Source: Leucoraja ocellata (lineage: Eukaryota). Taken from it: a DNA stretch of 51,400 nt. The stretch covers positions 1-51,400 of the forward strand of contig JAWMAR010004410.1 of the NCBI GenBank assembly GCA_036785375.1. The letters run 5' to 3'. Of this stretch, positions 1-51,400 are shown one piece after another; position 1 is the stretch's first letter, and the number at the start of each line of letters is the position of its first letter. The translations under genes were made by a program, and so were the position numbers. The notes beneath the pieces were generated by a model. It was not told the origin of the DNA. It was given only the letters and a program-made list of their open reading frames with translations, and searched no databases.

Positions 1-441
1 TACTTGGCTAATAAATTCATTGCAATTATAATTACAATTATTTTAATTACAGAAGGAAAGTAGGTCAACATTATGACATCGAGTGACCAAAACATTTATC
101 AAATGGGTGACCTGGATACAGACAGGAAGTAAGAAGAGAGTTTAAGTACCGTTTGCTAAAGGTCAATGAGGAAGAGTTATGCAAAACCTACTTTCCGATT
201 TAAGTGCAAACTGCACATTCTAATGTAAATTGAATCTGCTACCTGCTTGTCCAATACCTGTGTTTATATATCCTCCGTAATAAGACTGTAAAAAGTATAA
301 TTTGATTTCAGGACTCTCCGATGTGCTGCACACCTTTGAAGTGGAGTCGTATTGTGATGCAGAAATTGTGGAAATCCAAGTTGCATGGAGTGTGAGTCAA
401 GAATGAATCTGTTGTTAAAAGATTAGTGTGCGGCAGCGTTA

Positions 442-1011
442 AGGGGCTGTCCCACTGCTGCGACCTAATTGGTGAGTTTAGAAGAGATTAGGAGAGTTTG
501 AAAAAATGTCATGCTGAAGACCTCCTTTGACTATGTAGAAGACCTCCTTCGACCTCCTTCGACTATGTTGAAGACTAGCTTCAACTAGCTACAACTAACT
601 TCGGCAAAATTGGACACCGAATAGTGGAGAGTGAAGACGACTTCCTTCGACCTCCCTTCGACTATGATGAAGTCTATCTACGACTACTTTCGACTACCTT
701 CGATTACCTTCGACTACCCTAGATTACCTACGAATAACATGCCGACCTACTACGACCTACTACGACTAAACCTACCAATAAAAAAAGTATTGATTTTTTC
801 TATGGCGACCTTTTTATACTCGCGGGCATTTTTCAATGTTGAAAAATATGCCCTGACCCAGCTGAGGCCTCGAGTACACGGGGACTACTCTCGAGCATGA
901 AGGAGAGTTACAAAGATCTCCTACGACCTCGTGTCGACCATGCTGAGCGTATGAGTCGAGGGCAAACTCGCCAGAACTCACGGATTAGGTCGCCCAAGTG
1001 GGACAGCCCCT
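442..1011. mobile_element. Non-autonomous PIF/Harbinger-type MITE
   Basis: Terminal inverted repeats AGGGGCTGTCCCACT...AGTGGGACAGCCCCT, flanked by TTA on both sides (439-441, 1012-1014). A TWA TSD is typical of PIF/Harbinger. The interior has degenerate CTTCGAC/CTACGAC micro-repeats. Confidence 0.8.
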
Positions 1012-1117
1012 TTATCGAGAGACTTCTACTGCTCCCTTTCGAAACATTGTCGCGATGTAATTTACTTGAGGGCAGATTCCAGAGTTGTGAATCTGTATAC
1101 TTCTCTGCCACAGAAGG

Positions 1118-1313
1118 CAGTGGAGGCCAATTCACTGGATGTTTTCAATAGAGAGTTAGATATAGCTCAAGGCTAATGGAATCAAGGGATGTGGGGAGAA
1201 AGCAGGAACGGGGGGTACTGATTTTGGATGATCAGCCATGTTCATATTGAATGGTGATGTTGGCTCGAAGGGCCGAATGGCCTACTCCTGCACCTATTTT
1301 CTCTGTTTCTATG
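1118..1313 (+). mobile_element. CR1-type LINE 3' fragment
   Basis: Matches the 3' end of the RT-bearing CR1 copies at 34957 and 47255 (GGCTCGAAGGGCCGAATGGCCTACTCCTGCACCTATTT...CTATG tail). Confidence 0.8.
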
Positions 1314-3971
1314 ATGCCTCATTTATCAACAGAGTATCTGGTTTTAACTGAAATATGTCATCTCAATCTGCTTTTCATTATCTAAAGCAACAACTGATTG
1401 CCAACACATTTCATTCACAAACCACCCTTTTATTGACCACTTTATTTCCATCTGCTTATTTTTTTAATCTTCCCTTCAATTAAAGTTTTTAATATTGCAC
1501 CACATCCGATTCTCTATTTTAGTATTTTTCTAGCTTTGTCTAATGAAATAAATATTGGCTATTAGTATAGTCCTAATAAAACAAAGCTGCACGGAAGATC
1601 AACAATAAAGATATTATTTATTTAAATTTGTCAATGCAATTGGAGGGTGTTCCAAATTAAGTTGACAGCTGTTCACTCACTTCCACGCCCTGTCATTCTG
1701 TAACAATAAGGAACTGCAGATACTGGTTTATACCAATGTTTAACCCTATTATGTTCATGCTTACAGGCTATTAACACATTTGTAATATGCTAGTGACGTA
1801 CATTCAGTTTAATCTATTGTGGGAGAGGCTTGTACTGGAGAGATGTCTGTGGCTGCTGAAGGGGGTGAATGGAAGTAATAAGTAAGCCTTTTGCAAACTG
1901 GCACCTATAAAATAAACACAGCTGTGTAGCATGATTTTGTATAAACATTAACATAAATGCAGGAAGCACGTGGCTCCATGGACAACGTCTGTGGAAAGAG
2001 CAACCAGTTGAAGTAAAACACCAAAAAAAGACACAAAGTGCTTGAGTAACTCAGGAGGTCAGACAGCATCACTGGAGAACACTGGAGATGCTGTTTCGGG
2101 AAGAAGAGTCCCAACGCAAATTGTCACCTATTCATGTTCTCCAGTGATGCTGCCTGGCCCACTGAGTCACTCCAGCACTTTTTGTCTTTCTTTTTCAATA
2201 AACCCGCATCTGCAGTTCCTCTTATCTCCACACAAAACAAAATGTGCTGGAGAAACTCAGCGTCTCAGGCAGACCTTGAGAGGGAATGGACAGGCAACTT
2301 TTCAGGTCAGGACACTTTCTTTGGTGGAATGGTCCTGAAATGAAAGTCACCAGTCCATGCCAGTTCCTCCAGTACTTTGCCCAATATTTCTGTATCTACA
2401 GTCTCTTGTATATTTGGACAAGTTAGCGTTTCAGGTTGCAGACTCTTCATCACGACCATCCCTATAAACATTAGCCTATTTCCAGAAATACCGCATATTT
2501 TCCATCAAAAGCAAAATAATTGGGTTCAGGCAATCAGAAATACAAGCGGAAATCTTTTGCTGTCTCTTCTACCTACTGCATATCCTTGCACACTTAAGCT
2601 GGCAACTTTTATCAACCAGAAATCACAATTCCATATCGGCAATTACCAAACCAATATTCGGTTCATCCACTTCTCTGTTATCAGGCTTCTGTGTCATCCA
2701 GGAATACTGCCCATTCCCCTCGACCCTATTTCAGACATTGGACGTTGTCTCCAGAACTGATGCACTACACTGCTGGGAACTATATTCGCTGTCTCTATCT
2801 TCCCATTTGCTCGACCTATTGTTTCTGAATTTGGCTTGATTATATTTATGAATACTATTATCTGATCTGATTGGATAGCATGCAAAACAAATCTTTTCAC
2901 TGTACCTCAGCACACCTGACAATAATAAACCTAAATCTAAACCTAAATGCTGTGTGCATTGAGATATATCTCCTTTAATTTTATCTTTTGAATAATTTTT
3001 CGCTTTGAACCAATTTGCTGATTGCCTTTGCTTCAGTACCTGTTTATTTCACTTATACTTGTCTAACTTGCATATCCTGTGTTGTTTCTCTCCTTTCAGA
3101 ATTCTCTCCAAGGTTCCCATCCCCCTGCCAAGCATATTCAAACCCACCCCAACAGAAATCTCCCCATCAAGGGTATTGATCGTTATTCTGATACATTGCA
3201 ACTTCAAGTCAAGAGTTTATTGTCATGTGTCCCAGATAGGACAATGAAATTCATCCTCCTTGCTTCAGAAGACCACAACTTCTGGTTGCTCAACTTCCTC
3301 CAAATGGTTGAATTCCTGATTACTATCAGTCTCTCACTCTTCTTCCTGTCTGACTAAGAAGCTGAACCACATGGGATGGCATGGTTCTGCTTCTGGCCAC
3401 CCTTCTCTGCACAGTTCTCCATCATCTCACCAGTAAACAAAACAATAACATTTATTTGGTGAAGTCAAGGAGAACTCTATCCATGTTTGAGGGAGGACAC
3501 AGCATGGGAACAACAGTGTTGTAAATGTAGCCAGTGTGGATGAGAGCCTTGTCATCTACAGAGAAGAAGCAACCACTGCTGATGATCATTGACGACTCCA
3601 CAAAAGCAATTTGTTGCTGATTTGTGAAGTGCTTTCAGATGGCTTTCTTGGAATGCAATTGGAGCGTAAGTTGCTTTGTTCCTACTGTAGCATGTTAGCA
3701 AAAGTATGAACTATTTTAATTAACATTCATTCTTTTGTTTAATGTGGTGGAACAACCGGAGGAAGCCCTTGAAGCGCTGGATTGCAGTGTGATCAAAAAT
3801 AACAATGATGTGAAACATATTCAACTCGAGATGTTTAGGTATCAGCTCAAATCAGTGGTTTCCTGTCCACACCAACAACAACCATGCCAGCAGAACAGTA
3901 CGTCATGAAAAGTATTTCTCAAAATTGGCTGGAAATTATTGGTCAGATTCTATTTGTTTTGTGGGTCCCTT

Positions 3972-4219
3972 GCAGAGAGTTTTCACACAGAGGTGAATCT
4001 CTGTAACTCTCTGCCACAGAGGGTAGTCGAGGCCAGTTCATTGGCTATATTTAAGAGGGAGTTAGATGTGGCCCTTGTGGCTAAGGGGATCAGAGGGTAT
4101 GGAGAGAAGGCAGGTACGGGATACTGAGTTGGATGATCAGCCATGATCATATTGAATGGCGGTGCAGGCTCGAAGGGCCGAATGGCCTACTCCTGCACCT
4201 AATTTCTATGTTTCTATGT
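3972..4219 (+). mobile_element. CR1-type LINE 3' fragment
   Basis: Encodes LPQRVVEASSLAIFKRELD, as in the 34957 copy, plus the conserved 3' UTR and CTATGTTTCTATG tail. Confidence 0.85.
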
Positions 4220-7164
4220 AATGATGTCAGTAGATAACACAGTTTTCATAATATTGTTATTTTGGGACTTCTTGGTGCCATTCCTATTGCTTTTGAAAGT
4301 CTTTAATTGTTCTTAACTTAAGAGGGAGATTTGAAGAATCTCCTTAAGAAGGAGAATACTTGGAGACTCACCAGTCCACCAATATTGCCCTGGAGTCAAC
4401 ATACATTAAAAATTGACATTGTACACTTTGCTGTATTGGAAGTTGAGGAAATATATATGACTGGAAAAAAAACATCTTCTTTTAGATTACCTCACTGGTT
4501 ATGAAAAAAATTGAGAAGTGGGAAATTACTTGAAAAGACCTCTGAGGAAATGTCCTGCTAATATCGGCAACACTGTACAGTAGTGTCTTTCCTTCACCCA
4601 CAATAAACAGTACACACTTAAAAAAAAACTTAGTGTCAGAGCTAGCATCTGCAATCATGAGGGAAATGATTGGATTTCAGGGACTCTGTCATTAACTCCA
4701 ACCATCCTTATTCCAGGAGTTATACTTGAATCCATGCATGTTTGCCTGAACTTGAGACCACTGCAGGTTACAGGCTTGAACTGCCATGATGATGAATCCC
4801 ATGCTATATCAGGTACGCACCCCTTTACAAATTGCATCATGTGACTAATGGCTGGACGTAGAATGCCACAAGAAGATTCCTGTCCCTACGTAAACTTTTC
4901 TATTTTCTAATAAGGTAGTCTTGTTTCCTTGAATCACTCGTTATTTTACAGTGTTTCAGAGCGAGAACCTGAGCTGCCAAGGCGCTTCTGGTGTGGGTTT
5001 TAGAAGTGATATTTGAAGTCGGTAACCTGATAGCCTCCCAGGTTGAATGCAGTTGAAATGTTCTTTGTGGAATTGTTCAGCGTGGGATTGTTTTGTTATA
5101 TTTGAATGTCAACCTGAAACATCTGTTCTGAGAAGCGAGCAGTTTCAATTCACACAAGAGTCAGAACAGTCAGTGAAATGTACTTTTTGTCACTTAAATC
5201 ATTCAAAGGCACAGTATTCTGTGTGTTTCAACTGCCTCCATAATTCTCATTTCTGGAACTACTAAATATTGAGAGATATTGCAACTTACCAACTGGGCTG
5301 GGGCCTCCAGCAATGAAAGATTTGCTCCTTGGATGCTGCTAAATGATCTGAAGGAAATTCATAACGACTTCCCATAAAACGGTGTCCAGTTTATGGGAGG
5401 TCAATTTCCTTTAGATCATTTAGCAGCTTCCAAGAAAAACTTTCAAAATATTGGCCTGTGAATGACTCTAAAATAATTACCCTGCCACTTATTTCGTAAC
5501 CTGAAATAAAACCAGCTAATGCTGGGAATACTCGGCAAGTCATGCAATATCTGCATAGAAAAGCTAAATTGGCCTTTCAGGTTGCGTAAGAGTCCTCAGC
5601 ATTTTGCTTGCACTGGAAATCTCACGACAGCTGGATAATAAAGCAGGGAATGATTGACGTACATAGGAGTGTGTGATATACAATGCATTTATTGATTGCT
5701 GCTCTTAAGCAGATTAAAAGGAGCATTGACTTATTTTGCACCATGCCGAATTGTGGAAATCAGTGATCAGCAATATTAAATGTCATGTTAACAGTCTCAA
5801 TAAATCCTGGGTAAATTGCACATGTCAGTAGGAGTCGGCTGGTCAAGGTTAGACTTTCCCACATTATACAACTGGGACTTCTTTGGTAGGAACTAATTCA
5901 TTTGTATAGCCTTTGTTGCTTCTGTCTCCAATATGCATGAGTCTGTTTCTCTGCTGTAAATTACATCTGATCTGTTACTTACCTTAGATCAAATATAGTT
6001 TTGAGACATGATTGAATGTTCCTAACCCAAAAGATTGCTAGTCCATTCCCTCCAGAGCTGCTGTCTGAACTGTCGAGTTACTCCTGCATTTTGTGCTTTA
6101 CTTAAGAGGTGTTTGTTTTCTAAAGATAAAAAGCTGTAACAGATGGTTCATTGAGCTGGTGTCAGGTGTGTGGTTTCAAGGTTTGCTCATTGACTCATCC
6201 TTGATGTGTTGATTTAAAAATTGAGTTGAAAAATGCACAGCCAGCTATTGTACGGAAATTGAGGCAAACTGCTTTGACGATACACATTTTTAATATCCAT
6301 CGTGAATTGCCTCATGAGAAAACATAGAAACATAAAAAAATAGGTGTAGGAGGAGGCCATTTGGCCCTTCGTGCCTGCACTGTCATTCATTATGATCATG
6401 GCTGATCATCCACAGTCAGTAACTCGTGCTTGCCTTCTCCCCATATACCTTGATTCATCCATTCTTTACTTGAATTCATGGTGTCATCAGATCCAATACA
6501 TTCACTGTGTCAATAAATTAATACATTTCATCTACAGAGAACCAATCCCAATTAAGTAAAACGCAAAGTGATGGAATAACTCAACGGGTCAGGCAGCAGC
6601 TCTGTGGTAATGGACAAGCGACGTTTCCGGTTGTGAGCTTCCACTTATGTGGCCTCTGTGAACATTACACGCTGAATCCATGGCCCCAATTGTAACCCAA
6701 TTGTAACCATGTAAGAATCAGATGCTTCTCATCAAGCACACACCCTGCCTGAGGTCATCGCCCACCAACTCTGGAACTGTCCGAGGCGACTCAAGGTGAC
6801 CCAAAATCAAACCTATTTCCATATTGGCACTGGATGCAGGAGCCATCACTGATGCATTTGTAAGGGTCTTATTTCGGTAGAATTATTTCCAATTATAGCT
6901 CTTACATGGAGAGCAATGTGTTCTTCTGCTTGTGCGTATGTCCAGTTGATTTCGATACCAATTTTCTGAGGCATTAAAATAAAGACAAATGAGGAATTTA
7001 TTTATTCATGCTTTGGACAACCTTCTCAAATCCAACATTCTTAAGAAACATTTTTCCATTACAAACAATCCCAGGCCCATATAAGGAGGTTTTTGGCTAT
7101 TTGTTTCTCAACTTAAACTCAATACCGGTGAGTTTACTAAATTGGCATAATTTCCGTGGAGCCG

Positions 7165-8270
7165 TGGAGTCATACAGCACGGAAACAGGCCCTTCACCTC
7201 AACTGACCCATGCCGACGAAGATGCCCCATCTATACTGGTCTCACCTGCCCATGTTGGCCCATATCCCTCTAAACCATTTCAACCATGTACCTGTCCAAA
7301 TGTCTTTCAAATACTGTTGTCGTACCTGCTTCAACTACCTCCTCTGGCAGCTTCTTCCAGAAACGCACTACCATGTGTGTGAATAAGTAGCCTCTCGGGT
7401 TCCTATTAAAATCTTTTCTCTCTCACCTTATACATATGTTCTCTGGTTCTTGATTCCCCAACTGTGGGTAAAAGATCCTGTCCATTCACCATATCTATTC
7501 CTCTCATGATCGTATATACGATCTATCTATCAGATCATCTATCATCCATATACGCTCCTAGCCAAGGAATAAAGTTCCAACCTCTCCCTCGAGCTGAGGA
7601 CCTCAAGTCCCAGCAGCATCCTCGTAAATCTTCTCTGAACTCCATCCAGTTTTATATTTGACCAGCAGATGGTGCAAGAACTACACTAGGATTCAGAACA
7701 TAAATCAAAGTGCAGATAACTGCAGCATCTGTAGCAACAGTTTTTCTGAAAGCAAGAAAACTACAAATATGGAGCCAAGTAAAAGTCTGATTATCCGACA
7801 CACTTGGGAATTTGAAAGTTGGTTGATTGTCAACTTTTCCAGATTATTGAATGTTGTTCCTATTCACACCCTACACATTTTCAATTCATATGAAAAAATA
7901 TTATATAGTATTGCTGTGCTATATTTTCTATGGTCTATAATATAAAAAAACAAATTCAACACTGGAGCTATTTCATAAATAGACAATAGACACTAGGTGC
8001 AGGGGTAGGCCATTCGGCCCTTCGAGCCAGCACTGCTATTCAATGTGATCATGGCTGATCATCCCCAATCAGTATCCCGTTCCTGCCTTCTCCCCACATC
8101 TCCTGACTCCGCTATCTTTAAGAGCCCTATCTAGCGCTCTCTTGAAAGCATCCAGAGAACTGGCCTCCACTGCCTTCCACCGAGGCAGAGAATTCCACAG
8201 ACTCACAACTCTCTGTGAGAAAAAGTGTTTTGTCGTCTCTGTTCTAAATGGCTTAGCCCTTATTCTTAAA
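7165..8270 (-). mobile_element. Cluster of CR1-type LINE 3' fragments (about 7165-7650 and 7981-8270)
   Basis: Reverse complements of CR1 3' ends, including an AGACAAT-type tail at 7981. Confidence 0.7.
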
Positions 8271-9539
8271 TTATTTCTTAAATTCTTAAATAGTATTTAC
8301 TTTAGCTACCTCAAGAAAGTAATTGGTTCTTGCTTGATACCCTTATTTTTCCAAAGTAGAATTGTTCTTCCTTGCTGACTATCTAGCTTCTCCACATAAA
8401 TGCCTTTCTTCTTCATCTGCAAAGCAGTGAGAGAAGACAACCAAATAATGGGCCAATTTATCACATGAGCCATCGTACTTGAGTACATTGATTTCTCACA
8501 ACTGATCACCACTGGGAAAGGCCTAGATATTTCACCAAATAGGGTGCAAAAGGTAGTCACCGTCATGGAGAGATTCAGCGTGAAAACAGACACTTTGACC
8601 CACCAAATCTGTGCCAACTTACATTATATTTTATCATTATACCCATGTTATATTACATTTAATGCACCAAACCAAATGTATTTTAAGCATATAACTGCTA
8701 TGTTAAATTTATGCACAAGGTGGCGCACTGGTAGAAAAGATAGGAATGGCATCTACTGTGCCAATACGTATAGTTATGATATGGCCGTGTACAGATGCAG
8801 AGCAGTTCCACATATGCCATATAAGAGGTTAGTTCACAATCTGACCCAAGAATATAATACAGAAGAGTAGAGTCAAAATCAAGTAAACACTTTAATGACT
8901 CTGTTCATCACCTTCACTATGATCTTCTCCCTATGAATCTAAAATTCAGTTGGGCCATTTCTTGCATCTCTCCCTTTTTCTGTATCTCTCTGTCACTGTC
9001 TCAGGAGACTAACAATCTACTGACATTTAACATAGTCCAACTAACCCCCACAATGATCTTGACAAGTCTTCCTCCCACATGGTCTCTTGTAAACAAAGAA
9101 AATAGGTGCAAGTCGAGGTCATTTGGTACTTCGAGCCAGCACCACAGTGCTGTAAGTCCACCTTTCTTTCCCTTTCTCTCAGTGTCACCTTTTCTGTTGC
9201 ATCTACTCTCAAGAAGAGACTTTCCTTTCCAGAACATAGGCTCTGGTGAAGTTATTTTCATCATAGGTTTAAGGTAATAAGGTTTAAGGGGAAAGGCTTA
9301 ATAGGAACCTGATAGGGTGGAGGGTGCATGGAACGAGCTGCAAGAGGAGGTAATTGAGGCAGGTACTATCTCTTGCAGTGTTTAAGAAACATTTAGACAG
9401 GTACGTGGATAGGACAGGTTTAGTGGGTTATGGACCAAAAGCAGACAGGAGGGACTAGTGTAGCTGGGACATGTTGGCAAGGTGGGCCAATGGGCCTGTT
9501 TCCATGCTGTATGACCCTATGACTCTATAACATCTCAGA

Positions 9540-10170
9540 TGTCCTCCACAAAATGTGATTTCTCCTCTGCTGTGGTCGATGGACCTCCCGTTCACATTTC
9601 CTCCATTTAACAAAGATACTATTCCCTTGGTCTTTACCTTTCCACCAGCTGCGATGGGATCCCACCAGCAGTCACATCTTCCCCACCCCATCTCTTCCTG
9701 CTTTCCCTCTGCCACTCACTAATTCACTTATACATTCCCACCCACCTCTCCCTGCCCCCTAGCTCTTTCTACTGCAACCGTAAGAGATGCTACACTTGTT
9801 CCTACATCTATGTCCTCACTACCATCCAGTGACCTAAACAGTATTTCCAGGTCAGATGTAGATTCACGATCTGCTACAACTTTGTCTACTCAATTTGTAT
9901 TCCTGATGTGATCTCCTCTACATCGGCGAGACCAGCTGTAGTTCAAGCAGCTGCCTCGTGGAAGTGCTCTGTCCCTAATGGCTATTCTGTCTTCCCAGTT
10001 GCCAGACCTTTCATCTCCCCTTCCTACTCACACTGACCAGTCTGTCCTAGGCCTTCACATGACCATGGTGAGGTCTAATCCAGATTGGAAGAACAGCACT
10101 TCAGATCTCATCTGGGTAATCTACAATTTAGTATGAACAATGAAAATTAGATTATTACATGTGCTGCAAT
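9540..10170 (+). mobile_element. Degenerate Penelope-like element, GIY-YIG endonuclease remnant (paralog about 27580-28215)
   Basis: CTCCTCTACATCGGCGAGACC encodes LLYIGET, preceded by a decayed IQ.PKQ.FQV...F motif typical of Penelope GIY-YIG domains. Contains stops and frameshifts. Confidence 0.65.
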
Positions 10171-10319
10171 TTCAGGTAATCCTGTGCTCCCTTTTCTCTC
10201 ATTTTTGTCATTGTGTAAAAAAAGTTGCCCGTCAGATTCCTATTAACTCCCCCTTCACTTTAAACCTAATGCTATAGGTTGAACAAGGGCGGAAAAAGCA
10301 TTTTTCAGTGGTGCCAGTG

Positions 10320-10730
10320 CAGGAAGTGAGAGTTAAACTTTATCAAAATGCTTCAATGGGTGAAAGAAACTTATTTGAAGTAAGACAACCTTGCTGCAGC
10401 GAATTATAAAAGGCACTGAAGTCACTCTGACGGCGCATTGACTGGGGTAGCTGTTTTAGATGCTGTGACATTGTGTTTGATTCCGTTCTCTTCCAACACG
10501 CACTCTGTGGATTTCATTGACACAGATCCTCAGTGTTTGCTTGAACAAAGGCAGTGATATTAATCTAGGGAAAGTGAAAACTTCCTTCGGCTCGAACGTA
10601 ACTTCCTCTGCTCAGTACACCCTCTGGCATTTCACAGTCTCTGATATTCTCCGTCTGCGATGCGAGTTCACAGCGGACGGATCATCCTCACTTGACATTT
10701 GCACGATTGGAGCTGACCGCGGGCGGAGAG
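10320..10730 (+). promoter_or_regulatory. Putative hematopoietic/interferon-type promoter of copy A
   Basis: ETS CAGGAAGTG (10320), TATAAAAG (10405), IRF/ISRE-like GAAAGTGAAA (10570-10579) abutting ETS ACTTCC, PU.1-like ACTTCCTCT (10601-10609), octamer-like ATTTGCAC (10697), reverse CCAAT (10706) and GC box GGGCGG (10721), all upstream of ATG 10767. Motif matches only. Confidence 0.5.
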
Positions 10731-10766
10731 TTTAACATTTCCAGGGCCGGTCAGAATCGGGTAAAG

Positions 10767-10815
10767 ATGCAACTCCTCCTGAAGCTGCTTTTCCTCCTGC
10801 ATGCAGGAACACAAG
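10767..10815 (+). CDS. IgSF receptor copy A, exon 1: signal peptide MQLLLKLLFLLHAGTQ(G)
   Basis: ATG in AAGATG context, hydrophobic leader, phase-1 donor AAG|GCAAGT (GC-AG type). Joins the V exon in frame. Confidence 0.75.
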
Positions 10816-11522
10816 GCAAGTTATGTTGATCGGACAATCTGTGGGCCAAGGAGCCGTGATGAGGATCTTCATTATGTGGCATATTGCATCGATAGGTAGT
10901 TCAGGAGCTAGTCTGTTATTAAAACAGCAAGTCGATTAATATCTCTGCTCAAAGGCCGAGAAACCCTTCACAATATTTAGTCTCCATTTAATCAGTATCT
11001 TTAATGTTGGAATAAAAGTTTTGCATCTTCATTGACTGCGATTGCCTGCAAAGATTCAAATAGTTAAAACATTTGAGATATAATTCGGTCACTGCAACTC
11101 CATCAGAGAGCACAAAGCAAGAAACTTACGAAGGTGTAGAAACGAAGAACAGCAGATTCTGGTTTGCAAGTGAAGACACAGAGTGCTGGAGCAACTCAGC
11201 GGGTCAGGCAGGCAGCATCCCTGGAGAACATGGATAGGAGGCGTTTCGGGTCGGGACCCTTTTCCAAACTTTGAAAAATCATCTCATCCATGTGCTCCTG
11301 AGATGTTTCCTGACCCGCCGAGTTACTCCAGCCACTTGTGTCTTTTCTAGCGTCCAAATATCACGGTGCCACCTGCCACCGAATCTGCTGAGAGAAGGCA
11401 TTTGCAACCATCATGGAAGCGAGAATCGTTGTTTGAAAACGTCAGATTTGAATGCGTTTCTTTTAAGTATTGTTTCCGTTAGAAAACCAATCCCTCGTTC
11501 AGTGTGTAAAGTGGATGTTTAT

Positions 11523-12258
11523 AGGGTGATTTCACCAAAGGTCAAATGAGCGTAGACCCCCCATCACGTGACCGAAAATTTTAACTGGAGGACATCTCTC
11601 AGTTCGGTACATGTAAGTGAATGGGGAAACAGCACTTTCCCACCCGTTAAAAACATGGAAAACGGCCGATTTTTGAGCTGAAATTTTCTGTGCTAGTCGG
11701 GGTGACCGTGAAGCACAGCGACCTAAAATTTCAGGCAAAATAAAAGATAGAAAGTAAGGTAAATACAAGAGGGAACTGAAGGTGGAACACAGCGGAAGTG
11801 AACAGCCGACATTTGCCGTGGAGATTTTAAGATCCAAAATATCGGGAATTATCGCGTTTGCTCGCTAAATTTCATCAAAAGTAAGTTAATAATGCCTTCC
11901 TTTTGATGAAATTCAGCGAGCAAACGCGATAATTCCCGATATTTTGGATCTTAAAATCACCACGGCAAATGTCAGCTGTTCACTTCCACTGCTTTCTACC
12001 TTCAGTTCCCTCTTGTAATTACCTTACTTTCTATCTTTTTTTTGCCTGAAATTTTAGGTCGCTGTGCTTTACGGTCACCCCGACTAGCACAGAAAATTTC
12101 AGCTCAAAAATCGGCCGTTTTCCATGTTTTTAACGGGTGGGAAAGTGCGTGTTTCCCCATTCACTTACATGTACCAAACTGAGAGATGTCCTCCAGTAAA
12201 AAATTTCGGTCACGTGAGGGGGGATCTACGCTCATTTGACCTTAGGTGAAATCACCCT
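11523..12258. mobile_element. Fold-back (palindromic) non-autonomous DNA transposon, copy A only
   Basis: Arms of about 360 bp are near-perfect reverse complements around a ~20-nt spacer (about 11881-11900). Ends are AGGGTGATTTCACC...GGTGAAATCACCCT, flanked by AT/AT. The paralogous empty site is GTTT-AT-TGAACT at about 29557-29568. Confidence 0.9.
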
Positions 12259-12309
12259 ATTGAACTACTAACGGGAGTATCATTGACAAATGTATTTATT
12301 TTCCACCAG

Positions 12310-12657
12310 GAGTTCCGCTAATCACAAATTTGATCCAGCCACGTCTGGTCAAAGTGTGCAGAGGCGAGTCCGTCACGTTAAACTGTACGTTTAGTTATAA
12401 TGGAAGTGTGAATGCCTGGCTCCGCGTTTCATGGTATCGGAAATCGCCTGGAGGGGCTGATATTACTTACAACACGAACAACTCGCTCTGCATTCCTCAC
12501 CCCCTCTGGGGTGGTTTCAACAACTGTACAGTATCACTGATGATTGAAAATGTATCGTTTGGTCACTCTGTTTACGACTACATCTGTGCGGTGAAGGTAC
12601 CAAATGTCTTCCCTCCAATTTATGAAACGGGCCAAGGAACACGAATACAGGTTTATG
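12310..12657 (+). CDS. IgSF receptor copy A, exon 2: VJ-type V-set Ig domain
   Basis: Acceptor TTTTCCACCAG| and donor ATG|GTAAAG; 348 nt, phase 1-1. V-set motifs GESVTLNC, WYR, SLxIxNV, YxC and a J-like GQGTRIQV. Confidence 0.92.
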
Positions 12658-13316
12658 GTAAAGTATTTGTAATACCATGATGATCTCCAGTCTCGCCACT
12701 TTATGTTTATGAAATCAATAATATTATTGACCCAATTAATTTTTAAACTTCTAACAAAGTAGAGGCAGTGGTAGATCTTTTTCATGATTACAGCTATGTG
12801 CTCTGCTTAAGCGAGGTCATCTGAGATGTTATCATCCAGGAATTTGAAGTTGCTAACTCATTCCACCATTGACCCAATCTTAAAAACTGCATGTTGTCGC
12901 CCGACTTCACCATTCCAAAGTTAATGATTTGCTACTTTGTTTTGTTGACCTTGAGTGAGAGTTTGTTGTTGCAGCACCAATCAACCAGTTGTTCCATCTC
13001 TCTCTTGCGGACTGACTGATCACCACCCCTAATTCAGCTAACCACTATGGTGTCATTGTTGAGTTGATAGATGGCGTTGGAGCTATGCTTAGCCACATAG
13101 CTATGGGTGAGAAAAGAGCAGAGCAGGGTTGGTCTCCTTTGTTTGCAACAATTAAGTCTGAGGAGCAATTAAATTGCAGTGCATTAAATTATGTGAGGTC
13201 TCAACAAACAAACCAGAAAGGACTTGGATCTCGTTGCCCGGAGTAACTTAGAAGCATAGATGTAATTTAGCTGGTAGACAAAATTGGGTTGATGTTGTGA
13301 ACAAATAAATTCACTT

Positions 13317-13462
13317 GGACGTACACAAAAATGCTGGAGAAACTCAGCGGGTGCAGCAGCATCTATGAAGCTTCCTTCGCTCCATAGATGCTGCTGCACC
13401 CGCTGAGTTTCTCCAGCATTTTTGTGTACCTTCGATTTTCCAGCATCTGCAATTCCTTATTA
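13317..13462. mobile_element. Short Penelope-associated hairpin insertion with 17-bp TSD (paralog about 31887-32030)
   Basis: Flanked by AACAAATAAATTCACTT (13300-13316 and 13463-13479). Contains a perfect 47-bp inverted repeat (13321-13367 / 13383-13429). Confidence 0.75.
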
Positions 13463-13651
13463 AACAAATAAATTCACTTAATCAGTGGCAGTGACTGGAA
13501 TTCATCACCAGAATGGGTAAAAGAAGTAGAAATCTTCACCAAATTTCATGTACCTGAATAAGCACTTGAAGTGCATCACTTACAGGGCTTTGAACTTGAG
13601 AAGTGAGAGTCAATTTAACGTATGTTTTAGAGCAGCATGTATCTCCTACAC

Positions 13652-13884
13652 CAGGGGTTCTCAACCTTTTTCATCCCGATTACCACTGGCAACTTTAATA
13701 GCACATAACAATGTTATTTCACATATATGAACAACTAATGATGAACAGATACCGGTATGCCAGAACCAAACACAGTCAGTCAATGAGAAAAAATATGTAC
13801 AAAATCCAGACTCAACAAATTTACCCCCTAGGTAGGCGAAATTTACCCTCTGGGGGTAAATTTATCCCAGGTTGGGATCTCTTG
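13652..13884. mobile_element. hAT (Charlie-like) MITE (paralog 32230-32464)
   Basis: Imperfect TIRs CAGGGGTTCTCAACCT / AGGTTGGGATCTCTTG. 8-bp flanks are TCCTACAC / TTCTATAC (TTCTACAC in copy B), consistent with a hAT 8-bp TSD. Confidence 0.75.
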
Positions 13885-14261
13885 TTCTATACCATAAATT
13901 TCTACAGTGATTATTATTAACTCAAGTTACCACTATTCTCTCACTGAAATGTTTTACTGTGCATTACTGTGCATTACAAGTATCGCCAATACTAACCAAA
14001 AGACTGTGAGTCTGTTGGATATACATGATCTCATTTTGCCAGGACCATGGAGTAATATTATAATGGTCCAGCATATATTTGATCCTTGATGCGTCTCAGC
14101 TAAAGAAGGGCTATATTTTTTTTATAATTCTACATCATTAATTTAACATATTCTCTATGAAAATAGAGCAGAATTTTGGACAACTTACTCTGTCAGTAAG
14201 TTTCACTAACATTGAAATGTGTGATATATAGTTTAATACTTTATGCTTTATCTTCTCTCAG

Positions 14262-14552
14262 ATCTTCCAGAAATGTATATACGGAGTGATACTTTGGTTG
14301 CTGGTCATGAATCCACTCTAACCTGCACTGGCAAGGGATTGTACGACAAGGATGTCTCCTTTACATGGACATGCACTTCTACAAATATCACTGCACCAAC
14401 TTTTGAAACAGACAGGAATGGCACACTAGTTGCCACCAGTCATTACAAGATTGTCCCAAGAGTGGAAGACAATGGAACTGTTTGCAGTTGTCAGATTAAT
14501 CATTCCGTTTTTAGACGGCCAGCTGTAAATACGATCAAACTAAATATTATGT
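14262..14552 (+). CDS. IgSF receptor copy A, exon 3: C1-like (or nectin/CD80-type C2) Ig domain
   Basis: Acceptor CTCTCAG| and donor T|GTAAGT; 291 nt, phase 1-1. Motifs LTCTGKGLYDKDVSFTW, DRNGTLVATS and CQINHS. Confidence 0.92.
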
Positions 14553-16438
14553 GTAAGTATCATCTATAACTTTTGAAGTGGTATTCAATGGTTGCTAATT
14601 TTTGAATTCTTATTGTATGCACATTGTTGTGTTATAACTGATATGCACTGTACATCACCATCTATACCAGTCTAACTGAATGTCTTCTGCATCTACTTTA
14701 CCTGTTCATTGACCCAGTTCCATTAGTTTTATCACTTACATTTTCTCTCATTTATATTGTTCTTGGTTTCTTCTATTTTGCCTTCCTCTCTTGTCCTGTT
14801 ACTCAGACCCAAAGTTTCAATTCACCTTTCTCAATTGCTTTTAATTAATCTGCCCCTAATTGTCTTCTAACTATGATGATTATTTCCCAGATTTGAATCA
14901 TTCTCAGTTCAGTTTGAAGCTTATTTATAGATATCTCTTGGTAATCCTATGTGTGTGTCTCCCCACCTCCACTGAGGCAATCTTAAAAGCTAATCCAGCT
15001 AACCTTCCTTCGCAATCAGAGTTTATGACACTTACAGGGTGGATCATTATTCATCATCCCTCTCCCTTCCATATTCATGTTCTATCCTATTTATTTTAGA
15101 ATTGGACTTTTGCCATCTAAGTCCTCATTGTGCGTGTGTGCATTGATAAAAGTATTTCAAATATAACTAATTGCTCCTTCTCCAAACTTCTTGGCTACGG
15201 CCTCACAGAGGTTCTATGTTCCCTTTCACCAAAACTCACTTTCTTCTGTCCTTATCCATCTCCTGCAACACTTCACCCTTTGGTTGGTGGCGCGACTCAC
15301 CCGTTGCAGCGCCCCCTACAGCCTTTCTGTCTTTTTTTTATTTTTTGTCTAGTTAAATGTAGTGTTGGTGTTTTTTTTAATACTAGTTTTAAATGTGGTA
15401 TATGTGGGGAGCAGGGGGGGGGGGGGGGGGGACTTGTTTGTGTGAATTAAATTGTGTGTATGTCTGTAGGAAATTGTCTTTGTTTGTATGGCTGTGGAAA
15501 CAGAATTTCGTTGACAATAAATTGTATTGTTTTGTATAGTATTGTATTGTATTTTGCATCTCTGCTTGTTTTGTACTTCATTGCAATGAGTGGTATCTTC
15601 TTCTCGCTATTTTCAATGCCCGTCTTATGTACTTGTCTTAACCTTAGGTCTTTGAGTTCATAGCCCTCTGTCCTGCAATAACTTTGTTTTCAATATCAAT
15701 TCCTCTATTCATGGCCACACCAACAATATTCCCTTATCATGTGTAGGAAGAAACTGCAGATGCTGGTTTAAAAAGAAGATAGTTGGAGTAACTCAGCGGG
15801 AGTAGGGTCTCGACCCAAAGCGTCACCCATTCCCTCTTCAGAGATGCTGCCTGGCCCGCTGAGTTACTCTAGCATTCCCTTCACAGGTGGCCCTAGTACT
15901 CTCACCATATGCAGGGGTATCTGTGATCATTTGTGGTAGCCGTATAAATCACTTACAACCCCACACCCACCTGTGTTCCGACAGGTGAAGGAAATCACCT
16001 AAGAATTATATTACTGGGTTGACTCTTCAAACGGTTAGGCATTTGGACCTCCATTTGCTACGTTTACCAAACACTTCATCTCGTTACTACCAGCTGTATA
16101 ACCATCGAACAATTCTACATTTCTCCAGTCGTAATGTCGAAGATTCTCAACTTTCATCGTGCAAATGGTTCATTAAGCTCTAGCATTCACTCCCCTTTCC
16201 TCTCCGCATCAATCCCTCACTCTCCATAGACAAGAACAAGCTTAGCTTTTTGTTACGTATTCGATTCTTTCCAACTTGGCTTCAGTGGCAGTCCGTGTTG
16301 TACTGAGGCCCCTTGAGAATGATTAGCTTTCAGAAGTGCAAAATTTGATTGTAAATAGCTGTTCTGTGTCTACTTGCATGTTAATTCTTTTCACATTGCT
16401 TTAATCTACAATAAAGTGTACATTATCTTTACCGTTAG

Positions 16439-16756
16439 ATGGACCACAAGATCTATTAATAACATACAGGTTGAAAGCAGTGGATACTTTTCGACTGATC
16501 AATGATAGCATCATCTTTGTTGCTGCTGATTCATTCCTGGAACTGAATTGTCGCGTAGATAGTAATCCGGTGCCCACTGTTTTCTGGACAAATGCTACGG
16601 AGAATCATAATGTAACGTTGCAAACTGGAGTCGGGTTCAAAAGTTCAAAAGAATGGATACGTTTCCAGCGTAAAGATGAAGGAATGTATTGGTGCATGGC
16701 AAAAAACGACTACGGCTGGAGAAACAGAAGTATCTCGATAAACACAAAACGGAAAG
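16439..16756 (+). CDS. IgSF receptor copy A, exon 4: C2/I-set Ig domain
   Basis: Acceptor CCGTTAG| and donor AAG|GTAAAT; 318 nt, phase 1-1. Reads (Y)GPQ...LELNCRVDSNPVPTVFW...DEGMYWCMAKNDYG. Confidence 0.92.
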
Positions 16757-17155
16757 GTAAATAGAAATGTAATTATACATGTGCCTAGGTAATTGAGGTG
16801 GAATCATTCTTAGCAAATAACACCTCAGCTTAATTAGTTCAATGTCTTTTTTATTGATCTTAGTGATTGATCAATTGTAATATTTTATTTATTTTACAAA
16901 TCATATGTAGTAAAGACGATTTACTGCTGTCATCTTCAAATGCTTTGATTTTATAGTGTTTCCATTGAAGAATTGGAACATTTAAACATTAGAGTGCTGT
17001 AGTTTTGTTTATAAATGGCAGTGTGTCTCTTTGAAAGAAATATGTACCCTGCTGTCAAATATAGTAAAACGATTGCAGTGTATTTTTTTATACTTTTTAT
17101 GTTTCTCAGAGCTGAAACATTACATTTAGTTGACACCTTGAATTTTCTTTCACAG

Positions 17156-17247
17156 ATTATCCTTGGCTTTATGCCCTGGTCCTGGTCCCCCTAACTACTG
17201 CCATCATTTTGGCAATAATATATTTTTGCCTGTTCCGAAATAGGTAA
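17156..17247 (+). CDS. IgSF receptor copy A, exon 5: transmembrane segment ending in TAA (DYPWLYALVLVPLTTAIILAIIYFCLFRNR*)
   Basis: Acceptor TTTCTTTCACAG|, hydrophobic stretch, and TAA at 17245-17247 where copy B has CAA. The ancestral donor AAG|GTAAAA remains at 17254/17255. Confidence 0.85.
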
Positions 17248-17260
17248 CAAAAAGGTAAAA

Positions 17261-18622
17261 GAGGGTGTTCGGTGGGGGGATTGTGGAGGGGGGGGGGGGT
17301 TGGTAAGGGGTGGTGTGAGTTGGGGTGGTTGTGCGGGGAGGGGGCTGTTGGCGAGGTTTGTGGGTAGGCGGCGGGGCTTGTGAAGGTGGGGGGGTAGTGT
17401 GGGCTGGGGAGGTGGGGGAGGGAGGTGCGGACGAACTGGGGTTGTGGGGGGGTGTTTGGGCGGGAGGGGTTGTGGGGGGAGAGAGCTCAGAGAAAAGAGG
17501 GAAGAGCCATGGTGAAGAGGGGGTATCACGGGTGAGGGGGACAGGAGCCAGCAAGGGAGCTGGCGGTGCGATGGGGATTCACAGCGGGTGCTAGTTGATG
17601 GTTGTTCTCCTCCGCCAGGATCAGAGTCCCTGCTCTCCATTTGGCGACATCTCCGACTCCGCGCCAGGCTGGGGTGGGCCGGTCCGCTTCCGGGCCGTCC
17701 GAAAATTGTCCGTTTGGAGACCTCCGATGGCCATCCTCAGCTCCAGTAAAGACGTGATGGCGCAGGAAGTGGCGGACCATCCCGGAGAGTGACAGGAGAA
17801 AAGACCAATCCATGGGGGGGAGGGGGGGAGAGAGGGAGAGAGGGAGAGAGGGGGAGAGAGAGAGAGAATATCTCGGCTGGTGACTCGGCTATTAGGGGCC
17901 TTGTGGACTGAAATTAGTGGTTTCAAGCAGGCCAAACAACTCATTTCATTTTATTTCCATTTCAAGAACAGAGCAGGGCAAACAGCTCATTGTATTTTCA
18001 TTTCATTTCCATTTCAGTTTCAAGCACAGGGCAGGCCAAACAGCTCATTGCATTTTCATTTCATTTCCATTTCCATTGCAGGTTTAAGCACAGGGCAGGC
18101 CAAACAACTCATTGCATTTTCATTTCACTTCCATTGCCATTGCAGTTTCAAGCACAAGGCAGGCCAAACAACTCATTTTATTTTCATTAAGGGCTAACAA
18201 ATCATTTATTGCAAGTACAATGCAGACTCACAGTTCAGTTGGCAATGGCAATAGAAATGCCGACTCACAGCTTAGAATGAGAGTCATGCTCTCTCCCTCA
18301 CGATCTTGCAGAGTGACTGAGTCACGTCCAGGCATCCGGGGTTTTATAGTCCTGCCCCCCCACCCCCAGAAAGGGCATTACCTTCATCGCGGTGATTGAA
18401 AGGCGAGAGTATCTCATGGTTTTTTAAACACTCATAACTTTTTCATTTTTCATTGATGGGAAAAATCCTCAGGACCTGCTCAGCAGAGGAGGACTGTGAG
18501 TAAGATGGCCAAAAATCATAGCGATATATGACAGCGTTTTTTTCTAAAATCAATATACAGCACAGACAGGCAGTGGTCAAGATGACACTTTTAATTATAT
18601 AGATGATATATAGATGATAGAT
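17261..18622 (+). mobile_element. GC-rich interspersed element, possibly a 5'-truncated non-autonomous Helitron/Helentron-like element; copy A only
   Basis: Absent from copy B. Has G-rich low-complexity tracts, an internal tandem array and a 3' end TTTTAATTATATAGAT(GATA)n. Family assignment is by resemblance only. Confidence 0.5.
17915..18190. repeat. Tandem array of about 5 units of 55-60 bp (TTTCAAGCACAGGGCAGGCCAAACAACTCATTGCATTTTCATTTCATTTCCAT...)
   Basis: Repeated units are directly visible. Confidence 0.85.
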
Positions 18623-20457
18623 AGACCTACTGAAGTTAGGGAGGAAGTTTGGAGAGGAAATTCATTTCTGGAAAAAGTGCAGCATCAACTCTCCACAAAG
18701 CCACCAAGACGTGGAATTATTCATGAAGAGACTTGAAAGGAAAAGCCCTTTTATTTAGTCAACTTTGCAAAGGTTAAAAGGATGAAAGGGAAAGTTGAAT
18801 AATGAGAGAGTGACATAACATTTCACAAGGGGAGCAGCAAGAAAGTTTTGAAATGAAACTCACTGAGAGTAAATTTTGAAAAAAAAATCTAATTCCCTGT
18901 TTGCTGTTAACAGTTTATGGTGGCTTTGAAAAAGAAGAGACAGCAGAGTGAGACTGGATAATATGGAGTCAATTTGATTTAATTGGATTGATTGGATTTG
19001 ATTGGACTTTTTCATGTTGTATATGATTCTCACTATTAGGCTGCGTGACAGCTTAATAAACCAATATGTAAAATTGAAGCTTGAATGCCATCAATGCCAT
19101 TGGAATATTTTTCCTGCTGTGAATCTTATCACTGGCATTTCTTTATTGTCAATGCTTTGCTATTTCTTTTCACTTGCTTCACTTAAGGCTAAAGTACACC
19201 ATCCCCCATGCATTTCCTGTTCAAGAGTGCATTGGAATCACCCAAAAAACCCTCAAGACTGCGGAACGCATTTCTAGTGCAATGTACAGGCCTTTGTTAA
19301 CCAAAGCGTGATGTGTTCTGACCACTACATCTCCATATTTCTCATCACCCAGACCTTTTCAACATGAATGTATAGTATTATTTCACCACAACTATGGAGC
19401 TATATCAACACCTGAAAAATTATACATGCAGATTTCAGAAAAAATTACATGCTGCTTTACAAAACCAGGCCAAGATTCGAGGAAATTGGGTCTGAAATAC
19501 ATCCTCCTTGATGTAGGAAGGAATCTATCGATGCTAATCCATTCTTAGCTCTGTGCAAGAGAGAATATTTAGCATATGTATTTTGGGAATTTTGTTCATA
19601 GCAAGTTTAACGAGCCTGGATAGAGTGGATGTGGAGATGATGTTTCCACTAGTGGGAGAGTCTAGGCCCAGAGGTTATAGCCTCAGAATTAAAGGATGTT
19701 CCTTTAGGAAGGTGATGAGGAGGAATTTCATTTGTAAGGACATGATGAATTTGTCGAATTTATTCTCACAGAGGGCTATGGAGGCCTGGTCCGTGGATAT
19801 ATTTAAGGCAGAAATAAATATATTCCTGATTAGTAAGGGTGTCAGGAATTATTGGAAGAAGGCAGGAGAATGGGGTTAGGAAGGAGAGATGGATCGAACC
19901 ATCGGCAGCGGCGACTATGGAGGGTCAAGGCCCCATACACAGATGAACAAAAGGAGGAAGACTGACTGAACTCTATTGCCTTCCATCACAGTGATCACTG
20001 TGGTGGATGTTTATGTTAAGTTTTATCGTTCTTTTAATTGTGTTGTGTTCTTTTAATTGTATAGCTGCATGGCAACTCAAATATCACTGTACCTTAATTG
20101 GTGCATGTGACAATAAATGTGAATTTGATTTGCTTTGATTTGACTTGATCTTTCTGCTCAGCATTCCTCATGGATGAGTTTCCTAACTCCACACTAAGAT
20201 TTAGTAAAAACATTCATTCATATGGCAATTGCCTTTTCTGTTCCACATTTATGGCTTGTTTTATGCTTATAGGGCAGATTGACTAACAGCTAGTGAATGG
20301 CCACAACAGGTTTTAAATCAGCAATTCAGACACTATTTAAATGCAAAAATAGACAATTGCAGTGAAGTGGCAAAAAAAATGGGAGCTAATGTATCAGCTA
20401 CACATATACTAAATATTGGCCAGAATTATCTTGGTTGGTTTGGGGAAGATCTCATGC

Positions 20458-21018
20458 ATCAGTTGTATAGGGCTCTGGTGAGACCACATCTGGAGTATTG
20501 TGTACAGTTTTGGTCTCCTAATTTGAGGAAGGACATCCTTGTGATTGAGGCAGTGCAGAGTAGGTTCACGGGATTGATCCCTGGGATGGCGGGACTGTCA
20601 TATGAGGACAGATTGAAAAGACTAGGCTTGTATTCACTGGAGATTAGAAGGATGAAGGGGTTCTTATAGAAACATATAAAATTATAAAAGGACTGGACAA
20701 GCTAGATGCAGGAAAAAAGTTCCCAATGTTGGGCGAGTCCAGAACCAGGGGCCACAGTCTTAGAATAAAGGGGAGGTCATTTAAGACTGAGGTGAGAAAA
20801 AAATTTTCACCCAGAGAGTTGTGAATTTATGGAATTCCCTGCCACAGGATGGATTTAAGAGAGAGTTAGATGGAGCTCTAGGGGCTAGTGGAGTCAAGGG
20901 CTTATGGGTTGAAGGCAGGCACGGGTTATTGATAGGGGACGATCAGCCATGATCACAATGAATGGCGGTGCTGGCTCGAAGGGCCGAATGGCCTCCTCCT
21001 GCACCTATTTTCTATGTT
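20458..21018 (+). mobile_element. 5'-truncated CR1 LINE (RT C-terminal region), copy A-specific insertion
   Basis: Encodes LYRALVRPHLEYCVQFWSP. The paralogous site at about 38847 (CTCATGC-TATACTACCC) is empty. Confidence 0.88.
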
Positions 21019-21272
21019 TACAATTACCCATTTTGCACTGAAAAAACAAGGCTCATTTCTACACTAATAATGATGATACTCATTGAAAATCCCATTAAAA
21101 AATAGCTGAGTATTAAAATCCCACATGGTTTTTAGTCAAGTCAAGTCAAGTCAAGTTTATTTGTCACATACACATACGAGATTTGCAGTGAAATGAAAGT
21201 GGCAATGCTCGCGGACTTTTGGTCCCAAACTTAAAATTACTTAGAAAATTATATAACAATTAAAAAATGAAT

Positions 21273-22560
21273 ACGGGAAATTTTGTACATATTCTGGTAG
21301 AGATTTCCCCCCTGGAGTCAAAATTCAACTTACCTGAAAACGTTGTGCTTTATTTCTTGAGTTATTAATAAAAATGTTCACAAATCCAATCAAACTTTGA
21401 AATCAAATGCCTGTTTTTCGCTGATGACGTGACAATGGATCTGCCTGCCATCTGCTCGCGCTGCGACTGACATCACCTACTACCACTCCCTCCTCCCCCC
21501 GTTGTTCAAAAGTCGCCCTGTCGACTGAAGACCAAAGATCATAGCCGAAGATTGCGTCGGCACAATCTGCGCTCCTTTGGTCCATGCTCATTCGCTCCCC
21601 CACCCGCTCGCGCCTCGGCTTGGGTCTGTCCCCTTCCCCTCTCTCCCTCTCCCCTCCCTCCCTCCCCTCTCTCTCCCTCCCCTCTCTCTCCCTCACCTCT
21701 CTCTTCCCCCTCTCTCTCTCTCCCCCCCCTCCCTCTTCCCCCCCCCCCCTCTCTCCCCCCTCTCTTATTCCGCCTTCGAAAGCCTTGTCCTCAGGCTTAA
21801 CAGTATGAGCTGCCAAGGCTCAGAGAGCAGCAGCGATAGTGGCGACGAGCCGCTCTGAGGGAAGAAAAAGCATATGCCCTCTCTGTCTTCGAGCGCAATG
21901 CCAGGATTTATCCAGTTGCTGTACGGCTACAAGAGGGCCAAGGAGCCCAAAGGCAAGGCTCCCTCTCGCCTGGTGTAGAATTAAAAAATATTGCGCCTCA
22001 ATTCGTTTTTTTCACTCTGGACTTTTTTTGGGGGGAAAAAGGGGGGGGTGCGACCGCACCCATTGTAGCCCCCCTTCGGATGGCAATGTGAGCGATCACT
22101 GGCCTTGGGGTTACCCAGTGAGGGTGTGGAGTGACTAACTGGGGGGAGGGTGTGGGAGGGGGAAAGCGTAGTGGGAAAGCGTGGTGTTGCCGAACAAAAC
22201 ACAACTGCAATAGTTTGGTAGATCACCCACGCCCCCAGTCGCTTGTGGCGCAGAAACGTTGCAGACAAGGGGGGCTTATAATTGGCTCAGGGAGGGGGCA
22301 GTGGCGCGATCTGCTCTGATAGGAAATGCCATAAATATTGGTGTTGGGCGCCCTTTTGGAGAGAGAACCTCAGCCTTGGACCTTGTCGCGAACGGTGTCT
22401 GGTGATTTTGAACACCCTGCGGTGTGCTCTGCTGTGTATTCTGGGTCTGCATGTGCATTCGGGGATATTCGGGGATACGTGAGTGTATGTACCTTATTTA
22501 GCAGTATAATAAATGACTTAGTGAATCAAACTCTGATAACTGAATCCTGTTTCTGTTCAT
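21273..22560. repeat. Unclassified GC-rich interspersed sequence with polypyrimidine tract (about 21630-21765)
   Basis: CpG-rich, low-complexity block between the duplicated units, with no paralog in the window and no convincing TIRs. Confidence 0.4.
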
Positions 22561-22562
22561 AA

Positions 22563-24359
22563 AGAAATGTGTGGAGGACTGCATCCTTACAAAAACCTTC
22601 CAAGCGGGGCCTGAATGCAATCACCTCCTACAAGGCGAAATAAGGAGGCAGCTCGAATGTCTGCGAAACATCACTCCCTGACGAGCTCAATGCATTTTAT
22701 GCACGCTTTGATAGGGAGAATACTGATGTGCCTTCCCAAGCCCCCATTCACTGTGATGCTATTTCAGTCTCAGTCACAGAGGCCAACGTCAGAAAATCCT
22801 TCAGAGGGGTGAACCCTCGAAAAGCACCTGGTCCTGATGGTATACCCGGTCGTGTTCTAAAAACCTTTGCGGACCAACTGGCTAGAGTTTTTACGGACAT
22901 TTTCAACCTCTCACTTCTGAGGTCTGAGGTTCCCACCTGCTTTAAAAGGGCATCAATTATACCAGTGCCCAAGAAGAGCAAGGTGACGTGCCTCAATGAC
23001 TATCGACCAGCGGCACTATCGCCTGTGGTGATGAAGTGCTTTGAGAGGTTGATCATGACGCAAATCTAGTCCTACCTCGACAAAAACCTGGACCCACTGC
23101 AGTTCGTGTACCGCCACAACAGATCAGCGGTGGATGCGATCTCGCTGTCCCTCCACTCCGCTCTGGACCACTTGGACAACAAAAGCTCATATGTCAGGCT
23201 GTTATTCATTGATTACAGCTCGGCATTTAATACAATCGTCCCCTCCAAGCTGGTTACCAAACTCGCAGAACTGGGTCTCTGCGCATCCCTCTGCAACTGG
23301 ATCCTCGACTTACTCATTCACAGACCACAGTCTGTTCATATTGGTGGAATTGTGTCAGCCTCGAAAACAATCAGCACGGAGCACCTCAAGGCTGCGTGCT
23401 CATCCCCCTGCTGTACTCACTCTATACTCATGACTGCGTAGCCTGTCATAGTGCGAACTCCATAATCAAGCTCGCTGATGGTACCATTATTGTGGGACGT
23501 ATCACTGATGGGGATGAATAAGACTATAGAAGAGAGATTGAGCGACTGTCCATATGGTGCCAGCACAATAACCCGGCCCTCAACACCAGCAAAACCAAGG
23601 AACTGATTGTGGACTTTGGAAAAAGTAGGATGGGGACCCACAGTCCCGTTTATATCAACGGGTCGATGGTTGAAAGGGTCAAGAGCTTCAAATTCCTGAC
23701 CGTGCACATCTCTGAAGATCTTTCCTGATCCAAGAACACTGATGTAACTATTAAGAAAGCACATTAGCACCTCTACTTCATGAGAAGATTACGGGGAGTC
23801 GGTTTGTCAAGGAGGACTCTCTCTAACTTCTACAGGTGCACAGTTGAGAGCATGCTGACCGCTTGCATCATGGCTTGGTTCAGCAACTTGAGCGCCCTGG
23901 AGCAGAAAAGACTACAAAAAGTAGTAAGCACTGCCCGGTCCGTCATCGGCTCTGACCTCCCTTCCATCGAGGGGATCTATCACAATCGCTGCCTCAAAAA
24001 GGCTGGCAGTATCATCAAGGACCCACACCAACCTGGCCACACACTCATCTCCCCGCTACCTTTGGGTAGAAGGTACAGGAGCCTGAAAACTGCAACGACC
24101 AAGTTCAGGAATAGCTACTTCCCCACAGCCATCAGGCTATTAAACTTGGCTCGGACAAAACTCTGAACATTAATAGCCCATTATCAGTTTATTTATTCAA
24201 GTGTGTATATATTTATATAATTCTATATGGACACACTGATCTGTTCTGTAGTCATGCCTACTATGTTCTGTTGTGCTGAAGCAAAGCAAGAATTTCATTG
24301 TCCTATCAGGAACACATGACAATAAACTCTCTTGAATCATGAATCTTGAATCTTGAATC
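22563..24359 (+). mobile_element. Rex1/Babar-like LINE, 5'-truncated and disrupted reverse transcriptase
   Basis: Peptides KAPGPDGIPGRVLK, FTDIFNLSL, NDYRP and [16 protein letters not shown], with stops and frameshifts. Ends in AATAAA plus a (TCTTGAA)n tail. Confidence 0.88.
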
Positions 24360-27300
24360 CAGTGATTCTTCAAACATTACATGTGGTTTACATAAAATAT
24401 CGCCAAACGTGCACAGCAATAACTTTTGATACCATGAGGAAAATGTAGAAAGGCTCGCGGTTTTATAAAGACTGAATCATGTAGTTGGCCAGCAATTATG
24501 TATTGCTATCATTGATTTTTACGTTCCCATTGCAGATATTATGTGTAAATTCTAATTGAATGCTGGACTTGAGTAAAGAATTGTAGTTCCCCTCTATCTA
24601 GCAAAAAATTAGAGTTATCATGCAGAATCCATTGCCCCAATTGTTACGATGTAAGAATGAAATGCTTCTCATCAGGCACACACCCTGCCTGAGATCATCG
24701 CCCACCAACTCTGGAACTGTCCGAGACGACAAGAAGGTGACCCAAAATCAAACCTATTTCCATATTTGCACAGGACGTTGGCCTCCCACAGCAGACGTGG
24801 ATAGAATAGTAAGATAATCCACAGTCGCACATCTCATGCAATGGCTTCATCACTGATGCATTTGTACGGGTCCGATTTAGGTAGAATTATTTCCAATGAT
24901 AGCTCTTACATGGAGAGCTCGTACATGTGCATATGTCCAGTTGATTTTGTTACCAATTTTCTGAGGCAATAAAATAAAGACAAATGAGGAATTTATTTAT
25001 CAATGCTTTGGACAACCTTCTCAAATCCAACATTATTAAAGAAACATTTTGCCATTACAAACAGTCCAGGCTCATATAAGGAGGTTTATGGCTATTTCTT
25101 TCTCAACTTAAACTCAATAACGGATGAGTTTGCTAAGTTTGCATTATTTCTAGAGCTGTGGAGTCATACAGCACAGAAACAGGCCTGTCACCTCAACTGG
25201 CCCATGCCGAGCAAGTTGACCCACCTTTACTGTTCCCCCCTGCCCATGTTGGCCCATATCCCTCTGTACCTTTTCAACCATGTACCTGTCCAAATGTCTT
25301 TCAAATACTTTTGTCGTACCTGCTTCAACTACCTCCTCTGGCAGCTTCTTCCAGAAACCCACTGCCCTGTGTGTGAATAAGTAGCCTCTCGGGTTCCTAT
25401 TAAAATCTTTTCTCTCTCACTTTATACATATGTCCTCTGGCTCTTGATTCCCCTACTGTGGGTAAAATATCCTGTCCATTTACCCTATCTATTCCCCACA
25501 TGATCGTATATACATCTATCACAGCATCCATCATCCTCATACGCTCCAAGGAATAAAGTTCCAGCCTGTCCAGCCTTGTTTTTATTTGATTTTGATTTAA
25601 TTTATTGTCATTGTCTTCAATTAAGAGACAACGACATTCTCTTACCCTTACAGTCATATAAAAAATAAAAATAAATAGCCTCTCCCTTTAGCTCAAGTCG
25701 CAGCAACATCAAGACAATAGACAATAGACAATAGGTGCAGGAGTAGGCCATTCAGCCCTTCGAGCCAGCACCGCCATTCAATGTGATCATGGCCGATCAT
25801 CCCCAATCAGTACCACGTTCCTGCCTACTCCCCATATCGCCTGACTCCACTATTTTTAAGAGCCCTATCTAGCTCTCTCTTGAAAACATCCAGAGAACCT
25901 TCCTCCTAAGGCAGAGAATTCCACAGACATCCTCGTAAATCGTCTCTGAACTCCTTCCAGTTTTATATTTGACCAGCAGATGGTGCAAGAGCTACACTAG
26001 GATTCAGTACATAAATCAAAGTGCAGATAACTGCAGCAACTGCAGCAACAGTTTTTTTTCTGAAAGCAAGAAAATTACAAATATGGAGCCAAGTAAAAGT
26101 CTGATTATCCGACACACTTGGGAATTTGGAAGTTGGTTGATTGTTGGAAGTTGGTTGACCTTTAAGAGCCCTACCTAGCTCTCTCTTGAAAGTATCCAGA
26201 GAACTGGCCTCCACCGCCCTCTGAGGCAGAGAATTCCACAGACTCACAACTCTCTGTGAGAAAAAGTGTTTTGGCGTCTCCATTCTAAATGGCTTAGCCC
26301 TTATTCTTAAATTATTTCTTAAATTCTTAAATAGTATTTACTTTAGCTACCTCAACAAAGTAATTGGTTCTTGCTTGATACCCTTATTTTTCCAAAGTAG
26401 AATTGTTCTTCCTTGCTGACTATGTAGCTTCTCCACATAAATGCCTTTCTTCTTCATCTGCAAAGCAGTGAGAGAAGACAACCAAATAATGGGCCAATTT
26501 ATCACATGAGCCATCGTACTTGAGTACATTGATTTCTCACAACTGATCACCACTGGGAAAGGCCTAGATTTTTCACCAAATAGGGTGTAAAAGGTAGTCA
26601 CCATCATGGAGAGATTCAGCGTGAAAACAGACACTTTGACCCACCAAATCTGTGCCAACTTACATTATATTTTATCATTATACCCATGTTATATTACATT
26701 TAATGCACCAAACCAAATGTATTTTAAGCATGTAACTGCTATGTTAAATTTATGCACTAGGTGGCGCACTGGTAGAAAAGATAGGAACGGCATCTACTGT
26801 GCCAATAGGTCTGGTTATGATATGGCCGTGTACAGATGCAGGGCAGTTCCACATATGCCATATAAGAGGTTAGTTCACAATCTGACCCAAGAATATAATA
26901 CAGAAGAGTAGAGTCAAAATCAAGTCAACACTTTAATGACTCTGTTCATCACCTTCACTATGATCTTCTCCCTATGAATCTAAAATTCAGTTGGGCCATT
27001 TCTTGCATCTCTCCCTTTTTCTGTATCTCTCTGTCACTGTCTCAGGAGACTAACAATCCACTGACATTTAATATAGTCCAACTGACTCGCACAATGATCT
27101 TGACAAGACTTCCTCCAACATGGTCTCTTGTAAACAAAGAAAATAGGTGCAAGTCGAGGCCATTTGGTACTTCGAGCCAGCACCACAGTGCTGTAAGTCC
27201 ACCTTTCTTTCCCTTTCTCTCAGTGTCACCTTTTCTGTTGCACCTACTCTTAAGAAGACTTTCCTTTCCAGAACACAGGCTCTGGTAAAGTTATTTTCAT

Positions 27301-28359
27301 CATAGGTTTAAGGTAATAAGGTTTAAGGGGAAAGGCTTAATAGGAACCTGATAGGGTGGAGGGTGTATGGAACAACCTGCCAGAGGAGGTAATTGAGGCA
27401 GGTACTATCTCTTGCAGTGTTTAAGAAACATTTAGACAGGTACATGGATAGGACAGGTTTAGTGGGATATGGACCAAAAGCAGACAGGAGGGACTAGTAT
27501 AGCTGGGACATGTTGGCAAGGTAGGCCAATGGGCCTGTTTCCATGCTGTATGACCCTATGACTCTATAACATCTCAGATGTCCTCCACTGAATGTGATTT
27601 CTCCTCTGCTGTGGTCGATGGACCTCCCGTTCACATTTCCTCCATTTAACAAAGATACTATTCCCTTGGTCTTTACCTTTCCACCAGCTGCGATGGGATC
27701 CCACCAGCAGTCACATCTTCCCCACCCCATCTCTTCCTGCTTTCCCTCTGCCACTCACTAATTCACTTATACATTCCCACCCACCTCTCCCTGCCCCCTA
27801 GCTCTTTCTACTGCAACCGTAAGAGATGCTACACTTGTTCCTACACCTATGTCCTCACTACCATCCAGTGGCCTAAACAGTATTTCCAGGTCAGATGTAG
27901 ATTCACAATCTGCTACAACTTTGTCTACTCAATTTGTATTCCTGATGTGATCTCCTCTACATCGGCGAGACCAGCTGTAGATGAAGCAGCTGCCTCGTGG
28001 AAGTGCTCTGTCCCTAATGGCTATTCTGTCTTCCCAGTTGCCAGACCTTTCATCTCCCCTTCCTACTCACACTGACCAGTCTGTCCTAGGCCTTTGCATG
28101 ACCATGGTGAGGTCTAATCCAGATTGGAAGAACAGCACTTCAGATCTCATCTGGGTAATCTACAATTTAGTATGAACAATGAAAATTAGATTATTACATG
28201 TGCTGCAATTTCAGGTAATCCTGTGCTCCCTTTTCTCTCATTTTTGTCATTGTGTAAATAAAGTTGCCCGTCAGATTCCTATTAACTCCCCCTTCACTTT
28301 AAACCTATGTGCTATAGGTTGAACAAGGGCGGAAAAAACATTTTTCAGTGGTGCCAGTG

Positions 28360-28770
28360 CAGGAAGTGAGAGTTAAACTTTATCAAAATGCTTCAATGGG
28401 TGAAAGAAACTTATTTGAAGTAAGACAACCTTGCTGCAGCGAATTATAAAAGGCACTGAAGTCACTCTGACGGCGCATTGACTGGGGTAGCTGTTTTAGA
28501 TGCTGTGACATTGTTTTTGATTCCGTTCTCTTCCAACACGCACTCTGTGGATTTCATTGACACAGATCCTCAGTGTTTGCTTGAACAAAGGCAGTGATAT
28601 TAATCTAGGGAAAGTGAAAACTTCCTTCGGCTCGAACGTAACTTCCTCTGCTCAGTACACCCTCTGGCATTTCACAGTCTCTGATATTCTCCGTCTGCGA
28701 TGCGAGTACACAGCGGACGGATCATCCTCACTTGACATTTGCACGATTGGAGCTGACCGCGGGCGGAGAG
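28360..28770 (+). promoter_or_regulatory. Putative promoter of copy B (same ETS/IRF/PU.1/CCAAT/GC motifs, offset +18040)
   Basis: Near-identical to 10320-10730; GAAAGTGAAA at 28610-28619. Confidence 0.5.
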
Positions 28771-28806
28771 TTTAACATTTCCAGGGCCGGTCAGAACCTG
28801 GAAAAG

Positions 28807-28855
28807 ATGCAACTCCTCCTGAAGCTGCTTTTCATCCTGCATGCAGGAACACAAG
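28807..28855 (+). CDS. IgSF receptor copy B, exon 1: signal peptide MQLLLKLLFILHAGTQ(G)
   Basis: Paralog of 10767-10815, with the same GC donor AAG|GCAAGT. Confidence 0.75.
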
Positions 28856-29611
28856 GCAAGTTATGTTGATCGGACAATCTGTGGACCAAGGAGCCGTGAT
28901 GAGGATCATCATTATGTGGCATATTGCATCGATAGGTAGTTCAGGAGCGAGTCTGTTATTAAAACAGCAAGTCGATTAATATCTCTGCTCAAAGGCCGAG
29001 AAACCCTTCAAAATATTTAGTCTCCATTTAATCTATATTTTTAATGTTGGAATACAAGTTTTGCATCTTCATTGACTGCGATTGCCTGCAAAGATTCAAA
29101 TAGTTAAAACATTTGAGATATAATTCGGTCACTACAACTCCATCAGAGAGCACAAAGCAAGAAACTTACGAAGGTGTAGAAACGAAGAACAGCAGATTCT
29201 GGTTTGCAAGTGAAGACACAGAGTGCTGGAGCAACTCAGCGGGTCAGGCAGGCAGCATCCCTGGAGAACATGGATAGGTGGCGTTTCGGGTCGGGACCCT
29301 TTTCCAGACTTTGAAAAATCATCTCATCCATGTGCCCCTGAGATGCTTCCTGACCCGCCGAGTTACTCCAGCCACTTGTGTCTTTTCTAGCGTCCAAATA
29401 TCACGGTGCCACCTGCCACCGAATCTGCTGAGAGAAGGCATTTGCAACCATCATGGAAGCGAGAATCGTTGTTTGAAAACGTCAGATTTGAATGCGTTTC
29501 TTTTAAGTATTGTTTCCGTTAGAAAACCAATCCCTCGTTCAGTGTGTAAAGTGGATGTTTATTGAACTACTAACGGGAGTATCATTGACAAATGTATTTA
29601 TTTTCCACCAG

Positions 29612-29959
29612 GAGTTCCGCTAATCACAAATTTGATCCAGTCACGTCTGGTCAAGGTGTGCAGAGGCGAATCCGTCACGTTAAACTGTACGTTTAGTTAT
29701 AATGGAAGTGTGAATGCCTGGCTCCGCGTTTCATGGTATCGGACATCGCCTGTAGGGCCTGATGTTACTTGCAACACGAACAACTTGCTCTGCATTCCTC
29801 ACCCACTCTGGCGTGGTTTCAACAACTGTACAGTATCACTGAAGATTGAAAATGTATCGTTTGATCAATCTGTTTACGACTACATTTGTGAGGTGAAGGT
29901 ACCAAATGTCTTCCCTCCAATTCATGAAAAGGGCCAAGGAACACGAATACAGGTTTATG
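29612..29959 (+). CDS. IgSF receptor copy B, exon 2: VJ-type V domain
   Basis: Same splice sites and phase as copy A; open frame ending IHEKGQGTRIQVY. Confidence 0.92.
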
Positions 29960-30754
29960 GTAAAGTATTTGTAATACTATGATGATCTCCAGTCTCGCCA
30001 CTTTATGTTTATGAAATCAATAATGTTAAACGCAGTGACATTTGAACCAAGCCATTTACAGATACTTTAACAGACATAATACCAAGCAGACCCAATTAGA
30101 AATAAGATGACATGAACACATTTCGTTTCAACCTAAATTAATAAGGCATATGACGACACAAAGGGCTGGAGCAATTCAACGGGTCAGGCAGCATCCCTGG
30201 AGAACATATCTGGTCTAGACCTTCTTCAGACCATGTTCCCCTGAGATGCTGACTGACCCGCTGAGTTACTCCAGCACTCTTTCTTTTGTAAACCAGAATC
30301 TGCAGTTCCGTGTTTCACAGAGGTACTTCAAGGTTGGTGTTTCCAGCATTTTTTAGTAATACACGGCTTGTGATACTGTTGCGTTGTCTCATTTGATCTT
30401 AAATCGTATATGAATACCAACAGTGACAATATTGCTCCATTTCTCTTTCTTTTCACGTTCTATTCTGTCCATACCAAAGGATGAGCTGGTTTTACAACAG
30501 TTAAAAAAATAACTCTTTGAGATAGTTTGATTGACTGCATTCAGTTAGGATTCAGTTTGTGATAGATCTCAATCTGCCAATGGAGGAAGGGATGACAGGT
30601 CAGTATGGGAATGGAAAAGCGAATTGAAATGGATAGCAATTGGCAGCTCTTTCCCAGAGTGAGCAATGGTGGGTAGATGGGGATGGTGCATGGAAGGGAA
30701 CATTTTAAGGGGAGTTCACTTCTTGTACTAAGAATTAATGGAAACAGAGCTTAG

Positions 30755-31680
30755 CCAAGTCAAGCTGTTTATTGTCATTGGCACAAGAACGGTGAGGTAT
30801 AGGTGCAGCAAAAATCTGCACACAGAAACATAAATTATAAGTAAATTTATTACATAATCACATTTAATCACATAAAATTCTACAAGACTAAAAAATGGAA
30901 GAAGACTGTAAAACACAATAAGTAAAACAAACAAGTCCATGGTGTTCCATTGTCGTGGAAGGATTGGGGTCGTGTGGGTTGGTTCAAAAAAGTTGTAGGA
31001 AAGTAGTGGTTTCTGAACCTGGTGGTGTGATACTCTAGGCTTTTATACCTTGCCCTATGGTAACAGTGTGAAGAGGGCAAGGTTTGGATGGAGAGATAAT
31101 AGATGCCACCATCTTGAGGCATGTAGGTGGGGAGGCCTGTGGTTGTGATTGCCTGAGCTGAGTCTAGCCTCTTGAGTTCCTATGCATTGAAATTTCCATA
31201 GCAGCCCAAGATGTATTCAAACAAGTCAGAATACTTCCTACAGTACATCAGTAGAAGTTTCTTTGCATGTTGCATAACCTGCCAAATCTTTTTAAACTTC
31301 TAACAAAGTAGAGGCAGTGGCAGATCTTTTTCATGATTACAGCTATGTGCTCTGCTTAAGAGAGGTCATCTGAGATGTTATCATCCAGGAATTTGAAGTT
31401 GCTAACTCATTCCACCATTGACCCAATCTTAAAAACTGCATGTTGTCGCCCGACTTCACCGTTCCAAAGTCAATGGTTTGCTACATTGTTTTGTTGACCT
31501 TGAGTGAGAGTTTGTTGTTGCAGCACCACTCAACCAGTTGTTCCATCTCTCTCTTGCACACTGACTGATCACCACCCATAATTCAGCTAACCACAATGGT
31601 TGAGTTGATAGATGGCATTGGAGCTATGCTTAGCCACATAGCTATGGGTGAGAAAAGAGTAGAGCAGGGTGCTAAGCGGT
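30755..31680 (-). mobile_element. Old degenerate LINE (Rex1-like) in intron 2; only its 31288+ part is retained in copy A
   Basis: Minus-strand peptide RARYKSL...TTRFRNHYFPT resembles RRYRSLKTATTKFRNSYFPT of the 22563 element. Confidence 0.6.
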
Positions 31681-32839
31681 TGGAAATTATATGACTGCCT
31701 TGGTCACCTTTGTTTGCACCAATTTAGTCTGAGGAGCAATTAAATTGCAGTGCATTAAATTACGTGAGGTCTCAACACACAAACCAGAAAGGACGTGGAT
31801 CTTGTTGCCTGGAGTAACTTAGAAGCATAGATGTAATTTAGCTGGTAGAAGAATTGGGTTGATGTTGTGAACAAATAAATTCACTCGGAGGTACACAAAA
31901 ATGCTGGAGAAACTCAGTGGGTGCAGCAGCATCTATGAAGCTTCCTTCGCTCCTAGATGCTGCTGCACCCGCTGAGTTTCTCCAGCATTTATGTGTACCT
32001 TCGATTTTCCAGCATCTGCAATTCCTTCTTAAACAAATAAATTCACTTAATCAGTGGCAGTGACTGGAACTCATCACCAGAATGGGTAAAAGAAGTAGAA
32101 ATCTTCACCAAATTTCATGTACCTGAATAAGCACTTGAAGTGCATCACTTGCAGGGCTTTGAACTTGAGAAGTGAGAGTAAATTTAACGTATGTTTTAGA
32201 GCAGCATGTATTCAATAAATCTCCTACACCAGGGGTTCTCAACCTTTTTCGGCCCGATTACCACTGGCAACTTTAATAGCACATAACAATGTTATTTCAC
32301 TTATATATGAACAACTAATGATGAACAGATACCGGTATGCCAGAACCAAACACAGTCAGTCAATGAGAAAAAATATGTACAAAATCCAGACTCAACAAAT
32401 TTACCCCCTGGGTAGGTGAAATTTACTCTCTGGGGGTAAATTTATCCCAGGTTGGGATCTCTTGTTCTACACCATAAATTTCTACAGTGATTATCATTAA
32501 CTCAAATTACCACTAGTCTCTCACTGAAATGTTTTACTGTGCATTATTGTGCATTACGAGTATCGCCAATACTAACCAAAAGACTGTGAGTCTGTTGGAT
32601 ATACATGATCTCATTTTGCCAGGACCATGGAGTAATATTATAATGGTCCAGCATATATTTGATCCTTGATGCGTCTCAGCTAAAGAAGGGCTATATTTTT
32701 TATAATTCTACATCATTAATTTAACATATTCTCTATGAAAATAGAGCAGAATTTTGGACAACTTACTGTGTCAGTAAGTTTCACTAACATTGAAATGTGT
32801 GATATATAGTTTAATACTTTATGCTTTATCTTCTCTCAG

Positions 32840-33130
32840 ATCTTCCAGAAATGTATATACGGAGTGATACTTTGGTTGCTGGTCATGAATCCACTCTAAC
32901 CTGCACTGGCAAGGGATTGTACGACAAGGATATCTCCTTTACATGGACATGCACTTCTACAAATATCACTGCACCAACTTTTGAAACAGACAGGAATGGC
33001 ACACTAGTTGCCACCAGTCATTACAAGATTGTCCCAAGAGTGGAAGACAATGGAACTGTTTGCAGTTGTCAGATTAATCATTCCGTTTTTAGACGGCCAG
33101 CTGTAAATACGATCAAACTGAATATTATGT
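32840..33130 (+). CDS. IgSF receptor copy B, exon 3: C1-like domain
   Basis: Paralog of 14262-14552; one amino-acid difference (V/I). Confidence 0.92.
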
Positions 33131-34478
33131 GTAAGTATCATCTATAACTTTTGAAGTGGTATTCACTGTATTGCTAAATTTTGAATTCTTATAGTATGCA
33201 TATTGTTGTGTTATAACTGATATGCACTGTACATCACCATCTATACCAGTCTAACTGAATATCTTCTGCATCTACTTTACCTGCTCATTGACCCAGTTCC
33301 ATTAGTTTTATCACTTACATTTTCTCTCATTTATATTGTTCTTGGTTTCTTCTATTTTGCCTTCCTCTCTTGTCCTGTTACTCAGACCCAAAGTTTCAAT
33401 TCACCTTTCTCAATTGCTTTTAATTAATCTGCCCCTAATTGTCTTCTAACTATGATGATTATTTCCCAAATTTGAATCATTCTCAGTTAAGTTTGAAGCT
33501 TATTTATAGATAGCTCTTGGTAATCCTATGTGTGTGTCTCCCCATCTCCACTGAGGCAATCTTAAAAGCTAATCCTGCTAACCTTCCTTCGCAATCAGAG
33601 TTTATGACACTTACCGGGTGGATCAATATTCATCATCCCTCTCCCTTCCATATTCATGTTCTATCCTATTTATTTTAGAATTGGACTTTTGCCATCTAAG
33701 TCCTCATTGTGCGTGTGTGCATTGATAAAAGTATTTCAAGTATAACTAATTGCTCCTTCTCCAAACTTCTTGGCTACGGTCTCACCGAGGTTCTATGTTC
33801 CCTTTCACCAAAACTTTCACCACCACCATCTCCTGCAACACTTCACCCGTTTGCATCTCTGCTTGTTTTGTACTTCATATCTCTCTTTCTCTACCAACAA
33901 AAGTTGATTCTACTCTCCAAGCTTTTGCAATGAGTGGTATCTTCTTCTCGCTATTTTCAATGCCCGTCTTATGTACCTGTCTTAACCTTAGGTCTTTGAG
34001 TTCATAGCCCTCTGTCCTACATTAACTTTATTTTCAATATCAACTCCTCTATTCATGGCCACACCAACAATATTCCCTAGGAATTTGGACCTCCATTTGC
34101 TACGTTTACCAAATACTTCATTTCTCTACTACCAGCTGTATAACCCTCGAACAATTCTACATTTCTCCAGTCGTAATGTCGAAGAATCTCAACTTTCATC
34201 ATGCAAATGGCTCTAGCATTCACTCTAGCATTCACTTTCCTCTCCGCATCAACCCCTCACTCTCCATAGACAAGAACAAGCTTAGCTTTTTGTTACGTAT
34301 CTGATTCTTTCCAACTTGGCTTCAGTGGCAGTCTGAGTTATACTGAGGTCCCTTGAGAATGATTAGCTTTCAGAAGTGCAAAGTTTGATTGTGAATAGCT
34401 GTTCTGTGTCTACTTGCATGTTAATTATTTTCACATTGCTTTAATCTACAATAAAGTGTACATTATCTTTACCGTTAG

Positions 34479-34796
34479 ATGGACCACAAGATCTATTAAT
34501 AACATACAGGTTGAAAGCAGTGGATACTTTTCGACTGATCAATGATAGCATCATCTTTGTTGCTGCTGATTCATTTCTGGAACTGAATTGTCGCGTAGAT
34601 AGTAATCCGGTGCCCACTGTTTTCTGGACAAATGCCACGGAGAATCATAATGTAACATTGCAAACTGGAGTCGGGTTCAACAGTTCAAAAGAATGGACAC
34701 GTTTCCAGCATAAAGATGAAGGAATGTATTGGTGCATGGCAAAAAACGACTACGGCTGGAGAAACAGAAGTATCTCGATAAACACAAAACAGAAAG
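34479..34796 (+). CDS. IgSF receptor copy B, exon 4: C2/I-set domain
   Basis: Paralog of 16439-16756; four amino-acid differences. Confidence 0.92.
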
Positions 34797-34956
34797 GTAA
34801 ATAGAAATGTAATTATACATGTGCACAGCTAACAATGTTCATTGAGGTAGAATCATTCTTAAACCTCAGCTTAATTAGTTCAATGTCTTTTTTATTGATC
34901 TTAGTGATTGATCAATTGTAATATTTTATTTATTTTACAAATCATATATAGTAAAG

Positions 34957-35540
34957 TTGTACAGAGCCTTGGTGAGACCACACCTGGAGTATTGCGTACA
35001 GTTTTGGTCTCCTAATCTGAGGAAGGACATTCTTGCCATAGAGGGAGTACAGAGAAGGTTCACCAGACTGATTCCTGGGATGTCAGGACTTTCATATGAA
35101 GAAAGGCTGGATAGACTTGGCTTGTATTCACTAGAATTTAGAAGATTGAGGGGGGATCTTATAGAAACTTACAAAATTCTTAAGGGGTTGGACAGGCTAG
35201 ATGCAGGAAGATTGTTCCCGATGTTGGGGAAGTCCAGAACAAGGGGTCACAGTTTAAGGATAAAGGGGAAATCTTTTAGGACTGAGATGAGAAAAACATT
35301 TTTTACACAGCGAATGGTGAATCTCTGGAATTATCTACCACAGAATGTAGTTGAAGCCAGTTCATTGGCTATATTTAAGAGGGAGTTAGATGTGGCCCTT
35401 GTGGCTAAAGGAGTCAGGGGGTATGGAAGAAGGCAGGTACAGGATACTGAGTTGGATGGTCAGCCATGATCATATTGAATGACGGAGGCTCGAAGGGCCG
35501 AATGGCCTACTCATGCACCTATTTTCTATGTCTATGCATG
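34957..35540 (+). mobile_element. 5'-truncated CR1 LINE, copy B-specific insertion in intron 4
   Basis: 170-aa RT C-terminal ORF. The paralogous site at about 16915 is empty. Confidence 0.9.
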
Positions 35541-35789
35541 TAACGACTATTTACTGTTGTCATCTTCAAATGCTTTGATTTTATAGTGTTTTTCCATTGT
35601 AGATTTAACAAAATTAAACATTAGAGTGCTGCATTTTTGTTTATTAATGGCAGTGACTTCTGGAATTGAAAGAAATATGTACGCTGCTGTCTAATAAAGT
35701 AAAACGATTGCAGTGCTTTTTAAAAACTTTTTATGTCTCTCAGAGCTGAAACATTACATTTAGTTGACATCTTGAATTTTCTTTCACAG

Positions 35790-35891
35790 ATTATCCTTTT
35801 CTTTATGCTCTGGTCCTAACTATCCCCCTAACTACTGCCATGATTTTGGCAATAATATATGTTTGTCTGAACTGCAAGAGGCAACGGAAAG
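35790..35891 (+). CDS. IgSF receptor copy B, exon 5: TM plus stop-transfer (DYPFLYALVLTIPLTTAMILAIIYVCLNCKRQRK)
   Basis: Acceptor TTTCTTTCACAG| and donor AAG|GTAAAA; 102 nt, phase 1-1, open. Hydrophobic helix followed by a basic cluster. Confidence 0.88.
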
Positions 35892-36142
35892 GTAAAACTT
35901 AAAATAAATCGTTGGTTGTAGGTGTTAACCAAATCGACAACAATAGCCAGCTGAAAAATAATGTGGTTTTCAATCAATCGTGTTATTTCACAATCCGTTT
36001 TGATATCCTATGTGTTGCTTGCTGGGTTAATTTCATGGCTAAGCCTCTCTTTGGTTAAATAAGTGTTACATTTCAAGTTAGAATATCATGAAAGATCTTG
36101 TTCAATACTTTGCAGCAATGCCCTGGTTTCAAAAATGAATTT

Positions 36143-36440
36143 AGTTTAGTTTAGAGATACAGCGTGGAAACAGGCTCGTCAGCCCATCGAGACAGCACCG
36201 GGCAATGATCACCCTTACACTAGTTCTGTTATCCCACTTTCGCATCCTACACACTGGGGGGAAATTACAGAGGCCAATTAACCTACGTCTTTGGAATGTG
36301 GGAAGAAACCAGAGCACCAGGAGAAAACCCATGCGGTAACAGGGAGAAGGTACAAACTCCATATACTGTAGATTGCACCTGTAGTCAGGATTAAACCCGG
36401 GTCTCTGGTCAGTAATTCTATGGCTGTGCCACTGTGCTGT
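36143..36440 (-). mobile_element. tRNA-derived V-SINE (HE1-like); related copies at about 45669-45935 (-), 46751-46950 (+) and 51145-51325 (+)
   Basis: Minus strand has a tRNA-like head (GTGGCACAG...CCCGGGTTTAATCC), a V-domain (GGTGCTCTGGTTTCTTCCCACATTCCAAAGACGT) and a (TAAAC)n tail. Confidence 0.75.
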
Positions 36441-37240
36441 CCTAATTGAAAATAATATTATTTGTTAATTCATAGACAAACACAAAACTTGGCAAGCCAT
36501 TTTCAAAATTGGAATCAGGAACTACATTACAGGCAAATTTTTAAAATATGATTAGTATGTTGGAGTAGTGCAGAAATTTTGAGTGAGCGCCTTTTGGAAA
36601 TAAAAATTAAGACTTTTTATGGGAAATATTTAAATTAAGATAAAGAGATGCACTACAAAGTGGAAAAACAAGTAGTTCAACTATGTTCTGTCTTGCATTC
36701 TAGAGACATTGGGGTTTTTTTCTACAATTCTTTGAGTCTCTACGAGTCTTTCAAAATTATTGACCATTATAATAGAAAAGGAAATGATCTTGAACTTCTC
36801 TGCAGTGATCTTGAACTTGTTTGACCTACTGAAGTTAGGGAGGAATTCTGTAGAGGAAATTCATTTCTGGAAAAAGTGCAGCATGAATTCTCCACAAAGC
36901 CACCAGGACGTGGAATTGTTCATTAAGAGACAGGAAAGGAAAAGCCCTTTTATTTCTCTGCAACTCTGCAACGGTTAAAAGGATGAAAGGGTAAGTTGAA
37001 TTATGAGAGAGTGACATAACATTTCACAAGGGGAGCAGCAAGAAAGTTTTGAAGTGAAATTTGTTGAGAGTAAATTTAGAAAAAAAAAAGTCTAATTCTC
37101 TGTTTGCTATTAACAGTTTATGATGACTTTGAAAATAATTTAGTTGTTTGGAAAAAAGAGACCTTTAAATACAGCAGGTAGACAAAAAAGCTGGAGAAAC
37201 TCAGCAGGTGAGGCAGCATCTATGGAGAGAATGCATAGGC

Positions 37241-37268
37241 GACGTTTCGGGTCAAGACCCTTCTTCAG
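37241..37268 (-). ncRNA. Minimal hammerhead ribozyme-like motif within a Penelope-associated repeat
   Basis: Minus strand reads CUGAAGA-A-GGG(UCUUGA)CCC-GAAAC-GUC: conserved core, stem II, palindromic ACGU helix III and a GUC site. Confidence 0.55.
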
Positions 37269-39686
37269 ACTGATAATACAACAGTGAGACTGGATAATGT
37301 GGAGTCAATTTGATTTAATTGGGTTGATTGGATTTGATTGGACTTTTTCAAGTCGTATATGATTCTCGATATTAGGCTGCGTGACAGTTTATCTGCTCCC
37401 GAGCTTATTAAATGAATATGTGAAATTGAAGCTTGAATGCCATCAATGCCATTGGAATATTTTTCCTGCTGTGAATCTTATCACTGGCGTTTCTTTATTG
37501 TCACTGCTTTGCTATTTCTTTTCACTTGCTTCACTCAAGGCTAAATACACCATCCCCCATGCATTTCCTGTTTGGAATCACCCAAAAAAAATCCTCAAGA
37601 CAGCGGAATGCCTTGCCTTCCACTGCAGCACATTTAGAGTGCAATGTACAGGCCTTTGTTAACCAAAGCGTGATGTGTTCTGACCACTCGCTCTCCACAT
37701 TTCTCATCACCCAGATCGTTTCAACATAAATGTACAGTATTACTTCACCACAACTATAGATCTGAAAATTTAAACACGCAGATTTCTGAAAAAATGAAAT
37801 GCTGCTTTACAAAACAAGGCCAAGGTTAGAGGAAATTGGGTCCGAAATACATCCACCTTGATGTGGGAAGGAATCTATCGATGCTAATCCATTCTGGGCA
37901 ACGTGCAAGAGAGAATATTTAGCATATGTATTTTGGAAATTTTGTTCATAGCTGCAAGTTTGACTTGGGCCTGGATAGAGTGGATGTGGAGAGGACGTGT
38001 CCACTAGTAGGAGAATCTAGGGCTAGAGGTTATAGCCTCAGAATTAAAGGATGGTCCTTTAGGAAGGAGATGAGGAGAAATTTCATTTGTCAGAGCGTGG
38101 TGAATCTGCGGAATTTATTCCCACAGAGGACTGTGGAGGCCGGGTCAGTGGATATTTTTAAGGCAGAGATAGATAGATTCTTGATTAGTATGGGTGTCAG
38201 GAGTTATTGGAAGAAGGCAGGAGAATGGGGTTAGGAAGCATGGGGTTAGATGAATCAGCCATGATTGAATGGTAGACTGGCCTAATTCTGCTCCTTCACT
38301 GCTTATCCAGTTGCAGTATTTTCTTTTAAAATTTACAATATCTTGCACCTACAAAAAGTGAATATAAACTGAGTATAATAAATGCCTTCGGAGAAGACAA
38401 AAGATCGCCTGCCATTGTATTGTCCTTACTCTAAATCAAAGCAGATTTACTTTCCAATCTTTGACAGGATGGTCCAGATTTTGGCTTTTCGCATTTCTCC
38501 CTGAAAATGGTATGGTTTTCTTGACTGGGTTTCATCTTTCTGCTCTGCATTCCTCATTGGATGAGTTTCCTAACTCGACTAGGATTTAGTAAAAACCTGT
38601 ATTCTCTGGCAATGACCTTATCTGTTCCACCCTTTATGGTTTGGTGTATTGTTTATTTGGAGGGCAATTTGACTAACAGCCAGCGGATGGCCACAACAGG
38701 TTTTAAATCAGCAAATCTGACACTATTTACATGCAAAAGTAGAAAATTGCACTGAAATAGCAAAAAAAAATGGGAGCTAATGTATCAGCTACACATATAC
38801 TGAATATTGGCCAGATTATCTTGGTTGGTTTGGGGAAGATCTCATGCTATACTACCCATTTTGCACTGAAAAATCAAGTCGCATTTCTACACCAATAATG
38901 ATGATACTCAGTGAAAAATCAATTATTAAAAAATAGCTGAGTATCAAAATCCTACATGCATTCTAGGTCCCAAATTTTAAATAAAAGAAAATTATGTAGC
39001 AATTAAAAAATGAATAAAACAATTTACAAATATTTGTTATTGATTTGAATTTTAAAATATCTTGAAATTATGATTAAAGTAATCCTGCTAATTCAGATTT
39101 TGGCTTTTCCTGCTAGTCACTGAAGCAAATAAATTGGATTTTAATCACAGAAATATAGCATTGGTCCATTGATACATCATTTCTTCCATCTTAAAGAGAT
39201 TAAATGGTGTAATAGTGCAGGATTTGAAAAGTCCCAGTGTTCTACGCTCTAAGTTGTTCTTGTCAAAGAACAGAGGAAATAAAAAGTGGATGGAACAATA
39301 GCAGCCTTCATACAAGAAATCGCATTTCAGCTTGCTTGTGCAGTGAACTGTTACAAGAAACCAAAGTAAAAAAGAAATTTGCAAAGATTGGAAGGGACAG
39401 TGGCTTTACGCTTGCAGTTCTTATGCTTGGCCTGGTTTGGAGCTACAGTTGTACAATGTGGTTAACTGCAGCATTTGTAAGTGAGAGCATTGTGTGGTAT
39501 GCAGCTGGATGTGCCTTTTGTATAGCTCTGGTGACCACAATAAAAAATAGTAGTTCACTACAAATTGTCTATTTTTAAATTTTAATCATTTTATCTCAAC
39601 TATAAATAAAATATCATAACATTTTGGGTTTGGAGTGAGATATACAATCAGAGAAATCCTTTGCATAGTGTGCAATTTATATTTTA

Positions 39687-40230
39687 TTTTTATTTTTATT
39701 TTTTTTGTGTTTATTTTATTAGAAGTTAATACAGCACAAAACAGTACAGTGGAACCTAATTTTAGGTGCCAACTATGTAATACCGTAATCCATTCTATGT
39801 ACAACCTCTAGTTTTATGTTATAAGAAGGAAGTAAGCAGGACAAGAAAAAGAAAATAATAGAAAGGGGAAAAAGTGGAAAAATAGATGGTAGAGAGTAGA
39901 AAAACATGAAGTGTGTATATAAAAAATAAAAAAAGGAAGAGAGAAAGTGGAAAGTAGAAATAGAAGAGAAGGCCCCTTAAAAGAGAATTTTTCAAATCTG
40001 TATTCGGAGATGTAGATCTATCCGCGTCATGAACTGAAATCAGCAATCCTTACGGTACCGCTGCATCACATGATTCCAAAAAGTCGATGAAAGGAGACCA
40101 ACTCCTTAAGAATTGGTCATATTTATCTATTAGTCGGAGTCTCATTTCTTCAAGGCGTGCTATGTCCATCATATTCCTAATCCACATTTTAACAGTTGGT
40201 GTGGTTGTATTTTTCCAAAATTTAAGTATC
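39687..40230 (-). mobile_element. 5'-truncated L1-clade LINE with 15-bp TSD
   Basis: TSD GCAATTTATATTTTA (39672-39686, 40231-40245) and an A-rich tail. Minus strand encodes ILKFWKNTTTPTVKMW...LEEMRL...FLRSWSPFIDF, resembling the L1 ORF2 C-terminus. Confidence 0.85.
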
Positions 40231-40671
40231 GCAATTTATATTTTAAACAAATTAATTTGGGATAATATTTTTTACTTAAATACTAAATGTTGCTTGGCCT
40301 TTTTTCGAATCATTTCAATTTGTTACCTATTATCACAGATAAATATCATGCAACAAAAGCTTTGTGACAAAAAAAAGCTTGATAATTCTAATATGAATTA
40401 TTAAAATTATTCAAAGAAGATCTAAAATAAATTAGGATGGATTCAAAGTAAACAGGATATAACATTTTCCAAATTTTGAGAAGAATCTTTTTGAGAGGTT
40501 CTTGTTGCGACCCATCACAAGTTACCACAGATACAATTTACTGCATGAAGGCTATGGAACAGTGCTCTTCTTATTTTTATTCTTTGAAAATAAGATGAAT
40601 TTACTATGTGCAATGCCACAATTTATCAATTACTTTATTCACTGAAATGGTGAATTTATACCTGTAACCTG

Positions 40672-40937
40672 ATTCGAACTTGGAGATTTATAGTAATGGC
40701 CACTCGTCGGTACTCGGGGCTCTCGTGGACATTTTTCATCATGTTGAAAAATCTTCACAAGTCTTCCCATGCTTACCTGCTGTTAGAAGTCTTTCCGAGT
40801 ACCTGCCGTTAGCACTAAGAGACGCCCCCGAGCTCCAACATACCCGCTACGTTCATTCTCCATGCTTACCACGAGTTCGATTTTTTTTTAAACTCGGGAG
40901 AGCTCTTGAAATGAACTCGCACTGTGGGACAGGGCTA
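40672..40937. mobile_element. Truncated relative of the Harbinger-type MITE at 442-1011
   Basis: Right end CTGTGGGACAGGGCT and internal CATTTTTCA..ATGTTGAAAAAT resemble the first element. No left TIR is seen. Confidence 0.45.
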
Positions 40938-41411
40938 ATACTCCCGGTATATTAGGCATTTGAAAAGCCTCTATGATATTCTCAGTGTATTTTATAACAT
41001 TTTTACAATGGTCGGGTTTTTTTCCTGAATTGTTGCCACTGGTGTTCAGCATGGAAGCATGATGATAATTAGTTTTCAAGATATATTCAATTGTACAATG
41101 GATGACTGCATAATCTGATTTGCTACTGATGATTGAATGAGGAAACAAAACCTTTTGCTGTTAGTTAGTTTGTACCACATGGTTTTGTGAATTCATCTCA
41201 GCAGGAAGTCTTTATGTAATGTTTCCTCTGCTTATGGCAACAAGGCAGCATGCAGTTACACTGAAGTATCAAGCGGCACTTGGGTCTGCAGAAGGACTTC
41301 TCACATCGTGTTATAAGGATGATACTATTATCAAACAGGCCAATTATGACTTTACAAATAATTAACAAGGAAGTGCTAATGCTATTGCTGAAGATAGTAT
41401 GCAAATAAGGC

Positions 41412-41624
41412 TTGGTCTACCCATTCCACAAGCTCCCATTGGTCTGCCCATTCCACAAGCTCCCATTGGTCTGCCCATTCCACAAGCTCCCATTGGTCTG
41501 CCCATTCCACAAGCTCCCATTTGCCTGCCCATTCCACAAGATCCCATTGGCCTGCCCATTCCACAAGCTCCCATTGGCCTGCCCATTCCACAAGCTCCCA
41601 TTGGCCTGCCCATTCCACAAGCTC
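41412..41624. repeat. 27-bp minisatellite, about 8 copies (TTGGYCTGCCCATTCCACAAGCTCCCA)
   Basis: Head-to-tail units are directly visible, with no spacers. Confidence 0.95.
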
Positions 41625-44236
41625 AGACAGCATTAAAAATTTGGTAATCCTATTTTAAAGTGTTAAAGAGTCATGTAGCATGGAAACAGACCCATCGGCC
41701 TAACTTGCCCATGCTAACCAAGATGCTCCATCTTCACAAGTCCCACCTGCCCATGTTTGGCTCTCTAAACCTTTCCTATCCATGTACATATTTGCTGTGT
41801 GTTCTGTGTGTTCACTATCATTGACACCATAAGTGTTATTGGATGAGTGTCTTGGTTTGTCTTAAGCATTCCTGTGAGTTACTCCAGCACTTTGTGTCCT
41901 TTTGTGTAAACCAACATCTGCAATCCCTTGTTTTTACACTGAGAATTCTGCTGGACTGGACTTGGAAGGACCCAAGATACAGTAGAAAGGCTGATGTGGG
42001 AAGCAGAGGGCAGCTGAGTGACTGTCAATACAAACAGATACTGTAGTTAACAAAGTTGCTTGAGTGGAATACTTGTTCTAGTTTGCGTTAGGTTCTGAAG
42101 ATGGTAGAAACATTACTCACTCTCTGAGCAATCACCTCTGCTTGTTGGGCTAATTGCTTACAGATATTGTGAAGTGCCTTTCAACATTTTGTACTACAAT
42201 GAATAATCGTACCATTTCCTGGCAGTGCATCGAAATAATAATAACTTGTCAAACAGCCTTCTGGTGGACTAAAGAACATATAATCATGCATTATCTTGTT
42301 CTGTGTGAAATTATACTTACTTTACTTAATCTCTTTAAATTAAGAACATTAAATCATTGTAGCTGTTTGCTGCATAATCTATACAACATGTTTATGACAC
42401 TCCCAAGTTTGGGTGCAATAGGTTTGTCAGAGAATTGGCCACAGTATTATGGTTCTTAACATGTTCATTAAATGAAAACTCCTGAATTCTCCGAGTATAT
42501 TAGTCTAGTTACAACCAAAGCATGAAAGACGGCCGGATAAGTCTCTAGGGAAAAGTACTTTCAAATTAATTCATTTTTGATTACATCTTATCTATTGTCT
42601 TCATAATTTTATATTACCTTCATGGGCGTAGTCGACCATCATATCCTGGTTTCACTTCCCTCTTAAACCAGCGAAGACTCAGCTACAAGGAGTTGTAGGA
42701 GTCGTTTTGTGACAATTCAACTGTGCAAGTGTTTCTCCGTGTTTGCTGAACCCATATGATGCTCCACATCTACATATTCAGTCAAACATAGAGGATGCAT
42801 GGATTTGAGTCAGTTAAGACAGTGACCCCAGCAATGAGTCAAGAGACCCGGGCTTCATGAACAGATACTTTATGATACACGAAAGCTATTATCAAGCACA
42901 ATCGTCTAGCAGGATAGCAGTGAAGACTATTTTTAGAAGCATGGTTATATTATTGTGGTCTAAAGCAGCCTTTAGTAGGAATTGTAACAAATTGATACTC
43001 TATTGACAAAATGCATTCTGGTAATAAATAGAACTTTAAAAAAAAAAGCGATGGAAAAGATGGACTGTAAAGCTAAAATATGATTACTATGGTAATTAAA
43101 GTACATTTGAACCTAATATTTTAATAATTTAAAATATAGGTCTGGTTGAATATTGTTTTCAGTTTGTTGGCTTCATTTTTGTTTTAGTGATTGTTCCCAA
43201 TATTCAGCCTAGCTGCATGAGCACCTGTGTTGGAGATTATTATACCTTGAAACTGGCAAATGGCTTTCGATGCATACTACGATAAAGCCTTTGTTTTCGA
43301 TCTGAATAACCTAGAACAGAGAACTTTCTTCAGTGAAAAGCTCCAAGAAAGTTGGGATTACGTATTCATTCTATTGTTTCAATCATGTTATAGGAGTAAT
43401 CCAAAAAGTTATTGGATACGGATTTTTAGATCTAGAAGTCATTGAGGTAGCAGCTTAGTTTATTGTTTATTATCATGTGTACCGAGGTACAGTGAAAAGC
43501 TCATGTTGCCTGCTAACCAGTCAGCGGAAAGACAATACGTGATTACAATTGAACCATCCACAGTCTTATCCAAAAGTTATACCTCAGTTATATACTTGCA
43601 TTGATGACTGATCTGCAGAAGTACAATGGGCAGTTTTGCGGAACACTCCTAAATTGCCCTCTGCGACGTACAAGATCGTTATTGATTCTTTATGCCCAAC
43701 AAAGTCAATTTGCAGAATATATGGACAAATACTCTTGGTGCACAAGAAGACCAAGGTGCAAACTTTTGATTCAAGGGTTTCTCAAGGAATTCCTCTTTGG
43801 AATTCACTCTGGATATCATGACAGCCCAGAGAGCAGTTAATCACATGGCACAACGTTGGTAGTCTAAAGTAACAAATATTGTTCATCGTCAATAATATAC
43901 ACACTTCATACTGAGATGTGAATCTGTGTAACTTTATCGGAATGGAATCTGGATTTCCCAATTTTAACGAGAAGCGAGTGAGCAAACTAGTACTGAATTA
44001 ATTAAAACTGTGGAAGATGCAGGTTGACATTGCCCTTCGTGTTGAACGTCTCCAGAGTAGGATGCAAGCCCACAGCCTTCTGACAAAGTGTTACCAAAGT
44101 GATGCTTTCTACTGAGGGAGCAAAAAGCCAATGCTAATGATACCTCAGGAGTGACTGATCTAATAATCACAACTGACAAGCTGTGTTGAAATTAGCATTC
44201 GATTGTCAAATACATGTTTTCTTTCCCTTTCCCCAG

Positions 44237-44264
44237 ATCCAGTCAATGTAACCATTGAGCTGAG
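44237..44264 (+). CDS. Candidate cytoplasmic micro-exon of copy B (DPVNVTIEL[R/S])
   Basis: Strong acceptor TTTTCTTTCCCTTTCCCCAG| and donor GAG|GTAAGA. Only the phase-1 frame, which matches the TM exon, is open. Confidence 0.55.
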
Positions 44265-47254
44265 GTAAGAACTTTGATTTAATTTTAACATTATGTGAAA
44301 ACATTTGATTAATATATTTATAATATTGTACAGTTTGTTTAATTATTTCACATTCCACCAGATCACTCAAGTACTAATTTATATCATTCCCAGAACCCCA
44401 AATTCTACTGAAATGCAGTAAATGAGAAGTTGATGCTAACAGTGTCAGAAAATTACTGCAAACCTTCATGATTTAACATATCTCAGAAGTAAAAGTTGAT
44501 GTGTAACAACATAAATCAGTGTAGGGGTCTATGAAAAGCTTCATTTGTCCATGTTTATTCTACACGCCCAATTCTTATGTTTGTTATCCACAGAAAATAT
44601 AAGAAAATGTAATTGAAAACCTCCAAAGGGAACAACGCCTAACCAAAATGCGTGACAATGAGATGGGTGTTTCCCAGTGGGTGATAGAATTAATGTTTTC
44701 AATTGGAATTAGAGGAAGAACTAAAGACAATGTAAAGGCATTAATTGCACTGACAAAACACTGGTAGTTCAGAATATTTCACTTTCACTATCACCAGTCT
44801 CCAGATGCAACTCTGTATGCATTGCTGAGGTGTCCAACAGTTGTCTTCCAAACATCTTACTACACTTTAATCCCTGAGAATATTTCCCATCTGAGAGTCC
44901 AAGCATTAGGTGTCTTTCAGGCTTAGTGTATTTTTTCAATCTCTCAACCCCTGTTGCACCAGAGCCCAAAATACCTAAGATGAACAATGATTAGAAATGT
45001 CACAACTGCTATCACTGTTAGCTGCACTACCCGATGATGACTCTAAACTGTGCCTGGTCAAGTTTTTTGTTGGACGATCAGTAATACCGCTCGAACATTC
45101 AGTCAGCTCATCAGCAACTTGGAGTTTTTTTATTCGTTGCTAATTTTAACAACACTAATTTGGTCAAATGATGGGATTTAATACTTTCAAGAGAGGAAAA
45201 TCCTTATGTCCCATTCCCATTAATAAATGTTATTCTTCAATGGCTTTACATTAAACACCATTTACTCATTTCAAATGGGTGACATAACCATGGTAAGTGC
45301 TCTGGATGTAATTGAATACATAGTAAAAAGATGATGAATTACTCTGTATGGAAAGGAAGTCTGGACAAAGGTGACAGACTGTGCAGTATGACATTGGCTG
45401 GTAACATTGTTCAAGCCATAAAGCACAACATGGTTGTGGGAATTGTGCAAGTTATTAAAATGCATAAGACTGTTACTTTTCTACCACGTATACAATGTCA
45501 TTAGACAATAGAAGAATGAAATAAGGCTAATAGTATTCTCTTTTAAAATTATTTCTATCTTGTATTGATTTTGTCTTTTTTTATTTCTATCTGTTCAAGT
45601 CCTGAAAACATGCACAGGGATGAAAACTGCAACAAGGAGTTAGGTATGTATATTATATGCAACTGTGTTTAGTTTAGTTTAGAGATACAGCATGGAAGCA
45701 GGCCCTTAGGCCCACTGAGCCTGCACAGACCAACAAACACCTGTACACAAGTTCTACCCTACACATGAAGGACAATTTACAGAAGCCAATTAACCTACAA
45801 ACCTGCACGTCTTTGGAATGTGTGAGGAAACCGGAGCAACTGGACGTAACCAAAGTGGTCACAGGGTGAATGTCCAAACTCCATACAGACAGCACCCGTG
45901 GTCAGGATCGAACCAGTGTGTCTGGTGTTGTATCAGACAGAGTACACTAACTATTCAATGTCAATTGTGAAAAGTTCAACTGTACATGTGAGACCAAAAG
46001 AGCATTGAACTAAAATGTAATCAGCGGGTTAACGCTTCTTCAGCAGTTCTAAAGGATACAACTTTATTTGGACCAGTATCTGAGAGTCCAAGCATTAGTC
46101 ATTGTCCATTATCTCAACCCCCATGCCCAGCTTTCCTCAAAACCATCCCACCTCAATCCTGATCATCAGCCCAGAGCCTCGACTCCTACCCCGTCCTAGC
46201 ACCACCACCCATCTAAAACAACAGCCTGGCAGATAATATGAAACAGGACATAAATTACAGCAAAACGTGACATTGGTAGATAACATAATACAAGCATTAA
46301 ACTGATGGAAGATTGTGGTTATTATGCAAGTTACTAGGCAAAACAGTAGGGAATGGAGAGATATGGATTACATGGAGGTAGAGAAGAGATGGTCTGCCAT
46401 CATGTCGGCACAGACATCATGGGCCACAAGGCCTGTTCTTGTGCTGTCCTGTGTTCTATGTGGTAAGTGTAGCATGCTTCAGACAATGTGGGTGACTCTT
46501 GACATTTGGCTCTCCTACATTTCAATAATTTTCCTCAAAACATTTCTTGACTTGTAATTGGAATTTATTTCTCTGATCAGTCAACAGCATTGTATGAGGC
46601 AGTTTACAGATTGGTAAAAGGCTAATAAGGTGGGCCTTGGTCTTATACCTCCTGGCAATGCTTATCTTCCTGAGAAGCTGGTGTATAACAGCTAGTAAGG
46701 GCTAACCCTGAGGGTCCTTCAGGAAAATGGGATTCTCTTCAATTGGAAGCATGTAGGTTTCCTCCCACATCCCAGAGACGTGCAGGTTTGTAGGCTAGGT
46801 GACTTCTGTAAATTGCCCCAAATGTTTAAAGAGCGAGGAAGAGAGTGGGATAACCTAGAACTAGTGGGAATGGGAGAGCAATAATCAGCCTGGCCTCGAT
46901 GGGCCAAAGGGCCTGTTTGCATGCTGCATCCCGAAAACTAAAACTAAATTAAAAACCATCACACTGTGGACACTGGGGAGAACTCCAGAGGAGTACTTGA
47001 ACACGTATGGGGAAGATAGGTATTAAGCAGATGCACGTTCATTGATTTTGGGGTTTTTTCGCAGTAGGTGGATGCATAAATGTGATCTACTATGTGGTCT
47101 GAAATATAGTCACAGTGACATATAGCATGGTAACTACCCTTTGACCCTACTTGCCCATGACAACTGAAGTGCCCCAGCTACACTAGTCCCACCCGCCGGC
47201 ATTTGCCCCATATACCTCTACCTTCCCTGTCCATGTACAAGTTCAAATACCTAT

Positions 47255-48197
47255 TCATGATTTAGATGAAGGAATTAAAAGTAGCATTAGCAAATTTGCA
47301 GATGACACAAAGCTGGGTGGCAGTGTGACTGTGAAGAGGATGCTATGAGGATGCAGGATGACTTGGATAGGTTGGGTGAGTGGGCAGATGCAGTATAATG
47401 TGGATACATGTGAGGATATCCACTTTGGTGGCAAGAACAAGAAGGCAGATCATTATCTGAATGGTGTCAGATTAGGTAAAGGGGAAGTGCAATGAGACCT
47501 GGGTGTCCTTGTTCATCAGTCAATGAAAGTAAGCATTCAGTTGCAGCAGGCAGTGAAGAATGTGAATGGCATGTTGGCCTTCATAATGAGAGGATTTGAG
47601 TATATGAGCAAAGAGGTACTTCTGCAGTTGTATAGGGCCCTGGTGAGACCACACCTGAAGTATTGCGTGCAGTTTTGGTCTACAATTTTGAGGAAGGACA
47701 TTCTTGCTATTGAGGAAGTGCAGCATAAATTCACACGGATGGCAGGACTGTCATATGATGAAAGAATGGAACGACTGGGCTTGTATTCACTGGAATTTAG
47801 GATGAGAGGTGATCTTATAGAAACATATAAAATTATTAAGGGATTGGGCACGCTAGATGTAGGCAACATGGTCCCGATGTTGGGGGAGTCCAGAACCAGG
47901 GGCTACAGTTTAAGAAGGGGTGGGCCATTTAGAACTGAGATGAGGAAACACATTTTCAACCAGAGAGTTGTGAATTTGTGGAATTCTCTGCCTCAGAAGG
48001 CAGTGGAAGCCGACTCACTGGATGCATTCAAAAGAGAGTTAGATAGAACTCTTAGGGCTAGCGGAATCAAGGGATATGGGGAGAAGGCAGGAATGGGGCA
48101 CTGAATGTGGATGATCAGCCGCGATCACATTGAATGGCGGTGCTGGCTCGAAGGGCCAAATGGCCTACTCCTGCACCTATTTTCTATGTAACTATGT
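47255..48197 (+). mobile_element. CR1 LINE 3' portion (RT with FADD motif), disrupted
   Basis: ISKFADDTKLGG, LYRALVRPHL and the conserved 3' UTR with CTATGT tail. Confidence 0.9.
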
Positions 48198-50788
48198 ATG
48201 TCTCTTAAATGGTGTTGTATCTGCCTCAACTATCTTCTCTGGGAGCTTGTTCCATTTACTCACCAGCCTCTGTGTGAAAACATTGCCCCTCAGATTCCTA
48301 TTAAATCTTTACCTCTCGCCTTAAATCTATGTCCTCTGGTTCTTGATTCCCCTACTTCTTGGGTAAAAAGAAATTCTGTGCATCTACCCTGTCTATTCCA
48401 TCTTGATTTATCTTGAATTTGCATCTCTGAGCAAAGTGAGTGCAGTGAAAGTCCTCTCTGGGAAGCTCAAATAATCACAAGGATAAAAGCTGCTGCAGCT
48501 CTGTGCTTCCTGCAAAGGCAGAGTGGGATGAATGACATGGTGAAGCCTGCGACCAGATTAAAATCATTAAAATCCCCCCAAAAGTTTCCTCATCCCTTCT
48601 TTGCAACATATTTTCAAGAGGGTTCCTATTTGCACATTCAGCATCATCAGCAATAGAATATTCACATCTGCAACACGTGTACAAGTCTATCTTGCACGTG
48701 TTGAGGCTACAAAGCCGCTCGGCCTTGTATTTTTCACAGAACAGTTTATTAAATTAGTTGCCAGAATCTCTTTACTGAGAACACTACAGCATGCTTTATA
48801 GTGAAGTAGTTACTTACATTTCTAAGTATGCATTACAAGGCACCACATATGCAACCACCTGCTTTTTTCCAATGCCAGCCATAAACCAATGTAAACAGCA
48901 CCGTTGAGACTTTATTCAGAGAATCAGTAAGATAAGCCTTGAGGCACGCTAACAAACGTTAAGGCACAACGGTTATTACTACATCCCAGTAGTGGTGTCA
49001 GAGCTACATTCAATTCTGTATATCATTTGTGGTTAAAAAAGCATGTGATGCTGCAATTTTAGGTCAAGGGGAGGATATGACAATGAAGCTCTGTGCTTGA
49101 TGCTGATAGTTCTTACGGTCTGAATGCAGGTAGATGGGACTAGGTGAGAGTAAGTGTTTGGCATGGACTAGAAGGGCCGAGATGGCCTGTTTCCGTGCTG
49201 TAATTGTTATATGGTTATAGGGGCTGGCAGAGTGTGGATCAACTTACTACAGCTATGGTCAAGAGGGAAAAAATGAAATACTCAGTACTTATGATCCTAA
49301 CTACTAATTATTTATAGAATTATATAGCGCAGAAACAGGCCTTTTGCCTGCACAGGCCATTCAGACCATTCAGACCATTGTACTTGTCTATACTTAGCCC
49401 CATTTGCTCGCATTCAATCCGTATTTTTATTCGGAATAAAAACAAAAGATGTTAACGAAAGTAAGGTGGAATCAGGAACAAAGACACAAAACATGTCAAC
49501 ATTGTACATATGAAAGTATTACCACGACAAAACTTTGAGCCAAACCACGCTCTGCTTTTTTTTGTAGTTTGGTAGAAAACTTCCAAAGACAACCTCCTTA
49601 TAGTTCAGCTGATCTCAGAAGCAAATCAGAGGTCAGATACCAAAACATTTAAACCTCCTTTCCACAATGGACTAATCAACTGGTGGTGAAATGCTTGACT
49701 GTTGTTACTAAAGCATCCACATTCATATTAATGAGGTCACCGCCACTGAATATAAATGAAATTGCTAGTATGTGGTTCACTTATTTTTCTTTAGTTACCA
49801 TGTCTAAAACATCAAGGAGCTTTTAATTAATTTTATCTACTTTAAATAATTGTTATATTTTAAAAAATGTTTGAAACCTTTTCAAACTGCTTTTCGTGTT
49901 CTCAGGGGCATTGAGAATCAGCTTGAAATGTCCTCTAACATGCATCTAGAGGTGAGAACCATTGGCAGTAAGTTCAGGTACTGGGTCAAAACTAGAAGAG
50001 CATCGGCCAATATCCAAGCATGGCTGAGACTGATCAACTTGTACTGTGTGAACTTGTGCCAGGGAATATTAATGGTAGTCATATTGTTTCAGTTGGTAGC
50101 AATCAAAATAGATTATAGAAGTACAGGCACCACACGCGGGCCGGCGGCTGCGTGTGCTGGACTGGAGGTGCGGCGGCTTCGACCGCCCCGGGCCGCAGTG
50201 TTTGAACCGGCCCGTTCGCGGGGTTCGGTGAGCTGAGGGACTGTTTGTACCATCGCCCGGTGGGGAATTGCCTCAGCGCAGAGGGAGAAGAGGGAAGAGA
50301 CTGCAGCCCTAAGATTTTTGCCTCCACCACAGTGAGGAGGTGTTTGGAGGACTCACTGTGGTGGATGTTAATTTGTGTTTATTGGTGTTTATTATTGTAT
50401 CATTGTATGTATGACTGCAGGCACGAAATTTCGTTCAGACCGTAAGGTCTGAATGACAATAAAGGAAATTCAATTTATGCATGTTTGGAAATAAGGCACG
50501 TGTTTAATTAATTACCAAATATCAAATTTATGCGCTGTATTTTTGAAATATTGCGCTCAAAGTTACACATGTATAAATGTATTTATTTAATTTATGTATC
50601 TTTGAATGACATGCTCCATTTCAGGAGTGTAACCCCTGCGTAAAGTTTAAAGCACTGAAAGAGCCTTACCGATCTTTGCTAGTATTTATCCCTCATACTT
50701 AGCTCCTCCCATCCTTAACTAAACTATCCAGATGTTAGATGAATTTATTACTGCTTCTGATATTCATGCATTCTGATTTATTTGGCAG

Positions 50789-50848
50789 ATACAATATATG
50801 CAGTGGTCAGGAAGAATGGCCCACCAATCAGCAGACCGTATTCAACCG
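50789..50848 (+). CDS. Cytoplasmic exon with ITSM (DTIYAVVRKNGPPISRPYST)
   Basis: Acceptor TTTATTTGGCAG| and donor CCG|GTAAGA; 60 nt. In phase 1 it encodes TIYAVV (TxYxxV) at 50791-50808 and is frame-compatible with the copy B TM exon. Confidence 0.7.
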
Positions 50849-50926
50849 GTAAGATAAAATTCAGGGACTTAAGTTTCTTCCATATATTACAATAAATGCT
50901 TCACATGTTTGTTCTTTTCCCCACAG

Positions 50927-51024
50927 AGGTTGCCTTTGTTAATGAAGGGAACAGTGAAGAAGAAGTCTCCTATGCGGACATTGTTATCCACAGTCCAAAA
51001 CAACGCTACAACCAAAAAGCCAAG
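50927..51024 (+). CDS. Cytoplasmic exon with ITIM (EVAFVNEGNSEEEVSYADIVIHSPKQRYNQKAK)
   Basis: Strong acceptor GTTCTTTTCCCCACAG| after a 78-nt intron, and donor AAG|GTATTG. VSYADI (50965-50982) is preceded by an acidic EEE. The gene may continue past the window. Confidence 0.75.
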
Positions 51025-51400
51025 GTATTGATAATTGCATCAGAGAAAGTCTCCTTGTTTATTTATCCTTGATGTATCTTAAATACATCAGCAATTGCAG
51101 GACACATAGCTATATCCCCAGAGAGGAATGATATCCAACCAAGTACACATTTCCCTGTGGCCGCATAGGGTTTCAGGTTTGTTTCAGGTTTGTAGGTTAA
51201 ATGGCTTCTGCAAAATTGTCCCTCGTGTGTTTGATAGAACTAGTGTACGATGCATCATAGGTCAGCAGAGACTCGATATGCCGAAGGGCCTGTTTCCACA
51301 CTATATCTCTAAACTAAACTAAATCCTTTTGCTTTCGGCATAGATGTAAAAAACGTTGATTGATTCCCATTGCCTTGTTTTAGTGACAGCACTGTCCTAC

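Follow-up and report, generated by a model that had tools for sequence, protein, structure and literature searches.

A tandem gene pair of the immunoglobulin superfamily in the skate Leucoraja ocellata, encoding a predicted inhibitory-type receptor and a tail-less twin

Introduction

In the SIRP family, SIRP-alpha is inhibitory and SIRP-beta activating, while SIRP-gamma, with a short tail and no charged residue in its transmembrane (TM) segment, is the tail-less member. Among the CD33-related Siglecs, gene conversion keeps the ectodomains of the pairs Siglec-5/14 and Siglec-11/16 alike, while TM segment and tail differ; the V-set domain of a Siglec carries a sialic-acid-binding Arg on strand F and has no canonical B-F disulfide. 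PRARP, found outside mammals, is reportedly a transmembrane protein in which a non-rearranging VJ domain is joined to C1 and the tail is of inhibitory type; it is said to have two Ig domains, with its different chains encoded by a pair of linked genes. In elasmobranchs, UrIg and UrIg2 are presented in PMC12227049 as non-rearranging shark VJ-C1 genes, in which C1-type domains follow VJ in a chain.

Here we analysed a window of 51,400 nucleotides from the skate L. ocellata (assembly GCA_036785375.1, contig JAWMAR010004410.1, forward strand), in which an original prediction had placed a candidate paired immune-receptor system. We compare its two genes, copy A and copy B, with each other, with their relatives in other fishes and with the systems above.

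Results

Two tandem genes share one exon layout

We established by self-blastn that the window contains a tandem duplication, with copies about 18 kb apart (Table 1). Copies A and B have a common layout of leader, VJ-type V, C1-set, I-set and TM exons, so that self-blastn, Pfam and the exon bounds confirm the two tandem genes of the original prediction. The splice sites, which had been called intact, are kept with open frames, including all five exons of copy A, but the donor of the leader intron in both copies is GC (GCAAGT), not GT. The predicted I-set exon is present, with its start corrected to 16439 in copy A and 34479 in copy B; an RNA joint from 14552 to 16439, with GT..AG ends, spans the preceding intron in copy A.

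Table 1. Positions of the exons and duplicated segments of copies A and B in the window
Feature	Start	End	Strand	Evidence
Duplicated segment, copy A	6844	20457	+	self-blastn; collinear with 24848-38847
Copy A leader exon (MQLLLKLLFLLHAGTQ, phase 1, GC donor)	10767	10815	+	N-terminus of P0032 matches
Copy A V exon, germline-joined VJ type, end GQGTRIQVY	12310	12657	+	Pfam V-set 1.1e-9
Copy A C1-set exon	14262	14552	+	Pfam C1-set 6.5e-7; donor 14552 backed by RNA joint
Copy A I-set / Ig_3 exon	16439	16756	+	Pfam Ig_3 2e-9, I-set 6e-7; acceptor 16439 backed by RNA joint
Copy A TM exon, premature TAA 17245-17247 (…LYALVLVPLTTAIILAIIYFCLFRNR, then stop)	17156	17254	+	no charged residue in helix
Duplicated segment, copy B	24848	38847	+	self-blastn
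Copy B leader exon (GC donor)	28807	28855	+	exon bounds fixed
Copy B V exon	29612	29959	+	Pfam; exon bounds fixed
Copy B C1-set exon	32840	33130	+	Pfam; exon bounds fixed
Copy B I-set exon	34479	34796	+	Pfam; A-B comparison
Copy B TM exon, open (…IIYVCLNCKRQRK, phase 1 donor)	35790	35891	+	0/32 residues differ from Amblyraja long form P0044
Copy B cytoplasmic exon 1 (DPVNVTIEL, phase 1 to 2)	44237	44264	+	same residues identical in P0032 and P0044
Copy B cytoplasmic exon 2 (SPENMHRDENCNKEL, phase 2 to 1)	45600	45643	+	tblastn with relatives; splice sites
Copy B cytoplasmic exon 3, ITSM TIYAVV from 50791	50789	50848	+	AG/GT sites, fitting phase
Copy B cytoplasmic exon 4, ITIM VSYADI from 50965	50927	51024	+	AG/GT sites; ends phase 0 at GT donor

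The identity between the two copies is uneven. By self-blastn it reaches 97-98% from 8.3 to 15.3 kb versus 86-89% in both flanks; along the profile, the core stands at 0.968-0.988 (8300-11299) and 0.976-0.982 (13300-15299), and the 3' side drops to 0.87 (16800-17299) and 0.859-0.893 (18800-20299). Across 3.4 kb of promoter and 5'UTR the identity is 97.7% (self-blastn), the C1 exons differ at 2 of 292 bases and the TM exons at 16 of 102. At the protein level, 14 of 115 residues differ in V, 1 of 96 in C1 and 4 of 105 in the I domain. The V exon has accumulated 14 non-synonymous and 4 synonymous changes, and this dN/dS of about 1 fits relaxed constraint and diversifying selection equally.

High core identity is also what an assembly error would leave, had the second copy arisen from a haplotype placed in tandem or from a repeat that was collapsed or expanded. 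The L. erinacea model P0032, which is copy A-like at its 5' end (none of the 115 V-exon residues differs) and copy B-like at its 3' end, adds to this, as it could mean that the L. erinacea assembly holds a single gene. We nevertheless find an artefact hardly credible: the flanks differ by 11-14%, there are copy-specific insertions (among others 30028-31289 and 34956-35533 in B and 17260-18624 in A), the A-type TM sequence is found independently in Amblyraja radiata, and DNA-type runs from another study, one of which may be the source sample, contain 0.47-0.71 of the copy A words.

Copy B carries a four-exon tail with conserved tyrosine motifs

Copy B is intact and runs beyond the end of the window. 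Its open TM exon and the downstream TIYAVV and VSYADI exons, all part of the original prediction, are present with AG/GT sites and in matching phase; the tail itself, however, comprises four exons, those at 44237-44264 and 45600-45643 having been missed, and it extends past 51024. We showed that the exons at 50.8-51.0 kb belong to the same transcript, since RefSeq models and the spliced long-form Logan contigs P0046 and P0047 join them to V-C1-I-TM. In P0032, P0044, P0029, P0046 and P0047, V-C1-I-TM is followed by the four tail exons of the window in genomic order.

The motifs of this tail are strongly conserved. Among 16 long-tailed sequences, the first reads TxYxx[VI] in 14 and IIYAxV in the other two, while V[SP]YADI and S[EV]YS[VA][VI] are found in 16/16. 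The third motif, SEYSVV in orthologues, would by orthology be encoded past 51024 in copy B. The tail thus shows the Siglec combination of an ITIM and a membrane-distal ITIM-like motif, of which only VSYADI lies inside the window.

Copy A stops just past the membrane

The original prediction also held that copy A is truncated just past the TM segment and has no tail exons before copy B, and both points stand. The TAA lies four codons past the TM helix and gives a product ending in CLFRNR; the base that makes the stop is T at 17245 in copy A and C in copy B. Between 17250 and 24800, a search for the DPVNVTIEL-type motif, and tblastn with full-length relatives for other tail exons, returned no tail-like exon. 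The TM segment, LYALVLVPLTTAIILAIIYFCLF, is devoid of K, R, D and E. Copy A is therefore not a classical activating partner and would not be one of DAP12 type, and no beta-type partner with a TM Lys was found in the window.

An unstudied family of jawed fishes

The original prediction could match the domain combination to no named family. This combination is present in gene models of 18 elasmobranch species, whose names are automatic ("Siglec-12/13/14", "MAG-like", SIRPa-like, "uncharacterized"), and copy B looks 1:1 with the elasmobranch models. Among ray-finned fishes, the family has relatives in paddlefish, sturgeon, bowfin, gar, bonefish and arowana, those of paddlefish and sturgeon being auto-named SIRP-alpha-like. 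The V exon retrieved six full-length relatives from 1.84 billion representatives (E 5.5e-48 to 1.1e-22), and P0029 retrieved 15 proteins at E<=1e-10. Our literature search found no paper on this old and unstudied family. Pairs of a short and a long form are also present in Rhinoraja (P0001/P0029) and in the sawshark Pristiophorus (P0042/P0059), and sawshark P0042 has an Arg inside its TM segment. The window sequence closest to the end of the Rhinoraja short form falls in repeat-like DNA.

We compared the family with the systems that its automatic names evoke. Its non-rearranging V domain, with a J-like motif placed directly on a C1-set domain, recalls SIRP: positions 23-221 of the family profile align with residues 5-205 of SIRP-alpha (2wng) at E 6.7e-20, SIRP-gamma is aligned as well, and Pfam agrees on V followed by C1-set. 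The likeness extends to several tail tyrosine motifs in the xxYADx / SEYSxV style, to paired members with similar ectodomains and, for copy A, to the short tail and uncharged TM segment of SIRP-gamma. In contrast to SIRP, whose third domain is C1-set, the third skate exon is I-set / Ig_3 (Table 1) with no C1-set match in Pfam, which speaks against SIRP membership; in the PDB this exon is closest to neurofascin, contactin, Robo and MAG. The skate V-C1 moreover matches IgA, light chains and UrIg2 at least as well as SIRP. With UrIg2 (9dmx) the family profile again reaches E 6.7e-20 over V-C1, although the single-exon match is weak (E 2e-4). Both have a one-exon VJ followed by a C1-type domain in elasmobranchs, but the skate family has one C1-set exon, then one I-set exon and an ITSM/ITIM tail, and UrIg / UrIg2 membership was rejected. 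PRARP, as reported, shares VJ, C1 and an inhibitory-type tail, and differs in its two Ig domains and different chains.

That these genes are true, sialic-acid-binding Siglecs, the skate counterpart of Siglec-5/14-type pairs, would agree with the automatic RefSeq names and with the ITIM plus ITIM-like motifs of the tail. It would also agree with domains 2-3 and their linker L.V.Y.PQ, which resemble MAG and Siglec-8: the family profile aligns MAG domains 2-3 (39.5 bits, i-E 2e-9) and Siglec-8 residues 160-332, and domain 3, of Ig_3 / I-set type, matches MAG domains 3-4. The V domain makes this reading highly improbable, and Siglec membership was rejected on it. MAG V scores 5.2 bits against the family profile (i-E 49), each of the 60 top-ranked PDB matches of the V exon is a V domain from an antibody or nanobody, and the family keeps both cysteines of the canonical B-F pair (C109 without exception, C42 nearly so) as well as the GxGT J motif. 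Domain 2 scores as C1-set (Pfam 6.5e-7 versus 0.003 for C2-set_2), although in P0042 C2-set_2 is the better match (3.8e-8 versus 2.3e-6), and it carries GLYDKDISFTW and CQINH, which we take to be C1-set hallmarks. Nectin, PVR, CADM, CD96 and CRTAM chains are all missing from the 60 top-ranked PDB matches of each exon and of the family profile.

The age of the pair and the state of copy A

We assessed the history of the pair with a quartet of the two window copies and the short and long forms of A. radiata, in which sites were grouped by species or by type. In the ectodomain, 7 sites group by species and 0 by type; the TM segment shows the opposite split, with 4 sites by type and 0 by species (Fisher p=0.003). 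On these alignments the pair is older than the split from A. radiata, because the TM exons group by type across both skates. Within this skate, the contrast between core and flank identity points to gene conversion, which would keep the stretch from promoter to I-set alike within a species while the TM and 3' parts diverged.

Expression was followed in four runs. The copy A TM exon had zero read depth in all four, and the exons shared with copy B reached only about 0.4 to 2 fold; reads on these shared exons are mosaics of A and B letters.

Zero depth on the A-type TM exon would be expected if copy A were a dying partial duplicate, born without tail exons, later hit by a nonsense change, converted in its 5' part by copy B and without function of its own. 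The duplication indeed ends (20457 / 38847) before the first of the four tail exons is reached, dN/dS in V is about 1, and no L. erinacea short-form model was found in the clusters examined. The stop also lies elsewhere in the two skates: short forms end in FRNR here, in ...CLF in Amblyraja and differently again in Rhinoraja. The Amblyraja short model P0043 begins partway through V and lacks a signal peptide, a missing N-terminus that may reflect decay in that species. Against this, the short type was already there before the Amblyraja split and has been kept, with 1 of 26 TM residues changed between copy A and P0043 and a derived Phe shared by the two, and partners that are short or lack a tail turn up again in Rhinoraja and Pristiophorus. 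The residues left before the stop, RNR, make a proper basic end for stop-transfer, and the five exons remain open with splice sites kept, although gene conversion by itself could hold the ectodomain exons of a dead copy open. We regard decay of copy A as a serious possibility, though as the less likely reading.

Discussion

We lean, with modest confidence, towards two tandem paralogues of an old IgSF family, copy B being a full-length inhibitory-type receptor and copy A a tail-less twin kept alike by conversion. Copy B is predicted to be an inhibitory receptor whose tail combines the ITSM TIYAVV with the ITIM VSYADI and, judging from its orthologues, a further ITIM, SEYSVV. Ligand binding at its V domain would lead to phosphorylation of the tail tyrosines, and the phosphorylated tail would then dock SH2 phosphatases of the SHP-1/2 type or SAP-type adaptors. 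Copy A, if made, would be a membrane-anchored, non-signalling decoy or competitor, a design like that of SIRP-gamma.

The locus resembles the CD33-related Siglec pairs in that conversion appears to keep the ectodomains alike while TM and tail are unlike. It differs from them in its antigen-receptor-like VJ domain and a domain 2 that scores as C1-set, and in a tail-less, uncharged partner that does not look DAP12-coupled. Of the general features of paired receptors, linked near-identical ectodomains and an ITIM-type partner are present, and a partner with a charged TM is not. The idea of paired receptors in a cartilaginous fish gains from near-identical ectodomains with unlike signalling ends, and from the same two types in Amblyraja, but copy A is not of the activating type.

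More speculatively, and with considerable doubt, the family could be a jawed-vertebrate lineage of great age, made up of non-rearranging VJ-C1 receptors and distinct from SIRP, UrIg and Siglecs, which databases mislabel and which cartilaginous and early-branching ray-finned fishes have kept. In skates it would form a true paired system, in which an inhibitory gene and a tail-less decoy exchange the ligand-binding ectodomain in both directions, and in which the V domain varies strongly among individuals and copies, as would follow from pathogens exploiting the inhibitory receptor; the sawshark would have evolved an activating partner with an Arg in its TM independently.

One-exon VJ-C1 genes are sought, as PMC12227049 puts it, as kin of the ancestor gene of antibodies and T-cell receptors. 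The skate family is another VJ-C1 gene, found from sharks to early-branching ray-finned fishes, with a strongly conserved inhibitory-type tail. The RefSeq names "Siglec-12/13/14" are probably wrong for these genes, and could mislead studies of Siglec evolution. If the proposed pairing is true, the paired-receptor pattern, in which conversion keeps ectodomains alike while signalling ends are unlike, would date back to cartilaginous fishes and be found in a family distinct from KIR, LILR, Siglec and SIRP.

Two tandem genes with one exon set

Self-comparison of the window, which is free of N runs, revealed a tandem duplication with a period of ~18 kb (~6844-20457 against 24848-38847). The two receptor genes that it carries, copy A and copy B, display the same set of exons on the plus strand, and all Ig and TM exons of both copies are phase 1-1, with an AG acceptor and a GT donor. 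The leader intron opens at a GC donor in both copies and seems to be used as a GC-AG intron, since the orthologue proteins and the cDNA-derived P0046 (a protein from a spliced Logan contig) read straight across the junction. An ORF near 19.0 / 37.4 kb was rejected as the TM exon, the true one reading at 17156 / 35790, and an apparent mismatch of frame from the C1 exon to the I-set exon (ORF start 16471) was ruled out by the real acceptor at 16439.

Exons, copy A-copy B identity segments and repeats in the window
Feature	Position	Strand	Details
Leader exon, 49 bases	ATG at 10767 (A) / 28807 (B)	+	MQLLLKLLF(L/I)LHAGTQ; phase 1 end; GC donor GCAAGT at 10816-10821 (A) / 28856-28861 (B)
V exon	12310-12657 (A) / 29612-29959 (B)	+	Pfam V-set 1.1e-9 / 5.4e-9; J-like end GQGTRIQVY
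C1-set exon	14262-14552 (A) / 32840-33130 (B)	+	Pfam C1-set 6.5e-7 / 5e-7
Ig_3 / I-set exon	16439-16756 (A) / 34479-34796 (B)	+	Ig_3 2e-9 / 4.8e-10
TM exon	17156-17254 (A) / 35790-35891 (B)	+	
Copy B tail exon 1	44237-44264	+	DPVNVTIEL
Copy B tail exon 2	45600-45643	+	SPENMHRDENCNKEL
Copy B tail exon 3	50789-50848	+	DTIYAVVRKNGPPISRPYST
Copy B tail exon 4	50927-51024	+	EVAFVNEGNSEEEVSYADIVIHSPKQRYNQKAK
A-B identity 0.877	6800-7299		5' flank
A-B identity 0.968-0.988	8300-11299		promoter, leader exon, first-intron start
A-B identity 0.94-0.957	around V exon		
A-B identity 0.976-0.982	13300-15299		
A-B identity 0.87	16800-17299		contains TM exon
A-B identity 0.859-0.893	18800-20299		
Repeated element, LYSLEFRR type	1080-1320, 3980-4220, 7974-8270, 20460-21017, 25716-25925, 34955-35541, 47523-48204	both	34955-35541 is a copy B-specific insertion between I-set and TM exons
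G-rich tract	17260-17640		directly after copy A TM exon
64-base repeat, 3.7 copies	17960-18188		in copy A-specific stretch after TM exon
27-base minisatellite, 7.9 copies, 96% matches	41412-41624		in copy B TM-to-tail intron

A repeat whose ORF is of the type …YRALVRPHLEYCVQFWSP…LYSLEFRR… also occurs at least seven times in the window.

The two copies differ in their signalling ends

The TM exon of copy B is open (…IIYVCLNCKRQRK) and ends at a phase 1 donor. In copy A, the TM end …IIYFCLFRNR is followed by a TAA stop at 17245-17247, the T at 17245 being a C in copy B, and the TM helix contains no charged residue. Searching the window with full-length relatives (tblastn) and for motifs placed four tail exons of copy B inside the window, with phases that chain correctly (1 -> 2 -> 1 -> 1 -> 0), and detected no tail-like exon between the copy A TM exon and copy B. 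The duplication ends (20457 / 38847) upstream of every tail exon. An apparent frameshift in the 45.6 kb exon was ruled out by the 28-base exon at 44237.

To the extent that orthology and cDNA can tell, these tail exons are part of copy B. Firstly, three RefSeq models, P0032 (Leucoraja erinacea), P0044 (the long, tyrosine-tailed form of Amblyraja radiata) and P0029 (the long form of Rhinoraja), join V, C1, I, TM and the four tail exons of the window in genomic order. Secondly, the same spliced product is encoded by two Logan contigs (P0046 and P0047; 2326 and 1866 bases), which are so short that they could not hold the whole reading frame unless they were cDNA. Thirdly, the tail exons of the window encode the same residues as P0032 over DTIYAVV…QKAK. 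The last of them closes at a GT donor, hence the gene extends beyond the window; in orthologues, ~50 further residues, including SEYSVV, follow this point. The anatomy put forward in the original prediction was thus right and is extended here: the exons it described stand, but it had missed two tail exons and the leader GC donors, and had overlooked that the tail runs on past the end of the window.

Positions 41941-41982 code for ENSAGLDLEGPKIQ and a stop, with 79% identity to the last 14 residues of the short Rhinoraja form P0001, whose C-terminal end ENSVGVELEGPKIQ matches this stretch at E 1.3e-4. As an exon of copy B the stretch was rejected, having no AG acceptor and lying in repeat-like DNA.

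A family spread across elasmobranchs and ray-finned fishes

All searches with window sequence were run exon by exon, full-length comparisons being made through database proteins. Searching 1.84 billion representative proteins with the V exon of copy B gave 28 matches at E<=0.001, six of which are full-length relatives (E 5.5e-48 to 1.1e-22), and with P0029 as query 15 of 2950 candidate proteins reached E<=1e-10. Cluster look-ups and the P0029 search together yielded gene models, ~490 residues long, from 18 species of elasmobranch: Leucoraja erinacea, Amblyraja radiata, Rhinoraja longicauda, two Mobula, Narcine, Cetorhinus, Carcharodon, Rhincodon, Stegostoma, Heptranchias, two Scyliorhinus, Heterodontus, Pristiophorus, Hemiscyllium and two Chiloscyllium. 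The names assigned to them automatically conflict (sialic acid-binding Ig-like lectin 8/12/13/14, myelin-associated glycoprotein-like, sialoadhesin-like, uncharacterized). The same V-C1-I-TM build is found in several ray-finned fishes. Relatives in paddlefish and sturgeon (both auto-named SIRP-alpha-like), bowfin and gar have short tails without tyrosine motifs; those of bonefish and arowana have tyrosine-rich tails, with canonical ITIMs in the arowana protein only.

Within the family, conservation is higher in the tail than in the V domain. In a set of 16 elasmobranch sequences with long tails, the first tail motif reads TxYxx[VI] in 14 cases and IIYAxV in two, and both V[SP]YADI and S[EV]YS[VA][VI] are present in every one. 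Copy B encodes a membrane protein of type I, whose ectodomain is VJ-C1-I and whose ITSM and ITIM tail motifs are conserved across elasmobranchs.

Against solved structures, the best 60 matches listed for the V exon are all antibody or nanobody V domains, the top two being light chains (~1e-4). For the C1 exon the matches are constant domains of IgA and IgG, SIRP-gamma (2e-4) and UrIg2 (2e-4), and for the third Ig exon they are neurofascin, contactin, Robo and MAG. A profile built from 17 members of the family aligns over V-C1 with IgA1, UrIg2, SIRP-alpha (E 6.7e-20, profile positions 23-221) and light chains, and also with domains 2-3 of MAG and Siglec-8. In the family V domain, both the canonical cysteine pair and the GxGT motif are retained, domain 2 carries GLYDKDISFTW and CQINH, which we take to be the usual C1-set marks, and in the alignment with MAG the V domain scores 5.2 bits (i-E 49) against 39.5 bits for domains 2-3. 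The Siglec name therefore draws its support from domain 3 and the tail rather than from a lectin V-set. By its third domain, of I-set type, the family is not a SIRP; nor is it UrIg, which is a chain of C1 domains with no ITIM (PMC12227049), unlike the VJ-C1-I build and ITSM/ITIM tail seen here. These comparisons covered the described families other than PRARP (Fu et al. 2019).

An old pair with probable ectodomain homogenisation

The identity of the two copies is a mosaic along the duplication. By exon, they differ at 1/49 bases in the leader, 18/349 in V, 2/292 in C1, 7/318 in I and 16/102 in TM, where a 3-base gap also separates them. Amblyraja radiata has both types, the long P0044 and the short P0043, which ends …LVLVPLTTAIILAIIYFCLF, so that a quartet could be formed from these and the two window copies. 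In the ectodomain, seven sites group the sequences by species, none by type and one in the cross pattern, whereas in the TM four sites group them by type and none by species (Fisher p 0.003; 0.008 with C1 and I alone). Judged against outgroups, the derived TM states I, M, V and N are common to the long forms, and a Phe after CL to the short ones. On the simplest reading, the duplication would have preceded the divergence of the two skates, with the ectodomain part homogenised within each species thereafter. Siglec-5/14-type pairs show the same pattern of within-species ectodomain homogenisation.

Gene models point to pairs elsewhere. In Rhinoraja, the short gene P0001 (380 residues, tyrosine-free tail) and the long P0029 are 96% alike. 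In Pristiophorus, the ectodomains of the long P0059 and its partner P0042 are almost identical, and the TM of P0042 contains an Arg, as is typical of adaptor-coupled activating receptors. The TM end of P0042 (Pristiophorus japonicus) reads …IWSFIIRSIAVAAYILILITLNCLV; its N-terminus resembles a poor gene model, and the Arg-bearing TM end as query matched P0042 alone.

Some sequences mix the two types. P0032 has the V of copy A (0/115 differences) and a nearly identical I-set exon, with a TM and tail of B type, and P0046 joins an A-type 5'UTR to a B-type 3' part. These mixtures could be chimeric gene models, products of exchange between copies, or a single gene fused by unequal crossing-over on some haplotypes.

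Variation concentrates in the V domain

Between copies A and B, 14/115 residues differ in V, 1/96 in C1 and 4/105 in the I-set exon. In the V exon dN is 0.055 and dS 0.051, with counts too small to separate diversifying selection from relaxed constraint; the values are 0.0045 and 0.015 in the C1 exon and 0.016 and 0.047 in the I-set exon. Nine of the 14 V changes lie either in the stretch that follows WYR or in the loop that precedes GQGT, which by analogy with antibody V domains would correspond to the C'-C'' and F-G loops. Five distinct V sequences were distinguished: window A (= P0032), window B, P0046, P0047 and P0044. An A-to-G change at 29771, relative to 12469, turns a Tyr into an extra V-domain Cys in copy B (…DVTCNTNN…). 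The Cys of VKVCRGES is present in both copies, most relatives having Trp, Arg, Leu or Gly at this place.

RNA evidence

We compared 5971 bases of copy A (12280-18250) with one contig set and three raw RNA runs bearing the same species label, covering 5 to 25% of each raw run, with tissues unstated. The C1-to-I splice (14552 -> 16439, GT..AG) is present in one contig and in one read of each of two runs. Reads over C1 and I mix A-type, B-type and other letters and hence cannot be attributed to either copy. At an exon depth of ~0.4 to 2, the depth on the copy A TM exon is zero in all four of the runs. The promoter and 5'UTR of copy A are 97.7% identical to those of copy B over 3.4 kb.

At 13280-13479 and 15680-15879 the RNA depth is hundreds-fold in all runs, with strand-switching joints, and thousands of loose read ends begin at 13372; these bins are taken for intronic interspersed repeats, outside the transcript of the gene.

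Discussion

The feature is real and well-formed. No paper describing the family was found in the literature searched; the supplementary gene lists or figures of PMC10751288 and PMC12227049 may name the locus. The original prediction could match the domain combination to no named family, but gene models of the family were already in databases, misleadingly named. In kind, the feature varies the known paired-receptor theme. As for the pair itself, an inhibitory end and a tailless end are borne out. The twin is not of the activating kind: with no charged residue in its TM, copy A cannot be placed among DAP12-coupled activating partners. The main rival to a functional copy A is that it is a relic that looks whole only through conversion, a reading that we hold possible though less likely than not.

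As judged from sequence, the pair appears old and to evolve in concert. ITIM/ITSM receptors generally signal via SHP-1/2-type phosphatases or SAP-type adaptors. In copy B, phosphorylation of the tail tyrosines would recruit such phosphatases or adaptors, and activation would be damped. If copy A is made, it would offer a binding face equal to that of copy B or slightly altered, but no signalling, and may act as a decoy or competitor of the SIRP-gamma kind.

Follow-up and report, generated by a model that had tools for sequence, protein, structure and literature searches.

Probable paired V-C1-I immune receptors encoded around a single-exon VJ-type V domain in Leucoraja ocellata

Described receptors with VJ-type V domains

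SIRP receptors form inhibitory and charged-membrane partners, the charged membrane residue of SIRP-beta being a lysine. They share with the family described here (V-C1-I) three Ig domains, of which a non-rearranging V is followed by C1 (PMC2785349), and the SIRP V is among the best non-antibody PDB matches of the family V. The third domain (D3), however, is C1 in SIRP and I-set in the family, the family V differs in its PP loop and its additional pair of cysteines, and the charged membrane residue is an arginine, which differs from SIRP-beta. Siglecs likewise have ITIM tails and paired forms. Both Siglecs (CD22, MAG) and nectin/CADM proteins have the same order of V, C1-type, and I/C2 domains, and the second domain (D2) of the V-C1-I family is structurally tied with D2 of MAG, CD22, nectin, and Necl. 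In contrast to these groups, the family has no sialic-acid arginine, retains canonical V cysteines, carries a GxG strand, and forms its own V clade.

As for NKp30 (NCR3), it is an activating receptor with one domain and an arginine in the membrane segment, and its single-exon VJ is also found in the family. NKp30 is MHC-linked (PMC12227049), whereas the V-C1-I family has three domains and non-MHC neighbours. UrIg and UrIg2 are elasmobranch molecules with a single-exon VJ followed by C1, as in the family; they have at least three C1 domains, form Ig-like homodimers, are linked to the MHC or to the antigen-receptor complex, and are argued to be precursors partly through this linkage (PMC12227049). 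Paired ITIM/arginine classes, present in the V-C1-I family, are not described for UrIg/UrIg2 in the accessible part of that paper (PMC12227049).

CD28, CD28H, CD28HL, and CD28X share with the family a VJ-type V, a GxG motif, and an FG loop that has the same length and contains prolines, and domains of this type have the best scores with the family profile in the skate genome. The CD28 family is, however, defined by a single V domain, a transmembrane (TM) segment, and a tail (PMC11599192), and it also differs in its synteny and in the PPP/EIP motif, which is missing in the V-C1-I family. Joined VJ domains are further listed for CD79, NITR, SIRP, CD8, NKp30, and PRARP (PMC11599192). Such lists of non-rearranging VJ genes underlie arguments on antibody and T-cell receptor (TCR) origin, and the V-C1-I family seems to be missing from the accessible ones because databases label its members Siglec, CADM, or MAG. 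With VJ, C1, ITIM, and paired forms already known from SIRP and others, the kind of system is not new.

Exons, transcripts, and neighbours of the locus

The window analysed here is a whole contig of 51,400 nucleotides, which matches contig C136 at 97-99% and, judging by sequence, is likely its second haplotype. Coordinates without a contig name refer to the window. The following exons belong to two gene copies.

10767..10815, + strand, copy 1 leader exon (signal peptide), read from the sequence, with the same N-terminus as RefSeq protein P0001 and a GC donor
12310..12657, + strand, copy 1 V exon, V-set with B and F cysteines, an extra cysteine pair, a PP FG loop, and a GQGT G strand
14262..14552, + strand, copy 1 C1-type exon, 13 residues from Cys to Trp, CQINH, without the FYP motif
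16439..16756, + strand, copy 1 third Ig exon (I-set), from Pfam and a splice join in run X1
17156..17247, + strand, copy 1 transmembrane exon, uncharged, with an in-frame TAA at 17245-17247
28807..28855, + strand, copy 2 leader exon, read from the sequence, with a GC donor
29612..29959, + strand, copy 2 V exon, protein 88% identical to copy 1
32840..33130, + strand, copy 2 C1-type exon, 99% identical to copy 1
34479..34796, + strand, copy 2 I-set exon, 96% identical to copy 1
35790..35891, + strand, copy 2 transmembrane exon, reading openly into the tail
41941..41985, + strand, copy 2 possible alternative short terminal exon, a tblastn match to the short tail of P0002, then a stop
44237..44264, + strand, copy 2 tail exon 1
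45600..45643, + strand, copy 2 tail exon 2
50789..50848, + strand, copy 2 tail exon with ITSM-like TIYAVV
50927..51024, + strand, copy 2 tail exon with ITIM-like VSYADI
C136:1570513-1570376, past the window end, copy 2 last exon with ITIM-like SEYSVV

The stretch 12310-12657 is a real spliced single-exon V domain with a C1-type exon next to it. It is a phase 1-1 exon bounded by AG and GT, and frame 3 stays open to the C-terminus quoted by the first-pass annotation. Its Pfam V-set score is 39 bits (E 1e-9, cut-off 26), and its AlphaFold model (pLDDT 90) shows the strand order of a V domain, GQG being the point at which the G strand is interrupted. Exon reading, Pfam, and AlphaFold thus bear out the GxGT G strand that had been proposed on a non-rearranging single-exon VJ-type V. 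The C1-like exon expected after it was confirmed as well, since 14262-14552 scores 30.5 bits for Pfam C1-set vs 18.2 for C2-set_2, and the third Ig exon scores 37.9 bits for Ig_3 and 29.6 for I-set. The earlier two-domain reading of copy 1 has accordingly been replaced by three Ig domains, a TM exon, and two sister genes. Two contigs from run X1, taken for RNA by guess, have the joins 12656->14261 and 14552->16439 at the predicted sites; the V part of the X1 contig has 8 differences in 119 bases from copy 1, so its source may be a sister copy or a relative. A RefSeq little-skate protein that goes by the name Siglec-13-like has a V matching the copy 1 V exon at 100% identity.

The V-C1-I-TM unit is repeated about 18 kb downstream, and the duplicated unit stops short of the tail exons. 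The tail of copy 2 has one ITSM-like and two ITIM-like motifs. Copy 1 has a stop four codons past the membrane segment, which is also present on C136, and no tail exons belonging to it were found downstream; it is predicted to be tailless. RefSeq P0001, in turn, has a copy-1-type V joined to the full tail. The change that creates the stop, at 17242-17250, also gives rise to a possible GT donor (AG/GTAACA) of a different phase, and copy 1 could be spliced otherwise via this possible cryptic donor. RNA reads on the I and TM exons amount to 4 in one of the four runs and to zero in the other three.

A third gene (gene 3, C136:1638637-1648131) lies head to head with copy 1. The profile search over 800 kb around the cluster found three family V exons only. 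One flank contains CBS, a PMP22/claudin-family gene, JHY, and a family-35 galactosidase, as well as BSX-like and B3GAT1 exons recognised by eye, and the opposite flank has an orphan V exon, a weakly mesothelin/stereocilin-like gene, and OPCML. We take most of these flanking genes to lie at human 11q24-25.

Several further features accompany the cluster. The leader exons of both copies have a GC splice donor (at 10816-10817 in copy 1). Directly upstream of the copy 1 V exon there is a 740-base element with terminal inverted repeats (11521-12260), which is missing from copy 2 and also matches the C136 site in reverse orientation, and a copy 2 intron contains a 27-base tandem repeat of about 8 units (41412-41624). 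The orphan V-set exon beside the cluster (C136:1668313-1668618, minus strand; L021:8314-8616) has no F-strand cysteine, and neither a clear PDB match nor further exons were found for it. Its position alone makes it a candidate ligand; a B7-like reading of the exon (C136:1668314) was dropped, the best PDB match being no better than E 0.002.

Relationships of the V and C1-type domains

The GxG motif of the G strand is present in 24 of 25 family rows and is not specific to the CD28 family. An F or W ahead of it, as in the J consensus F/W-G-x-G, occurs in none of 24 family members, and the germline-joined IgL exon L006 of the same genome has F/W-G-x-G. The term germline-joined, which the first-pass annotation had applied to copy 1, implies a past RAG join, no sign of which was seen. 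A search for recombination signals gave 8 loose matches around two V exons and none inside them, a number that has no chance control. Of 26 rows, 24 retain the extra V cysteine pair, and the canonical B-F cysteines are retained as well. Regarding the FG loop, PP is found in 20/26 rows, including all 17 elasmobranch rows, and PPP in 0/26; a PPP-type loop is therefore not what the family has. The focal loop has PP and contains neither PPP nor EIP.

With the V profile, PDB antibody chains come first, followed by a TCR alpha and SIRP V; few of the best 60 of 3782 PDB matches are neither antibody nor TCR chains, and SIRP-alpha and SIRP-beta belong to these few. Structure searches did not assign the V to a class. 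The top 50 VIA matches to the V structure (Z 12.6-10.7) are a mix of TCR, Ig, PD-1, Siglec-15, and SIRP, Foldseek reports almost entirely antibody and TCR entries, and the ESM Atlas returns generic V-set clusters.

Within the skate genome the scores suggest a link of the V domain to CD28H-like domains, and this is where the foremost alternative comes in, namely that the family is a multi-domain offshoot of CD28/CD28H whose proline-bearing FG loop binds a B7 protein. When 60 skate V loci were scored with the family V profile, the 7 best were of CD28H-like, CD28HL, or CD28X type (37-48 bits), followed by Siglec/MAG-like (34 bits), IgL (32), and TCR (31) loci. The true CD28H, however, has only 29.7 bits, and the 60 loci were gathered in part with CD28H-type queries, which biases the set toward CD28H types. 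CD28H and CD28X labels come from motif identity to Data Sheet 4 of PMC11599192, HL labels from resemblance, and the others were assigned by eye. The distance from the F cysteine to GxG is 14 residues, the same as in skate CD28H (PMC11599192, Data Sheet 4). On the other hand, once the F-G end is removed from the profile, a MAG-like Siglec V becomes second (36.0). The CD28-like F-G end proposed earlier thus stands as far as the top-scoring loci are concerned, whereas the affinity fades without that end. Scored with a CD28H-type profile, family members reach 15-52 bits and Ig/TCR domains 12-48, two ranges that overlap, and ICOS V-set_2 matches 0/21 family proteins.

In the tree of V domains (43 rows, consisting of 16/25 family rows and 27/32 other rows, with no SIRP sequences), the family is one clade (99/89) and is excluded from the Ig/TCR clade (96/91). 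Placing the family in one clade with CD28-type, Ig/TCR, or Siglec domains yields p-AU of 0.41, 0.43, and 0.56, respectively, so that none of the three is rejected. Family V is not firmly grouped with nectin or Siglec V in this tree, and D2 has a higher Pfam score for C1-set than for C2-set_2 in 15/21 proteins; it was the opposite pair of outcomes that the first-pass annotation had named beforehand as speaking against it. Since CD28-family proteins have by definition only one V domain (PMC11599192), while three Ig exons, no PPP in any row, and a focal V without PPP or EIP are found here, the CD28 offshoot appears unlikely, although it fares best among the alternatives.

A separate question is whether copy 1 matters at all. 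It could be a decaying duplicate, and the corresponding reading takes it for a truncated, non-functional segmental duplicate, with only copy 2 and gene 3 being of relevance. In favour of such a copy are a duplicated unit that does not reach the tail exons, the in-frame stop past the membrane segment, and a pN close to pS in V. All Ig exons and splice sites are, however, intact, and Amblyraja (P0003) and Rhinoraja (P0002) likewise have an annotated partner with a short tail. Copy 1 and copy 2 differ by 14 non-synonymous changes per 264 sites in V and by 5 per 471 sites in C1 and I (p 0.001), and the two haplotypes of copy 2 by 10 vs 3 (p 0.003). Amino-acid change is thus faster in V, while C1 and I stay 96-99% identical, which also speaks against a dead copy. 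As for positive selection in V, no significant excess of pN was detected in 10 pairs (lowest p 0.23), and because pN is not significantly above pS, relaxed constraint may play a part. Taken on this evidence, a non-functional copy 1 is rather doubtful.

According to Pfam, C1-set exceeds C2-set_2 in D2 of 15/21 proteins, the order is reversed in 5/21, and neither model matches in 1/21. Using the C1 hallmarks of PMC2785349, the spacing of 13 residues from Cys to Trp is present in 24/25 rows, an FYP-type motif in 8/25 (the focal copy not among them), CxVxH in 6/25, and Cx(V/I)xH in 21/25. The D2 model ties between MAG, IgY Fc, nectins, CD22, SIRP-gamma, MHC class II, and Necl D2 (Z 12.1-11.3, rmsd 2.2-3.0, 90-96 aligned), and D3 is I-set/Ig_3 rather than C1-set. 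D2 of CD22 and of MAG is also C1-type (PMC5624926), so the C1-type label is correct without being peculiar to antigen receptors. The order of V and C1 is likewise common to SIRP, CD22, and MAG, and taken alone is no pointer to antigen-receptor origins. Of the suggestion that copy 1 bears on these origins, the non-rearranging VJ-type V with a C1-type D2 was upheld, and the significance attached to it was not. A special tie of the family to antigen-receptor origins is possible, being no better supported than the alternatives.

In its strongest form, this tie would make the family a close surviving relative of the gene that a RAG transposon split into Ig and TCR. The single-exon VJ with its GxG, the C1 spacing, and the full C1 motifs of gene 3 are in line with such an ancestry, as are the lambda light chains that are the best PDB sequence matches to V and the unrejected clade with antigen receptors. 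PDB is, however, crowded with antibodies, the F/W before GxG is absent, and the Ig/TCR V clade leaves the family out. Moreover, no MHC or antigen-receptor markers are among the neighbour exons read over 800 kb, unlike UrIg and UrIg2 (PMC12227049), and joined VJ is also known from the receptors listed above (PMC11599192). A relative of this kind is improbable. A Siglec-like sialic-acid lectin, as the automatic RefSeq names imply, would agree with the V-C1-I order and ITIMs of MAG and CD22 (PMC5624926), with their place among the tied D2 matches, and with the p-AU for Siglecs, but is highly improbable given that the arginine after the F cysteine, whose counterpart Arg120 is required in CD22, is found in 0/26 rows, that the B-F cysteines are canonical, that Pfam Ig_CD22 matches 0/21 family proteins at E<=0.1 (31.5 bits for a frog Siglec control), and that the Siglec-type V exons of the skate genome lie on contigs other than that of the cluster.

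Paired forms, V-exon conversion, and spread of the family

Gene 3 has a short transmembrane exon that begins with FPVRFVT and carries an arginine; its leader and tail were sought on C136 and none were located. Its C1 exon has 47.6 bits for Pfam C1-set and motifs more canonical than those of copy 1. Compared with copy 1, gene 3 is 79% identical in V, 26% in C1, and 32% in I, vs 47%, 54%, and 53%, respectively, for the arginine-type sawshark P0059. Trees of 25 rows reflect the same split: C1 and I of gene 3 join sawshark P0059 (97/99 and 100/95), and its V goes with the inhibitory V exons of the skate (99/96). The DNA common to copy 1 and gene 3 is a single tract of 453 bases around the V exon (87% identical), other short matches having been taken as repeats and set aside. 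The V exon alone of gene 3 has been converted from the inhibitory type. Paired receptors typically exchange ligand-binding exons between their inhibitory and activating members.

As in paired receptors, linked ITIM-bearing and charged-membrane genes with similar ligand-binding V domains are found in the cluster. By analogy with such systems, it is quite probable that the V-C1-I proteins are a paired immune-receptor set, with copy 2 as the inhibitory, gene 3 as the activating, and tailless copy 1 as the decoy member. They would most likely be leukocyte surface receptors, and the V tip, to judge from SIRP, Siglec, and NKp30-type receptors, would bind a cell-surface protein. Once phosphorylated, the ITIM/ITSM-like motifs of copy 2 would recruit SHP-1/SHP-2 and dampen the cell, while the arginine of gene 3 may pair with an ITAM adaptor of FcR-gamma or CD3-zeta type and lead to activation; because this arginine sits on the outer margin of the membrane segment, the adaptor is a putative partner only. 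Copy 1, having no tail, might compete without signalling, and the V conversion would let gene 3 keep up with the ligand of its partners or with a pathogen mimic of that ligand. Regarding this ligand, another IgSF or self protein is the leading, if tentative, candidate, a B7-type protein is conceivable, and a glycan or other molecule seems a fairly distant prospect.

Homologues of the family comprise at least 16 proteins from rays, sharks, and the elephant shark (chimaera), and among bony fishes were found in coelacanth, paddlefish, bowfin, gar, and sturgeon; a search with alignment A2, covering 918-2620 residues, gained one sturgeon model. Their automatic names are Siglec, MAG, CADM, or SIRP-like. 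ITIM/ITSM-type tail motifs are present in 19 of 26 family proteins examined. A short-tailed class has its arginine where the membrane segment starts. Sawshark P0059, bamboo shark P0213, and paddlefish P0177 share the arginine-bearing start of gene 3, and the coelacanth member, P0095, also has a membrane-segment arginine. In paddlefish and coelacanth, the inhibitory and arginine classes have consecutive accessions and contigs of equal length. Sharks, coelacanth, and paddlefish have both classes, and the two predate the split of sharks and bony fishes. For teleosts and tetrapods, there is no named family-V protein among the matches listed, the profile list being crowded by multi-Ig giants. Models P0010 (Hemiscyllium) and P0053 (Chiloscyllium) have tandem V domains, or V directly on an ITIM tail; the latter, if the model is real, would be a CD28-like single-V form.

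No published description of the V-C1-I family was found, and a term search of 9 supplements of PMC11599192 did not find the P0001 accession. This novelty is provisional, and overlap with the tetrapod VJ-C1 genes and PRARP, both mentioned in PMC10751288, may exist. The family is real, is probably undescribed, and would consist of SIRP-like paired receptors mislabelled as Siglecs. Cartilaginous and early bony fishes would then have a SIRP-like inhibitory/activating pair with a clean, datable V-exon conversion. A more far-reaching view, which we regard as unlikely, is that the family is as old as jawed vertebrates and joins a CD28H-like VJ to a true C1 in a paired checkpoint for B7-type ligands. 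If true, it would form, with a gene pair on contig C175, a living link of the CD28 family, SIRP, and the antibody/TCR precursor.

The C175 loci (1140518-1144000 and 1200280-1206040; L148 and L152) appear to be a second VJ-C1-TM gene pair and are arguably a better VJ-C1 candidate than copy 1. Their V domains are CD28H-like, with EIPPP and an extra cysteine pair, and share 42% identity, the C1 exons are near-identical (Pfam C1-set 73.7 bits), and an arginine is present in one membrane exon and absent from the other. They are interleaved with B7-H3 (CD276)-like exons (C175:1163659-1169505 and 1224867), and a third V copy lies at 1081555-1081905. Loci L175, L176, L178, L179, and L180 (contigs C3523, C276, C203, and C531) have a single-exon VJ with GNG strands and some PPP loops, and some of them may be NKp30 or CD28 homologues. 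Finally, contig C424 (L099-L103, L108, L109) carries a cluster of C1 exons, one of which has a V exon upstream and which looks B7-H6-like by eye.

Follow-up and report, generated by a model that had tools for sequence, protein, structure and literature searches.

Divergence mosaic in a tandem pair of skate immunoglobulin receptor genes: probable gene conversion of promoter and ectodomain

The window analysed here (51,400 nucleotides of Leucoraja ocellata, contig JAWMAR010004410.1) contains a tandem duplication, of about 18 kb, of a skate V–C1-like–I-set receptor gene. The two copies, A and B, are about 97% identical over the promoter and the outer domains versus about 91% at the ends. The pattern is probably due to an old partial duplication whose core was later overwritten by repeated gene conversion; the V exon of a third gene, C, would have been overwritten likewise, with B inhibitory and C activating. 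In the mechanism that we propose, part of the gene would have been duplicated long ago, leaving the tail exons outside the unit, and the core would have been converted in several tracts of different age, conversion halting at large unshared insertions and ahead of the transmembrane (TM) exon. Through its V exon, C would have been kept matched to the ligand-binding domain of inhibitory B.

Layout of the locus and gene models

Self-BLAST showed A and B to be direct tandem copies (Table 1). B encodes a leader, V, C1-like and I-set domains and a TM, followed by a long tail with ITIM/ITSM-type motifs (TIYAVV, VSYADI and SEYSVV) that are kept across sharks and rays; TIYAVV we take to be ITSM-like, from the ITIM/ITSM motif consensus. 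The ITIM exons fall outside the duplicated unit. Copy A is without tail exons and stops three codons past its uncharged TM, at an in-frame TAA (17245-17247) where B has CAA, a point that the first-pass annotation did not mention; the second contig of the assembly has the same stop. The A segment 17261-18623 has no counterpart in B. The two alleles of B differ in the V-set exon by 10 non-synonymous and one synonymous changes. Neighbouring the receptor genes are one V-set exon (P0180) and a PALP-family, cystathionine-beta-synthase-like gene.

Table 1. Features of the window and of the last exon of B, with strand and basis or remark
Feature	Position	Strand	Basis or remark
Copy A duplicated unit: tail-less receptor gene and upstream region	6696..21273	+	self-BLAST; collinear with G000:C136 minus strand
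5' diverged edge, about 8.5% from B	6696..7587	+	
Low-divergence tract in A: promoter region, leader, V, C1-like and I-set exons	7645..16906	+	
A leader exon, GC splice donor	10767..10815	+	matches P0001 N-terminus
A-only foldback (MITE-like) insertion, TA-flanked, about 50 nt upstream of V exon	11521..12260	.	arms 350/371 alike
A V-set exon, J-like GxG motif inside exon	12310..12657	+	Pfam V-set match was on the B copy
A C1-like exon	14262..14552	+	exon comparison, domain search
A I-set/C2 exon	16439..16756	+	exon comparison, domain search
3' diverged part: end of intron 4, TM exon, downstream DNA; about 8.8% non-coding	16907..21135	+	
A TM exon, hydrophobic stretch without charged residue	17156..17254	+	
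Copy B region homologous to A unit	24636..39684	+	self-BLAST, second-contig comparison; 3' end visible only against the A copy of the second contig
Low-divergence tract in B, matching	25956..34947	+	
B leader exon, GC donor	28807..28855	+	
B V-set exon	29612..29959	+	
B-only 1.26-kb segment, about 70 nt downstream of V exon	30029..31288	.	self-BLAST
B C1-like exon	32840..33130	+	exon comparison, domain search
B I-set/C2 exon	34479..34796	+	exon comparison, domain search
B-only LINE-like fragment, 3' border of low-divergence tract	34957..35539	+	class from reverse-transcriptase-like reading frame and multiple matches
B TM exon, open, 3-nt insertion private to this allele	35790..35891	+	
B cytoplasmic exon 1, beyond duplicated unit	44237..44264	+	matches P0001
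B cytoplasmic exon 2	45600..45643	+	P0001 comparison
B cytoplasmic exon 3, ITSM-like TIYAVV	50789..50848	+	kept in sharks and rays
B cytoplasmic exon 4, ITIM VSYADI	50927..51024	+	
B last exon, SEYSVV	G000:C136:1570373-1570513		off-window

Copy A is predicted to be either a decoy anchored in the membrane or a copy in decay that conversion has kept intact, the chances being about even. That it is a non-functional partial duplicate, its intact look a mere by-product of conversion, we rate just short of an even chance. Its tail exons were never duplicated, it has a premature stop, nine of the 11 changed codons of the TM exon alter the residue or create the stop, and the tail-less model of Amblyraja ends earlier still and is 5'-incomplete. 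Against this, neither haplotype shows damage to the reading frame, the splice sites or the hydrophobic TM, even though the converted tract ends before the TM exon, and tail-less or short-tailed copies recur in Amblyraja and Rhinoraja, with a short-tailed twin in coelacanth.

Divergence between A and B and its causes

The hand counts of the first-pass annotation were exact: A and B differ at 18/348 positions in the V exon, 2/291 in the C1-like exon, 7/318 in exon 4 and, in the window, 16/99 plus three gap columns in the TM exon; the leader exon differs at 1/49. The 3-nt TM indel that it reported is present, but it is private to the B allele of the window, the TM exon of B in the second contig being 99 nt long with 14/99 differences from A.

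For non-coding DNA, the unit was aligned as chained BLAST blocks (a global MAFFT alignment was misaligned around the large insertions) and the best two-breakpoint model was fitted to gap-masked columns. Differences amounted to 165 of 6467 columns within the tract (2.55%), 72/841 to its left (8.56%) and 154/1754 to its right (8.78%), and the log-likelihood gain was 75.7 versus a maximum of 10.8 in 60 permutations. At 9 kb, the tract is long for a single conversion event. By self-BLAST, identity was 97.7% over A 8116-11522 but fell to 88-91% at A 6696-7587 and to 85-90% at A 18624-21135, the edges being more diverged as had been claimed. The region 8270-11520, described earlier as near-identical, does show lower divergence than the edges but is about 2% diverged, and the low-divergence tract starts near 7620-7650 and not at 8270. 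The core is uneven (fixed differences over seven non-coding blocks, chi-square p=1.7e-6) and broken by unshared insertions, and the longest identical run of A and B is 255 nt.

The second contig carried both copies with the same mosaic and the same borders; two haplotypes make up the DNA-level comparison. Fixed A/B differences were 1.7% in the core versus 7.6%/7.5% at the edges (Fisher p=1e-18), with 105 fixed non-coding sites within the core; the divergence between the B alleles (B1-B2) reached 2.0% in the core, against 0.9% and 1.7% at the two edges. Since B1-B2 divergence is not lower in the core while the fixed A/B differences are, a slow-mutating core fails as an explanation. The within-haplotype sharing pattern was seen at none of the 10,098 four-way columns of the two haplotypes (0 H sites), and therefore no very recent conversion was caught in the act. 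The A alleles, A1 and A2, are separated by 11 substitutions over 6635-19011, an unexpected near-identity over about 12 kb that may reflect a sweep or faulty phasing.

Both copies were also found in Amblyraja, one tail-less (P0003) and one with an ITIM tail (P0004). These share ectodomain residues that are missing from A and B of the window, and four TM positions split by paralog in both genera. Ectodomains grouped by species and TMs by paralog, as the first-pass annotation had predicted for per-exon trees with related species, here at the protein level and with automatic gene models (P0003 is without leader and part of V). In LG+G4 trees without mixture model, the second and third domains rejected a clade of tail-less copies (p-AU 0.002). 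The earlier proposal of an old duplication, with later homogenisation of promoter and ectodomain that spared the TM end, is supported by this grouping and by the two levels of divergence.

Among other explanations for the mosaic, an unequal crossover between the direct tandem copies, followed by a second, could have replaced the core of one of them with that of the other; from two haplotypes this and conversion cannot be told apart, and we consider it unlikely. The direct orientation and the very long tract suit it, as does RefSeq P0001, in which a leader and V identical to those of A run on into a TM and tail of B type, the structure expected of a fusion haplotype. P0001 may, however, be a merged gene model, and the differing core blocks and the insertions inside the tract are better fitted by several short events. 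Gene conversion is also preferred to an assembly artefact. A collapsed or chimeric consensus of near-identical copies would suit the difference between A1 and A2, only 0.06% in the core versus 1-3% elsewhere in the window, and the window is a short separate contig; but the mosaic and its borders recur in both contigs, the fixed core sites separate A from B, the A-specific intron-4 segment 16932-17133 reappears without a substitution in contigs from two public runs, each of a different study and one perhaps the source of the assembly, and a separate genus has the same TM-by-paralog pattern, which makes an artefact very improbable. A single duplication date, with purifying selection or slower mutation keeping the core alike, would agree with the presence of promoter and exons in the core and with low dN/dS in the second and third domains. 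It is largely refuted and scarcely credible: low divergence extends over 6.5 kb of non-coding DNA, repeat remnants among it, B alleles are not less divergent in the core, and ectodomains group by species. The first-pass annotation, too, had argued that one duplication time does not account for the pattern.

Gene C and its V exon

Gene C lies head-to-head with B, 7 kb outside the window; no convincing candidate for its leader exon was found. Its TM has an arginine near the outer end, a feature (Arg-TM) also present in stingray P0067 and sawshark P0026, and its tail is without tyrosine. C and B are 80% identical in V but only 30% in the second domain and 32% in the third, which diverged anciently, and their DNA similarity is limited to about 450 nt around the V exon (dS 0.13). 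The V of C nests among the skate A/B alleles (support 99/97); its second and third domains cluster with the stingray and sawshark Arg-TM proteins (96/95, 100/99), and a single clade of C V and sawshark C V was rejected (p-AU 1e-4) in a test framed after the identities had been seen. These trees suggest that C likely acquired a B-type V exon by gene conversion. A crossover between inverted genes inverts the interval rather than swapping one exon; since B and C are inverted, unequal crossover cannot explain C. With C as outgroup, seven of the 12 fixed V sites side with B, four with A and one with neither, a split that points to no one direction of A/B conversion.

In the B/C pair, B carries the inhibitory ITIM/ITSM tail and C the charged TM and a short motif-free tail, and the ligand-binding V exon is homogenised. 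From these features, C is predicted to be an adaptor-coupled activating partner that would oppose inhibitory B. Reads of X24 covered exons of A/B at about 1-2x, with none on the A TM exon, reads of X22 covered none of the exons, and four runs gave no depth on the second exon of C and at most about 1x on its V; none of these values bears on expression.

Family identity and comparison with known systems

Siglecs carry an arginine directly after the canonical F-strand cysteine column. In the present family, the column after the invariant C109 holds A, E, V, I, T, K or M, and R in 0/29 sequences; the arginine is also missing in A, B and C. PMC6288428 describes an arginine on the V-set F strand as essential. 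By this V-domain test, a Siglec identity was rejected; the RefSeq names 'sialic acid-binding Ig-like lectin' come with the source records and test nothing. Pfam searches on B gave V-set (E 1e-8), C1-set in the second domain (5e-7 vs 4e-3 for C2-set_2) and Ig_3/I-set in the third. The best matching stretches of Siglec-8 and MAG covered domains 2-3 only. Foldseek ranked MAG first, at 18% identity, and did not discriminate between MAG, nectins, CD22 and SIRP; identity to solved structures was only about 17-19%, and ESM Atlas matches were generic three-Ig proteins.

The analogy with Siglec-5/14 and Siglec-11/16 drawn earlier for A and B does not fit, the V being non-Siglec and A uncharged and tail-less; with no charged residue and an early stop, A did not qualify as a charged-TM or ITAM partner of B. 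It is B with C that resembles the Siglec-11/16 arrangement: head-to-head, of opposing predicted signalling type, with a converted V exon. PMC5701461 describes SIGLEC11/16 as a head-to-head pair, about 9 kb apart, whose conversion tracts are fragmented. Shared with the Siglec pairs are an ITIM gene whose neighbour has a converted 5'/ectodomain part and a spared TM, and second and third domains resembling Siglec-8 and MAG. In contrast, the skate V has a J-like motif and the second domain fits C1-set better; A, although converted and in tandem, is tail-less and uncharged instead of activating, and the arginine of C lies near the outer end of the TM.

PMC5112662 reports, for Xenopus CEACAM, conversion confined to the ligand-binding exon and its splice flanks in oppositely oriented inhibitory and activating genes, to which the C/B tract of about 450 nt around the V exon compares. 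The skate genes belong to another family, however, C has no cytoplasmic ITAM (its tail is tyrosine-free), and its tract is of old rather than recent date (dS 0.13). 'Merohomogenization' of mammalian KLRC, KLRI, KLRB, Ly49 and PIR, as described in PMC3210942, affects only the ligand-binding parts of opposing receptors after speciation; the skate locus differs in having two tiers, the whole ectodomain with A and the V exon only with C. The family profile of V plus second domain matched SIRP-alpha (E 2.4e-34), SIRP-gamma, the non-rearranging VJ-C1 gene UrIg2 and Ig lambda V-C, over about 200 positions; an ITIM/ITSM tail is shared with SIRP, but the skate third domain is I-set/Siglec-like and not C1. 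The SIRP make-up of a VJ-type V plus two C1-set domains is thus not that of the skate protein, of which only V and domain 2 aligned to SIRP.

The process, homogenisation of paired receptors, is known, in a family apparently undescribed so far: no paper on this receptor family or on conversion at this locus was found, in a search that left most subscription papers outside and possibly missed earlier skate work. A broader proposal, which we put forward tentatively and at rather less than an even chance, is that of an undescribed, jawed-vertebrate-wide, non-rearranging VJ-C1-I paired-receptor family, in which the inhibitory/Arg-TM split predates the shark-ray divergence, V-exon conversion re-matches the pair, and tail-less decoys have been repeatedly added in skates and kept current by whole-ectodomain conversion. 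If true, inhibitor, activator and decoy would form a three-way system that follows a fast-evolving ligand, the first in cartilaginous fish within the literature searched. The locus extends the ectodomain-restricted concerted evolution of paired immune receptors from mammals and frogs to cartilaginous fish, in a family labelled Siglec in databases although without the Siglec arginine. It makes a compact test case: an inhibitory gene with polymorphic V, its tail-less near-twin, and an ancient Arg-TM neighbour that has just the V exon in common with them. It is also a caution that automatic gene models, like short-read mapping, will merge A and B. In public runs, summed contig depths of the core were about 2x those of A-specific DNA, such depths not being copy number, and contig pieces with B-type letters but without the LINE insertion may be collapsed paths.

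Structure of the duplicated locus

Within a 3.44-Gb assembly, the window makes up the whole of contig G000:C4410 (51.4 kb), and part of a second contig, C136 (6.2 Mb), is collinear with it on the minus strand at 97–99% identity; we infer that C136 carries the other haplotype. Self-BLAST showed that the locus is duplicated in direct tandem, offset by about 18 kb, and leader, V, C1-like, I-set and transmembrane (TM) exons are present in both copies, A and B. The tail of B is encoded by four further exons and one off-window, specifying the motifs TIYAVV, VSYADI and SEYSVV. Since the duplicated unit stops short of all these exons, at about 39.7 kb in B, and since a TAA follows the uncharged TM of A by three codons on both contigs, the duplication was partial and A can encode only a tail-less protein.

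Features of the receptor locus (window positions unless another contig or locus is named)
Feature	Position	Orientation	Observation
Core	7645–16906 (A)		Low-divergence tract
A/C136 near-identity	6635–19011		11 substitutions in 12.4 kb
GC donors, leader intron	10816 (A), 28856 (B)
Foldback element (A)	11521–12260		740 nt, TA-flanked, arms 94% identical
Stop codon of A	17245–17247		TAA
64-nt tandem repeat	17941–18188		A-specific DNA 3' of TM exon
Inter-copy spacer	21273–24635		Decayed LINE reverse-transcriptase region, 22644–24166
Indel	21273		About 1.4 kb found on C136, missing from window
Minisatellite, B intron 5	41412–41624		27 nt, 7.9 copies
Exon remnant, B intron	41941–41983
Tail exons of B	44.2–51.0 kb
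PALP-family gene	L006:8381–9123	+	About 30 kb past the end of B; presumably cystathionine-beta-synthase-like, by resemblance
Gene C (third paralog)	G000:C136:1638637–1650859 (L016, L017, L030, L031)	inverted, head-to-head	About 7 kb beyond window start
Unnamed V-set exon	L019:8260–8622	−	About 20 kb past gene C

Divergence between copies A and B

With every column 3 nt or less from a gap masked and unalignable insertions left uncounted, non-coding DNA of the two copies differed at 165 of 6467 positions in the core (2.55%) and at 72/841 and 154/1754 outside it. A two-level fit gained 75.7 in likelihood, whereas none of 60 permutations exceeded 10.8, which bears out the mosaic divergence noted in the first-pass annotation; its four exon counts were exact on recount, and its 3-nt TM indel exists but is private to one B allele. 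In a four-way comparison of A and B on both contigs (10,098 columns), fixed A/B differences numbered 105/6257 in the core and 61/801 and 130/1733 in the edges, versus 127/6257, 7/801 and 29/1733 between the B alleles (Fisher p = 1e-18). Accordingly, the distance from A to a B allele about equals the distance between the two B alleles in the core, and is five to ten times that distance in the edges. Assuming equal rates, Jukes-Cantor distances of 0.026 and 0.093 put the time since the core was last homogenised at roughly 0.3 of the time since duplication. The near-identity of window and C136 covers almost exactly copy A (divergence elsewhere in the window is 1–3%), and it could reflect a sweep, recent common ancestry or a phasing artefact.

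Under gene conversion, the tandem copies would pair out of register and sequence would be copied from one to the other, in either direction. Core divergence is uneven between blocks (p = 1.7e-6) and the longest identical A/B run is 255 nt, so that several tracts of differing age are likelier than a single 9-kb event. A double crossover between the copies in place of conversion is the less likely alternative, as the uneven divergence and the unshared insertions inside the core fit several short events better. Counting against conversion, no within-haplotype shared A/B site was found among the 10,098 columns. Conversion, the mechanism originally proposed, is upheld as the preferred reading, but the Siglec-14-type partner proposed with it is not, since A has an uncharged TM and no tail.

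The 3' border of the core falls at a 583-nt LINE-like insertion in B, and no core exon is more diverged than V (5%), which lies between the foldback insertion of A and a B segment of 1.26 kb; such large unshared insertions (heterologies) could bound conversion tracts. Selection could also fix the border, because a conversion tract running across the TM exon would leave B silent or bring A nothing useful. Contig depth in public runs suggests that the foldback element is a high-copy repeat. Between the B alleles, the V exon has 10 non-synonymous and 1 synonymous differences, and the second and third domains 3 and 4 (Fisher p = 0.047, small counts); from these substitutions, the V exon of B looks to be evolving under diversification. 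In the V F strand, the C136 allele of B shares A110 and N112 with Amblyraja protein P0004, residues absent from the window's B allele, possibly a trans-species polymorphism.

Copies in other skates and gene C

A RefSeq protein of Leucoraja erinacea matches the V domain of A at all of 115 residues. XP_055516779.1 (P0001) has leader and V identical to A, a third domain identical to that of A on C136, and a B-type TM and tail; it may be an A–B fusion allele or a merged gene model. Two Amblyraja radiata models, from contigs of equal length, fall in its cluster: P0003, stopping right after the TM, and P0004, with a full tail. Their second and third domains are 97–98% alike, with residues in common that neither window copy has, and their TMs split at four positions in the same way as those of A and B. 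Thus, ectodomains grouping by species and TMs by paralog, as had been predicted, were found in Amblyraja. Forcing the three tail-less rows together on these two domains was rejected (14 rows, p-AU 0.002); the species grouping received only modest support in free trees (84–95 bootstrap). In Rhinoraja, two copies, one with a long and one with a short tail, are 96–99% alike, and the TM features they have in common are absent in the other two genera, indicating either an independent duplication or conversion running through the TM. Two B-tailed transcript proteins each carry a different subset of A-type residues. The exon remnant in a B intron corresponds to the terminal exon giving Rhinoraja P0002 its short tail, and no in-phase AG acceptor for it is present on either contig.

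A search with V hit A and B on both contigs and a fifth locus, gene C, on C136; within the range that was scored, the assembly has one copy of gene C. Its V, second, third and TM exons are canonical and its short tail lacks tyrosine; no leader exon was found at its C136 locus. Its TM bears an arginine close to the outer end, as do its stingray (P0067) and sawshark (P0026) orthologs. An arginine in the outer TM would be expected to couple to FcR-gamma-type adaptors. Identity to B is 80% in the V, 30% in the second and 32% in the third domain, and DNA similarity is confined to about 450 nt, comprising the V exon (dS 0.13) and flanks matching at 36/48 positions upstream and 35/38 downstream. In trees of 25–26 rows (LG+G4, without mixture model), the second and third domains cluster with the stingray and sawshark orthologs (96/95 and 100/99), whereas the V sits inside skate A/B (99/97; P0067, having no V, was excluded). 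A group of skate and sawshark C V domains, named only after the identities had been seen, was rejected (p-AU 1e-4; 24 rows, partial P0039 dropped). From this discordance, the V exon of gene C was likely replaced from B in an early skate.

SIGLEC11/16 are head-to-head genes with fragmented conversion tracts (PMC5701461), and conversion in Xenopus CEACAMs is confined to the N exon (PMC5112662); PMC6288428, PMC12227049, PMC10751288, PMC6795676 and PMC3210942 were also consulted. A search of openly accessible papers turned up nothing on this receptor family or locus. Homogenisation of A, B and C is a new instance of an already known process, to which it adds the skate lineage, the tail-less twin A and an off-window arginine-TM gene with a probably converted V exon.

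Family relationships and naming

The same three-domain layout occurs in sharks, rays, chimaera, coelacanth, paddlefish, bowfin, bichir and arowana, and databases name these relatives Siglec, MAG-like or CADM-like. The essential V-set F-strand arginine of Siglecs is present in no aligned family sequence. V and the second domain align to SIRP-alpha, UrIg2 and Ig lambda, and the second and third domains to Siglec-8 and MAG; an AlphaFold model, with pLDDT averaging 71 overall and about 90 across the Ig domains, is about equally similar to MAG, nectins, CD22 and SIRP-gamma. The family resembles a paired receptor system and should not be classed as Siglec or SIRP. Coelacanth P0174 and P0035, one long-tailed and the other short-tailed, are 96–98% alike in all three domains and differ in TM and tails. 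Among other relatives, the TM of P0036 contains an arginine, and bamboo-shark P0010 has two near-identical V domains in tandem.
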